Shown here: in pieces, positions 1-64,000 of the stretch | How positions within the stretch are numbered: position 1 is the first letter of the stretch | Layout: every line of letters begins with the position of its first letter | Assembly (NCBI GenBank): GCA_963818475.1 | Contig: CAWFSF010000003.1 | Span: forward strand, 128,001-192,000 | Length of the DNA stretch: 64,000 nt | Origin: Nitrospirota bacterium | GTDB taxonomy: Bacteria; Nitrospirota; UBA9217 | Direction: 5' to 3' | Notes under the pieces: model-generated | Databases searched by the model: none | What the model was told of the DNA's origin: nothing | What the model saw: the letters and a program-made list of their open reading frames with translations, nothing else | Translations under genes and position numbers: made by a program

Positions 1-61
1 GCGGTCATATATCATGCGGTCATTTTGTCGTTGGGGCGCAGCCGCTCACCCCGGCATAGAT

Positions 62-3000
62 TCATGCTGCTCGGCCTCCTACATTCCTCTTCCCGATAAC
101 ATACTCGCACTGTTCACACCCATCCAGCTTCACTTCCTCATCCTTCCCCGTCATGAACCGCTGATACAGGAACGACACCAGGATCAGCACCGCGGCGAGG
201 CCGACGAAGGACGCCACGCGGTAGAGCTGCCCCAGCCGCCAGAGGTCCATGAAGAAGATCTTGACCGTGGTCCCGACCATCAGGATCAGCGCGGCCCAGC
301 GCACCTTGCTGGTCTGCCACTTGATGCCGACGACGAGCAGCCCGATGCTGTAGAGCAGCCAGCTCAGGCTGTAGGCAAGCTGGTGCGCCAGGTTGTCATG
401 GGTCTCGAGGCTGAAGCTCCGTCCCGTCTCAATGAAGACGCTCGATATCTCTATGTTCAGCACGCAGAACGTGACCACGGCCAGCAGCACGCCCCAGAAG
501 GCACGCAGCGTGGGAGAGATAAAGGGCCATTGCTGCTGCGGCCGATTCAGGGTGAGCGCTATAAGGACAATAACGATCGCCAGGTACAGAAGCGACGGCG
601 TGTTCACGAGCGGCGTCATGGCGCCGAATGCGGCGCTGTACAGGAACGGATAGGTCAGCGCCTTGACGAGCCCAGCGAGGACGAGCACCACGCCGGCGAT
701 CCGGAAGGGCCGGTCCAGTCCGCGCGGCCAGTACAAGAGCCCCAAACCGTAGGCAAGCCAGCCTGCTGCCGAGCCCACTGCCATGTTCGAAGACTGATTG
801 AAGAAGAACCGGAAGGGCTGGCCTGGCTGCACGATGGAGCTCATCTGGATCTTCACGGCCACGAAGCCGGTCAGGAGCAGCAGCAATACAAGCAGATTGT
901 AGAGGTCCCGCGAGGTCTGCTGCTTCAGTTCCAGACGCACCAGCAGGGCAAGCACGACCAGCGCGTACAAATACGCCGGAAGGCCGAGGTTCAGAAAGGG
1001 CGACATTGCCGGCACGAAGGCTGGGAAAAGCACAGGGAGAACGAGCAGAAAGCCCGTGCCGATGCAGAGAAGGATGAGCCCGGCGTGGCGCATGACGGAC
1101 GTGATCTTCAGCCGTGACCAGATCAGGCCGCCGTAGGTCAGCCAGACCAAGGCGTAGCATATTGCCTGCACGGCATCAGGACCCGGTGCGATGCGGAAGA
1201 GCTGATCCGTCTCGGCAAAGATGTCCGCGATGGCAAGGTTCAGCAGGAAGAACCCGCTGCCCACTGCAAGCCAGCGGAAATACTCCGGCAGGTCAGCGTC
1301 CTTGAGCTTCCGGTCCGGGAAGCCGCTGAGCGGCACGCTGAATGCGAGCGCCGCGACCGCGCCGGCAACAGCCAGCACCGCTGCGTTCAGGATCGCCATG
1401 TCGCCTGCATGCTTCATCTGCGGCAGGGCGAAGAACAGGAGCAGCAGCCCGATGGGCGCCATGAACGATGCAACCCAGCGCAGGCCCTCGTGCACCACTC
1501 TGCGATTAAGCCAGAGCAGCAGCATGGACTCGATCACGAGCGTGAGGCCGATCCAGCCCTGGTCGAGCAGCATCACCGGGACCGAAGAGATATAGAAGAG
1601 CAGCACGCCGCCGTGGAAGGCGAGCACGGCGTTCCGTTCGGGCCGGTCCTTGAGCCGCGACTGCAGCATGGCCACGGCCGGCAGCTTCACCACAGCCAGC
1701 ACGAGCGGCAGCCACCCGCTCGTCTCGCGCGGCCAGATGTGGTCCGCAGCCCAGATGGCGAAGAGCCCCTGCGCTACCTCGAAGAGCGCCCAGGCCATCC
1801 AGAGGCGCGACCATTTTTCGATGGACCGGAAGAAGAGGAAGGGCGCGATGACCGCGACGACGAAGAACGCCGCTGACCAGAGGAAGCCGACGACATGCAG
1901 GTCCACCGACAGATCGGGCCGGAACGCCCATGCCGCCTGGCTGACGAGCGACGACAAGAGGACCACCATGCCCATGACCGGCGCGGAGAGCCGCCGGCTG
2001 AGGAAGATGCTCAAGGCCAGGAAGCAGGCGAGCGTGACCATGCCGGGTTCGGGATGGAGCGGCCTCTGCAGCCAGAAGGAGGCGGCAAGGAGGATGAAGA
2101 CGGCCGATGCGGGGAAAGCGGAGAGCCATTCCGTCACCACGGGTCCGGCGGTCCACGCGGCGGCATCCGGAGCGTCCTTTGTCAGCGCGGCCCGCCAGTC
2201 GTTCATTTTCTTGAAGGCGTAGACCATGGCGAGCGCCGTGGCCGCTCCGGCGAACAGCAGGAACCCGAAGAAGACCGGGCTGCCGAGCTCCGGCGGAACG
2301 CGGAAGAGCCAGGTGAGTCCGCAGGCAAGGAAGAACAGCACGAGGAGGCCGGCCTGCAACAGCGCGCCGAAGATGAGGCTGATCATGATGCCCATGACCT
2401 GCAGTACCAGGATCACGGGCCAGAGCCAGAAGGCTATATCCTGCTCCTTCATCACAATGGCGAGCAGCATCACGCCAAGGGCCACGGGAAAGACGCGGAA
2501 CCATCCCAGGTTCACCTTGTCGAGCCCGTAGCGGCGGATGAGCAGCACCGGCCCCAGGCCGCCTGCGGTCCCGTACAGCAGAAGGCCGAGAAAACCCCAG
2601 GACAGAGTGCGGGGATCGAAACGGAGCCAGGTCCAGAGGAAGGCGACCACGAACATGATCGCGCCGTACGGGACGACCCCGCCAAACCATCTGCGGTCGC
2701 GGAAGGCGAGCACCACGCTTCCTGCCATGCCGAAGATCGCGATCAGGAGCGGACCGATACCATCCCTGTCCAGGAGCAGGAGCGCGGTAAGGGCGGCCGA
2801 AAGATAGAGCGTGATGCCGGACCAGAGCAGGACCTGCGAGAGCTCCCATTTCGCGGCCCGGTCGAGAAAATAGCTGAAGAGGGCCAGGTTGGCCATGAAG
2901 ACCCCGGCGATCTCAATGCTCTCGGGATTGATGCGTCCGGAGAAGGCCGCGAGGAACAGCGTAGCAAGCGTCCCCACGGTCGCGATGAACAGCAAGAGCC

Positions 3001-4048
3001 CCGAACGCAGTCGCTGCACGACCTGGAAAAGACCAACGTTCACCACGGCGAGGTAGACGAAGAGCCCGATGAGGCTGCCTTGGCCGGTGCTTACCAGGAT
3101 AGGCGTCAGGTACGCGCCGAGCGCTCCGAGCACCGAGATGGGGATGCCGCGGAAAAAGACGGCTAGCACGAAGGCGGTTGCGGAAACGATCGTCAGCAGG
3201 CCGAAGCCGACTGGATTGGACAGGTAATGGTAGTAGAGCGTGGCCGCGAATACGACGCTGTACAGCACGCCGATGCCGCCCGCGCCGAGGGTATGGCGCA
3301 GCACGGAGAACCGTTCCTTGTTGATGCGGGCCGACCAGATGATCAGCGCCAGGCCGATGCACGGCGCTGACGGCCAGCCGGAGCGCCGGCGGGAATGAGG
3401 TTCCGGTCGATGGAATACTTGACGAAGAACCCGGCGCCGATGAAGAGCGCGAGCCCGCCGAGCCCGGCGAAGAGCTTGACGCCGGTGAAGAGCTCCCAGT
3501 CCACGTTCGCCTTGAACTGCTTCCCAGCGGTCCAGCAGGCTCGGACCGGACGGAACCGACGGCTCGGCAGCCACCGATGAAAGATCGACCCGCGCGGCAG
3601 CGGCATATGCAGGCGCGAGAGGAAGTGTGATCGCTGGTGACTCTTCTTCCTCCGGCGTTTCCGGCGCAGAGGGAGGATAGGACCCTTCGGGCAATCCGGA
3701 CGGCGTTAGTGTTATCGGAGGCGGCTCCACCTCGGGTCCTTCAGGCATTGGCGACGGAGGAGGAACAGGAGATGCGGGCGGTACCACGGGAGGGGGAGGC
3801 ATCTCGACAGCGCGTGAGACAGACGCGACCGGTCTTTTCATCGCCTCGGCCCGCTCCGCTGCGCTTTCCCGCCGCGGCGCAGCCGCGGCCGCTCTCAGCT
3901 CCGCGATCTCCCGCTTGAGCTTCTCAACGTGCGTCTCCAGGTCGCGTCGGATATTGATGGAGCGGATGAACAGAACTACGACACCGACGACCAGGAAGAA
4001 CAGACACCATTCGTTATGCACTATTGCCTCCTCTGACGACAATACCAT
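62..4048 (-). CDS. DUF2339-family large polytopic membrane protein, with two compensating frameshifts near 3385-3525
   Basis: Many TM helices and a Pro-rich N-terminal linker. The typical N-terminal motif WELFTGVKLFAGLGGLALFIGAGFFVKYSI lies in the alternative frame (ORF 3343..3606). C-terminus is KIFFMDLWRLGQLYRVASFVGL. Confidence 0.8.
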   Translation of the reverse strand: MVLSSEEAIVHNEWCLFFLVVGVVVLFIRSINIRRDLETHVEKLKREIAELRAAAAAPRRESAAERAEAMKRPVASVSRAVEMPPPPVVPPASPVPPPSPMPEGPEVEPPPITLTPSGLPEGSYPPSAPETPEEEESPAITLPLAPAYAAAARVDLSSVAAEPSVPSGPSLLDRWEAVQGERGLGALHRRQALRRARRARALHRRRVLRQVFHRPEPHSRRRSGWPSAPCIGLALIIWSARINKERFSVLRHTLGAGGIGVLYSVVFAATLYYHYLSNPVGFGLLTIVSATAFVLAVFFRGIPISVLGALGAYLTPILVSTGQGSLIGLFVYLAVVNVGLFQVVQRLRSGLLLFIATVGTLATLFLAAFSGRINPESIEIAGVFMANLALFSYFLDRAAKWELSQVLLWSGITLYLSAALTALLLLDRDGIGPLLIAIFGMAGSVVLAFRDRRWFGGVVPYGAIMFVVAFLWTWLRFDPRTLSWGFLGLLLYGTAGGLGPVLLIRRYGLDKVNLGWFRVFPVALGVMLLAIVMKEQDIAFWLWPVILVLQVMGIMISLIFGALLQAGLLVLFFLACGLTWLFRVPPELGSPVFFGFLLFAGAATALAMVYAFKKMNDWRAALTKDAPDAAAWTAGPVVTEWLSAFPASAVFILLAASFWLQRPLHPEPGMVTLACFLALSIFLSRRLSAPVMGMVVLLSSLVSQAAWAFRPDLSVDLHVVGFLWSAAFFVVAVIAPFLFFRSIEKWSRLWMAWALFEVAQGLFAIWAADHIWPRETSGWLPLVLAVVKLPAVAMLQSRLKDRPERNAVLAFHGGVLLFYISSVPVMLLDQGWIGLTLVIESMLLLWLNRRVVHEGLRWVASFMAPIGLLLLFFALPQMKHAGDMAILNAAVLAVAGAVAALAFSVPLSGFPDRKLKDADLPEYFRWLAVGSGFFLLNLAIADIFAETDQLFRIAPGPDAVQAICYALVWLTYGGLIWSRLKITSVMRHAGLILLCIGTGFLLVLPVLFPAFVPAMSPFLNLGLPAYLYALVVLALLVRLELKQQTSRDLYNLLVLLLLLTGFVAVKIQMSSIVQPGQPFRFFFNQSSNMAVGSAAGWLAYGLGLLYWPRGLDRPFRIAGVVLVLAGLVKALTYPFLYSAAFGAMTPLVNTPSLLYLAIVIVLIALTLNRPQQQWPFISPTLRAFWGVLLAVVTFCVLNIEISSVFIETGRSFSLETHDNLAHQLAYSLSWLLYSIGLLVVGIKWQTSKVRWAALILMVGTTVKIFFMDLWRLGQLYRVASFVGLAAVLILVSFLYQRFMTGKDEEVKLDGCEQCEYVIGKRNVGGRAA

Positions 4049-4132
4049 CCGTTCCAGCCTGCTCAGCCTGTTACAGGCAGAACCTCAGGTGTCTACAATG
4101 TTTATGTTCCCTATGCCGCGCCTTTGTGTGCT

Positions 4133-4474
4133 TCAACACGCAGCCGCACCCGCTCCATTCGCCTGCCCGATCAGGGGCGGCATCTGACGGATGCGGGAGT
4201 TGAGCGTCGGCTGTTTGCCGAATAAGCCTTGCCCTTCTGCTGCCATTTTTAGTTCGTCATCCTCGCGCACGCGGGGATCCAGAGAATTTCCTGAAGAGTC
4301 CCTGGATTCCCGATCAGGTCGGGAATGACGGCTTAAAGAATTATTTGTAAGCCAATCAGCAAAGGTTTCGGGCTTATGAAAGAAGTTGACCGCTTTCGCG
4401 TCTTGAACAGCCCACCCTGCCACCAGCATGCGGTCGATCCGTTCGCGGGCTATGTCTTCGGGGCCAAGGGGCAT
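4133..4474 (-). pseudogene. Internally deleted N-terminal remnant of a type I restriction subunit (EcoEI/HsdR-like)
   Basis: MPLGPEDIARERIDRMLVAGWAVQD...FHKPETFADWL...TLNSRIRQMPPL resembles HsdR N-terminal segments. The nuclease core and helicase are absent. Confidence 0.6.
4255..4330. repeat. Palindromic REP/RPE-like element (CGTCAT...GGATCCAG / CTGGATTCCC...ATGACG)
   Basis: Two opposed hairpin units. Same family as the elements at 16892-17038. Confidence 0.75.
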
Positions 4475-4671
4475 GCATTCATCCTTAAATACATAACGAG
4501 CGTAAAAACATTGTGCAAACACGAAATTACAGGAAATAGCCGCAAAAGGCAAGGGCAATGAACCTTCCGAAGACAGAAGGCGACCCCTGTTGCAAGCTTC
4601 ATGACAAATTGATGGGGATGGAAAGGGAACCTCGACACTATGTTGCAGGATTGTAGTTGGTTTTTCACTTT

Positions 4672-4698
4672 CTGTCACCTGTCAAAAGTGACAGGTGT
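4672..4698. repeat. 27-bp palindromic motif CTGTCACCTGTCaaaagtGACAGGTGT, copy 1
   Basis: 25/27 identical to 29246..29272, with an internal inverted repeat CACCTGTC/GACAGGTG. Confidence 0.7.
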
Positions 4699-4945
4699 TG
4701 TTAGAGATGAATTATTCGGTTACTGGATGTGAATTCATGGGTCAGAGGTACTGGGATTGCACGGCTTCCGAAGTATAAGGCTCCTACTTATGCATGCAAA
4801 TTACCCGTGCATGACCACGCTCTCGACCCTCCCTTGACAGCCTTCACGCCCGGTGCTAGCTTTAAACCACAATATTACCGGCCTTCTCGCGAGGAAAGCG
4901 TCGGAGTACCGCGGGTTTCCTGCACAGGGACTGCGGAGAGATAAG

Positions 4946-4990
4946 AACCGGACTGCTAAAGGATGAAACTTTGGTAGCCGGTTTTTTGTT
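4946..4990 (+). terminator. Hairpin plus U-tract upstream of osmC (terminator or attenuator-like)
   Basis: AACCGGACTGCTAAAG...CTTTGGTAGCCGGTT followed by a T-rich tail. Confidence 0.45.
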
Positions 4991-5050
4991 TTCAATGTGA
5001 GGAAGTAATTCCACCAATATGCGGCATAGCCAGAAAGAAGGAGGTGCACC

Positions 5051-5491
5051 ATGTTAGTACGCAGATCAACTGCAATGTGGGAAGGCGGCCTGAAGAACGG
5101 CAAGGGGACCATGAAGATCGGTTCGGGCGCATACGAAGGAAAATATTCCTTTGCCTCGCGGTTCGAACAGGGAGTGGGGACCAATCCCGAGGAACTGATC
5201 GGAGCGGCCCACGCCGGATGCTTCTCCATGTTCCTGTCCATGGTCCTGGAGCAGGCAGGCTTCAAGCCCGAACGCATTGACACGACCGCCCGGGTGACCC
5301 TTGATAAATTGCCCGAGGGTTTCAAGATCACGACGATCGATCTGGAGACCGAAGGCAGGGTGCCGGGCATTGACGAAAATACGTTCCAGGAAAAGGCCGA
5401 AGCAGCCAAGAAGGGATGCCCTGTTTCCATGGCGCTGACCGGCGTTGAGGTCAAACTCCGGGCGCGGCTCGCAGCTGCGAAAGCCGCCTGA
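5051..5491 (+). CDS. osmC: OsmC-family peroxiredoxin
   Basis: Motifs GTNPEELIGAAHAGCFSM and AKKGCPVSMAL; GGAGG RBS. Confidence 0.95.
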   Translation: MLVRRSTAMWEGGLKNGKGTMKIGSGAYEGKYSFASRFEQGVGTNPEELIGAAHAGCFSMFLSMVLEQAGFKPERIDTTARVTLDKLPEGFKITTIDLETEGRVPGIDENTFQEKAEAAKKGCPVSMALTGVEVKLRARLAAAKAA

Positions 5492-5565
5492 CGTGCTTGC
5501 GCGGTGAAAACGACCTGACCACCCTGTTTGACAAATATTCTTGCGATGAAAGGAGTGTGAGAACC

Positions 5566-5979
5566 GTGAAACAGAGTACAAAAAGCATAGTGATGATCCT
5601 TGGGCTTTTCCTGGCGACCGCGTTGTTTAGCTGCGGCGGCGGTGGCGGTGGCGGATACGGCGGCGGCACACCGGCAACGTCCACGGTAACGGTTGTGGCC
5701 TGTCCTGTCAGCGATACCACCAACATAGCGATCGTGGACAGCTCGGCTTCGGGCTTTAATCCGGGCAGCGTGACCGTGCCGATCAATACCACGGTGAAGT
5801 GGACCAACAATGATGGAGTACAACACACGGTGACCAGCACGACTGTGCCGCCCAATGGCACATTCGATGCGACGGTGAATCCCGGCGTATCGGTCTGTCT
5901 GAAGTTCTCCGCAGCGGGCGCGTTTAACTATCATTGTTCAATTCATACCGTCATGCTGGGATTGGTGACGGTACAATAA
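5566..5979 (+). CDS. Cupredoxin (plastocyanin/azurin-like) lipoprotein
   Basis: Lipobox LFSC followed by a Gly run, WTNNDGVQHTVTS, and a type-1 copper loop YHCSIHTVM. Start chosen from the AGGAG RBS. Confidence 0.85.
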   Translation: MKQSTKSIVMILGLFLATALFSCGGGGGGGYGGGTPATSTVTVVACPVSDTTNIAIVDSSASGFNPGSVTVPINTTVKWTNNDGVQHTVTSTTVPPNGTFDATVNPGVSVCLKFSAAGAFNYHCSIHTVMLGLVTVQ

Positions 5980-6269
5980 GACGGGCTCTGTGATTATAAC
6001 GTCGCTGCGGCTGTTCGGGCGCGGGCTGGAGAACACGCTGCCGGCATGCAACTCCTGAGACGTCCGCGCCCTCTTTTCGAAAAGCAAAGCGGAAAGCAGG
6101 ATAAGACAGACTCCTAAAATGATTACAGAGAGGAGGTGAAAAGGCAGTCTCAGGGATAAAAAGTTATCAGGAGCATGAATAAAGTCGGAAGAACTTTCGA
6201 AATATCTGCTACGTATGCATTTTAAAACTAAGCCTGAAAATTTTCCAAATCGCAGAAGGAGGATTTACC

Positions 6270-6707
6270 ATGAAAAAGATATTGGTGTTTGCTGCAGTAA
6301 TTATCTCCGCCACGGTTCTGACGCTCTCCATTGGGGTCAATTTCACCCAGGCGGCAGAAAAGATGATGGACAAAGATACGACGATGAAACATGGCGATAT
6401 GATGATGGAAAAGGGACAGATGATGATGGACAAGGGCAAAATGATGAAGGAAGGCATGATGGATAAGGACGCGATGATGAAAGAGGGCGACATGTTGATG
6501 AACGAAGGAAAGATGATGGAGAAGAACGGCAAAATGATGAAGGACAAGAAGATGATACAGGATGGAAAGATGATGATGAAGGACGGGAAGATGATGAAGG
6601 AAGGCAAGATGGAGAAGGACATGATGATGAAACAGGGCGACATGATGATGAAAGAAGGAGAAATGATGATGGATAAAGGCAAAAAGATGAAGGGAGAAAC
6701 GATGTGA
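6270..6707 (+). CDS. Secreted methionine-rich low-complexity protein (MxKD/EG-type repeats)
   Basis: Signal peptide ending TQA-AE, then repeats such as MMMDKGKMMKEG; GGAGG RBS. Confidence 0.85.
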   Translation: MKKILVFAAVIISATVLTLSIGVNFTQAAEKMMDKDTTMKHGDMMMEKGQMMMDKGKMMKEGMMDKDAMMKEGDMLMNEGKMMEKNGKMMKDKKMIQDGKMMMKDGKMMKEGKMEKDMMMKQGDMMMKEGEMMMDKGKKMKGETM

Positions 6708-6796
6708 AGCAACGATCCATCAGCGGGAAGTGTCGCATGCGGACTTAAATGAAAAGGAAAAGCTCGCTTGTTTATTGAGAAAGGGAAGGGCAGGCC

Positions 6797-8422
6797 GTGA
6801 AGATGCGCGGAACGCCGGGAGTTTTCATCGGAGCACTGGTCGGAGCATTGCTGACCGCGGCGCTGATCGCTGTTTTTTACGCGGGCTGGCGGCTTGCGGA
6901 CCTGCCCTTCGTCCCCTTTGACGTGTTCGACTGGACGGCACGGGTGCTGCCGGGAGCGCTCATCGAATTTGTCATCAGCGCCATGGTGGCAGCCATTCGC
7001 GGGCTGCACCTGGGCCCCACTTCGGTAGTCGCCAAGATCATTGAGCAGGCGATGGGGATCGCCGGCCTGTTCGCCACCGGCGTCGCTGCCGGCGCGGTTC
7101 TCTTCGGCGTGCTGCGCGCGCTGCGCGGCCGGTACGCATACGTGTCGGGTTTGTTCCTCGGATTGATGGCGGCCGTTCCCGCCGTGCTCGTCAGTTCCTT
7201 TCTCGGTAAGACAGCCGCAGCCCCGCCTTTGGCCGGCGCGCTCTGGATCCTGTTCGTCTTCAGCTCCTGGGGGCTGGCGATCGGCTGGGCTTATCTGTGG
7301 CTTGCCGTTTTCAGCGCTTCCACGGGACCGGGCACGGACCTGGAACCCTCTGTCCAGCGGGTCAACCGGCGTCAATTCCTGATCCGGCTTGCGGGGTACA
7401 CGGCGACCATCACGGTCTCCGGTGCACTGGTGGGGCTTCTGTCGGAGCGCCACAGCAGGATGAAACTGGAGAGCCTGATGCCCTGGTCCGCAACGCACGC
7501 CCTGCCGAACGCCGGCGCCGCTCTCAAGCCCGCGCCCGGCACGCGGCCCGAATACACCCCACTGGAGCGGCACTACCGCATTGACATCAACACGACCTCG
7601 CCGAAGATCGACGCCATGATGTGGCGGCTCAAGATCGAAGGACTGGTCGAAAAGCCGCTGTCCTTCACGCTGGACGAGCTCCGGCGCTATGAACCCATGC
7701 ACCAGTTCGTCACGTTGTCCTGCATCTCGAACCCGGTGGGCGGCGATCTTATCGGCACGACCCGCTGGACCGGCGTCAGCCTGAAAAGCTTCCTGAAAGA
7801 CCTCGGCCTGAAGCCCGGCGCCACGCACTTGAAGATCAGCTCGGCTGACGGGTTCTTTGAGATCGTGCCCCTGGAAACGGTTATGGCCGACGAAAGGGTG
7901 ATGCTGGCCTACGCCTGGGACGGGGTGCCGCTGCATGAGGATCACGGCTTTCCGCTGCGCATCTACATTCCGGACCTGCACGGGATGAAGCAGCCCAAAT
8001 GGATCGAGTCCATCGAGGCAATGGACCATTGGGAGCCGGGCTACTGGGTGGTCCGCGGCTGGGACAAGGTCGCAAGGATGAAGGCAACGTCGGTGATCGA
8101 CACCATCGCCGTGGACATGACCATCATCAGCGCTGATCAGCAAAAACTGGTGCCGATCGGCGGCATCGCCCACGCGGGTGCCCGTGGCATCTCGAAGGTC
8201 GAAGTCCGGGTCGATGACGGCCCCTGGCAGGGGGCTGCGATCAGAACTCCGCTGTCGCAAACAACGTGGGTGCTCTGGCGCTATGACTGGCCGTTCCAGC
8301 CGGGCAAACATACCTTCACGGTGCGCTGTTATGACGGGAGCAGCGCTCAGCAGATCGTTCAGGAAATGCCGCCTGCCCCGAGCGGTGCGTCCGGACTGTT
8401 CAACAAAGTCCAGAAATTCTGA
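6797..8422 (+). CDS. Sulfite-oxidase-family molybdopterin oxidoreductase with N-terminal membrane domain (MsrP/YuiH-like)
   Basis: Motifs TLSCISN (Mo-ligand Cys), HGFPLRIYIPDLHGMKQPKW and GYWVVRGW, plus a C-terminal dimerisation domain. Internal NRRQFL twin-arginine motif. Confidence 0.9.
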   Translation: MKMRGTPGVFIGALVGALLTAALIAVFYAGWRLADLPFVPFDVFDWTARVLPGALIEFVISAMVAAIRGLHLGPTSVVAKIIEQAMGIAGLFATGVAAGAVLFGVLRALRGRYAYVSGLFLGLMAAVPAVLVSSFLGKTAAAPPLAGALWILFVFSSWGLAIGWAYLWLAVFSASTGPGTDLEPSVQRVNRRQFLIRLAGYTATITVSGALVGLLSERHSRMKLESLMPWSATHALPNAGAALKPAPGTRPEYTPLERHYRIDINTTSPKIDAMMWRLKIEGLVEKPLSFTLDELRRYEPMHQFVTLSCISNPVGGDLIGTTRWTGVSLKSFLKDLGLKPGATHLKISSADGFFEIVPLETVMADERVMLAYAWDGVPLHEDHGFPLRIYIPDLHGMKQPKWIESIEAMDHWEPGYWVVRGWDKVARMKATSVIDTIAVDMTIISADQQKLVPIGGIAHAGARGISKVEVRVDDGPWQGAAIRTPLSQTTWVLWRYDWPFQPGKHTFTVRCYDGSSAQQIVQEMPPAPSGASGLFNKVQKF

Positions 8423-8629
8423 GGTCTCCGGCCGGAGGTGATGCAGTGCACCGGGCGCATCGAGCCGCGCTTTACGACTGTCTGAGCCGGCAGGGCGAGT
8501 TTCCGAAATGTACCGGGGACGACCAGGCATGGCGTATGCGCCATGGGGGGAGAGCGCAGGTTACAGAAGGCCACGGTGACCAAACGGTCGCCGTGGCCTT
8601 GGGTGCGTTGCTCGAACGGGTTGTTGTAA

Positions 8630-11600
8630 TTACGGCGTGCTGAAGCTGAAGCTATGCTGGGCGTTCGGGTTGCCGTCTTTGTCTCTGATCGCGTCCGCCG
8701 GGACGGTGACAACATAGGTCTTGGCCGTTTCAAGATTTGCGGCCGGGTCGATGACGATAATGCTGGTGTCAACGATCTCAGCCCATTCCTCTTCGTCAAA
8801 TACCCGGTAGTAATCGATGCCGGCGCTCACGGTATTGCCTGCCTGATCTTTCAGAACGATTCCTGCAAAATTAGGCCCTGCGGACGTCCCTTCAGAAAGA
8901 TTCACGGTAATGGTCGTGTCCACCGCCACGTTGGTCGCGCCGTTTGCAGGAGTGCTGCCGCTTATAACGGGCGGTACGATGTCCAGCGTCCTGAAGCTGA
9001 AGCTGTAGGCGGCCAGGGACACGCCTGCGGCGTTCCTGATGGAATCGGCCGGGATCGTTACGGTGTAGGTCGTGTCGTTCGCAAGGTTCGCCGCCGGGTC
9101 GATCGTGAGCACGTTTCCGTTCAGGCTGATGGAGCTCTCTATGGTTGCTTCGCCGGCCTTGAGCGTGATGCTGCTGAACGCGGGGCCCTGCAACCCGTTT
9201 TCGCTCAGCGTCGCGGTTATCGTCTGGTCCGCCGGGAAACTGATCACCCTGTTAGCGGGATTGGTTGACGTTACCGAATACCGCGTGCTGAAGTGGAAGA
9301 TGATGCGGCTGTTCGGCCTGCCATTCTCATCCCTGACCGCGTCCGCCGGGACGTCTACCGTGTACGTGGTGTCGTAGGCGAGTTCCGAGGCCGGGTCGAT
9401 CGTGAGCACGTTTCCGTTTATGCTGACCGCGCTCTGGACGTTCGCCCCTCCCCCTGCCCTGAGCGTGATGCTGCTGAACGCGGGTCCCTGCACTCCGTTG
9501 CCGATCAGGGTTACAGTGATCGACTGGTCCACCGGCACCCCGGTCGCGCCGTCGGCCGGGCTGGTTGCCGTTACAACGAACGGCGTGCTGAAGCTGAAGC
9601 TGTACTGGCTGTTCGGATTGCCGTCCTTGTCCCTGACCGCATCCGCCGGGACGGCGACAATATAGATCTTGCCCATGTCAAGATTTGCGGCCGGGTCGAT
9701 GACGATAAGGCTGGTGTCAACGATCTCGGCCCATTCCCATTCATCCCAATACCGGGAGTAGTCGATCGCCGCGTTCACGGTATTGCCGGCTTCGTCTTTC
9801 AGGGTGATGCCGGTAAAATTCGGCCCTGCTGCCGTCACTTCGCTCAGATTCACGGTAACGGTCGTATCCACCGGCACGCTGGTTGCGCCGTTTGCCGGAT
9901 TAGAGCCGATTACCACGGGCGCCACGATGTCCACGGTTCGGAAGCTGAAGCTGTACTGGTTCACGGAGACCCCGAAGGCATTCCTGATAGAATCGGCCGG
10001 GATGGTGACCGTGTAGGTGGTGTCGGTGCCGAGGTTCGCAGCCGGGTCTATCGTTAAAACGTTTCCGCTCAGGCTGCGGGCCGCCTCGATGGCTGTTGTT
10101 CCGTCCGTCAGGGTGATGCTGTTGAAATTGGGACCCGCTGCCCCGTCTTCGCTCAGGGTCATGGTGATCGTCTGGCCAACCGGGACCATGGTCGCGTAGT
10201 TCGCGGGACTGGTTGTTGTTACGATGAACGGCGTGCTGAAGCTGAAGGTGTACTGGGCGTTCGCGTTGCCGTCCTTGTCCCGGACCGCGTCCGCGGGGAC
10301 GGTGACAGTATAGGTCTTGCCCATTTCAAGATTCGCGACCGGGTCGATCACGATGATTCTGGTATCGACTCTCTCTTCCCATTCCTCTTCACCTACTTCT
10401 TCCCAGTACCGGTAGTAGTCGATGGCCGCGTTCACCGGATTTCCGGCTGCGTCTTTAAGGGTGATTGCGCCGAAATTGGGCCCTGTTGACGTTTCTTCCG
10501 TAAGATTCACCGTGACGGTCGTGCCCACCGCTACGTTGGTCGCGCCGTTCGCGGGACTGGTGCTGCTTACCGCCGCCGAACTGATGTCCAGGGTCCTGAA
10601 GCTGAAGCTGCAGGCGTTTATTGAAACGCCTCCTGCATTCCTGATCGCGTCGGCCGGGATGTTCACCGTGTAGGTGGTGTCGTTGCCGAGGTTTGCAGCC
10701 GGGTCGATCGTGAGCACGTTTGCGTTCAGGCTGATCGCGCTCTGGACGGTCGTTGCTCCGGCCTTCAACGTTATCGTGCTGAAGTTGGGACCCTGCACCC
10801 CGTCGCCGCTCAAGGTTACGGTGATCGTCTGGCCGACCGGGACCATGGTCGCGTTGTTCGCGGGGCTGGCTTGCCGTTACTATGAACGGCGTGCTGAAGC
10901 TGAAGCTGGACTGGCTGTTGGGATTGCCGTCCTTGTCCCTGACCGCGTCCGCGGGGACGGTGACAGTATAGGTCTTGCCCATTTCAAGATTCGCGACCGG
11001 GTCGATCACGATGATTCTGGTGTCGACTCTCTCTTCCCATTCCTCTTCACCTACTTCGTCCCAGTACCGGTAGTAGTCGATGGCCGCGTTCACCGGATTT
11101 CCGGCTGCGTCCTTAAGGGTGATTGCGCCGAAATTGGGCCCTGTTGACGTTTCTTCCGTAAGATTCATCGTGACGGTCGTGCCCACGGCCACGCTGGTCG
11201 CGCCGTTCGCGGGCATGCTGCCGCTTACTGCAGGCGCTATGATGTCCAGGGTCCTGAAGCCGAAGCTGTAGGCGTTTATTGAAACGCCTCCTGCATTCCT
11301 GATCGCGTCGGCCGGGATGTTCACCGTGTAGGTGGTGTCGTTGCCGAGGTTTGCAGCCGGGTCGATCGTGAGCACGTTTGCGTTCAGGCTGATCGCGCTC
11401 TGGACGGTCGTCGTCCCGGCCTTGAGCGTTATATTGCCGAACGCGGGACCCTGCACCCCGTCGCCGCCCAAGGTTACGGTGATCGTCTGGTCCGACCGGG
11501 ACCATGGTCGCGTTGTTCGCGGGGCTGGTTGCCGTTACTATGAACGGCGTGCTGAAGCTGAAGGTGTACTGGGCGTTCGCGTTGCCGTCCTTGTCCCTGA

Positions 11601-14600
11601 CCGCGTCCGCGGGGACGGTGACAGTATAGGTCTTGCCCATTTCAAGATTCGCGACCGGGTCGATCACGATGATTCTGGTGTCGACTCTCTCTTCCCATTC
11701 CTCTTCACCTACTTCTTCCCAGTACCGGTAGTAGTCGATGGCCGCGTTCACCGGATTCCCGGCTGCGTCTTTAAGGGTGATTGCGCCGAAATTGGGCCCT
11801 GTTGACGTTTCTTCCGTAAGATTCATCGTGACGGTCGTGCCCACGGCCACGTTGGTCGCGCCGTTCGCGGGCATGCTGCCGCTTACTGCAGGCGCTATGA
11901 TGTCCAGGGTCCTGAAGCCGAAGCTGTGCGGGTTCACGGACACGCCGCCGCTGTGCGGGTTCACGGACAAGCCGCCGGCATTCAAGATGGAATCAGCCGG
12001 GATGGTCACCGTATACGAGGTGTCGCTGGCGAGATTCGCGGCCGGGTCGATCGTTAAAACATTTCCATTCAGGCTGACCGTGCTCTGGATCGTCGTCGCT
12101 CCGGCCTTAAGCGTGATATTGCCGAACGCGGGGCCCTGCACTCCGTCCTCGCTTAACGTAACAATAATTGTTTTATCCGCCGGGACTTTGGTCGCGTTAT
12201 TGGCCGGGTCAGTGGAAATTACGGCAAAGGGCGTTCGGAAGCTGAAGACATAAACCTTATTGGCCAGACCTCCCGCATCCCTGACCGCGTCCGCCGGAAT
12301 GGTTGCGATATAGGCTTTGCCCATTTGAAGGTCCGCGGCCGGGTCGATTACGATAACGCTGGTATCATAGAACCATTCCTCGTACTCGTCGTCCCAGTAC
12401 CTGGCGTAGTTGATGGCTGCACTTGCCGTATTGCCGGCTGCATCTTTCAAAACGATGGCGGTGAAGTTAGGCCCTGCTACCGTATTTTCTGTAAGATTAA
12501 CCGTGATGGTCGTGGCCACCGGCACGTTCATCGCGTTGTTTGCGGGATTGGTGCTGCTCACCGCGGGCGGGACGATATCCGCGGTCGCGAAGCTGAAAAC
12601 GTGCCCGGATTGCAGCATATTGCCCATCATGTCTTTTATCGAGTCCGCGGGGATGGTTACGGTATAGCCGGTTTCGCCGTTCAGGCTTGAGACCGGATCA
12701 ATATTCAGGACGTTTCCGTTTATGCTCAATGCTGCCTCGACGGCTGTTGACCCAGTCTGCAGGGTAATAAGACTGAAGTTTGTCGCCTCCTGTATACTCT
12801 CGCTGAATGTTACCGCCAGGGTCTTTGTAACCGGCACGTTTATCGCGCCGTTTAACGGATCGCTGCCTGCCACCGTCGGCGGAAAAGCATCCGGCAATGT
12901 GCTGAAACCGAATGTATAGGCTGCAAGGGCGTTGCCCGCCGGATCGGTTATTGCGCCCTCGGGGATGGTAATGGTGTATGCGGTATTGTTGCCCAGATTT
13001 GAAACCGGATCGATGATTAAAACAGCTCCGTTTATGCTTATCGTTGACTGCACAACCGACGTGCCGACCTTTAAAGCTATCTGGCTGAAATTGCTTCCCT
13101 TGACCACGTTCTCGCTGATCGTGACCGTGACGGTTTGAGTTGCGAGTATGGTTTCAGATCCGTCAACCGGATCGGTGCCTGTCACGACCGGAACTATGGT
13201 GTCCGGCGTTTTAAAGCTGAAGGTATATGATGCCAGGGGTGTTCCGTCCATCTTCTGTACGCCGTCTGCCGGGATGGTTACGGTATAAGCCTTGTTCAGC
13301 TCAAGATCAGCCACGGGGTCTATGGTCAGGACGCTGCCGCTTACTTGTGAAACGATTGCAACCGTTGTTTCCCCGGTCTTCAAGGTGATAGCGCCGAACC
13401 CGGTCCCCGCCTGCACCTCCATGTTGTATGTTACGGTTATAGTCTTATCGACCGGAACTTCGATTGCTCCATTCGCCGGGTCGGTGGACCGCACGTCCAG
13501 CTTCATCAAAGCGGCGCCGGCCTTGGCCATGCCGCCCGAAACTGTTTTTCCCTGAAGTGACGCCAAAGGCGCCGCTGATTCCATGATCAGATCGCGGACG
13601 TCTTCGGCGGTTCTGGAAGGGGCCCGGCTCAGGATCAGCGCCGCAATGCCCGCCACATGCGGAGTTGCCATGGAGGTTCCGCTTAGATATCCGTATGCAT
13701 TTCCGGGCATGCTGCTCAGAACATCCAGTCCCGGCGCGCCGACATCCACGGTAGTTGCGCCGTAGTTGGAGAAGTAGGCCAATCCTCCCTGGTTATTAAT
13801 CGCGGCAACGGAGATTATATTGCTGCAGTCATACGCCGCGGGATACATGGGAGATACATCGGCATTCAGGCTGCTGTTGCCGGCCGCTGCCACAAAGACG
13901 CCGCCCCAATTCACGATCGCATCGTGTAAAGCCTGGGAATAGCCGCCTCCGCCCCACGAGTTGTTGGTGATCCTTACTCCCATTAATGCGGCATAGCCTA
14001 CCGCGTCGATAGCATCGTCGATCGTGCCATACCCGCCCGCGCCCAAAAATTGTATGGCCATTATTTTCACGTGGGGCGCGACTCCCGCGACGCCGATGCC
14101 GTTGTTCGCAATACCGGCGATCGTACCCGCGACGTGAGTGGCATGGAAATGGTCGCCGGCTTCAAATACGCTGGCATGGTCGTTGGCGAAATCCCAGCCG
14201 TGCACGTCGTCTATAAAACCGTTGCTGTCGTTGTCGATGCCGTCCCCCGCGATTTCTCCCGGGTTGGTCCAGATGTTATCGGCCAGATCGGGATGGCTGA
14301 TATCCAGACCCGTATCGATGATCCCGACAACGACCTCCGGCGACCCCTGTTCATTGTCCCATGCTTCGGGACCGTCGATATCGACATCCGCGACTCCCGC
14401 GGCGCCCTGTATGACCTGGCCGGTGTTATGGATGCCCCATAACTCGTTGAGTCTTGGATCGTTAACATCGGCCTGGACCCGTACAATGTAGTTCGGCTCG
14501 GCGTAGAGGACGTTTGAATTCTTTTTCAGCTTCAGGATGACATCTTTGACATTATCTTTATCCTTATTCTTTATTTTGACCAGTTCGCTTCCGGTCAAGG

Positions 14601-14838
14601 TATGCTTCTTTACCGTGCGTATGCCAACCTTGTCCTTTAATGCCTGCTTTTCAGCCTCATCCATCTCCGGCTTGAACTTGACTATGACCTCGTCCTGCAC
14701 GTATTCGATCTGGTCTTCAGCCAATATCTTATCATCCCCGTCCTTCATGACAGCGAGGCCCGGTGAACCGGTGATCAGGATGACAGCAAGGGCAAGCAGA
14801 ATCCATGAAGCAATCGATCCGTTCTTATTTTCTTTCAT
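8630..14838 (-). CDS. Secreted S8 subtilase with about 15 tandem SbsA/Big_5-type Ig-like domains (~2070 aa), split by frameshifts near 11490 and 10870
   Basis: Signal peptide and prodomain (YAEPNY). Catalytic motifs IDTG, HATHVAG and GTSMATPH. ORFs 11113..14898, 10455..11471 and 8630..10846 continue one repeat array. Confidence 0.9.
10200..11930 (-). repeat. Near-identical ~660-bp tandem duplications, each encoding two Ig-like domains
   Basis: The same DNA recurs with ~660-nt period, e.g. CTCTCTTCCCATTCCTCTTCACCTACTT near 10371, 11029 and 11689. Confidence 0.85.
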
Positions 14839-15362
14839 TGTCGCCTCCGTATCAGCACTGTTCAAGAATAAAAATAATTTTGACTTGGTGACGCGCAAGT
14901 TGCAAAGGATGGGAGGATCCAGGATGAGTTAGACTGATACTTTTGTCGTCATGTGGAAAATATCAGGGTTTTTTTAGCATGTCAAGCATTAACTATGCAA
15001 TTACGAAACAGTGTGCAACAATCTGAAAATGACCGCAATATAGAGTTAATCAGGAAAGAAATTTCATTAGGCGGGAAATAAAAATGGCTCAGCGGGGAAG
15101 CAGCAAAGAGCTTACACATGCTTTTTTATTTAGTGCGAGAACGTTTGCCCAATGTGCGATCATCCGAATTTGTGCAGTATGAAATTCCATACATTGCCGT
15201 AACCGTCTGTTTGTATGTTCTAAATATTTATTTTAGTCACTAAGACCAAAGTGTTACTGCAGTGAAATCCATACAGTCTTATTCGGTCATGAACTGCCCT
15301 CTAGAAACGGGAAAATAAAAATTACCCATAAAAACAGGAGAGTATCGCAAGTACGCAACTTA

Positions 15363-15378
15363 TGGCATTTCACTTGCT
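15363..15378 (+). promoter_or_regulatory. Putative sigma-54 (-24/-12) promoter
   Basis: TGGCATTTCACTTGCT matches GG-N10-GC spacing and points at ORF 15690. Confidence 0.55.
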
Positions 15379-15517
15379 ATGTGCTACGAAAGTATTGCGC
15401 GACAGATGCAATTTATGAGCTTCCTGACCTGAGCATGGGGGATCCCACATTTTTCAAGGCTATTTCGTATAAAAGTAGATGAAACGGATTTAGCTTCAGA
15501 AACAAGAAGAACCTTTC

Positions 15518-15654
15518 AGGAGAAAGGGAGACGAGAGGTGAAATGGAGATTAACTGCTTTTAATAATCCGGTTACCCCCTTTTTCCCAGCTTCCCCCTTT
15601 CTCCTCCAGAGAGGTTGTTGATCTTGGATTTCGGTTTTACGAACTTTTCAACTT
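15518..15654 (-). repeat. ~135-bp intergenic element, family D, copy 1
   Basis: Its reverse complement aligns with 60478..60611 (AAGTTGAAAAGTTC..CCGAAATC.AAGATCAA.AACCTCT..GGAGGAGAAAGGGGGAAG). Confidence 0.75.
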
Positions 15655-15689
15655 AAATTTAATACGAATGAACCTTTTTGACGAAGGAG

Positions 15690-16679
15690 ATGAAAGTGAA
15701 AAAGTTTTTCGCCCTATCAGTGTTCGTTCTCATGTTGCTGTCTTCCTTTACCTCATCGATCCATGCAAAGCAACCGGCCGCGGAAGCTCAGCAGAAGATC
15801 GACCTTGCGATGACCTTGAAATTCGTTCAGGGCTGGTCCGCGGCAAACAAATTCCCCGAGTCCCCTTCGTCTGCCTACTATACCGTCTATTCCCTGAAAG
15901 CCCTGAACGGTGAGATCAGCCCGGCACTCAGGCAGAAGATCGTCGATGCGATAAAGAATTGCCAGATGAAAGACGGCGGTTTTTCCGCGGGGCCGGGCGA
16001 TGAAACGGGATCAAATACGATATTCACCTATTACTCGCTGGCGGCCCTTGATCTTCTCAAAGCACTGGATGCAATAGACCGGCAGCAGGCCGTCGCGTAT
16101 GTCAGCTCGCTGGTCCAGACAAACGGCAGCATCAAGGCGAAGGCCGCGGACACCGGAGCGACCCTGGCCACGACCTATTACGGGGTCGCTTCGCTCGGGC
16201 TTCTCCATGCCCTCGACACGGTGGACGGAAAAAGCGTCATTGTCTACATCAATACCTACCGGGACGAGCGCAAGGGATATTGCCTTATCCCCGGCAAGAT
16301 CTCCATGACCGGGCCGACGTTTATGGCAGTAAAGTCCCTTTCCCTTCTCAACGGGTTGACCCCTTCCATCCGGAAAGAGGTCGTGAACTATCTGAAGGGG
16401 TCCCGCTACTCCGGGCGCATGAAACAGAACACGTATTCAACTCCGCCGGGCATTCAGGACTTGGCTGCGGTGATCGATACTCTCGCGGAGCTTTCATCGC
16501 TGAACGTCATCGATAAATACAGTGTATACAAACTCATTGAATCACTTTATATCCCGAAGAACGGCGGATTCGGCCCTGAGCCGGGCCTCGGCTCGACTCA
16601 GTCGAGCACCTATCAGGCAATTAACTGCCTGGCAAAGATCGGGAAACTTGATGCCTTGTACGCGCCGCTCAGGAAGTGA
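15690..16679 (+). CDS. Secreted prenyltransferase/squalene-oxidase repeat (alpha/alpha-barrel) protein
   Basis: Signal peptide, then repeats CQMKDGGF...TYYSLAALDLL and NGGFGPEPG...STYQAI. Confidence 0.7.
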   Translation: MKVKKFFALSVFVLMLLSSFTSSIHAKQPAAEAQQKIDLAMTLKFVQGWSAANKFPESPSSAYYTVYSLKALNGEISPALRQKIVDAIKNCQMKDGGFSAGPGDETGSNTIFTYYSLAALDLLKALDAIDRQQAVAYVSSLVQTNGSIKAKAADTGATLATTYYGVASLGLLHALDTVDGKSVIVYINTYRDERKGYCLIPGKISMTGPTFMAVKSLSLLNGLTPSIRKEVVNYLKGSRYSGRMKQNTYSTPPGIQDLAAVIDTLAELSSLNVIDKYSVYKLIESLYIPKNGGFGPEPGLGSTQSSTYQAINCLAKIGKLDALYAPLRK

Positions 16680-16723
16680 AAGTTTGGGAGTCAATTCATA
16701 TTACGTAAGGAGGAACAAGGTTA

Positions 16724-16848
16724 CTAATGCAAACGCATTTAGATTCGTTACTGATTTGCCCCTCACCTTTGTCCTCTCCCCAGCGGGGAGAGGGTAGGGC
16801 GAGGGGGGACTTTCCTGGATGTAACAATATTTAATGCGTTTGTATTAG
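16724..16848 (+). mobile_element. 125-bp MITE-like element with terminal inverted repeats, copy 1
   Basis: TIRs CTAATGCAAACGCATT / AATGCGTTTGTATTAG and an internal hairpin CCTCTCCCC-AGC-GGGGAGAGG. Near-identical inverted copy at 32317..32441. Confidence 0.85.
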
Positions 16849-16891
16849 AACCTATCTCAAAATCAGTTTTTTGCTTTCGTCCGTCTTTTTG

Positions 16892-17038
16892 CGTCATTCC
16901 CGTGTAAACGGGAATCCAGTGTTTTCAGCCTTGTCTGGTAAAGCATCAATATCTTACCTCATGCCGTCATTCCGGGCTTGACCCGGAATCCAGTTTTTTT
17001 TCGCGAATCTCTGGATTCCCGCTTTCGCGGGAATGACA
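16892..17038. repeat. Cluster of GTCATTCC...GGAATCCAG palindromic REP/RPE-like units
   Basis: Units at 16892..16919 and 16965..17038, the latter an opposed pair. Confidence 0.8.
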
Positions 17039-17057
17039 GACACTGAGTAGGACAGCA

Positions 17058-17090
17058 GAAAAAGCAAAAGCCCCTGATTTCAGGGGCTTT
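17058..17090 (-). terminator. Rho-independent terminator after the Fic remnant
   Basis: On the minus strand, AAAGCCCCTGAAATCAGGGGCTTTT followed by GCTTTTT. Confidence 0.7.
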
Positions 17091-17132
17091 CGCACGGACG
17101 TTGATGGGGTAAGGGAGATGTGACTTACTCAC

Positions 17133-17592
17133 TTATTTGAACAATTTCAAATAGGCTGAAAATACGTATTGCTTTCCCCTTTTACCACCGGTGATTTCCT
17201 TCAATATTCCGAACCGATCCAGATCAGCAATCAGTTTATATGCAGATGCCGGCGATATTCCCGTCACTTCTCCAACCTTGGCAGCATCGATCATTGGACG
17301 TTGATAGAGGTAATGAACAACCTTCTGTGCATTTGCCGTTCTGCTTCCAAGCGTCTGGATCTGGGTTTCCACCTTCTTTTGCAGCTTGAGAATGTTGTCA
17401 AACGTCGCAATGCTGCTTTTCGCGGTTTCGATTATTCCTATGAGGAAAAACTTGAACCATTGAAAAAGGTCGTTCTTTTCCCTCGCACGCATGAGATTAT
17501 CGTAATACACCGTTCGATTACGCTCGAGCTGTTTTAGTATTCCTCTGTTGACAAGGTAAAGGGTGATCAGTAACCGCCCCACGCGGCCATTG
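17133..17592 (-). pseudogene. C-terminal fragment of a Fic-family protein with C-terminal HTH
   Basis: Begins at NGRVGRLLITLYL, the tail of the HPFxDGNGRxxR motif. The catalytic His and the N-terminus are missing. Confidence 0.8.
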
Positions 17593-17677
17593 CGCGCTAT
17601 TTTAGTTTTCGTGTAAAATCTAAAATAAGCATCGTAGTTATTTTAGCCTGACGAGGTCGTTTTCTTTTGCACCCCTC

Positions 17678-18606
17678 AGTGTCAGGCCTATAATGTTTAT
17701 ATTTCTATTTTTTCATAAGCTGACTGACGTACGTAAAGTGCATCCCCAGGTGATCAGCTATCGCCCGCTGGGTATATCCGTATTTCTCAACAGCCTCCGC
17801 AATCTTCCGGCTGCGCTTTTGCTTGTCTTTCAGTACAGCCAGCGAAAAGATTTTTGCGAGTTCAGGCCTATGCGCATATCGCTGGCTTCTTGGTATTTCC
17901 GGGACATCCTTGTGTTTTCTCAGATGATCGAGAAGCTTATCGGCAAATTCCTCTTCCCCGAGAATGATCTGACCTCTGACTTCAGTCCAGATCGTCTGTT
18001 TTCCAATTCCCCAATGGACAAACTGTTTATATTCTTTCTCAGCCTTGCCCCTCTTTCCACTGAACTGACCGAGTACCCAGTCGGTCGTAAGGCAGGGATG
18101 CGCTCCTTCCCTTCCAACTGTAGCCCGGTAGCTGCTCCACTTCCATGCTTCGGGAGCATCCACCATCTTTGCCCTTACCGGATTGAGGACGACATATCGG
18201 CAAACCTCCAGAAGATGGCTGTCTTTCTGGATAAGGATGGATTTGTATCTTCCCTGAAAGAGATGGCCGGCACGTCCATGAAGCTTATTGAAGAGCTGAG
18301 TATACACGCCGTTCAACTGCCGCATGCCGATTGCAAGGTTTCCGTCCGGCGTCTCGACCAGAAGATGGTAATGGTTGTCCATGAGGCAACAGGCGTGGCA
18401 GATCCAGTTGTAGCGTTTTTTGACATGCTGAAGGGTATTGAGGAAGTTGATGCGGTCCTGGTCGCTTTTAAAAACGGGCTTTCGCTCGTTTCCACGAGAA
18501 GTAATATGGTAGACAGCACCTGCATACTCTATTCGCAAAGGTCGAGCCATTGGCCCAGAGGATATCAGAAGAAAAGATAAAAGTCAAACATTATAGACCT
18601 GACCCT
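17678..18606. mobile_element. RAYT element bounded by imperfect 27-bp inverted flanks (17678..17704 and 18580..18606)
   Basis: AGTGTCAGGCCTATAATGTTTATATTT versus the reverse complement of the right flank, AGGGTCAGGTCTATAATGTTTGACTTT. Confidence 0.75.
17705..18550 (-). CDS. REP-associated tyrosine transposase (IS200/Y1 HUH family) with C-terminal HTH
   Basis: MARPLRIEYAGAVYHITSRGN, HUH motif NHYHL, catalytic RYVVLNPVRA, WSSY, and C-terminal GYTQRAIADHLGMHFTYVS. Confidence 0.92.
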   Translation of the reverse strand: MARPLRIEYAGAVYHITSRGNERKPVFKSDQDRINFLNTLQHVKKRYNWICHACCLMDNHYHLLVETPDGNLAIGMRQLNGVYTQLFNKLHGRAGHLFQGRYKSILIQKDSHLLEVCRYVVLNPVRAKMVDAPEAWKWSSYRATVGREGAHPCLTTDWVLGQFSGKRGKAEKEYKQFVHWGIGKQTIWTEVRGQIILGEEEFADKLLDHLRKHKDVPEIPRSQRYAHRPELAKIFSLAVLKDKQKRSRKIAEAVEKYGYTQRAIADHLGMHFTYVSQLMKK

Positions 18607-18662
18607 ATGAGTTGTTCGGTTTTCTACTTGCGTCTTTTACTTGCTATCTTTCTGGCAGCTCA

Positions 18663-19424
18663 CTACATGACAGTTTTGCGTAGATAACCCAACCAGTCCA
18701 GTGTCCTTGCATATTTCTCCTGGGATAGTGGGTCTGGAGCGGCTAACTTCATGATCCCAAGTTGATGAGCTAGATTTGAGTGTGATAGGGTATACATCCC
18801 CCAGTTACGAACGTTGGGATTCACCGGCACAACAACATAACCATCAAAGTTACCATTGTCATAAGTTGATGTTTTATGAAAAGGTATTTCTCGGTAGGGC
18901 TGTAGATGCATCGCAAAAGAATAATCTTTAGCCCATTCAATGCCACTTTCACTGGCCTTGGGCTTAGTTATTTTGCAGCGATTATCCAGATGCTCAAAAT
19001 GAGCCACAACTGAAGGTGTCAGAATGGTACCTATCCAATTCTGAGAGTGTTGATAATGATTGGCCTCTACAATCGGTCGTCCTGCCAAAATAACACCCTG
19101 TCGCGTATTTGGTGAACGCATAAATGTACCGTACGCGATTGCCCCACGAACAGCGATGCGTTGCTGAGAAAGTTGATATGACAGATGTGAGCAGGTGCGA
19201 ATGATGTTTGCAAAGCTTTCATCAGTTTCATCAATTGTATTAATAACGAGATTATCTGAAAAAAGTACGAATTGCAGTGATGGATTGGCACTGTCAAGTA
19301 TGGAAATGACTGACTCGATGTATTTTTGCACTTGGTCGAGCCCATCATCCTTGCCCACAAGCTCGCGAAAACCCAGAACGTCTATTAACGCAACGAATCC
19401 TGTAATCCTTTTCACATCATCCAC
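18663..19424 (-). CDS. Hypothetical protein with a class III nucleotidyl-cyclase-like fold
   Basis: FVALIDVLGF, FSDNL, VRGAIAYG and GRPIVEA follow the order of cyclase motifs. Confidence 0.55.
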   Translation of the reverse strand: MDDVKRITGFVALIDVLGFRELVGKDDGLDQVQKYIESVISILDSANPSLQFVLFSDNLVINTIDETDESFANIIRTCSHLSYQLSQQRIAVRGAIAYGTFMRSPNTRQGVILAGRPIVEANHYQHSQNWIGTILTPSVVAHFEHLDNRCKITKPKASESGIEWAKDYSFAMHLQPYREIPFHKTSTYDNGNFDGYVVVPVNPNVRNWGMYTLSHSNLAHQLGIMKLAAPDPLSQEKYARTLDWLGYLRKTVM

Positions 19425-19513
19425 GGCAAAGATTCCTCCAGATATTTGTCCGGTAGAGAACCGGAGAATAGTTTAGTCCTCGCCCTACATAAAGACTTGG
19501 GCTGCGGGACGGT

Positions 19514-22444
19514 TCACAGCGTCACCGCCAAATGGTGATCTATCACCGTGACGGACATAATGTCGAAAATACCGCCAGTATCTTTGTATTTTGGATCGGT
19601 CAGATCTTCATATCGTCCGATTTGATTGTAGGCGTCCTGAATTTCACCGTTGACTTGTCCACGATATGCGCCATTTAGAAAAACGACATCCTCCCGGTGT
19701 GCCCTGACGGTACTATGGATGTCCGGGTCTGCTGCCTTCTGCTCGGTAACTTGCTTAATATAAAGGGCCTGTTCTTCGCTGATATCGAACTTAGTTCGAA
19801 TCTCAGCAATCATATCCTGAACAGTAACTTTTATGAGTGGTGGGCCAGATCCTTTCTGGCTTGTGCCAGTTTTTAGTTTGACGGGGCCGCCGCTGCGTAC
19901 CACGCCTTGGTATTCCACGGCCGCCTTGACAACCTCTGTCTGTCTAATCTGCCTCATCAAATCAGATACGCTGCCTTGTTTGATGAGCTGCGGTCCAACG
20001 TATTCCGCGAATGTCGCGAACTCTTTGATCGCTGGCGAATAGGTAAAAAAGCAAGTGAGGAAATGAAAGCTTTTAACGAAACGAGCAAGCAAGTAAACAA
20101 AATCTTTGCGCTCCTCAGTGTCGACAAGCTTCTCCTGGCATCGCGTCCGAAGCGAATTTACTATGAACTGCACCTGGGCGTCAGTGCCCGTAGCGAGCAC
20201 TTGCACAAAATCTGTCGCATCTTTCTGAGTAAACACCCCTGCCGTTAGGATCTCAGCGTATAATTTCGGACAAAGCTCCTGGTCCGGTTCTTCTGGTTCA
20301 AACGGTGTACCTTTGCGGTACTTGGAAAATGCCTTGAGAATGGCCTTTGCATTGTTGGTAAAGTCCACTACTATGACATCTTTTTTCCCCTCATAGCAGC
20401 GGTTCAATCGGGACAATGTCTGAACGGCATTGCGGTCCATAACGGGTTTGTCTAGGAACATACCGGCAAGCAGTGGTTGGTCGAAACCTGTTTGAAACTT
20501 ATTAGCAACGATCATCAGCCGGTAGTCATCGCCCTCAAAGCGCTCCTCGATCAACTCCCCTTCCTTCAATTCATTCACTGCATGTTCATTGATATTTGCG
20601 TTCGTTACAGTGTGAACGAAATCTGAAAATGCATAGAGCACCTTGTAGTCAGCGCCACGCTCTTTAAGCTTTTCTTTAATGATCTGGAAATATCGCAGCC
20701 CAGCCACGCGGGAACTGGTTACGATCATAGCCTTAGCGCGATTATTAATAAGATGCTTCACATCTTTCTCAAAGATACGCAGCATCACTTCAGCCTTGTA
20801 TTGAATCAGCCCTTCGTCATTGAATGCTACATTCTTCAGCGCCTTTGCGACAATGCCTTTAGGATAGAGCTTTTCCTCCTCGTCCGAGTTGGGCACTACC
20901 TGACAATGCAGATTGTAAAGTGTTTTGTAGGAAATGATGCTGGCTGCCACATCTACGATATAACCTTCTTCGATTGCTTCAGCTTCACTGTATGTGTCAA
21001 ATGGTTCGCCGAACAAGCTGACGGTCGCCGGCGCTGGCGTAGCTGTGAATGCAACGAATAACTGATTAAGGTCGTGTTCCCGGATAACCTTGGCTATTTG
21101 TTCTTCCTGGTCTTGTTCAGTAGCTTCTTCATCCGGTTCGTTTGCCTGTCTGAAAGGCAGCCGGATGGCCGCCCCCATTTGGCCTTCCTGCGAACGGTGA
21201 GCTTCATCTATTAAGAAGGCAACTCGCAGCTTTTTCAGTTCAGGATTTCTTTCTATCTCTTCCAGCACCCATGCAAATTTCTGTTGAGTCGTCACAATGA
21301 TCGGCTTTCGCTCCGCGAGGAAGCGCGGCAGGTCGGCGGACTTCCGTGCCAGACCCACAATGTCCTTAAGGTGCGTAAAGTGCTCGACCTCATCTTTTAT
21401 GTTTGTGTCCAGCGACTTGCGATCGGTAAGTATGAATACCTGGTCCACCAGTTTCTCGTTCGTGCGAGGCTTAAAAAGGCTGTGCAGGCGGTCCGCCAGC
21501 CAGCACATAGTGAGCGTTTTGCCACTGCCGGCGGAATGGTTGATGAGATACTTGCGGCCGATGTTGGCCTTCGATGCGAATTGTGCCGAGATGTCTTCTG
21601 CCACCTTTCTCACCGTACGACTCTGGTGGTAACGGGGAAATAGGGTGAAAGCAGCGTGCGCCGGTTTGTCTTCATCGGCCTCTCGTTCCGGCACGCGGAC
21701 CAGAAAGAATGAAAGCGCTTCGAACAACTGCTCCTTGGATAGCACCTCGCCGTAAAGGAATTCCACTGGGTATTCGCTGCCATCCTTAGTGACGGGCTCG
21801 TTCTTCAGGCCCGTATTATGCCAGCGGAAGTTTTGTTCGCGGCGCGGGTCTGTGGCAGCCATCACATCGCTTGTGTCAGCAGCAAGGTAAAGGAACGGGT
21901 GTTGGAAAATATTGCGTGCATGATCGCGTGCAGCAAATTGTGCCACAGCATCATGCACGGTCTGATTCTTCTCGTGTTTCAACTCCAACGCCACGATAGG
22001 CAGACCGTTGAGGAAAACGACGAAATCAATCTCCTGATTGGTTTCGCCGAAGTAGAAATGTGGCCGAAAGGTAATGCGGTTCTCGCCGAATTTGCTGGTG
22101 GCTGTGCTCTCATCGGAGCGGGGCTTTGGATAGAAAAGCCGAAACTCCTGCCCGCGCACTTTTAATCCATGGCGGAGGAGTATCCACAACGGCGTGTGCT
22201 TCAGTTCCTTGCGTAGGGCTTTAAACACCTCGTCTCGCGCGTCTGCTCCGTAGTCATCTGCAAGCTTTTTGAGCGTACCGGACTGCGTGGCTTTGAGGAA
22301 TCCCCAAAGCTGATCTTCTGCAATGTAGTGCTCGGTGTCCGTGATATCAGACTGTTCGAGCAAACCATAACCGTGTTCGCGGATCAGGAAGTCCGCGATA
22401 TGCTTTTGAAAGACCAGTTCAGGTGCTTTCTTTCGATTAGCCAT
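19514..22444 (-). CDS. hsdR: Type I restriction endonuclease subunit R
   Basis: Nuclease motif IDFVVFLNGLPIVALELK; helicase motifs HSAGSGKT, DEAH, FTATP, KFQTGFDQP and VQTLSRLNR. Confidence 0.95.
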   Translation of the reverse strand: MANRKKAPELVFQKHIADFLIREHGYGLLEQSDITDTEHYIAEDQLWGFLKATQSGTLKKLADDYGADARDEVFKALRKELKHTPLWILLRHGLKVRGQEFRLFYPKPRSDESTATSKFGENRITFRPHFYFGETNQEIDFVVFLNGLPIVALELKHEKNQTVHDAVAQFAARDHARNIFQHPFLYLAADTSDVMAATDPRREQNFRWHNTGLKNEPVTKDGSEYPVEFLYGEVLSKEQLFEALSFFLVRVPEREADEDKPAHAAFTLFPRYHQSRTVRKVAEDISAQFASKANIGRKYLINHSAGSGKTLTMCWLADRLHSLFKPRTNEKLVDQVFILTDRKSLDTNIKDEVEHFTHLKDIVGLARKSADLPRFLAERKPIIVTTQQKFAWVLEEIERNPELKKLRVAFLIDEAHRSQEGQMGAAIRLPFRQANEPDEEATEQDQEEQIAKVIREHDLNQLFVAFTATPAPATVSLFGEPFDTYSEAEAIEEGYIVDVAASIISYKTLYNLHCQVVPNSDEEEKLYPKGIVAKALKNVAFNDEGLIQYKAEVMLRIFEKDVKHLINNRAKAMIVTSSRVAGLRYFQIIKEKLKERGADYKVLYAFSDFVHTVTNANINEHAVNELKEGELIEERFEGDDYRLMIVANKFQTGFDQPLLAGMFLDKPVMDRNAVQTLSRLNRCYEGKKDVIVVDFTNNAKAILKAFSKYRKGTPFEPEEPDQELCPKLYAEILTAGVFTQKDATDFVQVLATGTDAQVQFIVNSLRTRCQEKLVDTEERKDFVYLLARFVKSFHFLTCFFTYSPAIKEFATFAEYVGPQLIKQGSVSDLMRQIRQTEVVKAAVEYQGVVRSGGPVKLKTGTSQKGSGPPLIKVTVQDMIAEIRTKFDISEEQALYIKQVTEQKAADPDIHSTVRAHREDVVFLNGAYRGQVNGEIQDAYNQIGRYEDLTDPKYKDTGGIFDIMSVTVIDHHLAVTL

Positions 22445-23132
22445 TCGTTTTTACCTGGTTCAAGTCCGCAGCTGTGACCCGCCTCTGGCCGGCGATGCAT
22501 TCATTTATCAACGCTTTGCGATACGCAAATAGGGTTCCCATTTGCCTATTCAGAACTCCAATTGGTCGGGCGATTTCGTTTGGTGCCTTGTGTAGCGATG
22601 CCACCGAATCCAACACGGTGCATTTACTGTCCAAGTATGTCACTATTAATTTTTGTTCTTGGACCGTTGGAAGCGGCAATACAAGGGACCCAAATTCTTT
22701 GTCACCAACTGCGGGGTAACCAACACCCGTTGCTGATGCCTCAAAATACTGGCGAGCATAATCTGATATAAGGACGTAGTAAGCAAACTTGGGCCAAAGT
22801 CGGTTCTCATCTGTCTGCACGACGTTAAATCCTGTAGAGCAGACTAACCCTGATGGGTCATTCGGAAAGAATGCTACCGCCTGAAGATTGGGGCGAACGG
22901 AGGAAATGATTATGCTGTTCTGAAAAACTAATCGGCGTGCTCGCGATGGTGCGTCCTCAAACCGCAGTTGCTCGATGGCATTTAAATCTACGATGCCGAA
23001 ATAGTCCACGTTGGATATTTCAAGATAAGGAAATTCATAATCGGGAGATGTGCTGGCTGACAAAGAGGCTCGATTAATAGCACAAAGATCCTTCATCCTA
23101 TCATCTTTCCAATCGGAGGGAAAGACACTCAT
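22437..23132 (-). CDS. hsdS: Type I specificity subunit S, half-size (single TRD, 231 aa)
   Basis: Starts FPSDW, has one TRD and the conserved LPLPTVQEQKLIV...YRKALINECIAG. Overlaps hsdM and hsdR. Confidence 0.85.
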   Translation of the reverse strand: MSVFPSDWKDDRMKDLCAINRASLSASTSPDYEFPYLEISNVDYFGIVDLNAIEQLRFEDAPSRARRLVFQNSIIISSVRPNLQAVAFFPNDPSGLVCSTGFNVVQTDENRLWPKFAYYVLISDYARQYFEASATGVGYPAVGDKEFGSLVLPLPTVQEQKLIVTYLDSKCTVLDSVASLHKAPNEIARPIGVLNRQMGTLFAYRKALINECIAGQRRVTAADLNQVKTNG

Positions 23133-25126
23133 CGAGAAGCCCCTCCCTTTTCAAGCAAACCAACCATTTTCTCTGCTTCCTTCTCCAGTGTCCAAAACTC
23201 TGCTAACAAGTCCTTAGCTGGTGTGGGCGGTTGGTAGCGGTAGAAATATTTGTTCGGCAATATTTCATAGCCGAGCTGCGGGCTGTCTTCCCAGCGGATG
23301 ATGGGCTTGGCGATTTCGCGCTTCAGAAACGCTTCAATATCCTCGCCGTGCGGAATGTACTCGTCATCCTGCACGTAGTGCCTGTGCGTCCATTCGACAG
23401 AAAGGACTTCAGGTCGATCTCCGAGAGCTTCCTTTAACTTCTTAGCGGCGCTGTCTCCTGGTTTGAGGACGAACTCCACGGTCTTCTCTTTGATATCAGT
23501 CTTCACGCGCACGCGGAAGGTGATGTCGTTTTCATGAAACGTCTGTTCTTTGGAAAGGTTGGTTGCGGTGAACGCCTTCTCGTAAGGCTCGGTGACGATG
23601 GCGGGCTGGTCGTGCTCGTCAGTCTGCCAGAAAACCACCTTGACCTTATGAAACGCGAAGTCCTTCCCACGGTAGAGCTTTACATGCTCATCATCAAAAC
23701 TGGGTTTCCAGCCTTTGCGATAACGCTCCTCGATCCATTGCCGGTGAGTGTCAGTCATCCGGTTGCGTTTGTTGCCGAAAGACTTCGGCTCTTTCTCGAA
23801 CTGTTGGCGAGCGTCGATCAGCATCACACGGCTGCGATGGGTGACGGGCTTCTCGTTTCGTAGCAGCCAAATGTAGGTAAAGATGCCAGTGTTGTAGAAC
23901 ATCTGGTCGGGTAACATAACGATAGCATCGAGCCAGTCATTTTCCAGAATCCATCGGCGGATTTCACTCTCGCCTGAGCCACAATCCCCGTTGCAGAGTG
24001 GAGAACCATTGAAGATGATAGCGATGCGACTGCCGCCGTCTTCGGGCAAGACCATCTTCACCAGCATCGTTTGCAGGAAGAGCAGCGCGCCGTCGTTCAC
24101 GCGCGGCATACCAGCCTGGTAGCGAGTCCCCTCCAACTTTTTCGCCTCTGTTTCATATCCGTCCTTGCCGCCCCACGTAACGCCGAAGGGCGGATTGCTG
24201 AGCATGCGGTTGAAGCGGTATTTCGTTTCCGAAAACTGGTCTCCAGGCTCTTTGCTGCGCGAATCGTGCGGAATGAGAGAATTGCCAAGCAGGACCGTCG
24301 CCTGTTTGTCGTTCTTAATAAGAAAGTCGGCCTTACAGATGGCGTAGTTAATAGGCGATAGCTCCTGGCAATGAAGGGTAAGGAACTTCTCAACGCGTTC
24401 CTTTTCCGCCGGAGTGGCAGCGCGATCAAGCATGTGCTCTTTAGCAATGGATACCATGCCGCCTGTTCCGCCAGCCGGGTCGTAAATGGAAAAATGCCGG
24501 TCCGGGATCGGTATCTCCAATAACTCGACCATGAGCCGGATAACCTCACGCGGGGTGAAGTGCTCTCCAGCTTCCTCGCCGCTTTGTTCTGAGAATCGCC
24601 GGAGCAGCTCCTCGTAAATGTACCCCATCTCCAGGCCGGAAAGCTGATCCGGCCCAAGGTTCAGTTCCTTGTATTGATTCAGGATCGGGGCGAGCCGGTT
24701 GTTCTTCACCATCGTGCCGATGATGGCGCGGTAGTTAAAGTGCTCAATGATGTCGTCAACATTCTTTGAGAAGCCGTTGATATAGGCGCGGAAGTTTTCT
24801 TCGAGCAGCGTATGGTCTTCCTCGTACACTTTACGAAGCGTCCAGTCGGTCTTGTTTGAAAATGGTGACTGCTTGGGATTCAGCTCAAGTTCTTTTACAA
24901 GCTTTTTAAGCTCCTTCTCTGTGAGCTTTGGCCGCTTAGCCAGCACCTCGGCTCGCTTTGCCTCACGCCATGCAAGCAACACGCACTCCAGACGTCGTAT
25001 AACTATGATCGGCAGTATGACGCCTTGGTATTCGTAAGCCTTGAACTTTCCGCGAAGTCGTTCGGCAGATTTCCAGATGTCACCGGCAAGGTTGTCGAGC
25101 TTTGGTTTGTTAAGGGAGAGTGCCAT
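23129..25126 (-). CDS. hsdM: Type I R-M methyltransferase subunit M
   Basis: Motifs AGEHFTPREV, YDPAGGTGG, NPPF and EIRRWILEND. Confidence 0.95.
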   Translation of the reverse strand: MALSLNKPKLDNLAGDIWKSAERLRGKFKAYEYQGVILPIIVIRRLECVLLAWREAKRAEVLAKRPKLTEKELKKLVKELELNPKQSPFSNKTDWTLRKVYEEDHTLLEENFRAYINGFSKNVDDIIEHFNYRAIIGTMVKNNRLAPILNQYKELNLGPDQLSGLEMGYIYEELLRRFSEQSGEEAGEHFTPREVIRLMVELLEIPIPDRHFSIYDPAGGTGGMVSIAKEHMLDRAATPAEKERVEKFLTLHCQELSPINYAICKADFLIKNDKQATVLLGNSLIPHDSRSKEPGDQFSETKYRFNRMLSNPPFGVTWGGKDGYETEAKKLEGTRYQAGMPRVNDGALLFLQTMLVKMVLPEDGGSRIAIIFNGSPLCNGDCGSGESEIRRWILENDWLDAIVMLPDQMFYNTGIFTYIWLLRNEKPVTHRSRVMLIDARQQFEKEPKSFGNKRNRMTDTHRQWIEERYRKGWKPSFDDEHVKLYRGKDFAFHKVKVVFWQTDEHDQPAIVTEPYEKAFTATNLSKEQTFHENDITFRVRVKTDIKEKTVEFVLKPGDSAAKKLKEALGDRPEVLSVEWTHRHYVQDDEYIPHGEDIEAFLKREIAKPIIRWEDSPQLGYEILPNKYFYRYQPPTPAKDLLAEFWTLEKEAEKMVGLLEKGGASR

Positions 25127-25158
25127 TATGTTTCTATATATCCTTTCAACTGTTAGTT

Positions 25159-26094
25159 CTATCCGTTATTGGGCCAGGCTTTTGAAAAAACCTGTTTGAA
25201 CTTAATGGCTGCAGCGACAAGCCATGCGAATGCTTCGTCCCGTTGTCGGCTACTTATGTCAAACTTACGCGTCAAGCGTATACGGCTAGCTTTTTTCTCT
25301 GGCAATTCCTGCCACAACAGCGCACCAAGACCAAGCTCTTTCTCAATTGCCTCTTTGTTTGAAAAGAGTGTCGCGTACAAAGCTTTTGAGTTTGGAATAT
25401 ACAGCTCGCAGCCTATTTGATCTTCTAACGTAAGCACTGTCAGAGTGAGATGACTATCCGACCGCCCTATTGAGACATCGTACCAATGTTGTGCTCGTGG
25501 TGTGCGCAACTTTAGGGCCGAATTAACTGCGGCATAATCACGAAGTTGTGTCCAAAATTCAAGTTGAAGAAGTTTCGTATCTGTTAGTTCATTCGGGTCA
25601 GTACTCGTCCCGCCACGAACGGTTTTTGTCCAATCATTGGGTCTGGAAATAATAACAAACTTTGGAGCAGGATCAGACTCGCCTATTTTCCAAAGCTCAA
25701 TGCGGACAAGGAAGAAATTCAGTTTTTCATCAGTATGTTCATTGAGCCAGTCGACTGCTTGCTTGTGCTCATCTCTTACATCTTTAACGATCCATACGAT
25801 GTATTCCGCTTCAATTCCTGCTGCATAGGTGAGAATCTGGCCCAGGTGACAATGGTCTGTTGCTTCCAGCTGGTTTTCAATAACGATTTTCTTGCCGGTA
25901 TTCTCTTCCTGGGCCAGGATATCTGCGCTGAATCTGCCTACTCCTGCCTCGGTTTGTATTAACTCAATATCAAGTCCTATTTCATCCCCTAATTCCGCAA
26001 GGTTCTCCGGTTCGGCAAGCCAGCTTGTAAAGTTAAGCGCCTCATGCTTCCAGTACTCGCGCAGATCTACGTTTGTCAGTTTTCCGAGCTTCAT
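25159..26094 (-). CDS. DUF4268-domain protein with an N-terminal PD-(D/E)xK-like nuclease domain
   Basis: WKHEALNFTSWL, ADILA..VIENQL..TDH.HLGQILTYAAG, and LQLEFW...KKASRI. Confidence 0.8.
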   Translation of the reverse strand: MKLGKLTNVDLREYWKHEALNFTSWLAEPENLAELGDEIGLDIELIQTEAGVGRFSADILAQEENTGKKIVIENQLEATDHCHLGQILTYAAGIEAEYIVWIVKDVRDEHKQAVDWLNEHTDEKLNFFLVRIELWKIGESDPAPKFVIISRPNDWTKTVRGGTSTDPNELTDTKLLQLEFWTQLRDYAAVNSALKLRTPRAQHWYDVSIGRSDSHLTLTVLTLEDQIGCELYIPNSKALYATLFSNKEAIEKELGLGALLWQELPEKKASRIRLTRKFDISSRQRDEAFAWLVAAAIKFKQVFSKAWPNNG

Positions 26095-26137
26095 TGTGTC
26101 TCCTTTGCAGATAGAGCAATGGTATCGTGAGGATGTT

Positions 26138-26464
26138 TTATTGGGACTGACTACATAGGTATGCCTCGCCTCTTACAGCAGAACCGGACGTGCCCGTTGT
26201 AACGTTTAGGAGATGAACTGTATTTGCTCTCATGTTGGCTGCATTATTTCTAATTTCCCGCATAGCATTCTCTTCTGCTGCTCCTTGGCCGGAAATACCG
26301 CCATTCATGTGGTCAGTGCCTTTTACTTGGCCAATGTATTTGCAGTTTCGTACTACCTCTGCGTTAGAGGTGAGGCGAACTGCTTCGCCTTCCGGTGTAA
26401 GCCCTACGGTGACGCACGAGGAACAAAGTAAGAAAACAAAAAGTAATAAGCATTTTTCTATCAC
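26138..26464 (-). CDS. Small Cys-containing lipoprotein (DUF4156-like)
   Basis: Lipobox, then CKYIGQV...RNNAANMRANTV...GEAYLC; AGGAG RBS. Confidence 0.65.
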   Translation of the reverse strand: MIEKCLLLFVFLLCSSCVTVGLTPEGEAVRLTSNAEVVRNCKYIGQVKGTDHMNGGISGQGAAEENAMREIRNNAANMRANTVHLLNVTTGTSGSAVRGEAYLCSQSQ

Positions 26465-26572
26465 AACAGTCTCCTTTTATTACCACAGTAAAACCGGACA
26501 CATCAGCATTATGCCGCTATCGGAGATCGTAATGGTGATGATCGTACGCTGCCGCAGGCTGAAACATGAAGC

Positions 26573-28380
26573 GAGTCTGTAGAAAAAGCCAGTTTGAATA
26601 GCTTGCCTGTTCCCCGTTATCTGGTTCTTTGTGTATCCTGGTGTGGGGACGTTTTTATCGATTCTGCTGATTTATCGGTTTAGGAGAGCTGATTTGTTCT
26701 CGCTACCGCATTTTTCATTCCCTTTCTGCTTCCCTTTACCTCAACTACCCGCGAATCCAAACCCGTATCGATGCACCTTCAATAGATTGTGCACGACGCA
26801 ATAGAGCCGCCACTGAATGCTTACCTTCTTTTTCCCTCGGAGGCTGAAGCGATCCAGGCCGAGGCTGCTCCGGACATTGGCAAAGACGGGTTCGACCGTC
26901 GCCATTCTTCGTCCGTAGATCAGCTTGCCGGCTGACCGAGTCTATCTTCTCCCGCATCTTCTGAGTAAACGTCTTCTCCTTGTTCTCGGTCCTTCCGGTA
27001 AAGTGCGCGAACTGTCGAACTTCAGTCCGGTCGGGTTTCTTCAAGCACTTCTCTCTAAGTTGACAAGGGATGCAATCTCGTCTTCGCTCCTTTGAACCTG
27101 ACAACCTGTAATCCGTGAAACGGTACATTCCCGTGACGGTACATCCGTTTCCCGGCAGGGCAGATGCAGAAGCTTTTGTCAGGGCTGACCGTGAAGTCTC
27201 TCGGCTGAAAAATGATCGGCCGGTCGAATTTTTTGGCCATTTCTTTGTTGAACCTCTCCTTGTGTTTGTCCGCATCCGCAAACCGGGGATCGCGGTGACG
27301 AAACTTGTTGTCGGCGATGTATGCGTCGATGCCGTCCTCAATTACCATCTCCACGTTCTTTTCGGAGTGAAAGCCGCGTCGGTGGTCAGTTTGGTCTTTT
27401 TGAATATGTTCTTTTCCTTGCCGATTGTCTCGAAGTTTTCTCGGGTTCCTTCGACCATGGGTTTTAGTATTGCGGATTCGGAGTCTCCGGTCGCTTCCGC
27501 ATGGACCACTACCTGGTGCTTGCTGTCTACCATCGCCACGCCGTTGTAGCCCTGGACCACACCGTGTGAGGTCTTCATGGTGGCGCTTTCGTTGTCGGTT
27601 ATGTTGCTCTTCCGGGGTTTGCCCTTGCTGCCGGGCTTGTCGTCGTTTTCAGCAAGCCAGGTCTTGATCTTCTTGATCTTCGCCTTGAGCGTTGAAATGT
27701 ACTGTTCTTCCTTCTCGATGACGGCCTTGTCGGTCTCGATGCCATCTCGTTCCTTGTGCTTGGTGATCATCTCCCGGATGGCCTTCTCCATCTTCTCTTT
27801 TTTATGTTCGAGTTCTTCCCTGGTTCCGCTCCATTCCTTCGAGGCGTTCGAGGGGAGCTTGCAGCCGTCTACGGCGAACATCTCTTTGCCGATCAGGCCC
27901 ATCTCGTCGCAGATCAGGAGGACTTCGAGGAAAAGCTTGATCGTCTCCTGGTCGTGCGAGGAGATGAAGTCGGCTATCGTGGTGAAGTGCGGCCGGGTGT
28001 CGGCGGAAAGGGCCATGAAGATTACGTTATCGTTGCAGCAATCGGCAATCTTTCTGCTTGAGGTGATTCCTTTGGAATAGGCGTAGAGGACGATCTTTAA
28101 GAGAATCCGGGGATCGTAGGCCGGAGCGCCGGTCTCATCGTTCTTGTACTGGAGGTCGAAAGCGGAAAGGTCGATGTCGTTGTCGATGAGATAGTGAAGA
28201 GTGTGTTCGAAGGTGCCGTGAAGGATTTGTTTGTCGAAGTTGATCGGAATGAACTTGCCTTGGGAATAATTGTAATCTTTATACTTCGCCATACGCCTCC
28301 CGTAGGTGAGGGGTTTTGATGATGCCTTACAGCGTTTTGATGGCGTCATTATAGCATAAAATGACTTTTCCTACAGGTTC
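26573..28380 (-). mobile_element. IS1182-family insertion sequence (~1.8 kb); transposase ~26745..28292 is frameshifted
   Basis: Inverted ends GAGTCTGTAGAAAAAGCC / GAACCTGTAGGAAAAGTC. Transposase motifs GAPAYDPRILLK, SSRKI, FAVDGCKL..NASK, NITDNES and QGYNG. Confidence 0.88.
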
Positions 28381-28434
28381 AACGCGCGGGTGAGACGCGC
28401 GTCTTTTGCGTCGATTTCGACCCGATGGCTGGCT
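28377..28434 (-). other. Integron attC-like site (58 bp, R'' box with one mismatch)
   Basis: Minus strand reads AGCCAGC-catcg-GGTCGAA...CTCACC-cgcgc-GTTGAAC. It directly follows the stop codon of ORF 28442..29026, whose cassette starts with GTTGGCA at 29044. Confidence 0.7.
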
Positions 28435-28441
28435 TCTATTT

Positions 28442-29026
28442 CTAAAATTTATAATTAATACCGTACTCGATATTATTGAAGGTCGTTCCGTTGAAATTAT
28501 TCTCTGTTACGCGAAAGGTAGATGGAATCGGAATCAATTCAGCATTTTCTGCTTTTTCTCTATAAAAATATAAAATGAGCACAAAAAGACCGGCTGCGGC
28601 ATTCAGGCAATTTTTCAGATTGCCTTTATGATAATCTGTATTTCTGTGATGTTTAACTTTATTGTATGCGGTCCACCAATCGGGCACTCCCGTCGGTTCG
28701 CTCCAATTAGACCACGGTGTGAGCTCAAGACCAAATCTAGGAATCGTAACTTTGAAATTCTGAAAGCTTGGATACGCAGCCCGAATTTCATTTCGATACT
28801 GATTAATATTTGAAGCTGAAGAATTCGGATTTATTTTTGCGCAAAGTTGCTTCGCAACAACATCTGCTTCTGAGGCAGCAGAGAAAAGGACCCTTGATAT
28901 TTCAAGTGAATAACAATTGAAATTGTTTTCGGCGAATTCAATGTATCGTGACAGCACTTCAAGATCCTTCTCTAAAGCGAGAAAGTAATTCCAGTGCGCC
29001 AAAGACGGGCTTGTCAGAATCACCAC
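28442..29026 (-). CDS. Hypothetical AT-rich gene-cassette protein
   Basis: 194-aa ORF (HWNYFLALEKDL...WWTAYNKVKHHR) with GGAGG RBS, bounded by GTT and an attC. Confidence 0.75.
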   Translation of the reverse strand: MVILTSPSLAHWNYFLALEKDLEVLSRYIEFAENNFNCYSLEISRVLFSAASEADVVAKQLCAKINPNSSASNINQYRNEIRAAYPSFQNFKVTIPRFGLELTPWSNWSEPTGVPDWWTAYNKVKHHRNTDYHKGNLKNCLNAAAGLFVLILYFYREKAENAELIPIPSTFRVTENNFNGTTFNNIEYGINYKF

Positions 29027-29057
29027 GTTATTCCTCCTGCCAACGATGCAAGCCTAC

Positions 29058-29078
29058 AGTGTCAGGTCTTTTATTTTG
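29058..29078. repeat. Orphan copy of the RAYT flank motif
   Basis: AGTGTCAGGTCTTTTATTTTG resembles the flanks at 17678 and 18606. Confidence 0.6.
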
Positions 29079-29245
29079 GTGTTTCAACTTTTTCCGCCAA
29101 CACAAGCCTTTATTCCCTGGCCCATATCCCAACTTCTGTCCGATCTGCACCCCTGATTGCAGCAGGTTCTCATCGTGGATCGTTGATATCGTGGCCGACC
29201 CGCCCGCGACAATTTGCTGCATGAGTGTAGCTGATTGAGTACTCG

Positions 29246-29272
29246 CTGTCACCTGTCGAAAATGACAGGTGT
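29246..29272. repeat. 27-bp palindromic motif, copy 2
   Basis: CTGTCACCTGTCGAAAATGACAGGTGT, matching 4672..4698. Confidence 0.7.
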
Positions 29273-29481
29273 CCAAGCCATGATCAAATCTCCTTCAGTC
29301 TCTTATGGATGATATCCAGCTCGCGCCGCGGAATGGTCTGCTCCGTGAAAGCCTGTGGATTTTCCTTGAACAAAGAAAAGCCGGTCAAAGATGATTTTAC
29401 TCATTTTAACCGGCTCGGACTGTTCTTATAACGATAGTAAACGACCGCGCACCTGTCAAGTCTTTGCTTAACACTTTTATA

Positions 29482-29667
29482 TTATAGTCCTATCGCTTTC
29501 TTTAAATCCTTGTGACTTGTCCATTTTTTGTTCTTCATTTTCACCTGCAACGCGGAATAATAGTCCTTTTTATCTTGCTCGATTTCCTTGAGCCGCAGAT
29601 ATTCCTTATAATCGAGGACAACGGCAACCGGCTTGTCGTTTTCTTTCACGATCTGAGTCTTAATCAT
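29482..29667 (-). CDS. Orphan antitoxin-like protein (Phd/YefM-like)
   Basis: 61 aa, KPVAVVLDYKEY...SHKDLKKAIGL; no toxin follows it. Confidence 0.6.
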   Translation of the reverse strand: MIKTQIVKENDKPVAVVLDYKEYLRLKEIEQDKKDYYSALQVKMKNKKWTSHKDLKKAIGL

Positions 29668-29756
29668 GGTATGCCTTCTGCCTGTGCTTTACTTCGAAAG
29701 CTGTTTGACCGCTCTTTCCGAATATTTTATTTCCATAGGAAATCAGCATCTTGAGG

Positions 29757-29975
29757 TTAATGCTTCTTCTCAAACAGAGTTATCTCTTTATAAAGATCGG
29801 CAACGCGTTTACCCTTTACGGCACCCTTCCTGATTTTTGCGTAATCTCCGTATCCGGTTTCAGACTGCATGATAAATCGCGTTGCATTGACCAGTCCGAG
29901 ATTCTTTACCAATGCCTCCCAGCCTGCATCTCTCAACGCATAGCCACTTAGGTTTTTCTGATGTGTTTTAAGCAT
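29757..29975 (-). CDS. Small protein coupled to the PIN gene (probable antitoxin)
   Basis: GWEALVKNLGLVNATRFI...GDY; overlaps the stop codon of the PIN gene. Confidence 0.65.
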   Translation of the reverse strand: MLKTHQKNLSGYALRDAGWEALVKNLGLVNATRFIMQSETGYGDYAKIRKGAVKGKRVADLYKEITLFEKKH

Positions 29976-30430
29976 TCTTAAACACCTCCTCTACGAGAAA
30001 TTCAAGGGGACTGCATACCGACAAGGAAACCGCATTCCGCTCTTTCCTGGCTTTTCTAATGATATTATCGTCACAGGTGATGAAGTATTCCGCGCCGCCG
30101 GATTCAGCACAGGCAAGATGCATTGCATCGAGCGAGTCAAAACCGGACTCTTCTAATAAGGTTGCTCTCTTCTTGATCGTATCGCTCATTTTCACGGACC
30201 GCGACGCCAGAGCAACATAATGGGAAACCCGTTCTTTGCGCTCAGGAAAAGGTGACAGGCTGTTCTCATAAGCCAGCACTGATGAACTGATGATGCTGAC
30301 CACCAGTCATCGTTTTTTCTAAAATAGACAGGAAGGCCTCCGCCTCAAGCCTGATTCTGGCCTGGCTTTGGTCGTCAAAAGGCCGGTTATACACGCTGGT
30401 ATCCAGATATATTTTAATGCGTCGTCTCAT
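29968..30430 (-). CDS. PIN-domain (VapC-like) toxin, frameshifted near 30305
   Basis: KIYLDTSVYNRPFDDQSQARIRLE, then LDAMHLACAE...FITCDD in another frame. Confidence 0.75.
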
Positions 30431-30619
30431 ACTCAAATATCAATGGAATCAATCTGAACATAGAATATCATGATTCAGCACAGGATGACAAGCGACAAAT
30501 GCACTCAATCTATCTATAAGAACCGCTGACTCCTGACTCGTCCCCTGTTTTAAGAACGGCCATGAACAGTTTGTCCAATCACCTGAATTACCGCCTATAA
30601 TTAGAAATCAAGTTATTAC

Positions 30620-30697
30620 AAACTACCCCAAAAACTACCCCAAATTATGAACACTGGAAAACAAAAAAAGAGCTAAGTCTTTTAATGACTTAGCTCT
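30620..30697. repeat. att-arm-like direct and inverted repeats beside the tmRNA 3' end
   Basis: AAACTACCCCAA twice (30620..30643) and AGAGCTAAGTC/GACTTAGCTCT (30669..30697). Confidence 0.55.
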
Positions 30698-30766
30698 GAT
30701 CTCCACCTGAGTTCGATGGAGACTTTCAGAAAATATCAAAATAACCATGTAAAATCAACTACTTAA

Positions 30767-31118
30767 TGGTGGAGGCGGCGGGAATTGAACCCGCGTCCGA
30801 AAACCTTTAGCCAGAAGCTCGTTACATGCTTGTCCCCTCATTTAAAGCTCTCGCCTCATCCAGCGCCTCAGGGAAAGCTTTGGATTCGGCCAGCCCGGTT
30901 TTTCTTATCTTCCCGCCCCGGACGAAGTCGGGAAGACCAGCCTGGTTTATAACGTCTCTGCGGCTGTTCAGGCGCCGGCCGCGAAACGCGCTACCTATTT
31001 AGGCTGCGAGTGCCAGTTCGTTATTGGCAGTTGATCTTTACCATGTGTTTAACGAGCCCCATGGTACCTCGGCATGCAACTCCTGACCTCCGTGTCCCCG
31101 TCGAAGCCTGTCGCCCCC
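30767..31118 (-). ncRNA. ssrA: tmRNA; tag peptide ANNELALAA
   Basis: 5' GGGGGCGACAGGCTTCGAC, 3' GGGTTCAATTCCCGCCGCCTCCACCA, and an internal tag ORF ending LAA-stop. Confidence 0.95.
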
Positions 31119-31231
31119 CTTTCGTAAAGCATTGCGGATTTCGGATTGCGGAATGCGGATTGAACACCCGAACACCACAGCCACTGCGCAATGCGGATCT
31201 GCTATCCAGCATCTCCTATTTATATAGTACG

Positions 31232-31543
31232 CTATTTACTCTCTTTATACAACAGGCTTTCCGCGTCAGCACTGCTCTTCCCGCTGATCCTCACGATCTT
31301 GTCGCGCGACGTGTGGCCCGAGACGATCTCGACCCGGGATTTGGCGACCGAGAACCGGTCCGCGAGGAATTTGACCAGGGCCTCGTTCGCCGCACCGTCC
31401 ACGGGCGGCGCCGTGAGCCTGATCTTGAGGCTGCCGTCCTCGAGCCGGGTGGCCTCGTTCTTCGACGCGCGGGGCTGGATGCGCACCGAAAGGGTAACGC
31501 CCGGGGAGTCCTTATCCTTTGGCCGGCTCTTCGGTGGACGCAT
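31232..31543 (-). CDS. yggU: DUF167/YggU family protein
   Basis: VRIQPRAS, LTAPPVDGAANEAL and GHTSRDK. Confidence 0.9.
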   Translation of the reverse strand: MRPPKSRPKDKDSPGVTLSVRIQPRASKNEATRLEDGSLKIRLTAPPVDGAANEALVKFLADRFSVAKSRVEIVSGHTSRDKIVRISGKSSADAESLLYKESK

Positions 31544-31991
31544 TGCCGCCTTCCTCGTAGTTCACCATCTCCAGGTGCATCTGGATGATCTTCTTCAGGT
31601 CTTCCAGAAAATGATGCCGCATGCGCTTGAGGTTCTGGATCTCGGCATCGAGCTTCACCTTCTGTTCGTGCGCGCTTGCGACGATCTGCTGACTGCGGAT
31701 CTCGGCGTCCTTGATGACGAGCGCTGCCTCGCGCCGGGCATTGTCCTTCTGGTCCTCCATGAGCTTCTGGGTCATGACCATGGTGTTCTTGACCGTTTCC
31801 TCTTTTTGGCGGACCTCGGACATCCGGTCGTCGTAGACCTGGCGGAACTCGCGCAGTTCGGCCACTTCGCGCATGAGCGCTTCCATCTCCTCGCGCACCT
31901 GGTCGAGGAACGTTTCGACCTCCTTTTGTTCGAACCCGCGGAAGGTCACATGGAACCGTTTCTGTTGAATATCGATCGGTGTAATGTTCAT
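31512..31991 (-). CDS. divIVA: DivIVA domain protein
   Basis: MNITPIDIQQKRF..FRGF...EVETFL followed by a coiled coil. Confidence 0.9.
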   Translation of the reverse strand: MNITPIDIQQKRFHVTFRGFEQKEVETFLDQVREEMEALMREVAELREFRQVYDDRMSEVRQKEETVKNTMVMTQKLMEDQKDNARREAALVIKDAEIRSQQIVASAHEQKVKLDAEIQNLKRMRHHFLEDLKKIIQMHLEMVNYEEGGNASTEEPAKG

Positions 31992-32005
31992 GATTGGCCT
32001 CCTGG

Positions 32006-32296
32006 TTATCTCAGACTGTGGCCGAGCTGTTTGAGGTTCGCAATGAGCGCGTAGTCGAGGAACAGGATGATCAGGATGGCGATCAGCGGCGAAAGGTCTA
32101 TGCCTACCTTGTAGGGCGGCGCAAGTTTTCTGATCGGACGGAGCACCGGCTCGGTCAAGCGTGTCAGGGCCTGCACAATGGGGTTGTAGGGGTCGGGGTT
32201 GACCCATGAGATGAGCGCCCGGATGATGATGATCCACTTGTAGATGTCAAGAACGACTTCCAGCACGCTGGCGATGCCGAGGATGATATTGCCCAT
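32006..32296 (-). CDS. yggT: YggT membrane protein
   Basis: ISWVNPDPYNPIV..LTEPVLRPIR..IDLSP. Confidence 0.92.
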   Translation of the reverse strand: MGNIILGIASVLEVVLDIYKWIIIIRALISWVNPDPYNPIVQALTRLTEPVLRPIRKLAPPYKVGIDLSPLIAILIILFLDYALIANLKQLGHSLR

Positions 32297-32316
32297 GTGT
32301 TCTCCTTCGTAGTTAA

Positions 32317-32441
32317 TTAATGCAAACGAATTAAATATTGTTACATCCAGGAAAGTCCCCCCTCGCCCTACCCTCTCCCCGCTGGGGAGAGGACAAAGGT
32401 GAGGGGCAAATCAGTAACGAATCTAAATGCGTTTGTATTAG
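32317..32441 (-). mobile_element. 125-bp MITE-like element, copy 2 (interior inverted)
   Basis: Interior is the exact reverse complement of 16724..16848. Confidence 0.85.
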
Positions 32442-32456
32442 TTACGAATAAAATTT

Positions 32457-32611
32457 TACTCAAAACGGCTAGAATATTTTGCCACGAAGGCACGAAGACA
32501 CAAAGTACGGCCTTAATCCAATTATTAAAACAGTAGCTTAAGCAAATTTCGTTTTTCTTCGTGACTTCGAGTCTTCGTGGCAAATTTTGGTTCCGGCTTG
32601 TCCGGGTTAGG
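32457..32611 (+). mobile_element. Asymmetric-ended element, family B, copy 1
   Basis: Left end CTCAAAACGGCTAGAA, right end TCCGGCTTGTCCGGGTTAGG, internal GCCACGAAG/CTTCGTGGC hairpin. Confidence 0.7.
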
Positions 32612-32636
32612 TATAGATAAAAAGCTTGAAAAGGTT

Positions 32637-32780
32637 CTTTGACACTGAAGAAGCGGATTAACCTATGATAAAAGCGGATAAAGACCGAGTGTTTTTCTGT
32701 TGAGACGTAGCCTGCGGGTGAATCCCTCTTAGATAGATCCGCAGTTATCCGATTTTTATCCGTGTAAATCCGTGTCAAAG
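32637..32780. repeat. Palindromic intergenic element, family C, copy 1
   Basis: Ends CTTTGACAC/GTGTCAAAG with CGGAT/ATCCG subrepeats; homologous to 38688..38828. Confidence 0.75.
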
Positions 32781-32792
32781 GTCTTATTGAGC

Positions 32793-33684
32793 TTATCGTT
32801 TCTTCACGTCTTTTTTTGCAGCTTTTTTCACGGCTTTTTTAACGCCACCCTTTGCCCTGGCAGCGCTCACGGTCTTCCCGCCGAGCTCCCTGCTCCTTCT
32901 GGTCGCCGCTTCCACTGCGTTCATCAGCACTGCCCGGAGCTTCCCCTTCTCCAGCTCGTGCATGCCGGCGATGGTCGTGCCGCCGGGAGAGGTCACCATG
33001 TCCCTGAGTTTGGCAGGATGCTCTTTGGTGTCGAGCACCATCTTCGCCGAACCAAAGACCGTCTGAGCGGCAAGCTCCAGCGCCAAGCGGCCGGGGAATG
33101 CCGACCTTCACGCCTGCATCGGACAGGGCCTCGATGACCGTGAACACAAAGGCGGGACCGCTCCCGGAGAGCCCGGTCACCGCATCCATCAATTTTTCGT
33201 CAACAACGACCGCTCTGCCCACGGCACTGAAGATCTCCTGCGCCAGCGCCAGGTCCTCGTTCGTCGCGCTGCTTCCCTTTGCCAGGCCTGCTGCGCCGGA
33301 GAGCACCAGCGCGGGCGTGTTCGGCATCACGCGGATGACCCGGGGGTTGGCCGTGAGCGCCTGTTCCAGGCGGCTGATCGTGATGCCTGCGGCAATGGAG
33401 ATCACGAGCTTCGAGGAATCGGCAACACCCGCGATCTCCGCAAGCACGGCATCCATCACCTGGGGCTTCACGCAGAGCAGAACGATGTCCGCCCCCTGCA
33501 CCGCCTCCTGGTTGCTCTTCACCAGGTTGAGGTTGTATTTTTTGAGATAGTCGAGCCGCGCCGGAGACGTATCGGTCACCACTATCTGACGGGACTTCGC
33601 GACATCTGCCGACAGCATCCCCTTGATGAGCGCCTCGGCCATGTTCCCGCCGCCGAGGAAAGCGATCTTTTTATCTATTGCCAT
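32793..33684 (-). CDS. proC: Pyrroline-5-carboxylate reductase (frameshift near 33088)
   Basis: [22 protein letters not shown] and VTSPGGTT. Confidence 0.93.
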
Positions 33685-33714
33685 GAACCCTCCGGATATA
33701 CTAAGGAATCAAAC

Positions 33715-33888
33715 CTTCTCAAAACGGCAAGAAATTTTCTCGCAAAGGCGCAAAGGACGCCAAGAAAATCTTAAGCCACGACTTGCTTTTTGTTTTTAAA
33801 CCAGAAAAGATCTTGGTTCAAGGTTCCCTTTGCGCTCTTTGCGAGCTTTGCGAGAGACGCCTTTTTGTTCCAGCTTGTCCGGGTTAGG
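33715..33888 (+). mobile_element. Asymmetric-ended element, family B, copy 2
   Basis: CTTCTCAAAACGGCAAGAAA...TCCAGCTTGTCCGGGTTAGG, with a different internal hairpin (CTCGCAAAG/CTTTGCGAG). Confidence 0.7.
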
Positions 33889-33907
33889 GTGCAATCCGCA
33901 ATCAGAA

Positions 33908-34592
33908 CTACCTCTCCCCGAATATCGCCGTTCCCACCCTGACCAGGGTCGCGCCTTCTTCTATGGCAACCTCGAAATCTCCGCTCATGCCCATGGAAAG
34001 CTCTGCCATCGAAACACCGGGAATGTTCTCTTTATCTATACTAGACGAAAGTTCTCTCAGTTTTTTGAAATAAGGCCGCGAGTCCTCAGGCTTGTCCGAA
34101 TAGGGCGGCATGGTCATGAGCCCTTTGATCCTGATGTTCCTGAGCAAAGCTGCCCGCCTCACAAGATCTACCGCCTCGTCAATATCCACCCCTGCCTTGG
34201 CTGCCTCGCCCGCAATGCTCACCTCGATCAGCACGTCCTGGATTTTCCCGATCTTTGCCGCCTGCTTGTCGAGCTCGGCTGCAAGCTCCAGGTTGTCGAC
34301 GGAGTGGATGAGGTCGAAAAGCTTTACCGCATATTTCGCCTTGTTCGTCTGGAGATGGCCGATCAGATGCCAGCTGAGCACCCGGGCCGAGCTGCTCGAT
34401 CTTCTCTTTCGCTTCCTGCACCCGGTTCTCGCCGAGGACCGCTGCGCCGGAAGTCAGTGCTTCGCGGATTTTCTCGATGCCGACGGTCTTGGTAACGGTG
34501 ACGAGCGTGACCGATGCGGCGTCCCTGCCCGCCCGCTTCGCTGCTGCGGCGATCCTGTTCATCACTATCTTGAAGTTGTCCGCAATAGGCAT
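33908..34592 (-). CDS. yggS: PLP homeostasis protein YggS (frameshift near 34385)
   Basis: VTKT, GENRVQE, WHLIGHLQTNK and LSMGMSGDFEVAIEEGAT.VRVG. Confidence 0.93.
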
Positions 34593-34601
34593 AATGCAGT
34601 T

Positions 34602-34683
34602 TGCCACGAAGACACGAAGGCACGAAGAAGTCCCAACTGATCTTATTTAAATATTTTCTTCGTGTCTTAGTGCCTTCGTGGCG
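34602..34683. repeat. GCCACGAAG..CTTCGTGGC hairpin element (related copy ~37469..37552)
   Basis: Inverted arrays of 8-mers CACGAAGG/CACGAAGA. Confidence 0.65.
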
Positions 34684-34692
34684 AAAGTGTTC

Positions 34693-35439
34693 TCAAGGTT
34701 TTATCATCACCGCCGACAGCATCCTGCCGGTCCGGCCCTCGGCACGGAACGAATAGAACAGGTCTTTTCTGCAGCACGTGCAGATCCCGAGCGAATGAAC
34801 GTTCTTTTCAGCCAGTCCGCTCTGCATCAGCTCCATGCCGGTTCAGCTTCACCAGGTCCAGCCCCCACTTGTCGTTGCCGCGGGAAACAGCGACCTCGTT
34901 CCAGAACAGGAAGTTCTGCCGCACCGGCCCCATCACCGGCTCGTCGACTTCGTAGCATTCCGGCCCGATCGCCGGACCGATGGCAGCGATCATGCGGGAA
35001 GGGTCGGAGCCGAACTCGTCCTGCATCCTGTGTATTGCCTTTTGCACGATCTTCTGCACCGTGCTGCGCCAGCCCGCGTGTACTGCCCCGATGGCAGGCG
35101 TGATCGGATCAATGAGCAGGACCGGAACGCAGTCGGCGGTCTCTATGCCGATGGCGATCCCGCGCGCGTTCGTGATCAGGCCGTCGGCCTGCGACTGAGC
35201 GCATGCTCCGAATAATTCTGTTCATCGACCGTAACGATGGCCTCGCCGTGCACCTGGTTCACCGTAACCAGCCGGTCGGGCGCGATGCCGAAGGCCGCTG
35301 CCACGGCATTCCAGTCGTCAGGAGACTTGATGCCGTTGTTCCTTGCGCCAAGACCGCCCTGCCGCGTGGTGAAAGCATGCTGGATGCCGTCGATGTTGTT
35401 AAGCGCGGGAATGGTTATAGAGCTGGTCGTATACTTCAT
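34693..35439 (-). CDS. pgeF: Peptidoglycan editing factor / purine nucleoside phosphorylase PgeF (frameshifted)
   Basis: HAFTTRQGG, NQVHG, TADCVP, VHAGWR and IGPAIGPECYEV. Confidence 0.88.
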
Positions 35440-35625
35440 GTGACTCTGATTTGCAATGAAATTCCGTAACTATTCCAAGCATGAATCGGTCAAATAACCT
35501 TTCCACAGATCGTGCGAATTTACTTATGATAAGATCGTGTTTAAGGTCCTGTCCATTTCCGCGAGAATTCGCTTTTTATTCGACGTGATCCGTGTAAAAA
35601 ACTCTCAGTGTCTTCGGTGCTTGTC

Positions 35626-37355
35626 CTACTCACACACCCCGCAGGTCTTGCACGAACCGACCCTGCAGACCGGCGTGAATTTGCCTTCCAGCGCCCGCTC
35701 GCGTTCGTTCATAAGATAATCTTTCCGAACTCCGATGTCAATAAAATCCCATGGCAGGGCCTCGTTAAAGGCGCGCTGCCGCGTAACGTAGAAGTCCATG
35801 TCCATGCCGAGCTCTTTGGCCGCCTGCTTCCAGTCCCCCTGCTTCTCGTGAGCAAGCCGGATCAGTCTGCCGATCCGCCGGTCGCCGCGCGAAAGCAAGC
35901 GCCTGGACATATTCCCACTTCGGGAGGTCATGGATCATGTTCATGTTCCCGATCGTGCGCACTGCTTTTTCGAGCAGCCGCTGTTTTTTCTTCAGGCTTT
36001 CGACGGCCTCCATGGGGTCCCACTGGAAGGGAGTGCAGGGTTTCGGCACAAAGGAGTTCACCGAGAGCGTGATCCTGCCGATCCTGCCTGCGGGGCGCGC
36101 ATGCTTAAGCTGGACGTCGCGGACCTTCAGCGCAAGCGTGATGATCTCGTCCACGTCTTCCTGCGTTTCCGTCGGCAGGCCCAGGATGAAATAAAGCTTG
36201 AGGTTCGGGATGCCGCTGCCGAAGACCAGGTCTGCTGCGCGCAGGATATCGTCCTCGGTCACGCCCTTGTTGATCACCTTCCTGAGCCGCTCGGACCCAG
36301 CTTCCGGCGCGATCGCAATGGTCTTGTGCCCGCTCGCCGCCAGGCGGTCGATGAGCGCCTGGCTCACCGAATCCGCGCGGAGCGACGAGACCGACAGGCC
36401 GCCTTCGATGGCGGAGCAGAGCTCGCCGATGGCGGGATAGTCCGACAGCGCTGCCCCGACGAGCCCGATCTTGCCGCACTGCTCAGCAGCCTTTGCAGCC
36501 TGTTGCTTCGCTTCGTCGATACCGAGGTTCCGCGGCGGAAGATAGATATACCCGGCCATGCAGAACCGGCAGTGCCTGCCGCAGCCGCGCGTGATCTCCG
36601 AAAGGTACATGTCGCTGAACTCGGTGTTCGGCGTGAGGATGACCGTTGCAGCCGGCGCCCGGTTAAAATCCTGAGGCCCTGCGTTTGACGATCGTCTCCG
36701 GCGCGGACGGCTCGAGCAGCGTCCGTTCTTTGATGGTGTTGTCGTCCTGATAGACCACATCGTAGAATTCCGGGACATAGACCCCGGGGATCCGGCACAA
36801 GGCCCGAAGCAGGTCGAGGCGGCCGCGCTCCCTGTTCTCTTTATAGACCTGCACGAACTCGCCGGCTACCTCTTCGCCCTCGCCCACGATCACGACGTCA
36901 AAGAAATCCGCGAGCGGTTCGGGATTGAAAAAGGAGCAGATGCCGCCGAGGATCACGAGCGGATCGTCTTCTGTTCGTTCCCTTTTGTCCGGCGGAATGC
37001 CGGAGAGCCGCAGCATTTCCAGGATATTGAGATAGTCCTGTTCAAAGGAGACGGAGAAGGCGAGGACGTCGAACTCCCGGACCGGCCGCTTGCTCTCCAG
37101 GCTGTACAGCCGGGTGTTGCTCTTGGCGTACTCTTCGATATCTTCTTCATCGGGAAGGAACACGCGTTCGCATGCCGTGTCAGCGCGGCGGTTCAGGATG
37201 GAATAGATCTGGTGCATGCCGAGGTTCGACATGCCCACGTGGTAGGTGTTCGGATAGGCAAGCGCGATCGCCACGCCGGCGTCGCGCGCCTTGTAGATGG
37301 TCCCGCGCTCGGCTGCAAGCAGGGCGTCGGTTTTATCGAAGAGCTTTCGTGACAT
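35626..37355 (-). CDS. Radical SAM protein of TIGR03960 type (frameshifts near 36680 and 35900)
   Basis: YPNTYHVGMSNLG, EITRGCGRHCRFC, APEAGSERLR, and C-terminal CKTCGVC. Confidence 0.88.
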
Positions 37356-37582
37356 GCGGGGATTATACTATGGTTGCGGGGATTGGGCAAAGAATTTCAG
37401 ACGAAAACGGCGTTTTGGACGCGGATTTACGCGGATTTTCGCGGATAAAAACGGCTAAAGATATTTCAGCCACGAAGGCACGAGACATCTGAAGAACATC
37501 TTTAACTTACCTGTAAAAAGATCCGCTTTCAGCAGTTCTTCGTGCCTCGTGCCAAAGGACGTTTCAGACTGGCGTCGATTCA

Positions 37583-38491
37583 TCACGGCGGGCACTTGGC
37601 GCAGACCGAGGTGAAGAGCGCTGTGCTGAGGTAGCGGTCGCCGCGGTCGGGCAGGACCACCACGATGGTGCCGCGGTCGAGCCGGCTCGCCATGGTGAGG
37701 GCGCCGTACACGGCAGCGCCGCTGCTCATGCCCGCGAAGATGCCTTCCTCCAGCGCAAGGCGCCGGGTGGTCGTGAACGCGTTGTCGTCATTCACGCTGA
37801 CGATCTCGTCGGGGAAGGCGGGGTCGTAGATCTTCGGAACAATGGACTCCTGCATGTTCTTGAGCCCCTGCACCTTGTGGCCCAGAAGCGGCTCGACGCC
37901 CACCACCCGGATGCCGCTCCGAAACTCCTTCAGCCGCTTGCCCACGCCCATGAGCGTGCCGGTCGTGCCCATGCCGGCAACGAAGACGTCGATGGCGCCG
38001 TTCGTCTGGTCGATGATCTCGCGCCCCGTGGTCTCGTAGTGCGCCCTGATGTTGGCGGGATTGTCGAACTGGTTCGGCATGAAGTAGCGGCCCGGCCGCT
38101 CCTCCACCAAGGCCCGGGCGCGCTTGATCGCGCCGTCGGTGGCCTCGCACCCCGGGCTCAGGATCAGCTCGGCGCCGAAGGCCTCGAGGATCTTCCGCCG
38201 CTCCTGGCTGACGCACTCGGGCATGACCAGGACCACCTTGTATCCCAGGGCCGCGCCGACCATGGCAAGACCGATGCCGGTGTTGCCCGACGTGGCCTCC
38301 AGGATGGTGTCGCCCTTTTTGATATGCCCCGCTTGCTCGGCATCCCGGATCATTGCCAGCGCGATGCGGTCCTTGACCGAACCGCCGGGATTATTGCCTT
38401 CCAGCTTGGCAAAGACCGTTACCGCTTTATTCGTGTTCAGCTTTTCCAGTTTCACGAGCGGGGTGTTGCCGATGCAGTCAAGAACTCCCAT
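37583..38491 (-). CDS. Cysteine synthase (CysK/CysM family, PLP-dependent)
   Basis: KLEGNNPGGSVKDR, ATSGNTG, GTTGT and PDRGDRYLS. Confidence 0.93.
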   Translation of the reverse strand: MGVLDCIGNTPLVKLEKLNTNKAVTVFAKLEGNNPGGSVKDRIALAMIRDAEQAGHIKKGDTILEATSGNTGIGLAMVGAALGYKVVLVMPECVSQERRKILEAFGAELILSPGCEATDGAIKRARALVEERPGRYFMPNQFDNPANIRAHYETTGREIIDQTNGAIDVFVAGMGTTGTLMGVGKRLKEFRSGIRVVGVEPLLGHKVQGLKNMQESIVPKIYDPAFPDEIVSVNDDNAFTTTRRLALEEGIFAGMSSGAAVYGALTMASRLDRGTIVVVLPDRGDRYLSTALFTSVCAKCPP

Positions 38492-38687
38492 AGCCTTCCT
38501 TTGTGGTCCTGCGAGATGCCGATGGCGGCGTGCTCCGGCGGGACAGTACGCGGAATGTGCGACCTGAACGATCGTAGGGAAATATACCAGTTTTGGAGGG
38601 AGGTGAAAAGCAATTTCTTGTATCGCAGGTTCAGCCCTGCTTTTAAACCTAAAAAAACATTGGAACACGGATAAACCTGAAAAAAGC

Positions 38688-38828
38688 CTTTGGACACGGA
38701 AGGAGCGGATTAACTCCGGATAAAAGCGGATAAATCGATAATCACTGCATTTACCTAATGGGTGAACTACATATCAGGGAAAGATCCGCTGTTATCCGAC
38801 CCTTATCCGATTTGATCCGTGTCAAAAG
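38688..38828. repeat. Palindromic intergenic element, family C, copy 2
   Basis: Aligns with 32637..32780 (GCGGATTAAC..GATAAAAGCGGATAAA...AGATCCGC.GTTATCCGA). Confidence 0.75.
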
Positions 38829-38949
38829 CCGTTTTTAGGATTAATTCTGAAAGCCTACCCACCATTTTGGTGATGTGACTTTAGTTCCTAAACTACCGAT
38901 TTTTCCTTGTGATCTCTGCGTTCTCTGGCGGCTAACAACTCTTTTTAGG

Positions 38950-39432
38950 TTAACAGGTATTCGTGTTTTTTTCCCGCACTCGCGGCCTGCTTTTTTCTTT
39001 GACCGCGATCTTTTCCCATGGCGCAACCTCGCCCGGCACGACATGGAACAGCGGGTGGCACTCCGGTCCTGCAAGGTTCCTGAGGCCCCGGTACTTCTCC
39101 GGGTCCCGAGTCCGCAATTTTGACAGAAGATGGGTGATCTCGCAGGCCAACTGTCCCTGCGTGACCGGCAGAGGCTTCCGGAGCCGGCCGCTGCCGATCT
39201 TCGTCCGGTCAAACGAGAATCCCCGCGACAGCGCCTCATCATGAACTGCACGGAGATAGGATGCGATGGCTGACTGCGGAGAGCGGACAGCCCGGAACCG
39301 TTCCAGCTGCGGATGATGGCGGTAGCCCCGGATCCCGCCCTGCAGCACCTTCTGCGCAAGAAGCGCTTCGCGCCAGAGCGCCACAAGACCGCGGGAATCG
39401 AGATAGCGGGGATGGAGGGACCAGAGCCTCAT
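38950..39432 (-). CDS. Pyrimidine dimer DNA glycosylase / endonuclease V-like protein
   Basis: MRLWSLHPRYLD..GLVALWREALLAQKVL..GYRHHPQLERF. Confidence 0.85.
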   Translation of the reverse strand: MRLWSLHPRYLDSRGLVALWREALLAQKVLQGGIRGYRHHPQLERFRAVRSPQSAIASYLRAVHDEALSRGFSFDRTKIGSGRLRKPLPVTQGQLACEITHLLSKLRTRDPEKYRGLRNLAGPECHPLFHVVPGEVAPWEKIAVKEKSRPRVREKNTNTC

Positions 39433-39570
39433 GGATGGGTTCCTGGATGACAACGACAGACAACGCTGAAAAGAACTTTGGCCGCAGATAACATCTGATA
39501 AACGCGATTAAGATAAGTAACGAAGTCTTTTGATACTCAAAAAAGATTCATCTTTGTTGTTCGGTTCTTT

Positions 39571-41955
39571 TCACCTTTTCGGTTTTTTTATCTGCGACAA
39601 TCTGCGGCCAACAGTCTTTTCCGGTTCGTCAGCTGTCCAGCTCTGCGCGCACTTTCCGCAGAAGCTCTTCCAGCCGACCGGCTTGACCATGACCGGCGTC
39701 CCCGGTTCGACCAGGCCCCTCGCCACCATGACGTCGGCTGGATAGCCGCTCAGGAACAGGGCCCTGACCTCGGGGCGAAAGATCCTGATCTTGTCATAGG
39801 CTTCGCGGCCGGTCTTCTTCGGCATGACGACGTCCAGGAGCAGCAGTTTCACCCGGTCCTGGTGTTCCATGAACCGGTTCACCGCCTCCTCGCCGTCGCT
39901 TGCCTCGATAACGCTGTAGCCGTACTGAGAAAGAATGGCGGTCATGACCTGCCGGACGACTTCGTCATCTTCCGCCACCAGCACGGTCTCGGTGCCGCCG
40001 ATGATCGCGGCGCCCGGCGCGGGAATTCCCGCGTCCGCTGCCCGCGCAAGGGGCAGATAGACCTTGAAGGTGGTTCCCCTGCCGGGCGCGCCGATGACGC
40101 TGATCGCGCCGTTGTGCTGCTTGATGATGCCGTAGGCGATCGACAAGCCGAGGCCGCTCCCCGACCCCCGCTCCCTGGTCGTGAAGAAGGGCTCGAAGAT
40201 GCGCGCACGGGTCGCGTCATCCATCCCCTTGCCGGTGTCGGTCAGCGTGACGACGGCATAGGAGGCTTTCTCCAGGCCGTGCTCTGCGGCAAACGCTGCA
40301 TCAACGTCCTCCACGTCGGTCTCGATAAAGAGATAGCCCCCGCCCGCCATGGCCTCCCGCGCGTTCCTCGCTATGTTTATGAGCACCTGCTCGATCTGGA
40401 CCGCATCGGCCAGGACCGTCGGGTCTTTGTCCGTCAGCAGCATCTTCAGTTCGATGTCCTCGCCGATCAGCCGCTTGAGAAAATCCCCGACCCGGTTCAC
40501 GATCTCGTTCAGGTTCGCCGGCACGGGGTAAAGCAGCTGCTTGCGGCCGTAGGCCAGCAGGCCCTGCGTCAGCGTGGCTGCCCGGTTCGCCGCGGTCATC
40601 ATCTGCGCGACATAGGTCCGCAGCGGCTCGTTGTCGGCAAGCTTCGCCATCAGCAGGCTTCCATAGCCGGTGATGGCCGTCAGGATATTGTTAAAATCGT
40701 GGGCAATGCCTCCGGCCAGCGCGCCGAGGGACTCCATCTTCTGCGATTGGCGCAGCTGTTCTTCGAGCTTCGCGCGCTCCGAGAGGTCGATGCCGGTGGG
40801 GATCACATACTCCACCTCGTTCGACCCGTTCAGCAGCGCCGTGTTTGACCAGGCGATCAGCTTGCGCTTCCCGTCCTTCGTGATCCAGCAGTTCTCGTAC
40901 CTGCTCGGGAACATGCCGGCGGTCAGGTTCGCAAAGACGTTCTTGATCCCGGGGACCTGCTCGGGCGGTATCAGGAAATCCCAGACGTGCCTGCCGAGCA
41001 CTTCCGCTGCCGTATAGCCGCTCACCTCTTCGCAGGCATGGTTGAACCGGACGATGGTCCCGGTCCGGTCGAGGACCAGGACCATGGCGCCGACGATGTC
41101 CAGGACCTTGGCGATGAAGTCACGCTCTTTTTTGAGCTCCTCCTCGGCTGCGCGGCGCTGCGTCACATCGCGCGTGACCGCCAGCAGCGCGATGATCTTG
41201 TTCTTTTCATCGCGAAGCGGCACGGCGTGGGTTTCGAGCCTCAGCTTTCCTCCTCGTAAACCGACCATCTCGAACTCGAGCCTGCCGGTCTTTCCCTGGA
41301 ACACCTCATGGAGCAGCGCGGTAAACGGCTCGCGATGTCCGGCTGCAATGAGCGGCCCGAGAGCATGCCCCCGGACCTGCTCCAGTGAATCGGCCTCGAT
41401 CATGTCGAGCCCGGCCCGGTTCATCATCAGCAGCGAGCCGTCCTCGGCGACGAGCTTCACGCATTCCGGTTCCGTATCGATGATGGTCTGCAAAAAGGTG
41501 CGGCTGTTGCGCAGCTCCCGCTCCGCCTGCTCCCGGGCCGTGATGTCCTTGACCATGGAGACGTAGCCTTGCACCGCGCCCGAGGCGTCGCGCAGCACGG
41601 ACGTGTGCCAGTCGCAGACCAGGGCAGCGCCGTCCTTGCTGACGCATTTCAGCACCGCGGAGCCGGAATCGCCGTTCGGGAGGAGCGCTGTCTGCAGCGG
41701 TTCCGGGGCGGCGTCCTCGGACAGGGACGGCATCAGGACCGACGCGTGCTTTCCCTCTATCTCGTCAGCGGACCAGCCGAAGATGCGCTCGGCCGTCCTG
41801 TTCCATTCGAGCACGAGCAGGTCCCGGTCCCACACAATGTACCCGAGCGGCATGTTCCGGATCGTGAGCGCCAGCTGCGCCTCGGCATCGATCAGTCGGC
41901 CTCGCTTTTCGATGCTCGTCATAGTGCCCTGTTTTTCATTCGGCGTCATAAGCAA
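39571..41955 (-). CDS. Hybrid histidine kinase (3 PAS-HisKA-HATPase-REC); extreme C-terminus probably frameshifted
   Basis: [22 protein letters not shown] and DVVMP. The expected LEELLRKVR ending lies in another frame. Confidence 0.92.
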
Positions 41956-41977
41956 AGGTCCTGTGCGGTTTGTTATT

Positions 41978-42006
41978 GTAGGGGCGGGTTTAAAACCCGC
42001 CCCTAC
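41978..42006. repeat. GTAG-family REP palindrome
   Basis: GTAGGGGCGGGTTTAAAACCCGCCCCTAC. Confidence 0.8.
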
Positions 42007-42087
42007 GAGGGCAAGGCCATACTGAAAATATACCAGAAAAAACGCTATTTGGCGCAGGGTGTTGCCTTCTTGACGGGGTGGGAAAGC

Positions 42088-42861
42088 TCAGAGGGAGAAC
42101 AGGTCGGAGACAGCGTAGCGGTCGGCAGTATAGAGCCTGATGTGCCCGGCAACAACTTCGCGGTGGGTCTTGAGTGCCACGTCGGGCCGGTTGTTCTTGT
42201 CGGAAAGATGGGACAAACAGGCCCACTTGAGACGGCCTGCTTCGCCGGCGCGGCGCAGGACCTCGGCAGCCTCGTGGTTCGAAATGTGGCCCTTGGGACC
42301 CTTGATCCGCTGTTTGAGAAAAGCGGGATAGGGCCCGTTAGCAAGCATGTCGGGATCGTAGTTGCTTTCGAGGAACACCGCGTCGAGGGAGGAAACGAGG
42401 TGAATGAGGTCTTTGAACACGTGGCCCAGGTCGGTCATGACGCCCAGCCGTTTTGCGCCCGCCTCGATCACAAAGACCGAGCCGTCCACGGCGTCGTGCG
42501 GCGTCGAGATGGTGTGGACCTGGACCTCGCCGAACTTGAGCCGGTCGCCCGACCGGAAGGAACGGACATCCTTCAGCTTGCCGAGCGTGCTGCTGCGCGA
42601 CGCTGCCGCGGCGAGCGTTGCCGGCGTGACGTAGATCGGCAGGCCGAACTTGCGCTGGAACACGCCCGCATGGCCGATATGGTCGCCGTGGTCGTGCGAG
42701 ATGATGACCGCATCCACCTTCCGGATGTCGCGGCCGTGCTTTGCCAGCCGCTCGGCGGCCTGAACGCCGGTGATGCCCGCGTCGAGCAGAAGCCTGACGC
42801 CGCAGGTCTCGACGTAGATGCAGTTGCCGCTGCTGCCCGACTGGAGTGAGATGGCGATCAT
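42088..42861 (-). CDS. MBL-fold metallo-hydrolase (WalJ/YycJ-like)
   Basis: SGSSGNC, SHDHGDH, PHDA, TDLG, ESNYD, GHISN and HLS. Confidence 0.9.
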   Translation of the reverse strand: MIAISLQSGSSGNCIYVETCGVRLLLDAGITGVQAAERLAKHGRDIRKVDAVIISHDHGDHIGHAGVFQRKFGLPIYVTPATLAAAASRSSTLGKLKDVRSFRSGDRLKFGEVQVHTISTPHDAVDGSVFVIEAGAKRLGVMTDLGHVFKDLIHLVSSLDAVFLESNYDPDMLANGPYPAFLKQRIKGPKGHISNHEAAEVLRRAGEAGRLKWACLSHLSDKNNRPDVALKTHREVVAGHIRLYTADRYAVSDLFSL

Positions 42862-43065
42862 GGTCGGCACTGTAACAGGGCATCGGAAGATTGTCAACGG
42901 GGAATGCGGGGGATCAGCCGGAAAAGAGCATTTGGACGCGGATAAAGACAGATAAACATTTTGAGACTAAACAGGTAACGTCTCTCTTCGGGCGGGAGGC
43001 AGTGCAGATAGATCATCGTCGTCCTGATGTCCGCATGGCTTAGGAGCGTCTGGATCGTGCGGAGG

Positions 43066-43185
43066 ATGAAACACGGATATACCCTGAAAGAGATTGCCGA
43101 TCATATAGGAATACACTATACTACCGTCAGTAAAGTAGTGAAGGGTTTTGGAGAACCACAATCAAATTTACGAATGATCGAATAG
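43066..43185 (+). pseudogene. C-terminal HTH remnant of a RAYT transposase
   Basis: Translates as MKHGYTLKEIADHIGIHYTTVSKVVKG..., matching KYGYTQRAIADHLGMHFTYVSQLMKK at the end of the RAYT at 17705. Too short for the ORF track. Confidence 0.75.
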
Positions 43186-43208
43186 ACTTTTTAAGCGAAA
43201 CACCCTCG

Positions 43209-43589
43209 ATGACCAATCACGAAGAACAAACAATAAAAGCATTCATCCTAAAAGAGAAAAGCGAACGTTATCTCTCGTTTTTGAGCAATAAAAAGCGAAG
43301 AAAGGAAGTTCTAGACCGACTTAATCATTGTAAGGATTTTGATGAACGCTTTGTTCAATGGTTGCCGAGCAATGCAGATGTAGTCAAGATTCTGTTGCAA
43401 GCCGGATCACCGGCAGAAGTATATGTGATTTCGGATAGCAAGCTAGACGGCAAGGTTATGCCTCTTCCCGATGCAATCCATGAAACTTCAATGAATGGAT
43501 CGGGCACTATAGTATCGTGTATACCGGGGAAATTAGCCTATTACTACGATGAGGTCGGCGAACGCCGTGGGCTATTGAAGAGAAGCTAA
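43209..43589 (+). CDS. Hypothetical gene-cassette protein
   Basis: AT-rich 126-aa ORF whose stop codon is followed by an attC after one base. Confidence 0.75.
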   Translation: MTNHEEQTIKAFILKEKSERYLSFLSNKKRRKEVLDRLNHCKDFDERFVQWLPSNADVVKILLQAGSPAEVYVISDSKLDGKVMPLPDAIHETSMNGSGTIVSCIPGKLAYYYDEVGERRGLLKRS

Positions 43590-43590
43590 A

Positions 43591-43648
43591 GCCTAACACT
43601 CGCGTCGAGAGGGTCGCGAAAACCGCGCCTCTCACGCGCTCGTTATGC
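43591..43648 (+). other. Integron attC site (58 bp)
   Basis: R'' GCCTAAC, 5-nt spacer, L'' CGTCGAG with an extra base, central stem, L' CTCACG, R' GTTATGC. Confidence 0.85.
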
Positions 43649-43687
43649 GAGAATTTGAACAAATGGAATACAGAAGGAAAACCCACA

Positions 43688-44557
43688 ATGTCGGTCACGA
43701 CCAAACTCACCCTTACTGATAATCTGCCACTTACCTGTTCACGTTCAGGCACCTGCTGTCATGGCAAAACTGTCAGGCTGAACCCGTGGGAACTGGCGTG
43801 TCTGGCTGAAGCAAAAGGACTGACCCCGAGGGCGTTTCGTGATCGTTACTGCGATTTTGGCGGCATCCATTTGCGTTTTGATGGCGCACCCGGCTGGAGA
43901 CAGCAGCCGGCGTGCAGCCAGTATGTACCTGATTTTGGATGCAGCGTGCATGTGGGGCGACCATTGGCCTGCCGGTTATATCCTCTTGGCCGCCAAAGGC
44001 AGGGCGAGGAACTGCACTACATGTACCAGGGGAGTGATTTACCCTGTATGGAAGGGTGTCCGGAAGTTTTAGATTTACCTCAATTGAGTGTCGCCGCCTA
44101 CATTGAAGGACAGGCCGCGAAGCGCTTCGAAGTTGCTCAGGATGAGTATCTCGAACTGATGCAAAATTTAGCTGACAGCGCTTTCGCCCTTCTGCTGGAA
44201 AGTGGTTTGGCCGAATCGGGTGACCGGCAGACATTGCGTCTCTGGCGAGAGATGGGTAGAGAAGAGCCCGAACAATTGCAGGACCGGCTTGGTCCCGAGT
44301 GGATCGACCTGCTGATGCTCCCTGAGTTAACGGATGGCTTACATGATCCCATAGCTTTTTCCCGCCGGCATCACGATCTACTCCTCTTGAAAGCTCAAGA
44401 ATCATTTGGCACACTGGACAATGTCACCGATTTCTGCAAAGCATCGGAATTATTGATGGGACTGGCGCTGCACCTTGGCCGTGGTCTGGGCGCAAATCCT
44501 GCCGAACTGGCCGAACACTGGATCAAGACTGCAAAAGAACATGGGGCGCTTGACTAG
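43688..44557 (+). CDS. YkgJ-family cysteine-cluster protein
   Basis: CSRSGTCC...C...GCSVHVGRPLACRLYPL...CMEGCP. Confidence 0.8.
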   Translation: MSVTTKLTLTDNLPLTCSRSGTCCHGKTVRLNPWELACLAEAKGLTPRAFRDRYCDFGGIHLRFDGAPGWRQQPACSQYVPDFGCSVHVGRPLACRLYPLGRQRQGEELHYMYQGSDLPCMEGCPEVLDLPQLSVAAYIEGQAAKRFEVAQDEYLELMQNLADSAFALLLESGLAESGDRQTLRLWREMGREEPEQLQDRLGPEWIDLLMLPELTDGLHDPIAFSRRHHDLLLLKAQESFGTLDNVTDFCKASELLMGLALHLGRGLGANPAELAEHWIKTAKEHGALD

Positions 44558-44612
44558 CGGCATCTGGACGGGGAACCTTCAAATGGTATCATAAACTGCT
44601 AGCGTGCACACG

Positions 44613-47600
44613 CTACCGCTCTTTCACCACTGCTTCGACCTTCATCTCCCTGCCATCCCGCAGGAATAGAATGCTCACCCGGTCTTCCGGCTTCAAGGTC
44701 TTCAGGAGATCGGAAAATTCTTTCAGTCCGCTGATCGGCACGGTGTTGATCTTGACGATCACATCGCCCTCCTGCATTCCCGCGGCTTCTGCCGGAGATC
44801 CGGGTACCACGCCGGAAAGCCTGAACCCTTTGCCCTGATACGCAAAATCCGGGATCGTGCCGAGGCTCACCTTCCGTTCTGTTTTCGTTGAAGCCTTGGC
44901 GTTGGCCGGGGCTGCACCCGATCCGGTCAGCGGTTCCGGCCTGCCCGCAAGGTACTCGACTGCTTCTTTGGCAACGGCCGCCACTTTCACGAGCCCGTCT
45001 GCATCGATCTTGTCGGACGTGTCGGTTGTGCGGTGATAATCAGGATTGGGGCCGGAGAAAAGCTGGACCGCGGGCACGCCCTTTTCCTGAAAGCTCTTCT
45101 GGTCGCTCGAATCCAGCTCCTGCGACACGGTCTCGATATCGACGCCTGTTACGAACCCTGCTCCCCGGAAGATATGGACCCACTCTTTTGCCGAGCCCGC
45201 GCCGAGCACCAGGAGCTTCCCCTTGCCGAGCCTGCCGACGGTGTCGAGGTTCACCATGCCGATGCATTTGTCCGCGGGATACTTCTTTTCATTCACAACG
45301 TAATACTGCGAACCCCGCTTTCCCGCTTCCTCTCCGGTAAAGGCGACGAAGACGATGGTGCGGTCCGGCTGCGGTGCTTTGGCGAGGACGCGCGCAAGCT
45401 CGATCAGCACTGCCACGCCGCTTGCGTTGTCGTCCGCACCGGGATGGACCCTGCCCTTCTGGCCTTCCCGTGCGTCCGGCCAGCCGAGCCCCAGGTGGTC
45501 GTAGTGCGCTCCGACCACGACGCTCTGGCCTGCCATGGCCGGGTTCTTTCCCGGGATGATGCCGATCACGTTCTTCATGACCGCCTTGCGCATCGGCTCT
45601 CCGCCGCTTTCTTCCCAGGCCTGGAACCAGGTATTGTCCCTGATCGCCGGCCGGCAGCAGCCCGGCCTGCTTGAACTGCTGCGCAATATAATCGGCTGCC
45701 TTGTCAAGCCCCGGCGTGCCGAACCCGCGGCCTTCGAGCTCCTTATCCGACAGATATTGCACCGTTTCCATCATCGCTTCTTTTGAGAAGACCGCGGGCA
45801 GCACGGCCAGCGGCTCTCGCGCAGCCAGTTTGCCCATCTCGACCCTGCGCACCTTTCCGTCGACATCAGGCAGCAGCACGGTCAGGGGGGAATCGACGAC
45901 CGGCCATCGTCCTTTTGCCACATTGGCGGGTTCGGCTCCCTCGAAGGCGAGGTAGCTGTACTTGTGATAGTGCGGCAGCTTCCGGCCGAGGCCGGGCAGG
46001 GCGTCCGCGCGGTCCGCTGCAATGAACAGCAGGGCGAGGTCCTTGTTCTTCGGAAGCCGCGCGGAAAACACAAATGCATGTCCGTGACCGTCGATCTCCG
46101 TCTGGCTGATGCGCACAGCCTGCGGGCTCACGAGCACATCATATCCTGACAGAGCGGCTGTCGCTTCGTTCAGAAAACGGTTCTCCCATCCAAGAAGGGT
46201 CACGGCCCGGTCCGCGGGAAGGGCCGCTACCTCTGCGTCAAGCTTAACCTCGACCTCGTCCGGCCCGGACCTGCCGATGGACTGCGGCAAGCTCGCGATA
46301 GGCCTGGAGCAGTTCCTTCGGCGCGGACGACGGCAGGAGGACCAGCATCTTTTTTGCGCCCAGCGCCTGCGACATGGCAGGCGGCAGTTCCTCGCGATCA
46401 AGCCTGCGGAACAGGTCGAACTCCGGATCAATGTCGAGCCTCACCGGACGGCCCGGCAGCCGGAGGTTCATCTCCAGTTTTTTCTCCCGCATCTCCACGA
46501 CCGTCTGGAACGCCTTGTCTTTGCCCGCCCATGGTCATCGCGCAGCGGGAACGCGCAGATCATAGGCTTCGCCCGGCTGGGTCTGTTCGAGCCGGGCTGA
46601 AAGAATGAACCCGTCCTTCACGGCAAGCGCATTGGCTTCGCTCACCTTGATGGCCGGCGCGCCTGTTCTGCGCGACCCATTGTTCGAATTCCTGCGCCAG
46701 GTCTTTTCCCGAAGCTGCTTCGAAGCTCGTGCGCAGATCGTCAAAACCCGCCGAACGGAACCGGTAGTTCGTATAGAAACCCCGGATGCCCTGTTTGAAG
46801 ACGTCGTCGCCCAGCTCGAGCCGCAGCATGTGGAAGAACATGAGCGACTTGCCGTACCCGATCGCTTCAGAGGACGAGCTGTGGCGCGAACGGAACTGCG
46901 TGAGCGGAAAGTCCCTGTTGCCGAGCACGTAGTCAGCATACTTCTGGAGGGTGTTCAGCCGGTACTCGGCCCCGCCGCCCTGCTGCTCTTTCATCAGATG
47001 ATCGGCAAGATAGGCGGTGAGGCCTTCGGACCAGTTGCCCTTCTCGTACTCCGGGAACACGCTGTTGCCCCACCAGTTGTGCAGGATCTCGTGCGGATAG
47101 GAGGTGTTGATGATGAACGGCAGACGGATGATCTTCGGCCCGAGCAGCGTGAACGACGGCATGCCGAAGCCCGTTTCCCAGAAGTTCTCGACCAGCGCGA
47201 ACTTCTTGTAGGGATAGGGGCCGATGAGCTTGTCGTACAGGGCGAGGTAGCTTGCGGTGGCGTCGAGATATTTCCCGGCCAGGCCGGGGTCGGGCGTGCG
47301 CAGGAATGCCATGGCCTCGGCAGGGCCCGCGGGCTTGTCGTATTCAATGAACTTCGCGGCAACGAGGTAGATCTCCTCCTGCGGTTCCGAAGATTGCCAG
47401 CGGACCGTGGTCTTTTTTTTCTTCAGCTCGTGGAGCGTCCGTTCGCCCTGGCTTACGGCGTCCCAGTTCTCCGGCAGCGCGACCTCGAGATCAAAGGTCA
47501 TGAGGCCCGTGCCGAAATCGGGATACCAGTTCGTGTTCCCGGACAGGACCACGCCGTCACTCGTGATCAGCCCCGGCGAATCCTGGAACCCCCGCGCCTG

Positions 47601-47985
47601 TTCCGCGCCTGCGGCCTCCAGCGGATGATCGATGACGCCGCTGTACCGGAGCGTGAAGCGTGCGCACTGCTGCCGGAAAGCGCACCCGATAGACCTCGAC
47701 AGGAACGGCACGGGTGATGCTCGCCTCTTTCGTGATCTTCACTCCCCGGGTCGCTGACGCGGGCTTGAGACCGGCATGGAGAACAAAGGTGATCTCGTCC
47801 GGGGTGCCGGCAGGAAGCGTGATCGTGTCGATGGCGCTTAGGCGATGCCTTTCCGGCGAGAGGGTGACCGTGAGGTCGTGGTGAATGTATGCGTCGCGCG
47901 CAGAAGCCTGTCCGGACAACGGAATCAGGCCGGCCAGGACAACGAACACCAAAAGATGGATTGGAATATTTTTCTTCATAACCAC
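44613..47985 (-). CDS. Secreted M1 aminopeptidase-M28 peptidase-PDZ fusion (several frameshifts)
   Basis: M1 HEILHNWWG..SEG motif, M28 GAHYDHLG / GADDNASG / GEE / YH motifs, and PDZ SLGTIPD..GSPAEAAG. Confidence 0.85.
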
Positions 47986-48046
47986 GTGGATGGCGCTGAC
48001 CGCCAGAGGGTTCCCGGAACCATCCTCCTTTGGTGGTGCCCGAAGA

Positions 48047-50878
48047 TCAGGTTAACAACGTGTGCAGGATTTTATTTAATTCAGCTATGTCATAGGGCTT
48101 CTTCAGGACTTCGGTGAATCCCTGCTCGCGGTAGTCCGCGGTAACGGCATCATCGGAATAGCCGCTGGACATGATCGCTTTGACGTTCGGGGCGAACTCA
48201 CGGAGTTTTTTAACGGTTTCCGCCCCTCCCATGCCGCCGCGGATCGTCAGGTCGAGGATGACGATATCGAACGGCCTGCCAGCTCTGGCTGCTTCCTGAT
48301 ACTTGGCCAGCGCCGCTTCGCCATGGGCTGCGACCTCCACCTCATGCCCGAGCGCGCGCAGCAACTCCCTCGCGAGGCTCCTGATCAGTTCTTCATCGTC
48401 CATGACCAGGATCCGCCCTTTTGGTGCCCCTGCAGGCGACGTCCAGCCAGTGGTCTCCACTACCGACCTGGCCGTCGTGGCGGGGATATAGAGTGTGAAC
48501 AGGCTCCCCTTGCCGGCCGCTGATGTGACCAGGATCTCTCCCGCGTGATTCCGGATGATCGAATAGGAGGTCGCCAGCCCGAGGCCGCTCCCTTTGTCCT
48601 TGGTGGTGAAATAGGGGTCGAATATCTTGTTCAGGTAGCCCTCCGGAATGCCGACACCATTGTCCTCGATCGTGAGAACGACATAGTTGTCCTGTGCAAG
48701 CGTGGACGGCAGCGATCTGTCGTCGGCGGCAACGTTCCGCGCAGCGATCTTCACCACGCCGCCCTTCGGCATGGCCTGGTCGGCGTTCAGCACGATGTTC
48801 TGGATCACCTGGCCCAGCTGGCCTGCGTCGCCATTCACCTGCCACAGTCCATGGTCGATATTCAACTGGTACTCGGTGCGCGAACCGCTGAGCGCGAACT
48901 TTACGGCATTCTCGATCACGGGCTCCAGGGACAACGGCTTCTTGACCGGCTTGCCTCCCTTGGAGAAGGTCAGAAGCTGGGTCGTGAGGTTGACCGACTG
49001 GTGGAGCGCCTTTTCCGCCTGTTCGAGCATGGCGAGCGACTTTTCTTTCTGGTCATAGGTCATTATTGCCATGGAAATGTAGCCGAAAATGCCCTGCAGC
49101 AGGTTGTTGAAGTCGTGGGCAATGCCGCCGGCCAGCGTGCCGATGGATTCGAGTTTCTGGGTCTTGAGCCGCTCTTCCTCGAGGAGATGCTTCTCCGTGA
49201 TATTATTGACCGTCTCGATCACCGAGGTAACGTTGCCTTCGGTGTCCTTGATGGGGAATCCTTTTGTTTCCACATAGAGCACATGCCCTTCGTGGTCACG
49301 GTGCCGATGGAGCACTGCATGAGGCTTCCCGGTCGCGAAGACCTGCCGGACCGCGCATTCCTCTCCCTCCTCGTAGCAGGGCCGGCTGTTGTTGTGCGAT
49401 ATCTCGTAGCAGTGCCTGCCGATGACCTCTTCACAGGGCAGGGCCGCCTGGCCGCAGTAGGCCTTGTTGGCGGTCAGAATGCGGTAATCCTTGTCAATGA
49501 CGATAAAGCCCTCGTCCACCGTGTCAAGGATGCTCCTGATGAACTCCTCGTTCTGCCGGATCTTTTCCTCGGCCTCTTTGCGCTCGGTAATGTCCCGGCT
49601 GACCACCACCAGCCCCGTAAGATCGCCTTTGTTGTCAAAGATAGGGGCTTTAACAACATCGAGGAACCTCGTCTCGCCGTTCTTATCGGTATAGTACTCG
49701 TCGGAAGAAACAGGTCTGCCTCTTTTTATCGCCTCCGCATCGCTCTTTTTACACTTTTCAGCAACGTCCGGAGGCGACAGTTCATCATCGGTCATACCCG
49801 CAAGCGCATCCTGCCCGAGGCCGCAGGTTTCCTCCATTGCCTTGTTTACCAGCAAAAAACGTCCCTTGGAATCCTTGAAAAAAACCTGGTCAGGAATGGC
49901 GTGTAGCAAGGTTTGGAGCATGGTGTTTTTCTCGCTAAGCTTTTCTTCAGCCAGCTTGCGTTCGGTGATATCGCGGAAGACTCCGATGAGGCATTGTCTC
50001 CCTCCGATGACCACGGGCGTTGCATTGATGTCTGCATAGACAACGGAGCCGTCCTTCCGCACCAAGGGGACGTCCGGCGCCATCGAGATCTCTCCCCGCA
50101 CCTGGCGTTCAAAAAGGTCCAGGACGCGCTGCAGGTCTTTTTTCGGATGCATCTCCTCAACACTGAGAGCGCTGAGCTCGTCGCGAGTGTATCCAAGCAT
50201 GGCGCAGATGGCCTGGTTCGCCTCGATGTTCCTTTTCTGCGCGGGATCGGCTATCATGATCCCGTCGGTCGCCTGCTCAAAAATGGACCGGAACCGGTCC
50301 TCGGACTCCCGGAGCATGCGCTCCGCGTCTGTCCGTTCTGTGATGTCCTGCACGATACCGAGCATACGCACCGGTGCTCCGGACGCGTCGCGGATAATCT
50401 GCCCGATCGTGTGCAGCATTGCCGCTGAGCCGTCCTTTCGGAAGAACCGGTAGTCCATCTCGAAATGACGGTCTTCTTTCAACGCGGCGTCGATGGCCTT
50501 CAAAAAAACATCCTTGCTTTCGGGGTGCATCTGCGCAAGCACCAGGCCGTAGTCAGGGGCCACGGACCGCGGTTCGAAACCATAAATACGGTAGAGTTCA
50601 TCGGACCAGTGGACCGCATTGGTGGCAAGGTCCCACTCCCAGTCGCCTACATGGGATATCACCTGCGCCCGGGAAAGGCGATCTTCATTCCTTCGCTGCG
50701 ACGATTCCGCCTCTTCAACCTTCTTGCATTCGGGCGTGTCCTGCAAAACGCCGTGATCTGCCGCCTTTTGCCCGGGGCTTTTCGCAGGACTTGCTGTCCG
50801 TGACGAGGCCGCGGTTTTTTTTCCGGAAGCGGTTGCTTTCGGCTTGCTCCCCTTTGCTGGTTCCTTTTTCTTCGGCAT
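48047..50878 (-). CDS. Hybrid histidine kinase (4 PAS-HisKA-HATPase-REC)
   Basis: [23 protein letters not shown], and REC motifs MDDE / DLTI / KP. Confidence 0.93.
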   Translation of the reverse strand: MPKKKEPAKGSKPKATASGKKTAASSRTASPAKSPGQKAADHGVLQDTPECKKVEEAESSQRRNEDRLSRAQVISHVGDWEWDLATNAVHWSDELYRIYGFEPRSVAPDYGLVLAQMHPESKDVFLKAIDAALKEDRHFEMDYRFFRKDGSAAMLHTIGQIIRDASGAPVRMLGIVQDITERTDAERMLRESEDRFRSIFEQATDGIMIADPAQKRNIEANQAICAMLGYTRDELSALSVEEMHPKKDLQRVLDLFERQVRGEISMAPDVPLVRKDGSVVYADINATPVVIGGRQCLIGVFRDITERKLAEEKLSEKNTMLQTLLHAIPDQVFFKDSKGRFLLVNKAMEETCGLGQDALAGMTDDELSPPDVAEKCKKSDAEAIKRGRPVSSDEYYTDKNGETRFLDVVKAPIFDNKGDLTGLVVVSRDITERKEAEEKIRQNEEFIRSILDTVDEGFIVIDKDYRILTANKAYCGQAALPCEEVIGRHCYEISHNNSRPCYEEGEECAVRQVFATGKPHAVLHRHRDHEGHVLYVETKGFPIKDTEGNVTSVIETVNNITEKHLLEEERLKTQKLESIGTLAGGIAHDFNNLLQGIFGYISMAIMTYDQKEKSLAMLEQAEKALHQSVNLTTQLLTFSKGGKPVKKPLSLEPVIENAVKFALSGSRTEYQLNIDHGLWQVNGDAGQLGQVIQNIVLNADQAMPKGGVVKIAARNVAADDRSLPSTLAQDNYVVLTIEDNGVGIPEGYLNKIFDPYFTTKDKGSGLGLATSYSIIRNHAGEILVTSAAGKGSLFTLYIPATTARSVVETTGWTSPAGAPKGRILVMDDEELIRSLARELLRALGHEVEVAAHGEAALAKYQEAARAGRPFDIVILDLTIRGGMGGAETVKKLREFAPNVKAIMSSGYSDDAVTADYREQGFTEVLKKPYDIAELNKILHTLLT

Positions 50879-51121
50879 GCTTGCACTCCCGGACCACTCA
50901 AAATAGCTCAGGATTTTTACTTACGTGCCCGATGTAATACTAATGTAGTATAGCAGAAAAGCGCAAACATTTAGACGCGAATGAAACAAGTTTGCGGGAA
51001 AAGAGCTTCGTGGTAGCTGGCTCTTCTCAATGAACCGGAGCAGTACACTCCTTTTCCCTCACGAAAGCGGAGGGTTACCTGTTTGATCGCCTTCCCAAAA
51101 CACACTGATTGCAGAAAAAAA

Positions 51122-52193
51122 TTACTCCACCCAGTCCGCGATATAGATGTCCGTCTCGCGCGGCTCTCTGCGGATTCCGGTTCGAAGCGAAGACCAGCTT
51201 CTTTCCATCCGGCGAGAACAGGGGGAAGCTGTCGAAGGTGGTGTTGAACGTGAGCCGCGTAAGGTTCGTGCCGTCGAGGTTGATCAGGTAGAGCTCGAAG
51301 TTGTGGCCGTATTGTTTGATGTCCTCGCGCCAGTCGTCCATGTTGCTCGAGAAGATGAGCCGCTTGCCGTCGGGGTGCCACGACGGCGCCCAGTTGGTTG
51401 CCCCGTTATGCAGGACCATCCTCTTGTTCGACCCGTCAGCGTCCATGACCCAGAGGTCCAGCGGCACGGCGATGATGTAGTCCTTGTCCATGGCGTCCCG
51501 CCATCGGGCCTTCTCTTCATCCGTTTCGGGATACCAGGCGCGCCAGACGATCCTGGTGTTGTCAGGCGAGAACCAGGGCCCGCCGTCGTAGCCGATCCGG
51601 TCCGTGAGCCGCCGCACGTTCGTGCCGTCGGCGTTCATGATATAGATATCGAAATCGCCTTCCCGCTGGGACCCGAACACGATCTGCTTTCCGTCGGACG
51701 AGACCACGGGTTCGGCATCGTACTTCGGATTGTCCGTGATCTTCCTGAGGTTCGAGCCGTCGGCGTCTGCGGTGAAGATATCGTAGGGATAGAGCGGCCA
51801 GACGTAGCGGACGCCTTGGGGCGCCTCGGGCCGGGGAGGACAGTCGCCGGGAAGATGGTTCGTGGAGGCAAAGACGATCCGTCCATCGGGAAAGAAGAAG
51901 GAGCACGTATTGGCCCCGTGGTCCGGGCTCACCATCCTCTTGTCCGAACCGTCGATGTTCATGGTCCAGATCTTGTCGCAGGCATAGCCGCCACGGCTCG
52001 ACTGGAAAATAAGCTTCTTCCCGTCCCGGGAAAAGTAGGCCTCGCCGTTGTCGCCGTCATTGGTGAGCCTGGTCACGTTCTTCATGTGCCGGTCCTCGAT
52101 AGGGGCCGCACGGCCGGCTTCCTTGCCATGGCGAATTGTGCAGCCGCAGAGGAGCAGCATGGCGATGATCAGCAGCGCTGAACTTTTTTTCAT
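51122..52193 (-). CDS. TolB-like PD40 beta-propeller lipoprotein (C-terminal frameshift)
   Basis: Lipobox LCGC and repeated FSxDGxxxVF units. The true end ETDIYIADWVE* is in another frame. Confidence 0.85.
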
Positions 52194-52299
52194 GAAAGGA
52201 CCTCCAATGCCTTGATCATTTAAAGATTTCACGGTGTGCTCTGTGGTTGGATTTCGACATTAGGGGAGGTTCATTCATGCGTTACCTCTTTCTTGGGGA

Positions 52300-52707
52300 T
52301 TACGGATTCTCCCTGCCAACATCCTCAGACCCTTTCCTGAGCACAGGCAAATATCTGAGCGCCGGCTGGCAAATGCCGTAGAGGACCACACCAGCGGCAT
52401 CGGCTCCAAGGTCAAAGAGCGAGCAACTGCGATAAGGCAGATAGGCCTGCGCGATCTCGATGGACAGTCCGTAGGCGATCAGCACGAGCACTTTGGTCCT
52501 GAAGGTCCATGCAGGAAATGAATAATCGACCAGCAGGGCGAGAATAAAAAAAGCTATCACGTGGCCGATCTTGTCGTTCAAATTCTCGGCAACAGGGATG
52601 GCGAGGCGCGTCGTGGCAAGAAAAAATACTGCCGGCAGCGCGATGACCAGCAGGATGCGGAACAACGTGGCACGATGGCTGGCGATGTTTTCGCTCTTTG
52701 ACATCAT
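52300..52707 (-). CDS. VanZ-family membrane protein
   Basis: DKIGHVIAF..YGLSIEIAQAYLPYR...DLGADAAG. Confidence 0.85.
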   Translation of the reverse strand: MMSKSENIASHRATLFRILLVIALPAVFFLATTRLAIPVAENLNDKIGHVIAFFILALLVDYSFPAWTFRTKVLVLIAYGLSIEIAQAYLPYRSCSLFDLGADAAGVVLYGICQPALRYLPVLRKGSEDVGRENP

Positions 52708-52993
52708 TGGTCCTTTGCTTAACTGAAAGGTCGTACTCCAGGGGCCGGCTGTTTAAGCATGGCGGCCATGCTCGCGGGTACCAGTATAACCGGTTACTGC
52801 ATCAGTGGCAATTGGAAAACCCGGCGGCGATCCCGCATTCCGCCTGTACCTGTTTCGGGTGAAATCCGTATTTCCCCACGCCCTCGCTGCGCACAATTTA
52901 ATTTGTTTAAAACCAAAGAATATACATTATTGTTGACTTTTTGTCGCAATATATTACAATAAGTTGTTTGCAGATGCTACTTTGTGAGTCCTG

Positions 52994-53899
52994 ATGGAGG
53001 TAATGATGAAACGGATCATGCGGACGGTTTTCTTTATCTCTATCATCATGCTTGTCCCGCTTCTGGCCTTTCCCCAGGCTATTCAGCAAAAACTCCTCAT
53101 CGGCCTCATTCCGGAGATGAACGTTTTCAAGCAGAAGGAGCGGTTCCGCCTGCTCGGCGACTATCTCTCAAAAAAGACCGGTGCGGAGGTGAAATTCACC
53201 ATCCTGAGCCGCTACGGCAACATCATTGATCGCTTTACGTCCGAGAACATGGACGGCGCGTTTTTCGGCTCCTTTACCGGCGCGCTGGCCATCGAGAAAC
53301 TGGGGGTCATCCCTCTTGCCCGCCCGGTGAACCTCGACAACACGGCATCGTACCGCGGGTACCTCTTCGTGCGCCGGGACAGCAGGATCCGTGATGTCCG
53401 CAGCATGAAAGGCAGGAAAATGGCCTTTGTTGAAAAAGCGACAACCGCCGGCTACCTCTTTCCGCTCGCCTATCTTAAAGAACACGGCATCACTGATATG
53501 GACCACTTCTTCAGCAGCTCCTATTTTACCGGAAGCCATGATGCGGCAATTCATGCGGTGCTGGAAGGCCAGGCCGACATCGGCGCGGCAAAGCACAGCA
53601 TCTACGACCGGATGAAAGCAGACGATCCGCGCGTGGCCCGCGACCTGGTCATCATTGCCGAATCACCCTGGGTGCCCTCGAACGGGCTGTGCGTGCGCAA
53701 GGGGCTCGATGAAGGGCTGATGCAGAAGCTCAAGCAGGCATTGCTGGGCCTGGACAAGGACCCCGAGGGGGCTGCCGTGCTGCAGCAGTTCGGCGCCCTG
53801 CGGTTCATAAGTACGAATGTCAGCGACTACCGGCCGGTCTTTGAGATGGCCAAAAAAGCAGGGATCGATATAAAACAGTATGACTACCGGAACAAATAA
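52994..53899 (+). CDS. PhnD-like phosphate/phosphite/phosphonate-type periplasmic binding protein
   Basis: Signal peptide, YRGYLFVRRDS, TTAGYLFP and GSHDAAI..V..G.ADIGA. Confidence 0.85.
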   Translation: MEVMMKRIMRTVFFISIIMLVPLLAFPQAIQQKLLIGLIPEMNVFKQKERFRLLGDYLSKKTGAEVKFTILSRYGNIIDRFTSENMDGAFFGSFTGALAIEKLGVIPLARPVNLDNTASYRGYLFVRRDSRIRDVRSMKGRKMAFVEKATTAGYLFPLAYLKEHGITDMDHFFSSSYFTGSHDAAIHAVLEGQADIGAAKHSIYDRMKADDPRVARDLVIIAESPWVPSNGLCVRKGLDEGLMQKLKQALLGLDKDPEGAAVLQQFGALRFISTNVSDYRPVFEMAKKAGIDIKQYDYRNK

Positions 53900-53941
53900 C
53901 GCCCAGGGGCATCGCTCCTTTGCAGCAGGGACTGACGCCCT

Positions 53942-56815
53942 ATGAAACGAAGGATCCTGCTGTACCTGCTCGCTTTGTTTCTCTTCACGGTGCTGAGCGC
54001 AGGCTTCGCCACGCTGTATATCATCAACACCACCGGCACGCTCAGCCGCCTGGTCACGCTCCACCAGATAGAAGACCTCCGGAAGGACCTCATCATGTCC
54101 ATCCAGGCGGTCCAGTCCGACCTCTACACCGTTAACACCGCCCTCGGCAGCCAGCTCGACGATATCTCGGACAGGGTCAATCGCCTGGACAAAGCGTCGT
54201 CAAACTGCACAACCTGCCATCACTCGCCCGAGATCACCGCGCAGCTTAACTCGATCCGATCCATGGTCCTCGACTATGAAGGGGACCTGAGCTATTACGT
54301 AACCGCGTCTGCCAACAGCCCGCACATTCTGAAGATGAAGATGGAGGCCGCGGCCACGGGCAACAAGCTGCTGGTGGAAACCGAGAAGATGTCCCTCCGG
54401 GCCAGCAGCCGGCTCGAGGGCATGACGCGCGACGTCATGAGCAAGATCAAAAGGACGGGGGTGATCATTTTCGGCATGATGATCGCCACCTTTGTCTTCG
54501 GCGCCGCCGTCGCCCTGCAGCTGACCGCTGCCATTACGCGGCCCATCAACATCCTGGTAGAGGCCACAAGGCGGATCGCGGCAGGCGAACTGGGATACCA
54601 GGTCGCGGTTGCCGACAAGACCGAGTTCGGCGAACTCTCCTCACGCTTTAACACCATGAGCACGGCACTGAAGGACGGCTACGCCAAGCTCGAGACCGAG
54701 ATCGCCGAGCGCAGGCAGACCGAAGCCGCCCTGACGGGATCCGAGACGTTCCTGAACAACATCTTTAACAGCATCCACGACCCCTTCTGCATCTTCGACC
54801 GCGACTACCGCATCGTCCGGGCGAACGAAGCCTATGCAGAGCTCAAGCGCGTGCAGCTCTCCGGGCTGGTCGACCGCAGCTGCTACGACGCGCTCTACGG
54901 CCGGACCGCGCACTGCGACAACTGCATCGTCCAGAAGACCTTTTTATCGGGCGACTCCTGCGCGAAGGAGAAGCTCGTGAGCACGCCCGACGGCCACCGG
55001 ATGTGGCTCGAGATCTATACGTACCCCATTGTTTCTCCGGACGGACAGATCTCGCACGTGGTCGAGTATAGCCGCGACATCACGGAACGCAAGAAGACCG
55101 AAGAGGCACTTCGCGAAAGCGAGGAGCGCTACGCCGTCGCCGCACGCGGCGCCAATGACGGCCTCTGGGACTGGGACCTGCGGACCAATTCGATCTACTA
55201 CTCGCCCCGCTGGAAGTCCATGCTGGGCTTCAGCGACCAGGAAATATCGAACAGCCCCGAGGAATGGCTCGGCAGGGTCCATCCCGACGACCGGGCCGCG
55301 CTTGAAGCCATGATCGCCTCCCATGCCATGGGGGACAATCAGCCTTTCGAGGGAGAGTTCCGCATCCGCCACAAGGACGGCGCATACGGCTGGGTGCTGA
55401 ACCGCGGGATGGCCGTTCGCGGCAAGACCGGACAGGCCTACCGCATGGCAGGGTCCCAGACCGACATCACGACGCGGAAGCACGCCGAGGCGCAGCTGTT
55501 GTACGACGCCTTCCACGACGCCCTTACCGGGCTGCCGAACCGGGCGCTGTTCATGGACCGGCTGCAGCACCTCATTGACAGCACCAGGCGGCGCGGGGAG
55601 GACACGCTCTTTGCCGTCCTGTTCCTCGACATGGACCGCTTCAAGGTCGTCAACGACAGCCTGGGCCACCTTGCCGGCGACCAGCTGCTCATCGCGGTCG
55701 GCAAGAAAGTATCCGGCTGCCTGCGGCCGGGCGATACCGTGGCGCGCCTCGGCGGCGATGAGTTCGCGGTCCTGCTCGAGAACGTCAGCACGGTCAACGA
55801 CGCCGTTGATATCGCCGAACGGATCCGCATGGAGCTGGCGCTCCCGATCCTCCTCGCCGGGAACAGTGTCTTTACGAGCGTCAGCATCGGCATCGCCCCG
55901 GGAGCCCCGGGCTATGAGCGGCCCGAACAGGTGCTGCGCGACGCCGATATCGCCATGTACCAGGCCAAGGCGCGGGGCGGATCCTGCTTCGAGATCTACG
56001 ACTCACGGATGCATGCCGGGGTCATTGCGCGCCTTCAACTCGAGGCGGATCTGCGCAGGGCCGTGGACCGGCAGGAGTTCATCCTGCACTACCAGCCCAT
56101 CATGGATCTGCAGGCCTCTCGCCTCATCGGCTTCGAAGCCCTGATCCGGTGGAACCACCCTCGTCAGGGACTGATCTATCCCATGGAGTTCATTCCGCTC
56201 GCTGAGGAGACCGGCCTGATCGGCCCGATCGGAGAATGGGTGATGTTCGAAGCATGCCGCCGCCTCAAACTGTGGCAGCAGCAGTACCCCCAGGACCCGC
56301 CGCTCAAGATGAGCATGAACATCTCGGGAAAGCAGTTCTCCCGCTCCGACCTGGCCGAGGTCGTAACGCGGATCCTGCTTGAAACCGGCCTCAAGCCCGA
56401 GTGCCTGGCGCTCGAGATCACGGAAAGCATGATCATGGGGGACATCGACAGCGCTATCGAGACCATGGGCCGCCTGCGCACGATGGGTGTTCAGATCCAC
56501 ATCGACGACTTCGGCACCGGCTATTCCTCATTGAGCCATCTGCACCGCTTTCCGATCACGGCGCTCAAGATCGACCGCGCCTTCGTCGGGAAGCTTCTGG
56601 CGAACGGCGAGAACGATGCCATCATCACCTCCATCGTTACGCTGGCCAAAAGTCTGAACCTGGAGGTCATTGCCGAGGGGATCGAGCTCGACCACCAGCT
56701 CTCGAGCATCAAGGACCTGCGGTGCCGGTTCGGGCAGGGGTTCCTCTTCTCCCGGGCCATGGACCCTGCTGCCGTTGATATCTGGATCGAGTCCGGCACG
56801 CCCATGAAGGGGTAG
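53942..56815 (+). CDS. Membrane sensor: periplasmic c-heme domain-HAMP-2 PAS-GGDEF-EAL
   Basis: CTTCH between two TM helices; RPGD..GGDEF; FEALIRW and DDFGTGYSS. Confidence 0.92.
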   Translation: MKRRILLYLLALFLFTVLSAGFATLYIINTTGTLSRLVTLHQIEDLRKDLIMSIQAVQSDLYTVNTALGSQLDDISDRVNRLDKASSNCTTCHHSPEITAQLNSIRSMVLDYEGDLSYYVTASANSPHILKMKMEAAATGNKLLVETEKMSLRASSRLEGMTRDVMSKIKRTGVIIFGMMIATFVFGAAVALQLTAAITRPINILVEATRRIAAGELGYQVAVADKTEFGELSSRFNTMSTALKDGYAKLETEIAERRQTEAALTGSETFLNNIFNSIHDPFCIFDRDYRIVRANEAYAELKRVQLSGLVDRSCYDALYGRTAHCDNCIVQKTFLSGDSCAKEKLVSTPDGHRMWLEIYTYPIVSPDGQISHVVEYSRDITERKKTEEALRESEERYAVAARGANDGLWDWDLRTNSIYYSPRWKSMLGFSDQEISNSPEEWLGRVHPDDRAALEAMIASHAMGDNQPFEGEFRIRHKDGAYGWVLNRGMAVRGKTGQAYRMAGSQTDITTRKHAEAQLLYDAFHDALTGLPNRALFMDRLQHLIDSTRRRGEDTLFAVLFLDMDRFKVVNDSLGHLAGDQLLIAVGKKVSGCLRPGDTVARLGGDEFAVLLENVSTVNDAVDIAERIRMELALPILLAGNSVFTSVSIGIAPGAPGYERPEQVLRDADIAMYQAKARGGSCFEIYDSRMHAGVIARLQLEADLRRAVDRQEFILHYQPIMDLQASRLIGFEALIRWNHPRQGLIYPMEFIPLAEETGLIGPIGEWVMFEACRRLKLWQQQYPQDPPLKMSMNISGKQFSRSDLAEVVTRILLETGLKPECLALEITESMIMGDIDSAIETMGRLRTMGVQIHIDDFGTGYSSLSHLHRFPITALKIDRAFVGKLLANGENDAIITSIVTLAKSLNLEVIAEGIELDHQLSSIKDLRCRFGQGFLFSRAMDPAAVDIWIESGTPMKG

Positions 56816-56819
56816 CCTT

Positions 56820-59090
56820 ATGACAAAGACCAGCAAGACCGACAGTCTCCGCCCCTCCAACACGGTCACCGGCAGTCTCATGCTGGGCTGGACCGCCATC
56901 ATCATTATTTCGCTGGCCTGGAACCTGTACCACAATCATCTTAACATCCTGGAAAAGGCGCGCATAGAAGCGTTGACGCTCTACGAACTGAACCTGGCCT
57001 ATCGCAACTGGGCCGCCGGGCATGGCGGCGTATACGTGCCCGTGACAGAAACATTCCAGCCGAACCCCTACCTGAAGGCGCCCCAGCGGGAGGTAACAAC
57101 GAAATCCGGCAAGGAACTTACCCTCGTGAACCCCGCCTGGATGAACCGGCAGGTCTTCGAGATCCTGGGCCGTCAATCGCCGCTTCCGATCAGGAGCCAC
57201 CTGACGAGCCTCAAGTTCGTCAATCCGGCCAACAAACCCGACGCCTGGGAAGAAGAGGCGCTTCGCGCATTCGAACAGGGCAGCACGGAAGCGAGCGCCA
57301 CCATGCAGGTCGATGGTAATGAATACCAGCGGGTCATGAAGCCCTTCGTGGCGGAGCAAGGGTGCCTCACCTGCCACGGCCACCAGGGGTATGCCGTAGG
57401 TGACGTCCGGGGAGGCATCAGCATTGCCGTTCCGCTCAAGCCGTACTTCGTAGCCGAGCTGCAGGAGCGCCGGACCATCGGCCTTACCCATGCCGTCCTG
57501 TGGTGCATCGGCTTCGGCGGCATCCTTCTGGCAACGCGCACCTTCGCAAAACAGCAGGCACTGCTGGCAGGCAGCGAGGAGAAATACCGGCTGCTCTTCG
57601 AGAACAACCCTCATCCCATGTGGGTCCACGACCAGGACACTCTCCGGTTCCTCGCCGTCAACAATGCCGCGCAGCAGGCCTACGGGTATTCACGGGAAGA
57701 ATTCCTCTCCATGACCTTCGCGGATATCCGGCCGGCTGAGGACATCCCTGCACCGGCCGGGAACTCTGCGCACACGACCGCGGGTTTCGATGCAGGCGGC
57801 GTCTGGCGGCACCGGAAAAAGGACGGGAACACGATCTTCGTTGAGATCGCCGCACACCCGGTGGTTTTTGCGGACCATCGCGCCCGGCTGGTCACCGCAA
57901 CCGACATCACGGAGCGGCGTCAGCTCGAAGGCCAGCTCCGGCAGGCTCAGAAGATGGAGGCGGTGGGCCAGCTCGCCGGAGGCGTGGCGCACGACTTCAA
58001 CAACATCCTGACCGCGATCTCCGGATACGGCAACCTCCTGCTGATGAAGCTGCAAGCCGACGACCCTTTGAGGCATAACGTGGAACAGATCCTCTCCTCG
58101 TCCGAACGGGCCGCACGTCTGACGCAGAGCCTGCTCACCTACAGCCGCAAGCAGATCATCAATCCCAAGCCGGTCGACATCAACGCTTTGGTCAACCGGA
58201 TAGCGCTGCTGCTCCGCCGGCTGATCGGCGAGGACATCGACCTGAGAACGAAGCTTGCGGACGCGCGGCTCATGGTCATGGCCGACAGCGTCCAGATCGA
58301 CCAGGCACTGATGAACCTCAGCACCAATGCGCGCGATGCCATGCCGTCAGGCGGTTCGCTCCTGATCGAGACCGCGAGGACCGTTCTGGACGACGATTTC
58401 AAAAAACTGCATGCCTTTGGGGGCAAAGGTGCTTTTGCGCTCATTTCCATCACCGATACCGGCCTGGGCATGGATGAAGCAACTCGGCAGAGGATCTTCG
58501 ACCCCTTCTTCACGACCAAAGACGTCGGGAGAGGCACGGGCCTGGGCCTTGCCATGGTCTACGGCATCGTCAAGCAGCATAACGGATTGATCACCGTGTA
58601 CAGCGAACCCGGCAATGGTTCATGCTTCAGGATCTACCTTCCGCTCATGCCGGGGGACGACAGCAGGGAGGATGACGTTGCTGCGGCCTTGCCCGTGCCC
58701 CGGGGCGCCGAAACCGTGCTTCTTGCCGAGGACGACGATGCGGTTCGCAACCTGACCAGGACGGTGCTGGAGCAGTTCGGCTACCGCGTCATCGAGGCGC
58801 GGGACGGCGAGGATGCTGTGGCGAAGTTCAGCGAGAATGCGGACACGGTCTCGCTGGCCATTCTTGACGTGGTCATGCCGAAGAAGAACGGTCTGGATAC
58901 CTATAACCGGCTGCAGGAATTGAAACCCGGCATCAAAGCGCTGTTTATGAGCGGCTACACTGCCGACATCATCCATAAAAAAGGCATCCTCGAAAAGGGG
59001 CTGCTCTTTATCTCGAAGCCCTCCTCCCCGGGCGACCTGCTCAGGAAAGTGCGGGAAGCGCTGGACGGCGCACAACCGGACGCGTCATGA
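56820..59090 (+). CDS. Hybrid histidine kinase with DUF3365-like c-heme periplasmic domain, PAS and REC
   Basis: [32 protein letters not shown]; AHDFNNIL; DVVMP. Confidence 0.92.
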
Positions 59091-59199
59091 TTCTGCAGTC
59101 ATCTTCTGCTTAGTTTTGCAGAAGAAGGTTCTCTCCTCGTACCTGCCTCGTATTATCTGCGGGAATCTGCGTACATCTGCGGCCGGCAGCTTTTTTAAG

Positions 59200-60408
59200 A
59201 TGATCTTCTTCCCAAATATCATTACCGCTGTTTTCAGCTCCAGGCCGAACCGGTTCATTGTCCACTGCCTGGTGGGAGACAGGCTCGTGCGCGCCTATCT
59301 GCCGAACCCGGGAAGGCTCCACGAGCTCTTTTTGCCCGGAGCACGGCTCTTTCTCGTCCCTCAGGAAGTCCGGCCAGGCAGGAAGACACCCTATCTGGTC
59401 GTGGCGGTCGAGCGGGACCACCGGCCGATCATGCTCCACACCCATGCGAACAACCTGGTGGCAAAGCATTTGATCGAAGAGAACCGTATCCCGGGCCTTG
59501 AACAGGCTGTTGTCATAAAACAGGAGCACACGATCGGCCGCAGCCGGTTCGATTTTCTGCTGCGCCAAGGGGGCAGGAATGTGGTGCTCGAGGTCAAATC
59601 CTGCACCCTCTTCGGAAAAAGGATCGCCATGTTCCCCGATGCCGTGACCGAGCGAGGCAGGCGGCATCTGCTCGAACTGGCAGGGCTTGCCGGCTCAGGT
59701 ATGGCAACAGCAGTGCTCTTCGTTGTTCATTCGCCAACGCCGCGGTATTTCATGCCCGATTATCATACCGACCTCGAGTTCAGCCGCACGCTGCTTGCGG
59801 TCAAAGACCGGGTCATGATCAGGGCCCTGGCCGTTGAGTGGAAACGCGACCTCTCGCTCGGCAGCTCGGTGCGGGAGCTCCCGATCCCCTGGGCGATCAT
59901 CGAGCGGGAAGCGCAGGACCGCGGGAGCTGCATCGTGGTCCTCCATCTTGCGCGCACCCGCAGGATCAAGACCGGCGATCTCGGTCCGCTCTCTTTTCCC
60001 AAAGGATTTTATTGCTATGTCGGCTCAGCGCAGGACAACCTGAGCAGGCGCGTTGCCCATTATCAGCGGACTCGCAAACAGCCCGTGCGCGACATCGATT
60101 ATCTCAGGGAACAGGCGAAGGTGACGGCCGTCCTGCCCGTGCGTGCCAGCGCGGACCTCGCCTGCAGCATTGCCGGGGCGCTCCGGGCGATCGCAGGCTG
60201 GTCCATTCCCGGCTTCGGTTCAGCCGACTGCGGCTGCAGCAGCCATCTCTTCGGCATGGCGGAAGACCCGCTGCATTCCCCGCTATTTATGCAAACCTTG
60301 CTGCACTTCAGGATGGATCGGCTGGAAGAAGAGCTGGCGGCGGGAGAGCAAACAATATCGAAAGCCCCAGGGTCTGGCTCTGAGAGGATTAAACATGAAG
60401 CGGGATAA
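59200..60408 (+). CDS. sfsA: SfsA nuclease fused to a DUF123/GIY-YIG-like domain
   Basis: RPNRF, PNPGRL, SRFDF, EVKSCTL and FPDAVTERGRRHL, then YVGSA...IDYL...GFGSADCGCSSHL. Confidence 0.88.
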   Translation: MIFFPNIITAVFSSRPNRFIVHCLVGDRLVRAYLPNPGRLHELFLPGARLFLVPQEVRPGRKTPYLVVAVERDHRPIMLHTHANNLVAKHLIEENRIPGLEQAVVIKQEHTIGRSRFDFLLRQGGRNVVLEVKSCTLFGKRIAMFPDAVTERGRRHLLELAGLAGSGMATAVLFVVHSPTPRYFMPDYHTDLEFSRTLLAVKDRVMIRALAVEWKRDLSLGSSVRELPIPWAIIEREAQDRGSCIVVLHLARTRRIKTGDLGPLSFPKGFYCYVGSAQDNLSRRVAHYQRTRKQPVRDIDYLREQAKVTAVLPVRASADLACSIAGALRAIAGWSIPGFGSADCGCSSHLFGMAEDPLHSPLFMQTLLHFRMDRLEEELAAGEQTISKAPGSGSERIKHEAG

Positions 60409-60477
60409 TGCAAAGAACAGCGGTTGAACGTGAAGGTCCGTATCGGGATGATGAGAATAAAAGGTTCGTTCGTATTG

Positions 60478-60611
60478 AAGTTGAAAAGTTCATAAATCCG
60501 AAATCAAAGATCAAGAACCTCTTCGGAGGAGAAAGGGGGAAGTTGGGGAAAAGGGGCAAATGCTATTAATAAGAGCTGCTCCCCATTTCACCATCCTTTT
60601 CCATTTCTCCT
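60478..60611 (+). repeat. ~135-bp intergenic element, family D, copy 2
   Basis: Inverted homolog of 15518..15654; abuts a family-B element. Confidence 0.75.
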
Positions 60612-60757
60612 AACCCGAACAAGCCGGAGCCGAAAAGCCTTTTCACCACGAAGGGCACGAAGATCACGAAAAAGTTGAAAAAGACAAAATCAAAATATTG
60701 ATTTTAACTTCGCGCGCTTCGTGTTCTTCGTGGTAAACTTTCTTGCCATTTGAGAAG
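60609..60757 (-). mobile_element. Asymmetric-ended element, family B, copy 3
   Basis: Minus strand reads CTTCTCAAATGGCAAGAAA...TCCGGCTTGTTCGGGTTAGG. Confidence 0.7.
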
Positions 60758-60763
60758 ACGCTG

Positions 60764-61195
60764 TCAACTCTTCCTTGACGCGAAGGTGTAATCAACATAC
60801 CCCATGATCTGCGTCTTGCCTTCTTCCGTGACCTGTCGATACTTTCTGATCAGTTGTATTTCCACGGGACTCAGGATCTTGCCGAGATAATCGGTCTGCT
60901 CCGAGGACAACGGAAAGATCCGCTTTCCTTCCTTGTAATGCGTTTGCGATGGGGAGAGGAAATAGCCTTTCACGTCGGCCGGCACTTTTTCCTGGTGAGC
61001 GGCCAGGATCAATCCCGACGCATCCAGGCCAAGCCTGCTCGCTATGGTACTGAGCGTTCTGTCCTTCGGAAGATGTCCTTTATTGAGAATGACCCGGAGG
61101 AGCTCAGGGCTGATGTCCAGGAACTTTGCGGAATCCTTCAAATTTTTAAATTTCTTTTTCTCCAGTGCCTGTCTGATACGCTCGGATATTTTCAT
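60764..61195 (-). CDS. Hypothetical XRE-like HTH protein
   Basis: N-terminal LKDSAKFLDISPELLRVILNKGHLP; GGGGG RBS. Confidence 0.6.
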   Translation of the reverse strand: MKISERIRQALEKKKFKNLKDSAKFLDISPELLRVILNKGHLPKDRTLSTIASRLGLDASGLILAAHQEKVPADVKGYFLSPSQTHYKEGKRIFPLSSEQTDYLGKILSPVEIQLIRKYRQVTEEGKTQIMGYVDYTFASRKS

Positions 61196-61328
61196 AGTTC
61201 CCCCTTCTGGTGCTACACGGTATCAAGAATTAACCACAGAGCGCACAGGTGAAGAGCTTGACGGTAGACAGCAACTTCCTCTGTGTCGTACCCTCTGGGG
61301 TTGCCTGTTTTTTTCTCTTTTTGGAATT

Positions 61329-63814
61329 CTACTGCTTCCCTGCCACCGGCTTCACGTTCCAGATACGGTCTGCATATTCCCTGATCGTGCGGTCGCTGGA
61401 GAACTTCCCCATGCCCGCCACGTTCAGGATCGCGCGCCGGGACCACTCTTCAGGATCGCGGTAGAGCGCGTCCACCCGCTCCTGGCAGCCATGTAGGATG
61501 CATAGTCGGCAAGCAGCAGGAAATGGTCGCCGTACGTGTCAGCGCATCGAAGATCGGGCGGAACCGGTCCGGCGCATCAGGCGAGAAGTAGCCGCTGTCG
61601 ATCATGTCCAGGGCCTGCTTGAGCTCGTCGTTGGCGTTGTAGAGGTCCCAGGGATGATAGCCCCGTGCGCGGAGCGCGGCAACCTCGTCTGCGGTCATGC
61701 CGAAGATGAAGATGTTCTCGTCGCCCACCTCCTCCCTCATCTCGATGTTCGCGCCGTCCAGCGTGCCGATGGTGAGCGCGCCGTTCAGGCCGAACTTCAT
61801 GTTGCCCGTGCCCGAGGCCTCGGTGCCGGCGGTGGAGATCTGCTCGGACAGGTCGCAGGCCGGGATGATCTTCTCGGCGTTCGAGACATTGTAGTCGGGG
61901 AGGAAAACGACCTTGAGCAGATTGTCGACCGCGGGATCGTTGTTCACGACGTCGCCGACGCAGTGGATGAGCTTGATGATCAGCTTGGCCATGGCATAGC
62001 CGGGCGCGGCCTTGCCCGCGAAGATCACCGTGCGCGGGACCAGGTCCTGGACCCGGCCCTCGCGGATGCGGTTGTACCGGGTCACGACGTGCAGCACGTT
62101 CAGGAGCTGCCGCTTGTATTCGTGGATGCGCTTGATCTGCACGTCGAACAGCGACGCCGGGTCCACGACGAGCCTCAGCCGCATCTTGATGATCTCGGCC
62201 AGCCGCTCCTTGTTCGCGCGCTTCACCGTCGCGGAACTCGCTGCCGGAACGCCGCGTCCTCGGCAAGGGGCGCGAGCTTCCTCAGTTCCGCAGAGATCGC
62301 TGATCCACGTCGTCGCCGATATGCGCGCGTGATGAGCGCCGACAGCCCCGGGTTGGCCTGGTGCAGCCAGCGGCGCGGCGTGATGCCGTTCGTGATGTTG
62401 ATGATCTTGCCGGGAAAGAACTGGTCGAAGTCGGCGAAGATGGTCTTCTTCATCAGGTCCGTATGGATCTGCGACACGCCGTTCACCTGGTGGCTCCCGA
62501 CGATGGCCAGGTGCGCCATGCGCACGCGCCGGCCGCCCTCCTCGTCAATGATGGACATGCGCCGCAGCCGGTCCACGTCGCCGGGATAGCGGTGCCGCAC
62601 CTCCTCCAGAAAGCGGTAGTTGATCTCGTAGATGATCTGCAGGTGGCGCGGCAGGATCTCCTCGAAGAGGCTCACCGGCCAGGTCTCCAGCGCTTCGGGC
62701 ATGAGCGTGTGGTTCGTGTAGGAGAAGGTGCGGCGCGTGATGTCCCAGGCGCGGTCCCAGTCGAGGTGATGGATGTCGACCAGCACGCGCATCAGCTCGG
62801 GAATGGCGATGGACGGATGGGTGTCGTTCAGCTGGATCGCCACCTTGTCCGGCAGCTCGTCCAGGTTCTGGATGATACTTGGTGAAGCGCCGCAGGATGT
62901 CCTGGAGCGAGGCGCAGACGAAGAAGTACTGCTGCTTGAGCCGCAGCTCCCGGCCCATCTGGGTGGTGTCGTCGGGGTAGAGCACCTTGGACAGGTTCTC
63001 CGATTCGTTCTTCTCCTCCACGGCCTTGATGTAGTTGCCCTCGTTGAAGTACTTGAGGTTGAAATCGCGCGACGCCTTGGCCGACCAGAGCCGCATGTTG
63101 TTCACGGTGCTCGGTGTCGTAGCCGGGCACCGGCGTGTCGTAGGCCATGGCCATCACGTCTTCGGTGTCCACCCAGTGAAACTGCGCATGGCCCTGCTCG
63201 TCCTTGAACTGCACCACCCGGCCGCCGAACTGCACCGGGAAGAGCACCTCGGGCCGCGGGAACTCCCAGGGATTGCCGTAGCGCAGCCAGTTGTCGGGGT
63301 GCTCCACCTGGTAGCCGTTCTCGATGCGCTGGGTGAACATGCCGTACTCGTAGCGGATGCCGTAGCCGTAGCCCGGCAGGGAGAGCGTGGCCATGGAATC
63401 GAGGAAACAGGCGGCAAGCCTGCCGAGCCCGCCGTTGCCCAGGGCGGCGTCCTTCTCCAGTTCGCGGATCCGGTCGATGTCCAGTTCCAGGTCGCAGAGC
63501 GCCTCGCGGCATTCTTCGTAGAACCCCATGTTCAGCAGGCTGTTCGTAAGCAGCCGGCCGGTCAGGAACTCCATGGACAGATAGTAGACGCGCTTGGCAT
63601 CGGATCGGTAGTAGCTGCGCATGGTCTCCATCCAGCGCTCGATCAGCCGCTCGCGCACGGCATAGGCCGTGGTATGGAACCAGTCGCGGTGCGTGGCCGT
63701 GATCGGGTCCTTGCCGAGCGAGTAGATCAGGCGGTTGGCGAGGGAGTGCTTGAGCGCCGCCCGGTCCCGTCCGCGCTTGCTGTATTCGAATCCGTCTATC
63801 TTCTTGATGGTCAT
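61329..63814 (-). CDS. glgP: Glycogen/starch phosphorylase (several frameshifts)
   Basis: [36 protein letters not shown] and [10 protein letters not shown]. Confidence 0.93.
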
Positions 63815-63896
63815 GGCGCCTCCGTGCAGAGAACCAATAAGCGCTAAATCCCGGACAGCAAAACCCACCGAGCTCGAAGCCACGAGGAACATTGTA

Positions 63897-64000
63897 TCAT
63901 ATCTCCATGATGATCGGCAGGATCATGGGCCGCCGCTCCATGCGCTTGTTGATGAACTTCTTGAGCACGCTCCGCACCTTGGCGGAAACGAGCGACCAGT
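63897..64000 (-). CDS. rnj: C-terminal end of ribonuclease J (partial at window edge)
   Basis: ...KVRSVLKKFINKRMERRPMILPIIMEI*. Confidence 0.75.
   Translation of the reverse strand, partial: WSLVSAKVRSVLKKFINKRMERRPMILPIIMEI

Follow-up and report, generated by a model that had tools for sequence, protein, structure and literature searches.

The 26-kb span studied here, part of the 64-kb stretch of DNA that was analysed (the window), probably comprises three unrelated loci, in which integron debris (SALINs) lies next to insertion sequences (ISs) that accumulated in cassette arrays, and not the single system combining an HUH transposase with attC sites that the initial annotation had proposed. 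Locus (a) is an intact, multi-copy, IS-like RAYT found at the distal end of an island linked to the tmRNA gene. Locus (b) is a single degenerate cassette, ORF194 with attC2, one side of which carries a solo RAYT right end and the other an IS1182-family element that inserted into the GTT of R'. Locus (c) is a second cassette, ORF126 with attC1, following what would be a deletion junction that brought the last 26 codons of an intI against the final 40 of a RAYT. The comparisons below establish the identity of these parts, the decay of intI, the statistical enrichment of RAYT near attC sites, and the variability of the junctions between them.

Features of the three loci

A search of the window at the Rfam gathering thresholds, together with a permissive search of positions 43450-43750, returned no attC family. 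Since Rfam has no such family, we built a lineage-specific covariance model, R1, from 20 attC-like sites located elsewhere in the same genome (G000), with both sites of the window excluded. The R1 alignment contains 17 consensus pairs, 9 of which show compensatory changes, and GTT is present in 20/20 seed sites and AAC in 19/20. With filters off, R1 gives exactly two real matches in the 64-kb window, about 15 kb apart. The features are the following.

17133..17582 (−): C-terminal fragment of a Fic-family gene, immediately past the right end of the RAYT (NF046030 positions 203-355 of 361)
17646..17687 (no strand): hairpin formed by the right-end tip and an adjacent partial inverted copy, resembling a REP doublet (fold, uniqueness)
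17677..17698 (−): right terminal inverted repeat of the RAYT, CAGTGTCAGGCCTATAATGTTT on the + strand (inverted copy of the left end)
17705..18550 (−): intact RAYT-like Y1 (HUH) transposase, 281 aa, with C-terminal HTH (Pfam Y1_Tnp, E 7.4e-13)
18586..18609 (−): left terminal inverted repeat of the RAYT, CATAGGGTCAGGTCTATAATGTTT in gene sense (inverted flank comparison)
26572..28380 (−): IS1182-family IS, with an in-frame stop in the transposase (NF033551, 153 bits; Pfam DUF772)
28377..28434 (−): attC2, degenerate, R' interrupted by the IS (R1 45.4 bits, E 4.5e-11)
28442..29026 (−): cassette ORF194, 194 aa, no family (ORF list; no Pfam or NCBIfam match)
29058..29083 (−): isolated right end belonging to a second RAYT sub-family (element sense AACACCAAAATAAAAGACCTGACACT; 26/26 match)
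30767..31118 (−): tmRNA gene (Rfam RF00023, 189.6 bits)
42987..43064 (−): C-terminal remnant of an IntI-type tyrosine recombinase, 26 aa, LRTIQTLLSHADIRTTMIYLHC (TIGR02249 positions 279-304, 23.8 bits)
43066..43185 (+): RAYT C-terminal HTH remnant (Pfam HTH families; paralog and DNA matches)
43209..43589 (+): cassette ORF126, 126 aa, no family (no Pfam or NCBIfam match)
43591..43648 (+): attC1, canonical (R1 58 bits, E 5.8e-15; site outside the model)
43655..44557 (+): CxxCxxCC-domain gene after attC1 (Pfam PF03692)

Both attC sites of the initial annotation are thus real, with scores of 58 and 45.4 bits, although only attC1 is canonical. Its boxes, GCCTAAC...GTTATGC, pair at 6/7 positions, and folding of its bottom strand yields -19.8 kcal/mol (z -4.5). 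The degenerate attC2 has kept its GTT, but its R'' reads AGCCAGC, so that the paired core sites R''/R' (RYYYAAC / GTTRRRY) are found in attC1 and not in attC2 taken alone, and its bottom strand does not fold better than shuffled sequences do (z -0.63). The imperfect palindrome of attC sites is seen in the compensatory changes of the R1 pairs and in the scores of the two left-out sites. Both sites occur 3' of a co-oriented ORF, fitting the placement of attC, and each is a single attC with its own ORF, the other attC being 15 kb away and no intact intI being present, which fits a SALIN, where neither a further attC nor an intI is expected within roughly 4 kb.

At locus (a), the intact RAYT has a RAYT-type Y1 HUH domain according to both Pfam and NCBIfam NF047646 (REP_Tyr_transpos, 88.9 bits for a cut-off of 80), and the HYH motif is present in its translation. 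The neighboring Fic fragment scores 38.8 bits against NF046030, for a cut-off of 550. The hairpin at 17646-17687, which had been described as a mimic of the R''/R' boxes, does exist (-7.6/-8.7 kcal/mol, z -3.6/-3.9, with 0 expected by shuffling). Nevertheless, it gives no R1 match at E<=10 with filters off, and it carries GAC/GTC where the seed sites of R1 have AAC/GTT. This hairpin is the right inverted repeat of the RAYT together with a partial inverted copy, and not an attC.

At locus (b), the junction sequences place the IS1182-family element, a candidate for a new attC-specific IS, exactly after the GTT of attC2, and a second copy of the element is 96% identical over 1835 bp. The orphan RAYT flank motif noticed earlier is confirmed and extends to a 26-nt exact copy of a right end: it matches, at 26/26 positions, the 3' end of the element G003:C8:280319-281155, directly after the RAYT stop codon, and the full RAYT in G005:C145 has this 26-mer after its stop codon too. 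No RAYT coding remnant was found by tblastn upstream of this solo end (only noise, E 1.7-7.7), no R1 match was found in the window upstream of the GTTGGCA said to open the ORF194 cassette (filters off), and no intI pseudogene was found beside attC2. The flank motif has only about 12 credible copies in the genome, and its core 10-mer occurs at chance frequency (11 observed vs 10.3 expected). One of the 12 copies is adjacent to an attC, which is compatible with chance (by simple arithmetic, a probability of about 0.16). By its Pfam content, the region from 17 to 30.7 kb, downstream of the tmRNA gene, is island-like, comprising TA genes, the cassette, the IS, type I R-M genes, and the RAYT.

At locus (c), the statement that the window has no intI holds for intact genes only, since an IntI-type C-terminal remnant is present at 42987-43064 on the minus strand. 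This remnant is 79% identical over 24 aa to a bona fide IntI of G009, compared to 57-67% over 21 aa for three Xer-like/IS91-associated recombinases of G000, two others being weaker still. The RAYT remnant ahead of the ORF126 cassette and attC1, already proposed in the initial annotation, is corroborated by a paralog at C6:80561-80650, whose C-terminus is 80% identical to it over 30 aa, and by 82-91% DNA identity to the 3' ends of RAYTs in relatives. The two remnants abut, the N-terminal sides of both being cut at about 43065. ORF126 has no DNA match among 12 relatives. The CxxCxxCC-domain gene that follows attC1 is also preceded by the 3' half of an attC in G002 and G004, and by a full RAYT in G003.

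Integrases and RAYT elements in the genome and its relatives

The attC family is widespread in G000, with at least 48 sites at E<0.01, distributed over 17 singletons and 12 clusters; the search scored 150 of about 2400 first-look candidates per genome, so some attCs were missed and all attC counts are lower bounds. The largest cluster in G000 (5 attC) is divergent from a 130-aa, internally deleted intI. No match to TIGR02249 exceeds the 265-bit cut-off in this genome, where no complete integron was thus recognized. The best match, C3:51408-52214, was rejected as an IntI, being a 285-aa recombinase encoded beside a protein that by eye resembles an IS91-family transposase. In sister genera, intI genes above the same cut-off (two in G010, two in G011, and one in G012) are divergent from the same attC family; 5/6 such intI loci show this arrangement, the sixth lying where a contig begins. 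An intI of G010 is truncated by a RAYT after HTFRHSFA, about 10 codons from the start of the IntI remnant of the window. The lack of an integrase pointed out in the initial annotation is explained by decay, given the remnant in the window, the deleted intI, and the intact intI of relatives.

The RAYT family behaves as a multi-copy element. G000 contains 20 RAYT matches, including many fragments and three paralogs of the intact RAYT (62-72% identity, specifically 72, 71 and 62%), and near-identical sets occur in G010 and in G022, the latter with 4 copies at 97.6-99.4% and 2 at 99%, all with unrelated flanks. The ends consist of 22-30-bp terminal inverted repeats with stuttered outer copies, an architecture shared by 17 full copies from 6 genomes, and the flanks of six copies have no target sequence in common. 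The members of IS200/IS605 have no terminal inverted repeats, carry sub-terminal hairpins, and insert 3' of a fixed tetra- or pentanucleotide; the inverted repeats and the lack of a common target in the six flanks set the present RAYT apart from them. Bertels and Rainey reportedly found RAYTs to be single copy in each genome, vertically kept, and flanked by abundant inverted REPs. Here, inverted flank copies are present at the RAYT and the motif has about 12 copies genome-wide. The copies and fragments in G000, as well as the sets in G010 and G022, do not fit a single-copy gene. The likeness to RAYT/TnpA-REP (PMC8266576; NF047646) lies in the Y1 HUH fold, in a score above the equivalog cut-off, in the inverted short-motif flanks, and in the doublet hairpin at one flank of the window RAYT. 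The differences are its multi-copy, fragmentary, IS-like nature and the absence from its flanks of the classical GTAG palindrome of the genome.

Proximity of RAYT loci to attC sites

RAYT loci are found near attC sites more often than uniform placement predicts. In G000, 4/18 RAYT matches lie within 2 kb of an attC vs 0.6 expected (permutation p 0.003), or 3/17 when the fragment of the window is left out (p 0.024). Over 8 genomes, this is the case for 20/94 loci within 2 kb vs at most 3.9 expected (Poisson p 7e-9), and for 14/94 within 1 kb vs at most 2.3 expected, kin genomes and clustered attCs not being independent in these statistics. In the 11 attC-rich genomes, 12/65 loci of clade A (at least 50% identity; at most 2.6 expected) and 14/52 of clade B (at most 1.9 expected) are within 2 kb, with G010:C1:555355-556095 and G002:C87 counted in both clades, and the two clades do not differ (Fisher p 0.37). 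Around 34 RAYT loci of three contiguous genomes, attC density peaks at 0.5-1 kb, 19 times above background, and is down to background by 10 kb.

In most cases attC precedes the RAYT (18 upstream vs 8 downstream), the reverse of the geometry proposed earlier, in which the RAYT was at the head of the cassette loci. The distance from an attC to the tip of the RAYT varies between about 7 nt and 2.9 kb, in both directions, several ends being very close to an attC, as in G005:C112 (7 nt) and G002:C26 (36 nt), and one RAYT is inserted inside a cassette between two attCs. In the 8 cases where an attC follows a RAYT, no GTTRRRY occurs at a fixed place after the RAYT end. Spacing and junction sequences differ from case to case, and no single position in attC is used, as it would be by an attC-targeting IS. 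A hairpin just after the RAYT end in G003:C8, initially considered as a divergent attC, is actually the right-end scar of an IS1182-type element plus a GTT, and was therefore dropped as a case of RAYT abutting attC.

Among 26 RAYT loci of other species, none lies within 6 kb of an R1 match, even though 3/5 genomes checked behind these loci carry at least 15-26 attCs. With filters off, 9/10 further full-length RAYT copies have no attC within about 1 kb, and none of the 8 clade A copies in G022, G024, and G025 is near an attC.

RAYT and attC are on the same strand in 25/26 cases. In G000, 12/14 RAYT matches more than 2 kb from any attC also share the strand of the nearest attC, and strand agreement was rejected as evidence of coupling, since distant pairs agree too; this points to an effect of replication direction.

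Other mobile DNA gives similar results. Among repeats of at least 400 bp, 13/93 are within 2 kb of an attC vs 3.8 expected. In five genomes, rve-type transposase domains are within 2 kb of an attC in 3/35 cases and within 3 kb in 7/35, compared to 17/78 within 2 kb for RAYT in the same genomes (Fisher p 0.11), and in G010 alone the values within 2 kb are 6/16 for RAYT and 1/19 for rve domains (Fisher p 0.03); the rve distances were measured from an internal domain, making the comparison a rough one. The enrichment near attC is not specific to RAYT, although the excess of RAYT over the controls is somewhat stronger at short range. Of the earlier interpretation, only this weakest form is supported: RAYT co-occurs with cassette arrays more often than under uniform placement.

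Origin of the association and relation to known systems

We propose that the cassettes of the window are debris of chromosomal integrons in a lineage with decayed intI. Pieces of RAYT would be found beside cassettes because this bacterial family can dispense with the DNA of its cassette arrays, where several IS families may accumulate and then rearrange the arrays, delete and scatter cassettes, and destroy intI. The order of these events is inferred, as is the notion that tolerance of insertions (a selection sink), and not targeting, lies behind the enrichment.

A real mechanistic preference of RAYT, which transposes through single-stranded DNA, for cassette arrays, whose hairpins might expose single strands or stall forks without offering a fixed site, seems rather improbable to us. 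The short-range excess in 11 genomes and in both clades, the values for G010, and the near-identical copies independently inserted by different arrays in G010 and G022 argue for it. So does an anecdotal case, a Halorhodospira CALIN whose last attC is immediately followed by an IS200/IS605 element, reported with the remark that ssDNA-dependent elements cluster (PMC7923331). Against it, the controls reach similar fractions, the six flanks have no conserved target, and the copies noted above, both the further full-length RAYTs and those of clade A in three genomes, are mostly or entirely away from attC, as are the 26 loci of other species, for which 3/5 genomes checked hold attCs. A broader version, to which we give a similarly low probability, would make the arrays of this Nitrospirota family preferred landing pads for elements that depend on folded or single-stranded DNA, with RAYT-type ISs landing in or beside the arrays and IS1182-family ISs at the GTT of attC itself. 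These insertions and the resulting deletions would destroy intI and scatter cassettes, IS traffic, especially that of RAYT, would be a main route from integrons to CALINs and SALINs, and RAYT ends may occasionally carry a neighboring cassette.

The mobilization of adjacent cassettes by RAYT, through one-ended or read-through transposition that would spread cassette-plus-RAYT units without IntI, is an idea also raised in PMC7923331, and the order RAYT end, one or two ORFs, attC occurs in 8 cases and at both window loci. We regard it as very unlikely: the repeats in G022 share only the element of about 1.05-1.08 kb, with unrelated cassettes adjoining, ORF126 has no counterpart in the relatives searched, and no duplicated unit of cassette and RAYT was seen. 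Just as unlikely is a pure coincidence with no underlying tendency, which fits the adjacency of motif and attC (1/12) but not the enrichment across genomes (20/94) and in G000. We give hardly any credence to the hybrid of the initial annotation, in which the RAYT flank or its hairpin would be an attI-like or HUH-processed site seeding arrays without IntI. Both cassettes of the window do follow a RAYT 3' end with which they share a strand, and the hairpin arms differ by one base each from the R boxes of attC1. Nevertheless, the differing base falls inside the otherwise invariant AAC/GTT and the hairpin fails the attC model, no attC occurs within 9.8 kb of the intact RAYT, only one of the 12 motif copies is near an attC, the junction between right end and cassette is not fixed, attC sites are mostly upstream, and IntI remnants together with the intact IntI of relatives account for the arrival of cassettes. 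With variable spacing and no fixed GTTRRRY, neither a hybrid system nor a stand-in for attI finds a basis, and comparison of the sequences makes the hybrid reading unlikely.

The IS1111-attC group and the group IIC-attC introns are attC-targeting elements that recur in cassette arrays at a fixed insertion position. The present elements are likewise repeatedly found in such arrays, with the difference that RAYT has no fixed position in attC; the IS1182-family element of the window does sit at one. The Halorhodospira CALIN is a close precedent for a Y1 HUH transposase element at the edge of an integrase-less array, and its authors speculate (PMC7923331) on a link through ssDNA and on integrase-free mobilization. 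As described there, that case is one IS605-type element with tnpA and tnpB and no inverted repeats, whereas ours involves a RAYT-type, tnpA-only element with long inverted repeats, in many cases from 11 genomes and with controls. The isolated ORF and attC with no functional intI nearby resemble the SALINs and CALINs of two other sources (PMC4889954; 10.1101/2022.09.11.507474), as does the occurrence of IS elements and an intI pseudogene at some sites. According to these sources, 95% of CALINs have no recognizable intI pseudogene nearby (both sources), loss of intI or IS-driven rearrangement are possible origins of CALINs and ISs are present in 23% of complete integrons (PMC4889954), and SALINs are common and IntI is able to insert cassettes outside att sites (10.1101/2022.09.11.507474). 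The window differs from the CALINs described there in its 26-aa IntI remnant fused head-to-head to a RAYT remnant.

If the hybrid were true, it would link two machineries acting on hairpin DNA and allow cassettes to spread without an integrase; the evidence does not support it. What our analysis offers integron biology instead is a well-documented example of how integrons decay in an uncultured lineage, two genomes having an intI that a RAYT has cut. It also shows that a transposase classified as RAYT by its profile can behave like any multi-copy IS whose inverted repeats are long, and quantifies how several IS families tend to pile up within cassette arrays.

attC sites and the decay of the integrase

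The features discussed below are as follows, in window positions unless a contig (C plus number) is named; G000 is the window's genome, in which the window spans C3:128001-192000, and the other G numbers are relatives.

17133-17582 (-): Fic-family fragment, model positions 203-355 of 361 only
17677-17698: right repeat of the window RAYT
18586-18609: left repeat of the window RAYT
26572-28380 (-): IS1182-family IS with inverted repeats GAACCTGTAGGAAAAG / GAGTCTGTAGAAAAAG
30767-31118 (-): tmRNA gene (Rfam search)
41978-42006: GTAG-tagged perfect palindrome GTAGGGGCGGGTTTAAAACCCGCCCCTAC, 34 blastn-short HSPs in G000, both strands counted
42987-43064 (-): IntI-type remnant LRTIQTLLSHADIRTTMIYLHC (model search and translation)
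G000 C6:1772156-1772548 (L003 1495-1887) (-): internally deleted intI, 130 aa, divergent from a five-site attC cluster

A BLAST and nhmmer sweep of G000 (4.66 Mb, 7 contigs) with the 43.6-kb candidate returned 26 look-alikes with the frame RYYYAAC...GTTRRRY, of which 20, both window sites excluded, were aligned for the covariance model R1. RNAalifold finds 17 pairs in these 20 sites, with compensatory changes in 9, and the AAC/GTT pairs are conserved in 19-20 of them; the family is absent from Rfam. With filters off, R1 matches the window at attC1 (43591-43648(+), 58 bits) and attC2 (28377-28434(-), 45.4 bits), the only further matches being the reverse strand of attC1 and an 8.8-bit stub. Both sites proposed in the initial annotation are thus real, as judged by a model built without them. 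The bottom strand of attC1 has a textbook-like fold (-19.8 kcal/mol, z -4.5). attC2 is worn, with AGCCAGC as R'', an IS abutting the GTT and a fold not better than shuffles (z -0.63). Genome-wide, G000 carries at least 48 R1 sites at E<0.01 (150 of 2416 first-look candidates scored), arranged as 17 singletons and 12 clusters. R1 is not promiscuous, since six relatives (about 15 Mb in total) gave no match at E<=0.001.

The window had been described as lacking intI. No G000 reading frame passes the integron-integrase model, but an IntI-type remnant is present at 42987-43064(-). Over 24 aa it is 79% identical to the G009 IntI; it shares 78% identity with the IntI of G012 and, over 33 aa, 61% with the IntI of G011. 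Identity to the Xer-like and IS91-associated recombinases of G000 is 57-67% over 21 aa. Beside the largest G000 attC cluster (C6:1773754-1780987, five sites, + strand), the 130-aa ORF consists of an IntI-like N-terminus joined to the model's final 78 positions. Above the cut-off, intI is found in four sister-genus genomes (G009, G010, G011, G012) and in 0/6 genomes of the window's own genus. R1 places a divergent attC within 1.5-3 kb of the gene at 5/6 of these intI loci. From the intI decay and the sister-genus loci, we therefore assign the attC family to a resident integron lineage whose integrase was lost in this genus. One sister-genus locus (G010:C1:545600-558600, L032/L035) is a canonical integron whose intI is cut by a RAYT at model position 270 of 315, with a second RAYT copy 135 bp past the array's last attC. 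This cut, after HTFRHSFA, and the start of the window's IntI remnant are about 10 codons apart.

The RAYT element and the window loci

The intact window RAYT (17705-18550(-), 281 aa) passes NCBIfam REP_Tyr_transpos (88.9 bits, cut-off 80) and Pfam Y1_Tnp, and its close relatives are Nitrospirae/Nitrospirota MAG proteins by source naming. Of the 20 RAYT matches in G000, many are fragments, and there are paralogs at 72, 71 and 62% identity. The element behaves like an IS. All 17 full copies from six genomes share one build, with a left end ...TAGGGTCA(A/G)GTCT..., a right end that is its inverted copy, an inverted repeat of 22-30 bp and, outside both ends, stuttered partial copies of the terminal ~10 nt. 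In L035-L056 and L098-L104 both RAYT ends carry 2-4 of these stuttered copies, e.g. CTAAAGGTTCT repeated, and G010:C15 has RAYT elements nested within one another. The hairpin at 17646-17687, earlier read as a mimic of attC R''/R' boxes, is instead the right-repeat tip with an adjacent partial inverted copy. The orphan motif (29058-29083(-)) is an exact 26-mer from the right end of another RAYT sub-family, and full RAYTs in G003 and G005 carry the same 26-mer directly behind their stop codon. About 12 credible RAYT ends exist in G000, four of them beside RAYT genes or fragments, and only the window copy lies within 5 kb of attC; the core 10-mer is about as frequent as chance predicts (11 observed vs 10.3 expected). 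The GTAG palindrome GTAGGGGCGGGTTTAAAACCCGCCCCTAC is a classical REP family, present in relatives too; at the flanks of the window RAYT it was not seen.

The 26-kb span does not hold together as a single locus: it comprises a tmRNA-linked, island-like part, a housekeeping stretch and separate cassette loci. The island-like part (~17-30.7 kb), downstream of the tmRNA gene, carries toxin-antitoxin genes, a cassette, an IS, genes for DUF4156 and DUF4268 proteins, a type I restriction-modification set and an unknown 253-aa gene, as well as the RAYT and the Fic fragment. The housekeeping genes (31-42.9 kb) encode DivIVA, a proline-synthesis reductase, a radical SAM protein, a PLP enzyme, a PAS histidine kinase and an MBL hydrolase. 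The Fic fragment begins directly past the RAYT right end, and fic may have been truncated by the RAYT or a linked deletion. A 555-bp repeat over the Phd-like antitoxin region (29207-29760) is 94.6% identical to C2:832987-833541, and a RAYT-end motif also lies 1.5 kb from that copy.

Locus 1 is a deletion junction, where the IntI remnant (-) meets a RAYT remnant (+) at ~43065, both without their N-terminal part, followed by ORF126, attC1 and a CxxCxxCC gene. The RAYT C-terminal remnant reported ahead of ORF126 and attC1 (43066-43185) is confirmed: across 30 aa it shares 80% identity with the C6 paralog's C-terminus. An attC 3' half also precedes the orthologous CxxCxxCC gene in G002 and G004; the G003 ortholog borders on a full RAYT, 6 nt further in, and in that genome the MBL gene left of locus 1 is on a different contig. 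The CxxCxxCC gene (43655-44557) is 94-99% identical among same-genus genomes (G003, G002, G004), the neighbouring MBL gene 85-92%, and its context differs between these genomes. The differing contexts suggest that it moved recently as a cassette-like unit without its own attC.

Locus 2 lies on the minus strand and consists, in order, of a solo RAYT right end, 12 nt, GTTGGCA, ORF194, attC2 and the IS1182-family element. The motif is indeed an exact RAYT end and the cassette is closed by attC2, but R1, with filters off, detects no attC upstream of GTTGGCA. The IS1182-family element sits exactly after the attC R' GTT in 6/6 junctions seen, the others being G000 C6:1781045 and C6:2038831, G005:C22, G005:C105 and G002:C87. 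One copy has GTT repeated at its opposite end, and right-end scars CTACAGACTCGTT occur in another attC and after a G003 RAYT. From these junctions it looks like a DDE IS targeting the attC core, resembling IS1111-attC in this apparent preference; a title-level literature search found no published account of such targeting. No attC occurs within 9.8 kb of the intact RAYT (locus 3).

Association of RAYT elements with attC

The RAYT-attC association exceeds chance against uniform placement. In G000, 4/18 RAYT matches lie within 2 kb of attC (0.6 expected, p 0.003), or 3/17 without the window fragment (p 0.024). Across eight family genomes, 20/94 loci are within 2 kb (<=3.9 expected) and 14/94 within 1 kb (<=2.3 expected). 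With three genomes added, which were reached via other loci, the 2-kb counts are 12/65 for clade A (>=50% identity) and 14/52 for clade B (roughly 335 aa, 30-49% identity), two loci being counted in both. Around 34 RAYT loci in three contiguous genomes, attC density is 6-19x background to 5 kb and reaches background by 10 kb. The arrangement differs from what the initial annotation proposed: attC lies downstream of the RAYT in 8 cases but upstream in 18.

Spacing and junction sequences vary between cases, and near-identical G022 copies have only the 1.05-1.08-kb element in common, one of them lying inside a cassette between two attCs. These features, with attC mostly upstream, argue against a hybrid RAYT/attC system; the observations behind that proposal were largely right, its reading unsupported. 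No attC lies within ~1 kb of 9/10 further full copies. An R1 match within 6 kb was found at 0/26 loci from other species, and 12 Nitrospirota loci, with filters off, gave only a 17.5-bit partial match; 3/5 of the other-species genomes examined carry 15-26 attCs among candidates scored, and clade A copies in these three genomes are near attC in 0/8 cases. Strand agreement (25/26 pairs) was rejected as a sign of coupling because 12/14 G000 RAYT matches far from any attC also share the nearest attC's strand.

Other mobile DNA is likewise enriched near attC: 13/93 G000 repeats >=400 bp lie within 2 kb (3.8 expected), as do 3/35 rve domains from five genomes (7/35 within 3 kb), compared to 17/78 RAYT loci in the same five (Fisher p 0.11). 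That RAYT elements, which transpose as ssDNA, truly prefer hairpin-rich arrays is an unlikely explanation to us, even if G010 alone favours RAYT (6/16 vs 1/19 rve domains, p 0.03) and similar speculation accompanies a published case of an IS605-type element ending a Halorhodospira CALIN (PMC7923331). A title-level literature search found no published link between RAYT and attC.

A likely history of the cassettes

Most likely, IntI would have laid down the cassettes in arrays or at secondary sites, which is known chemistry (PMC4889954; Loot et al., 10.1101/2022.09.11.507474). The arrays would then have retained insertions of several IS families because they were dispensable, and recombination and deletion at these IS would have removed intI and split the arrays into today's singletons and small clusters. 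The parts, the integrase decay and the statistics are direct observations; we infer the order of events and the arrays' role as a sink. The window adds a new case of known kinds, namely SALIN cassettes, RAYT remnants that are IS-like and a decayed integron.
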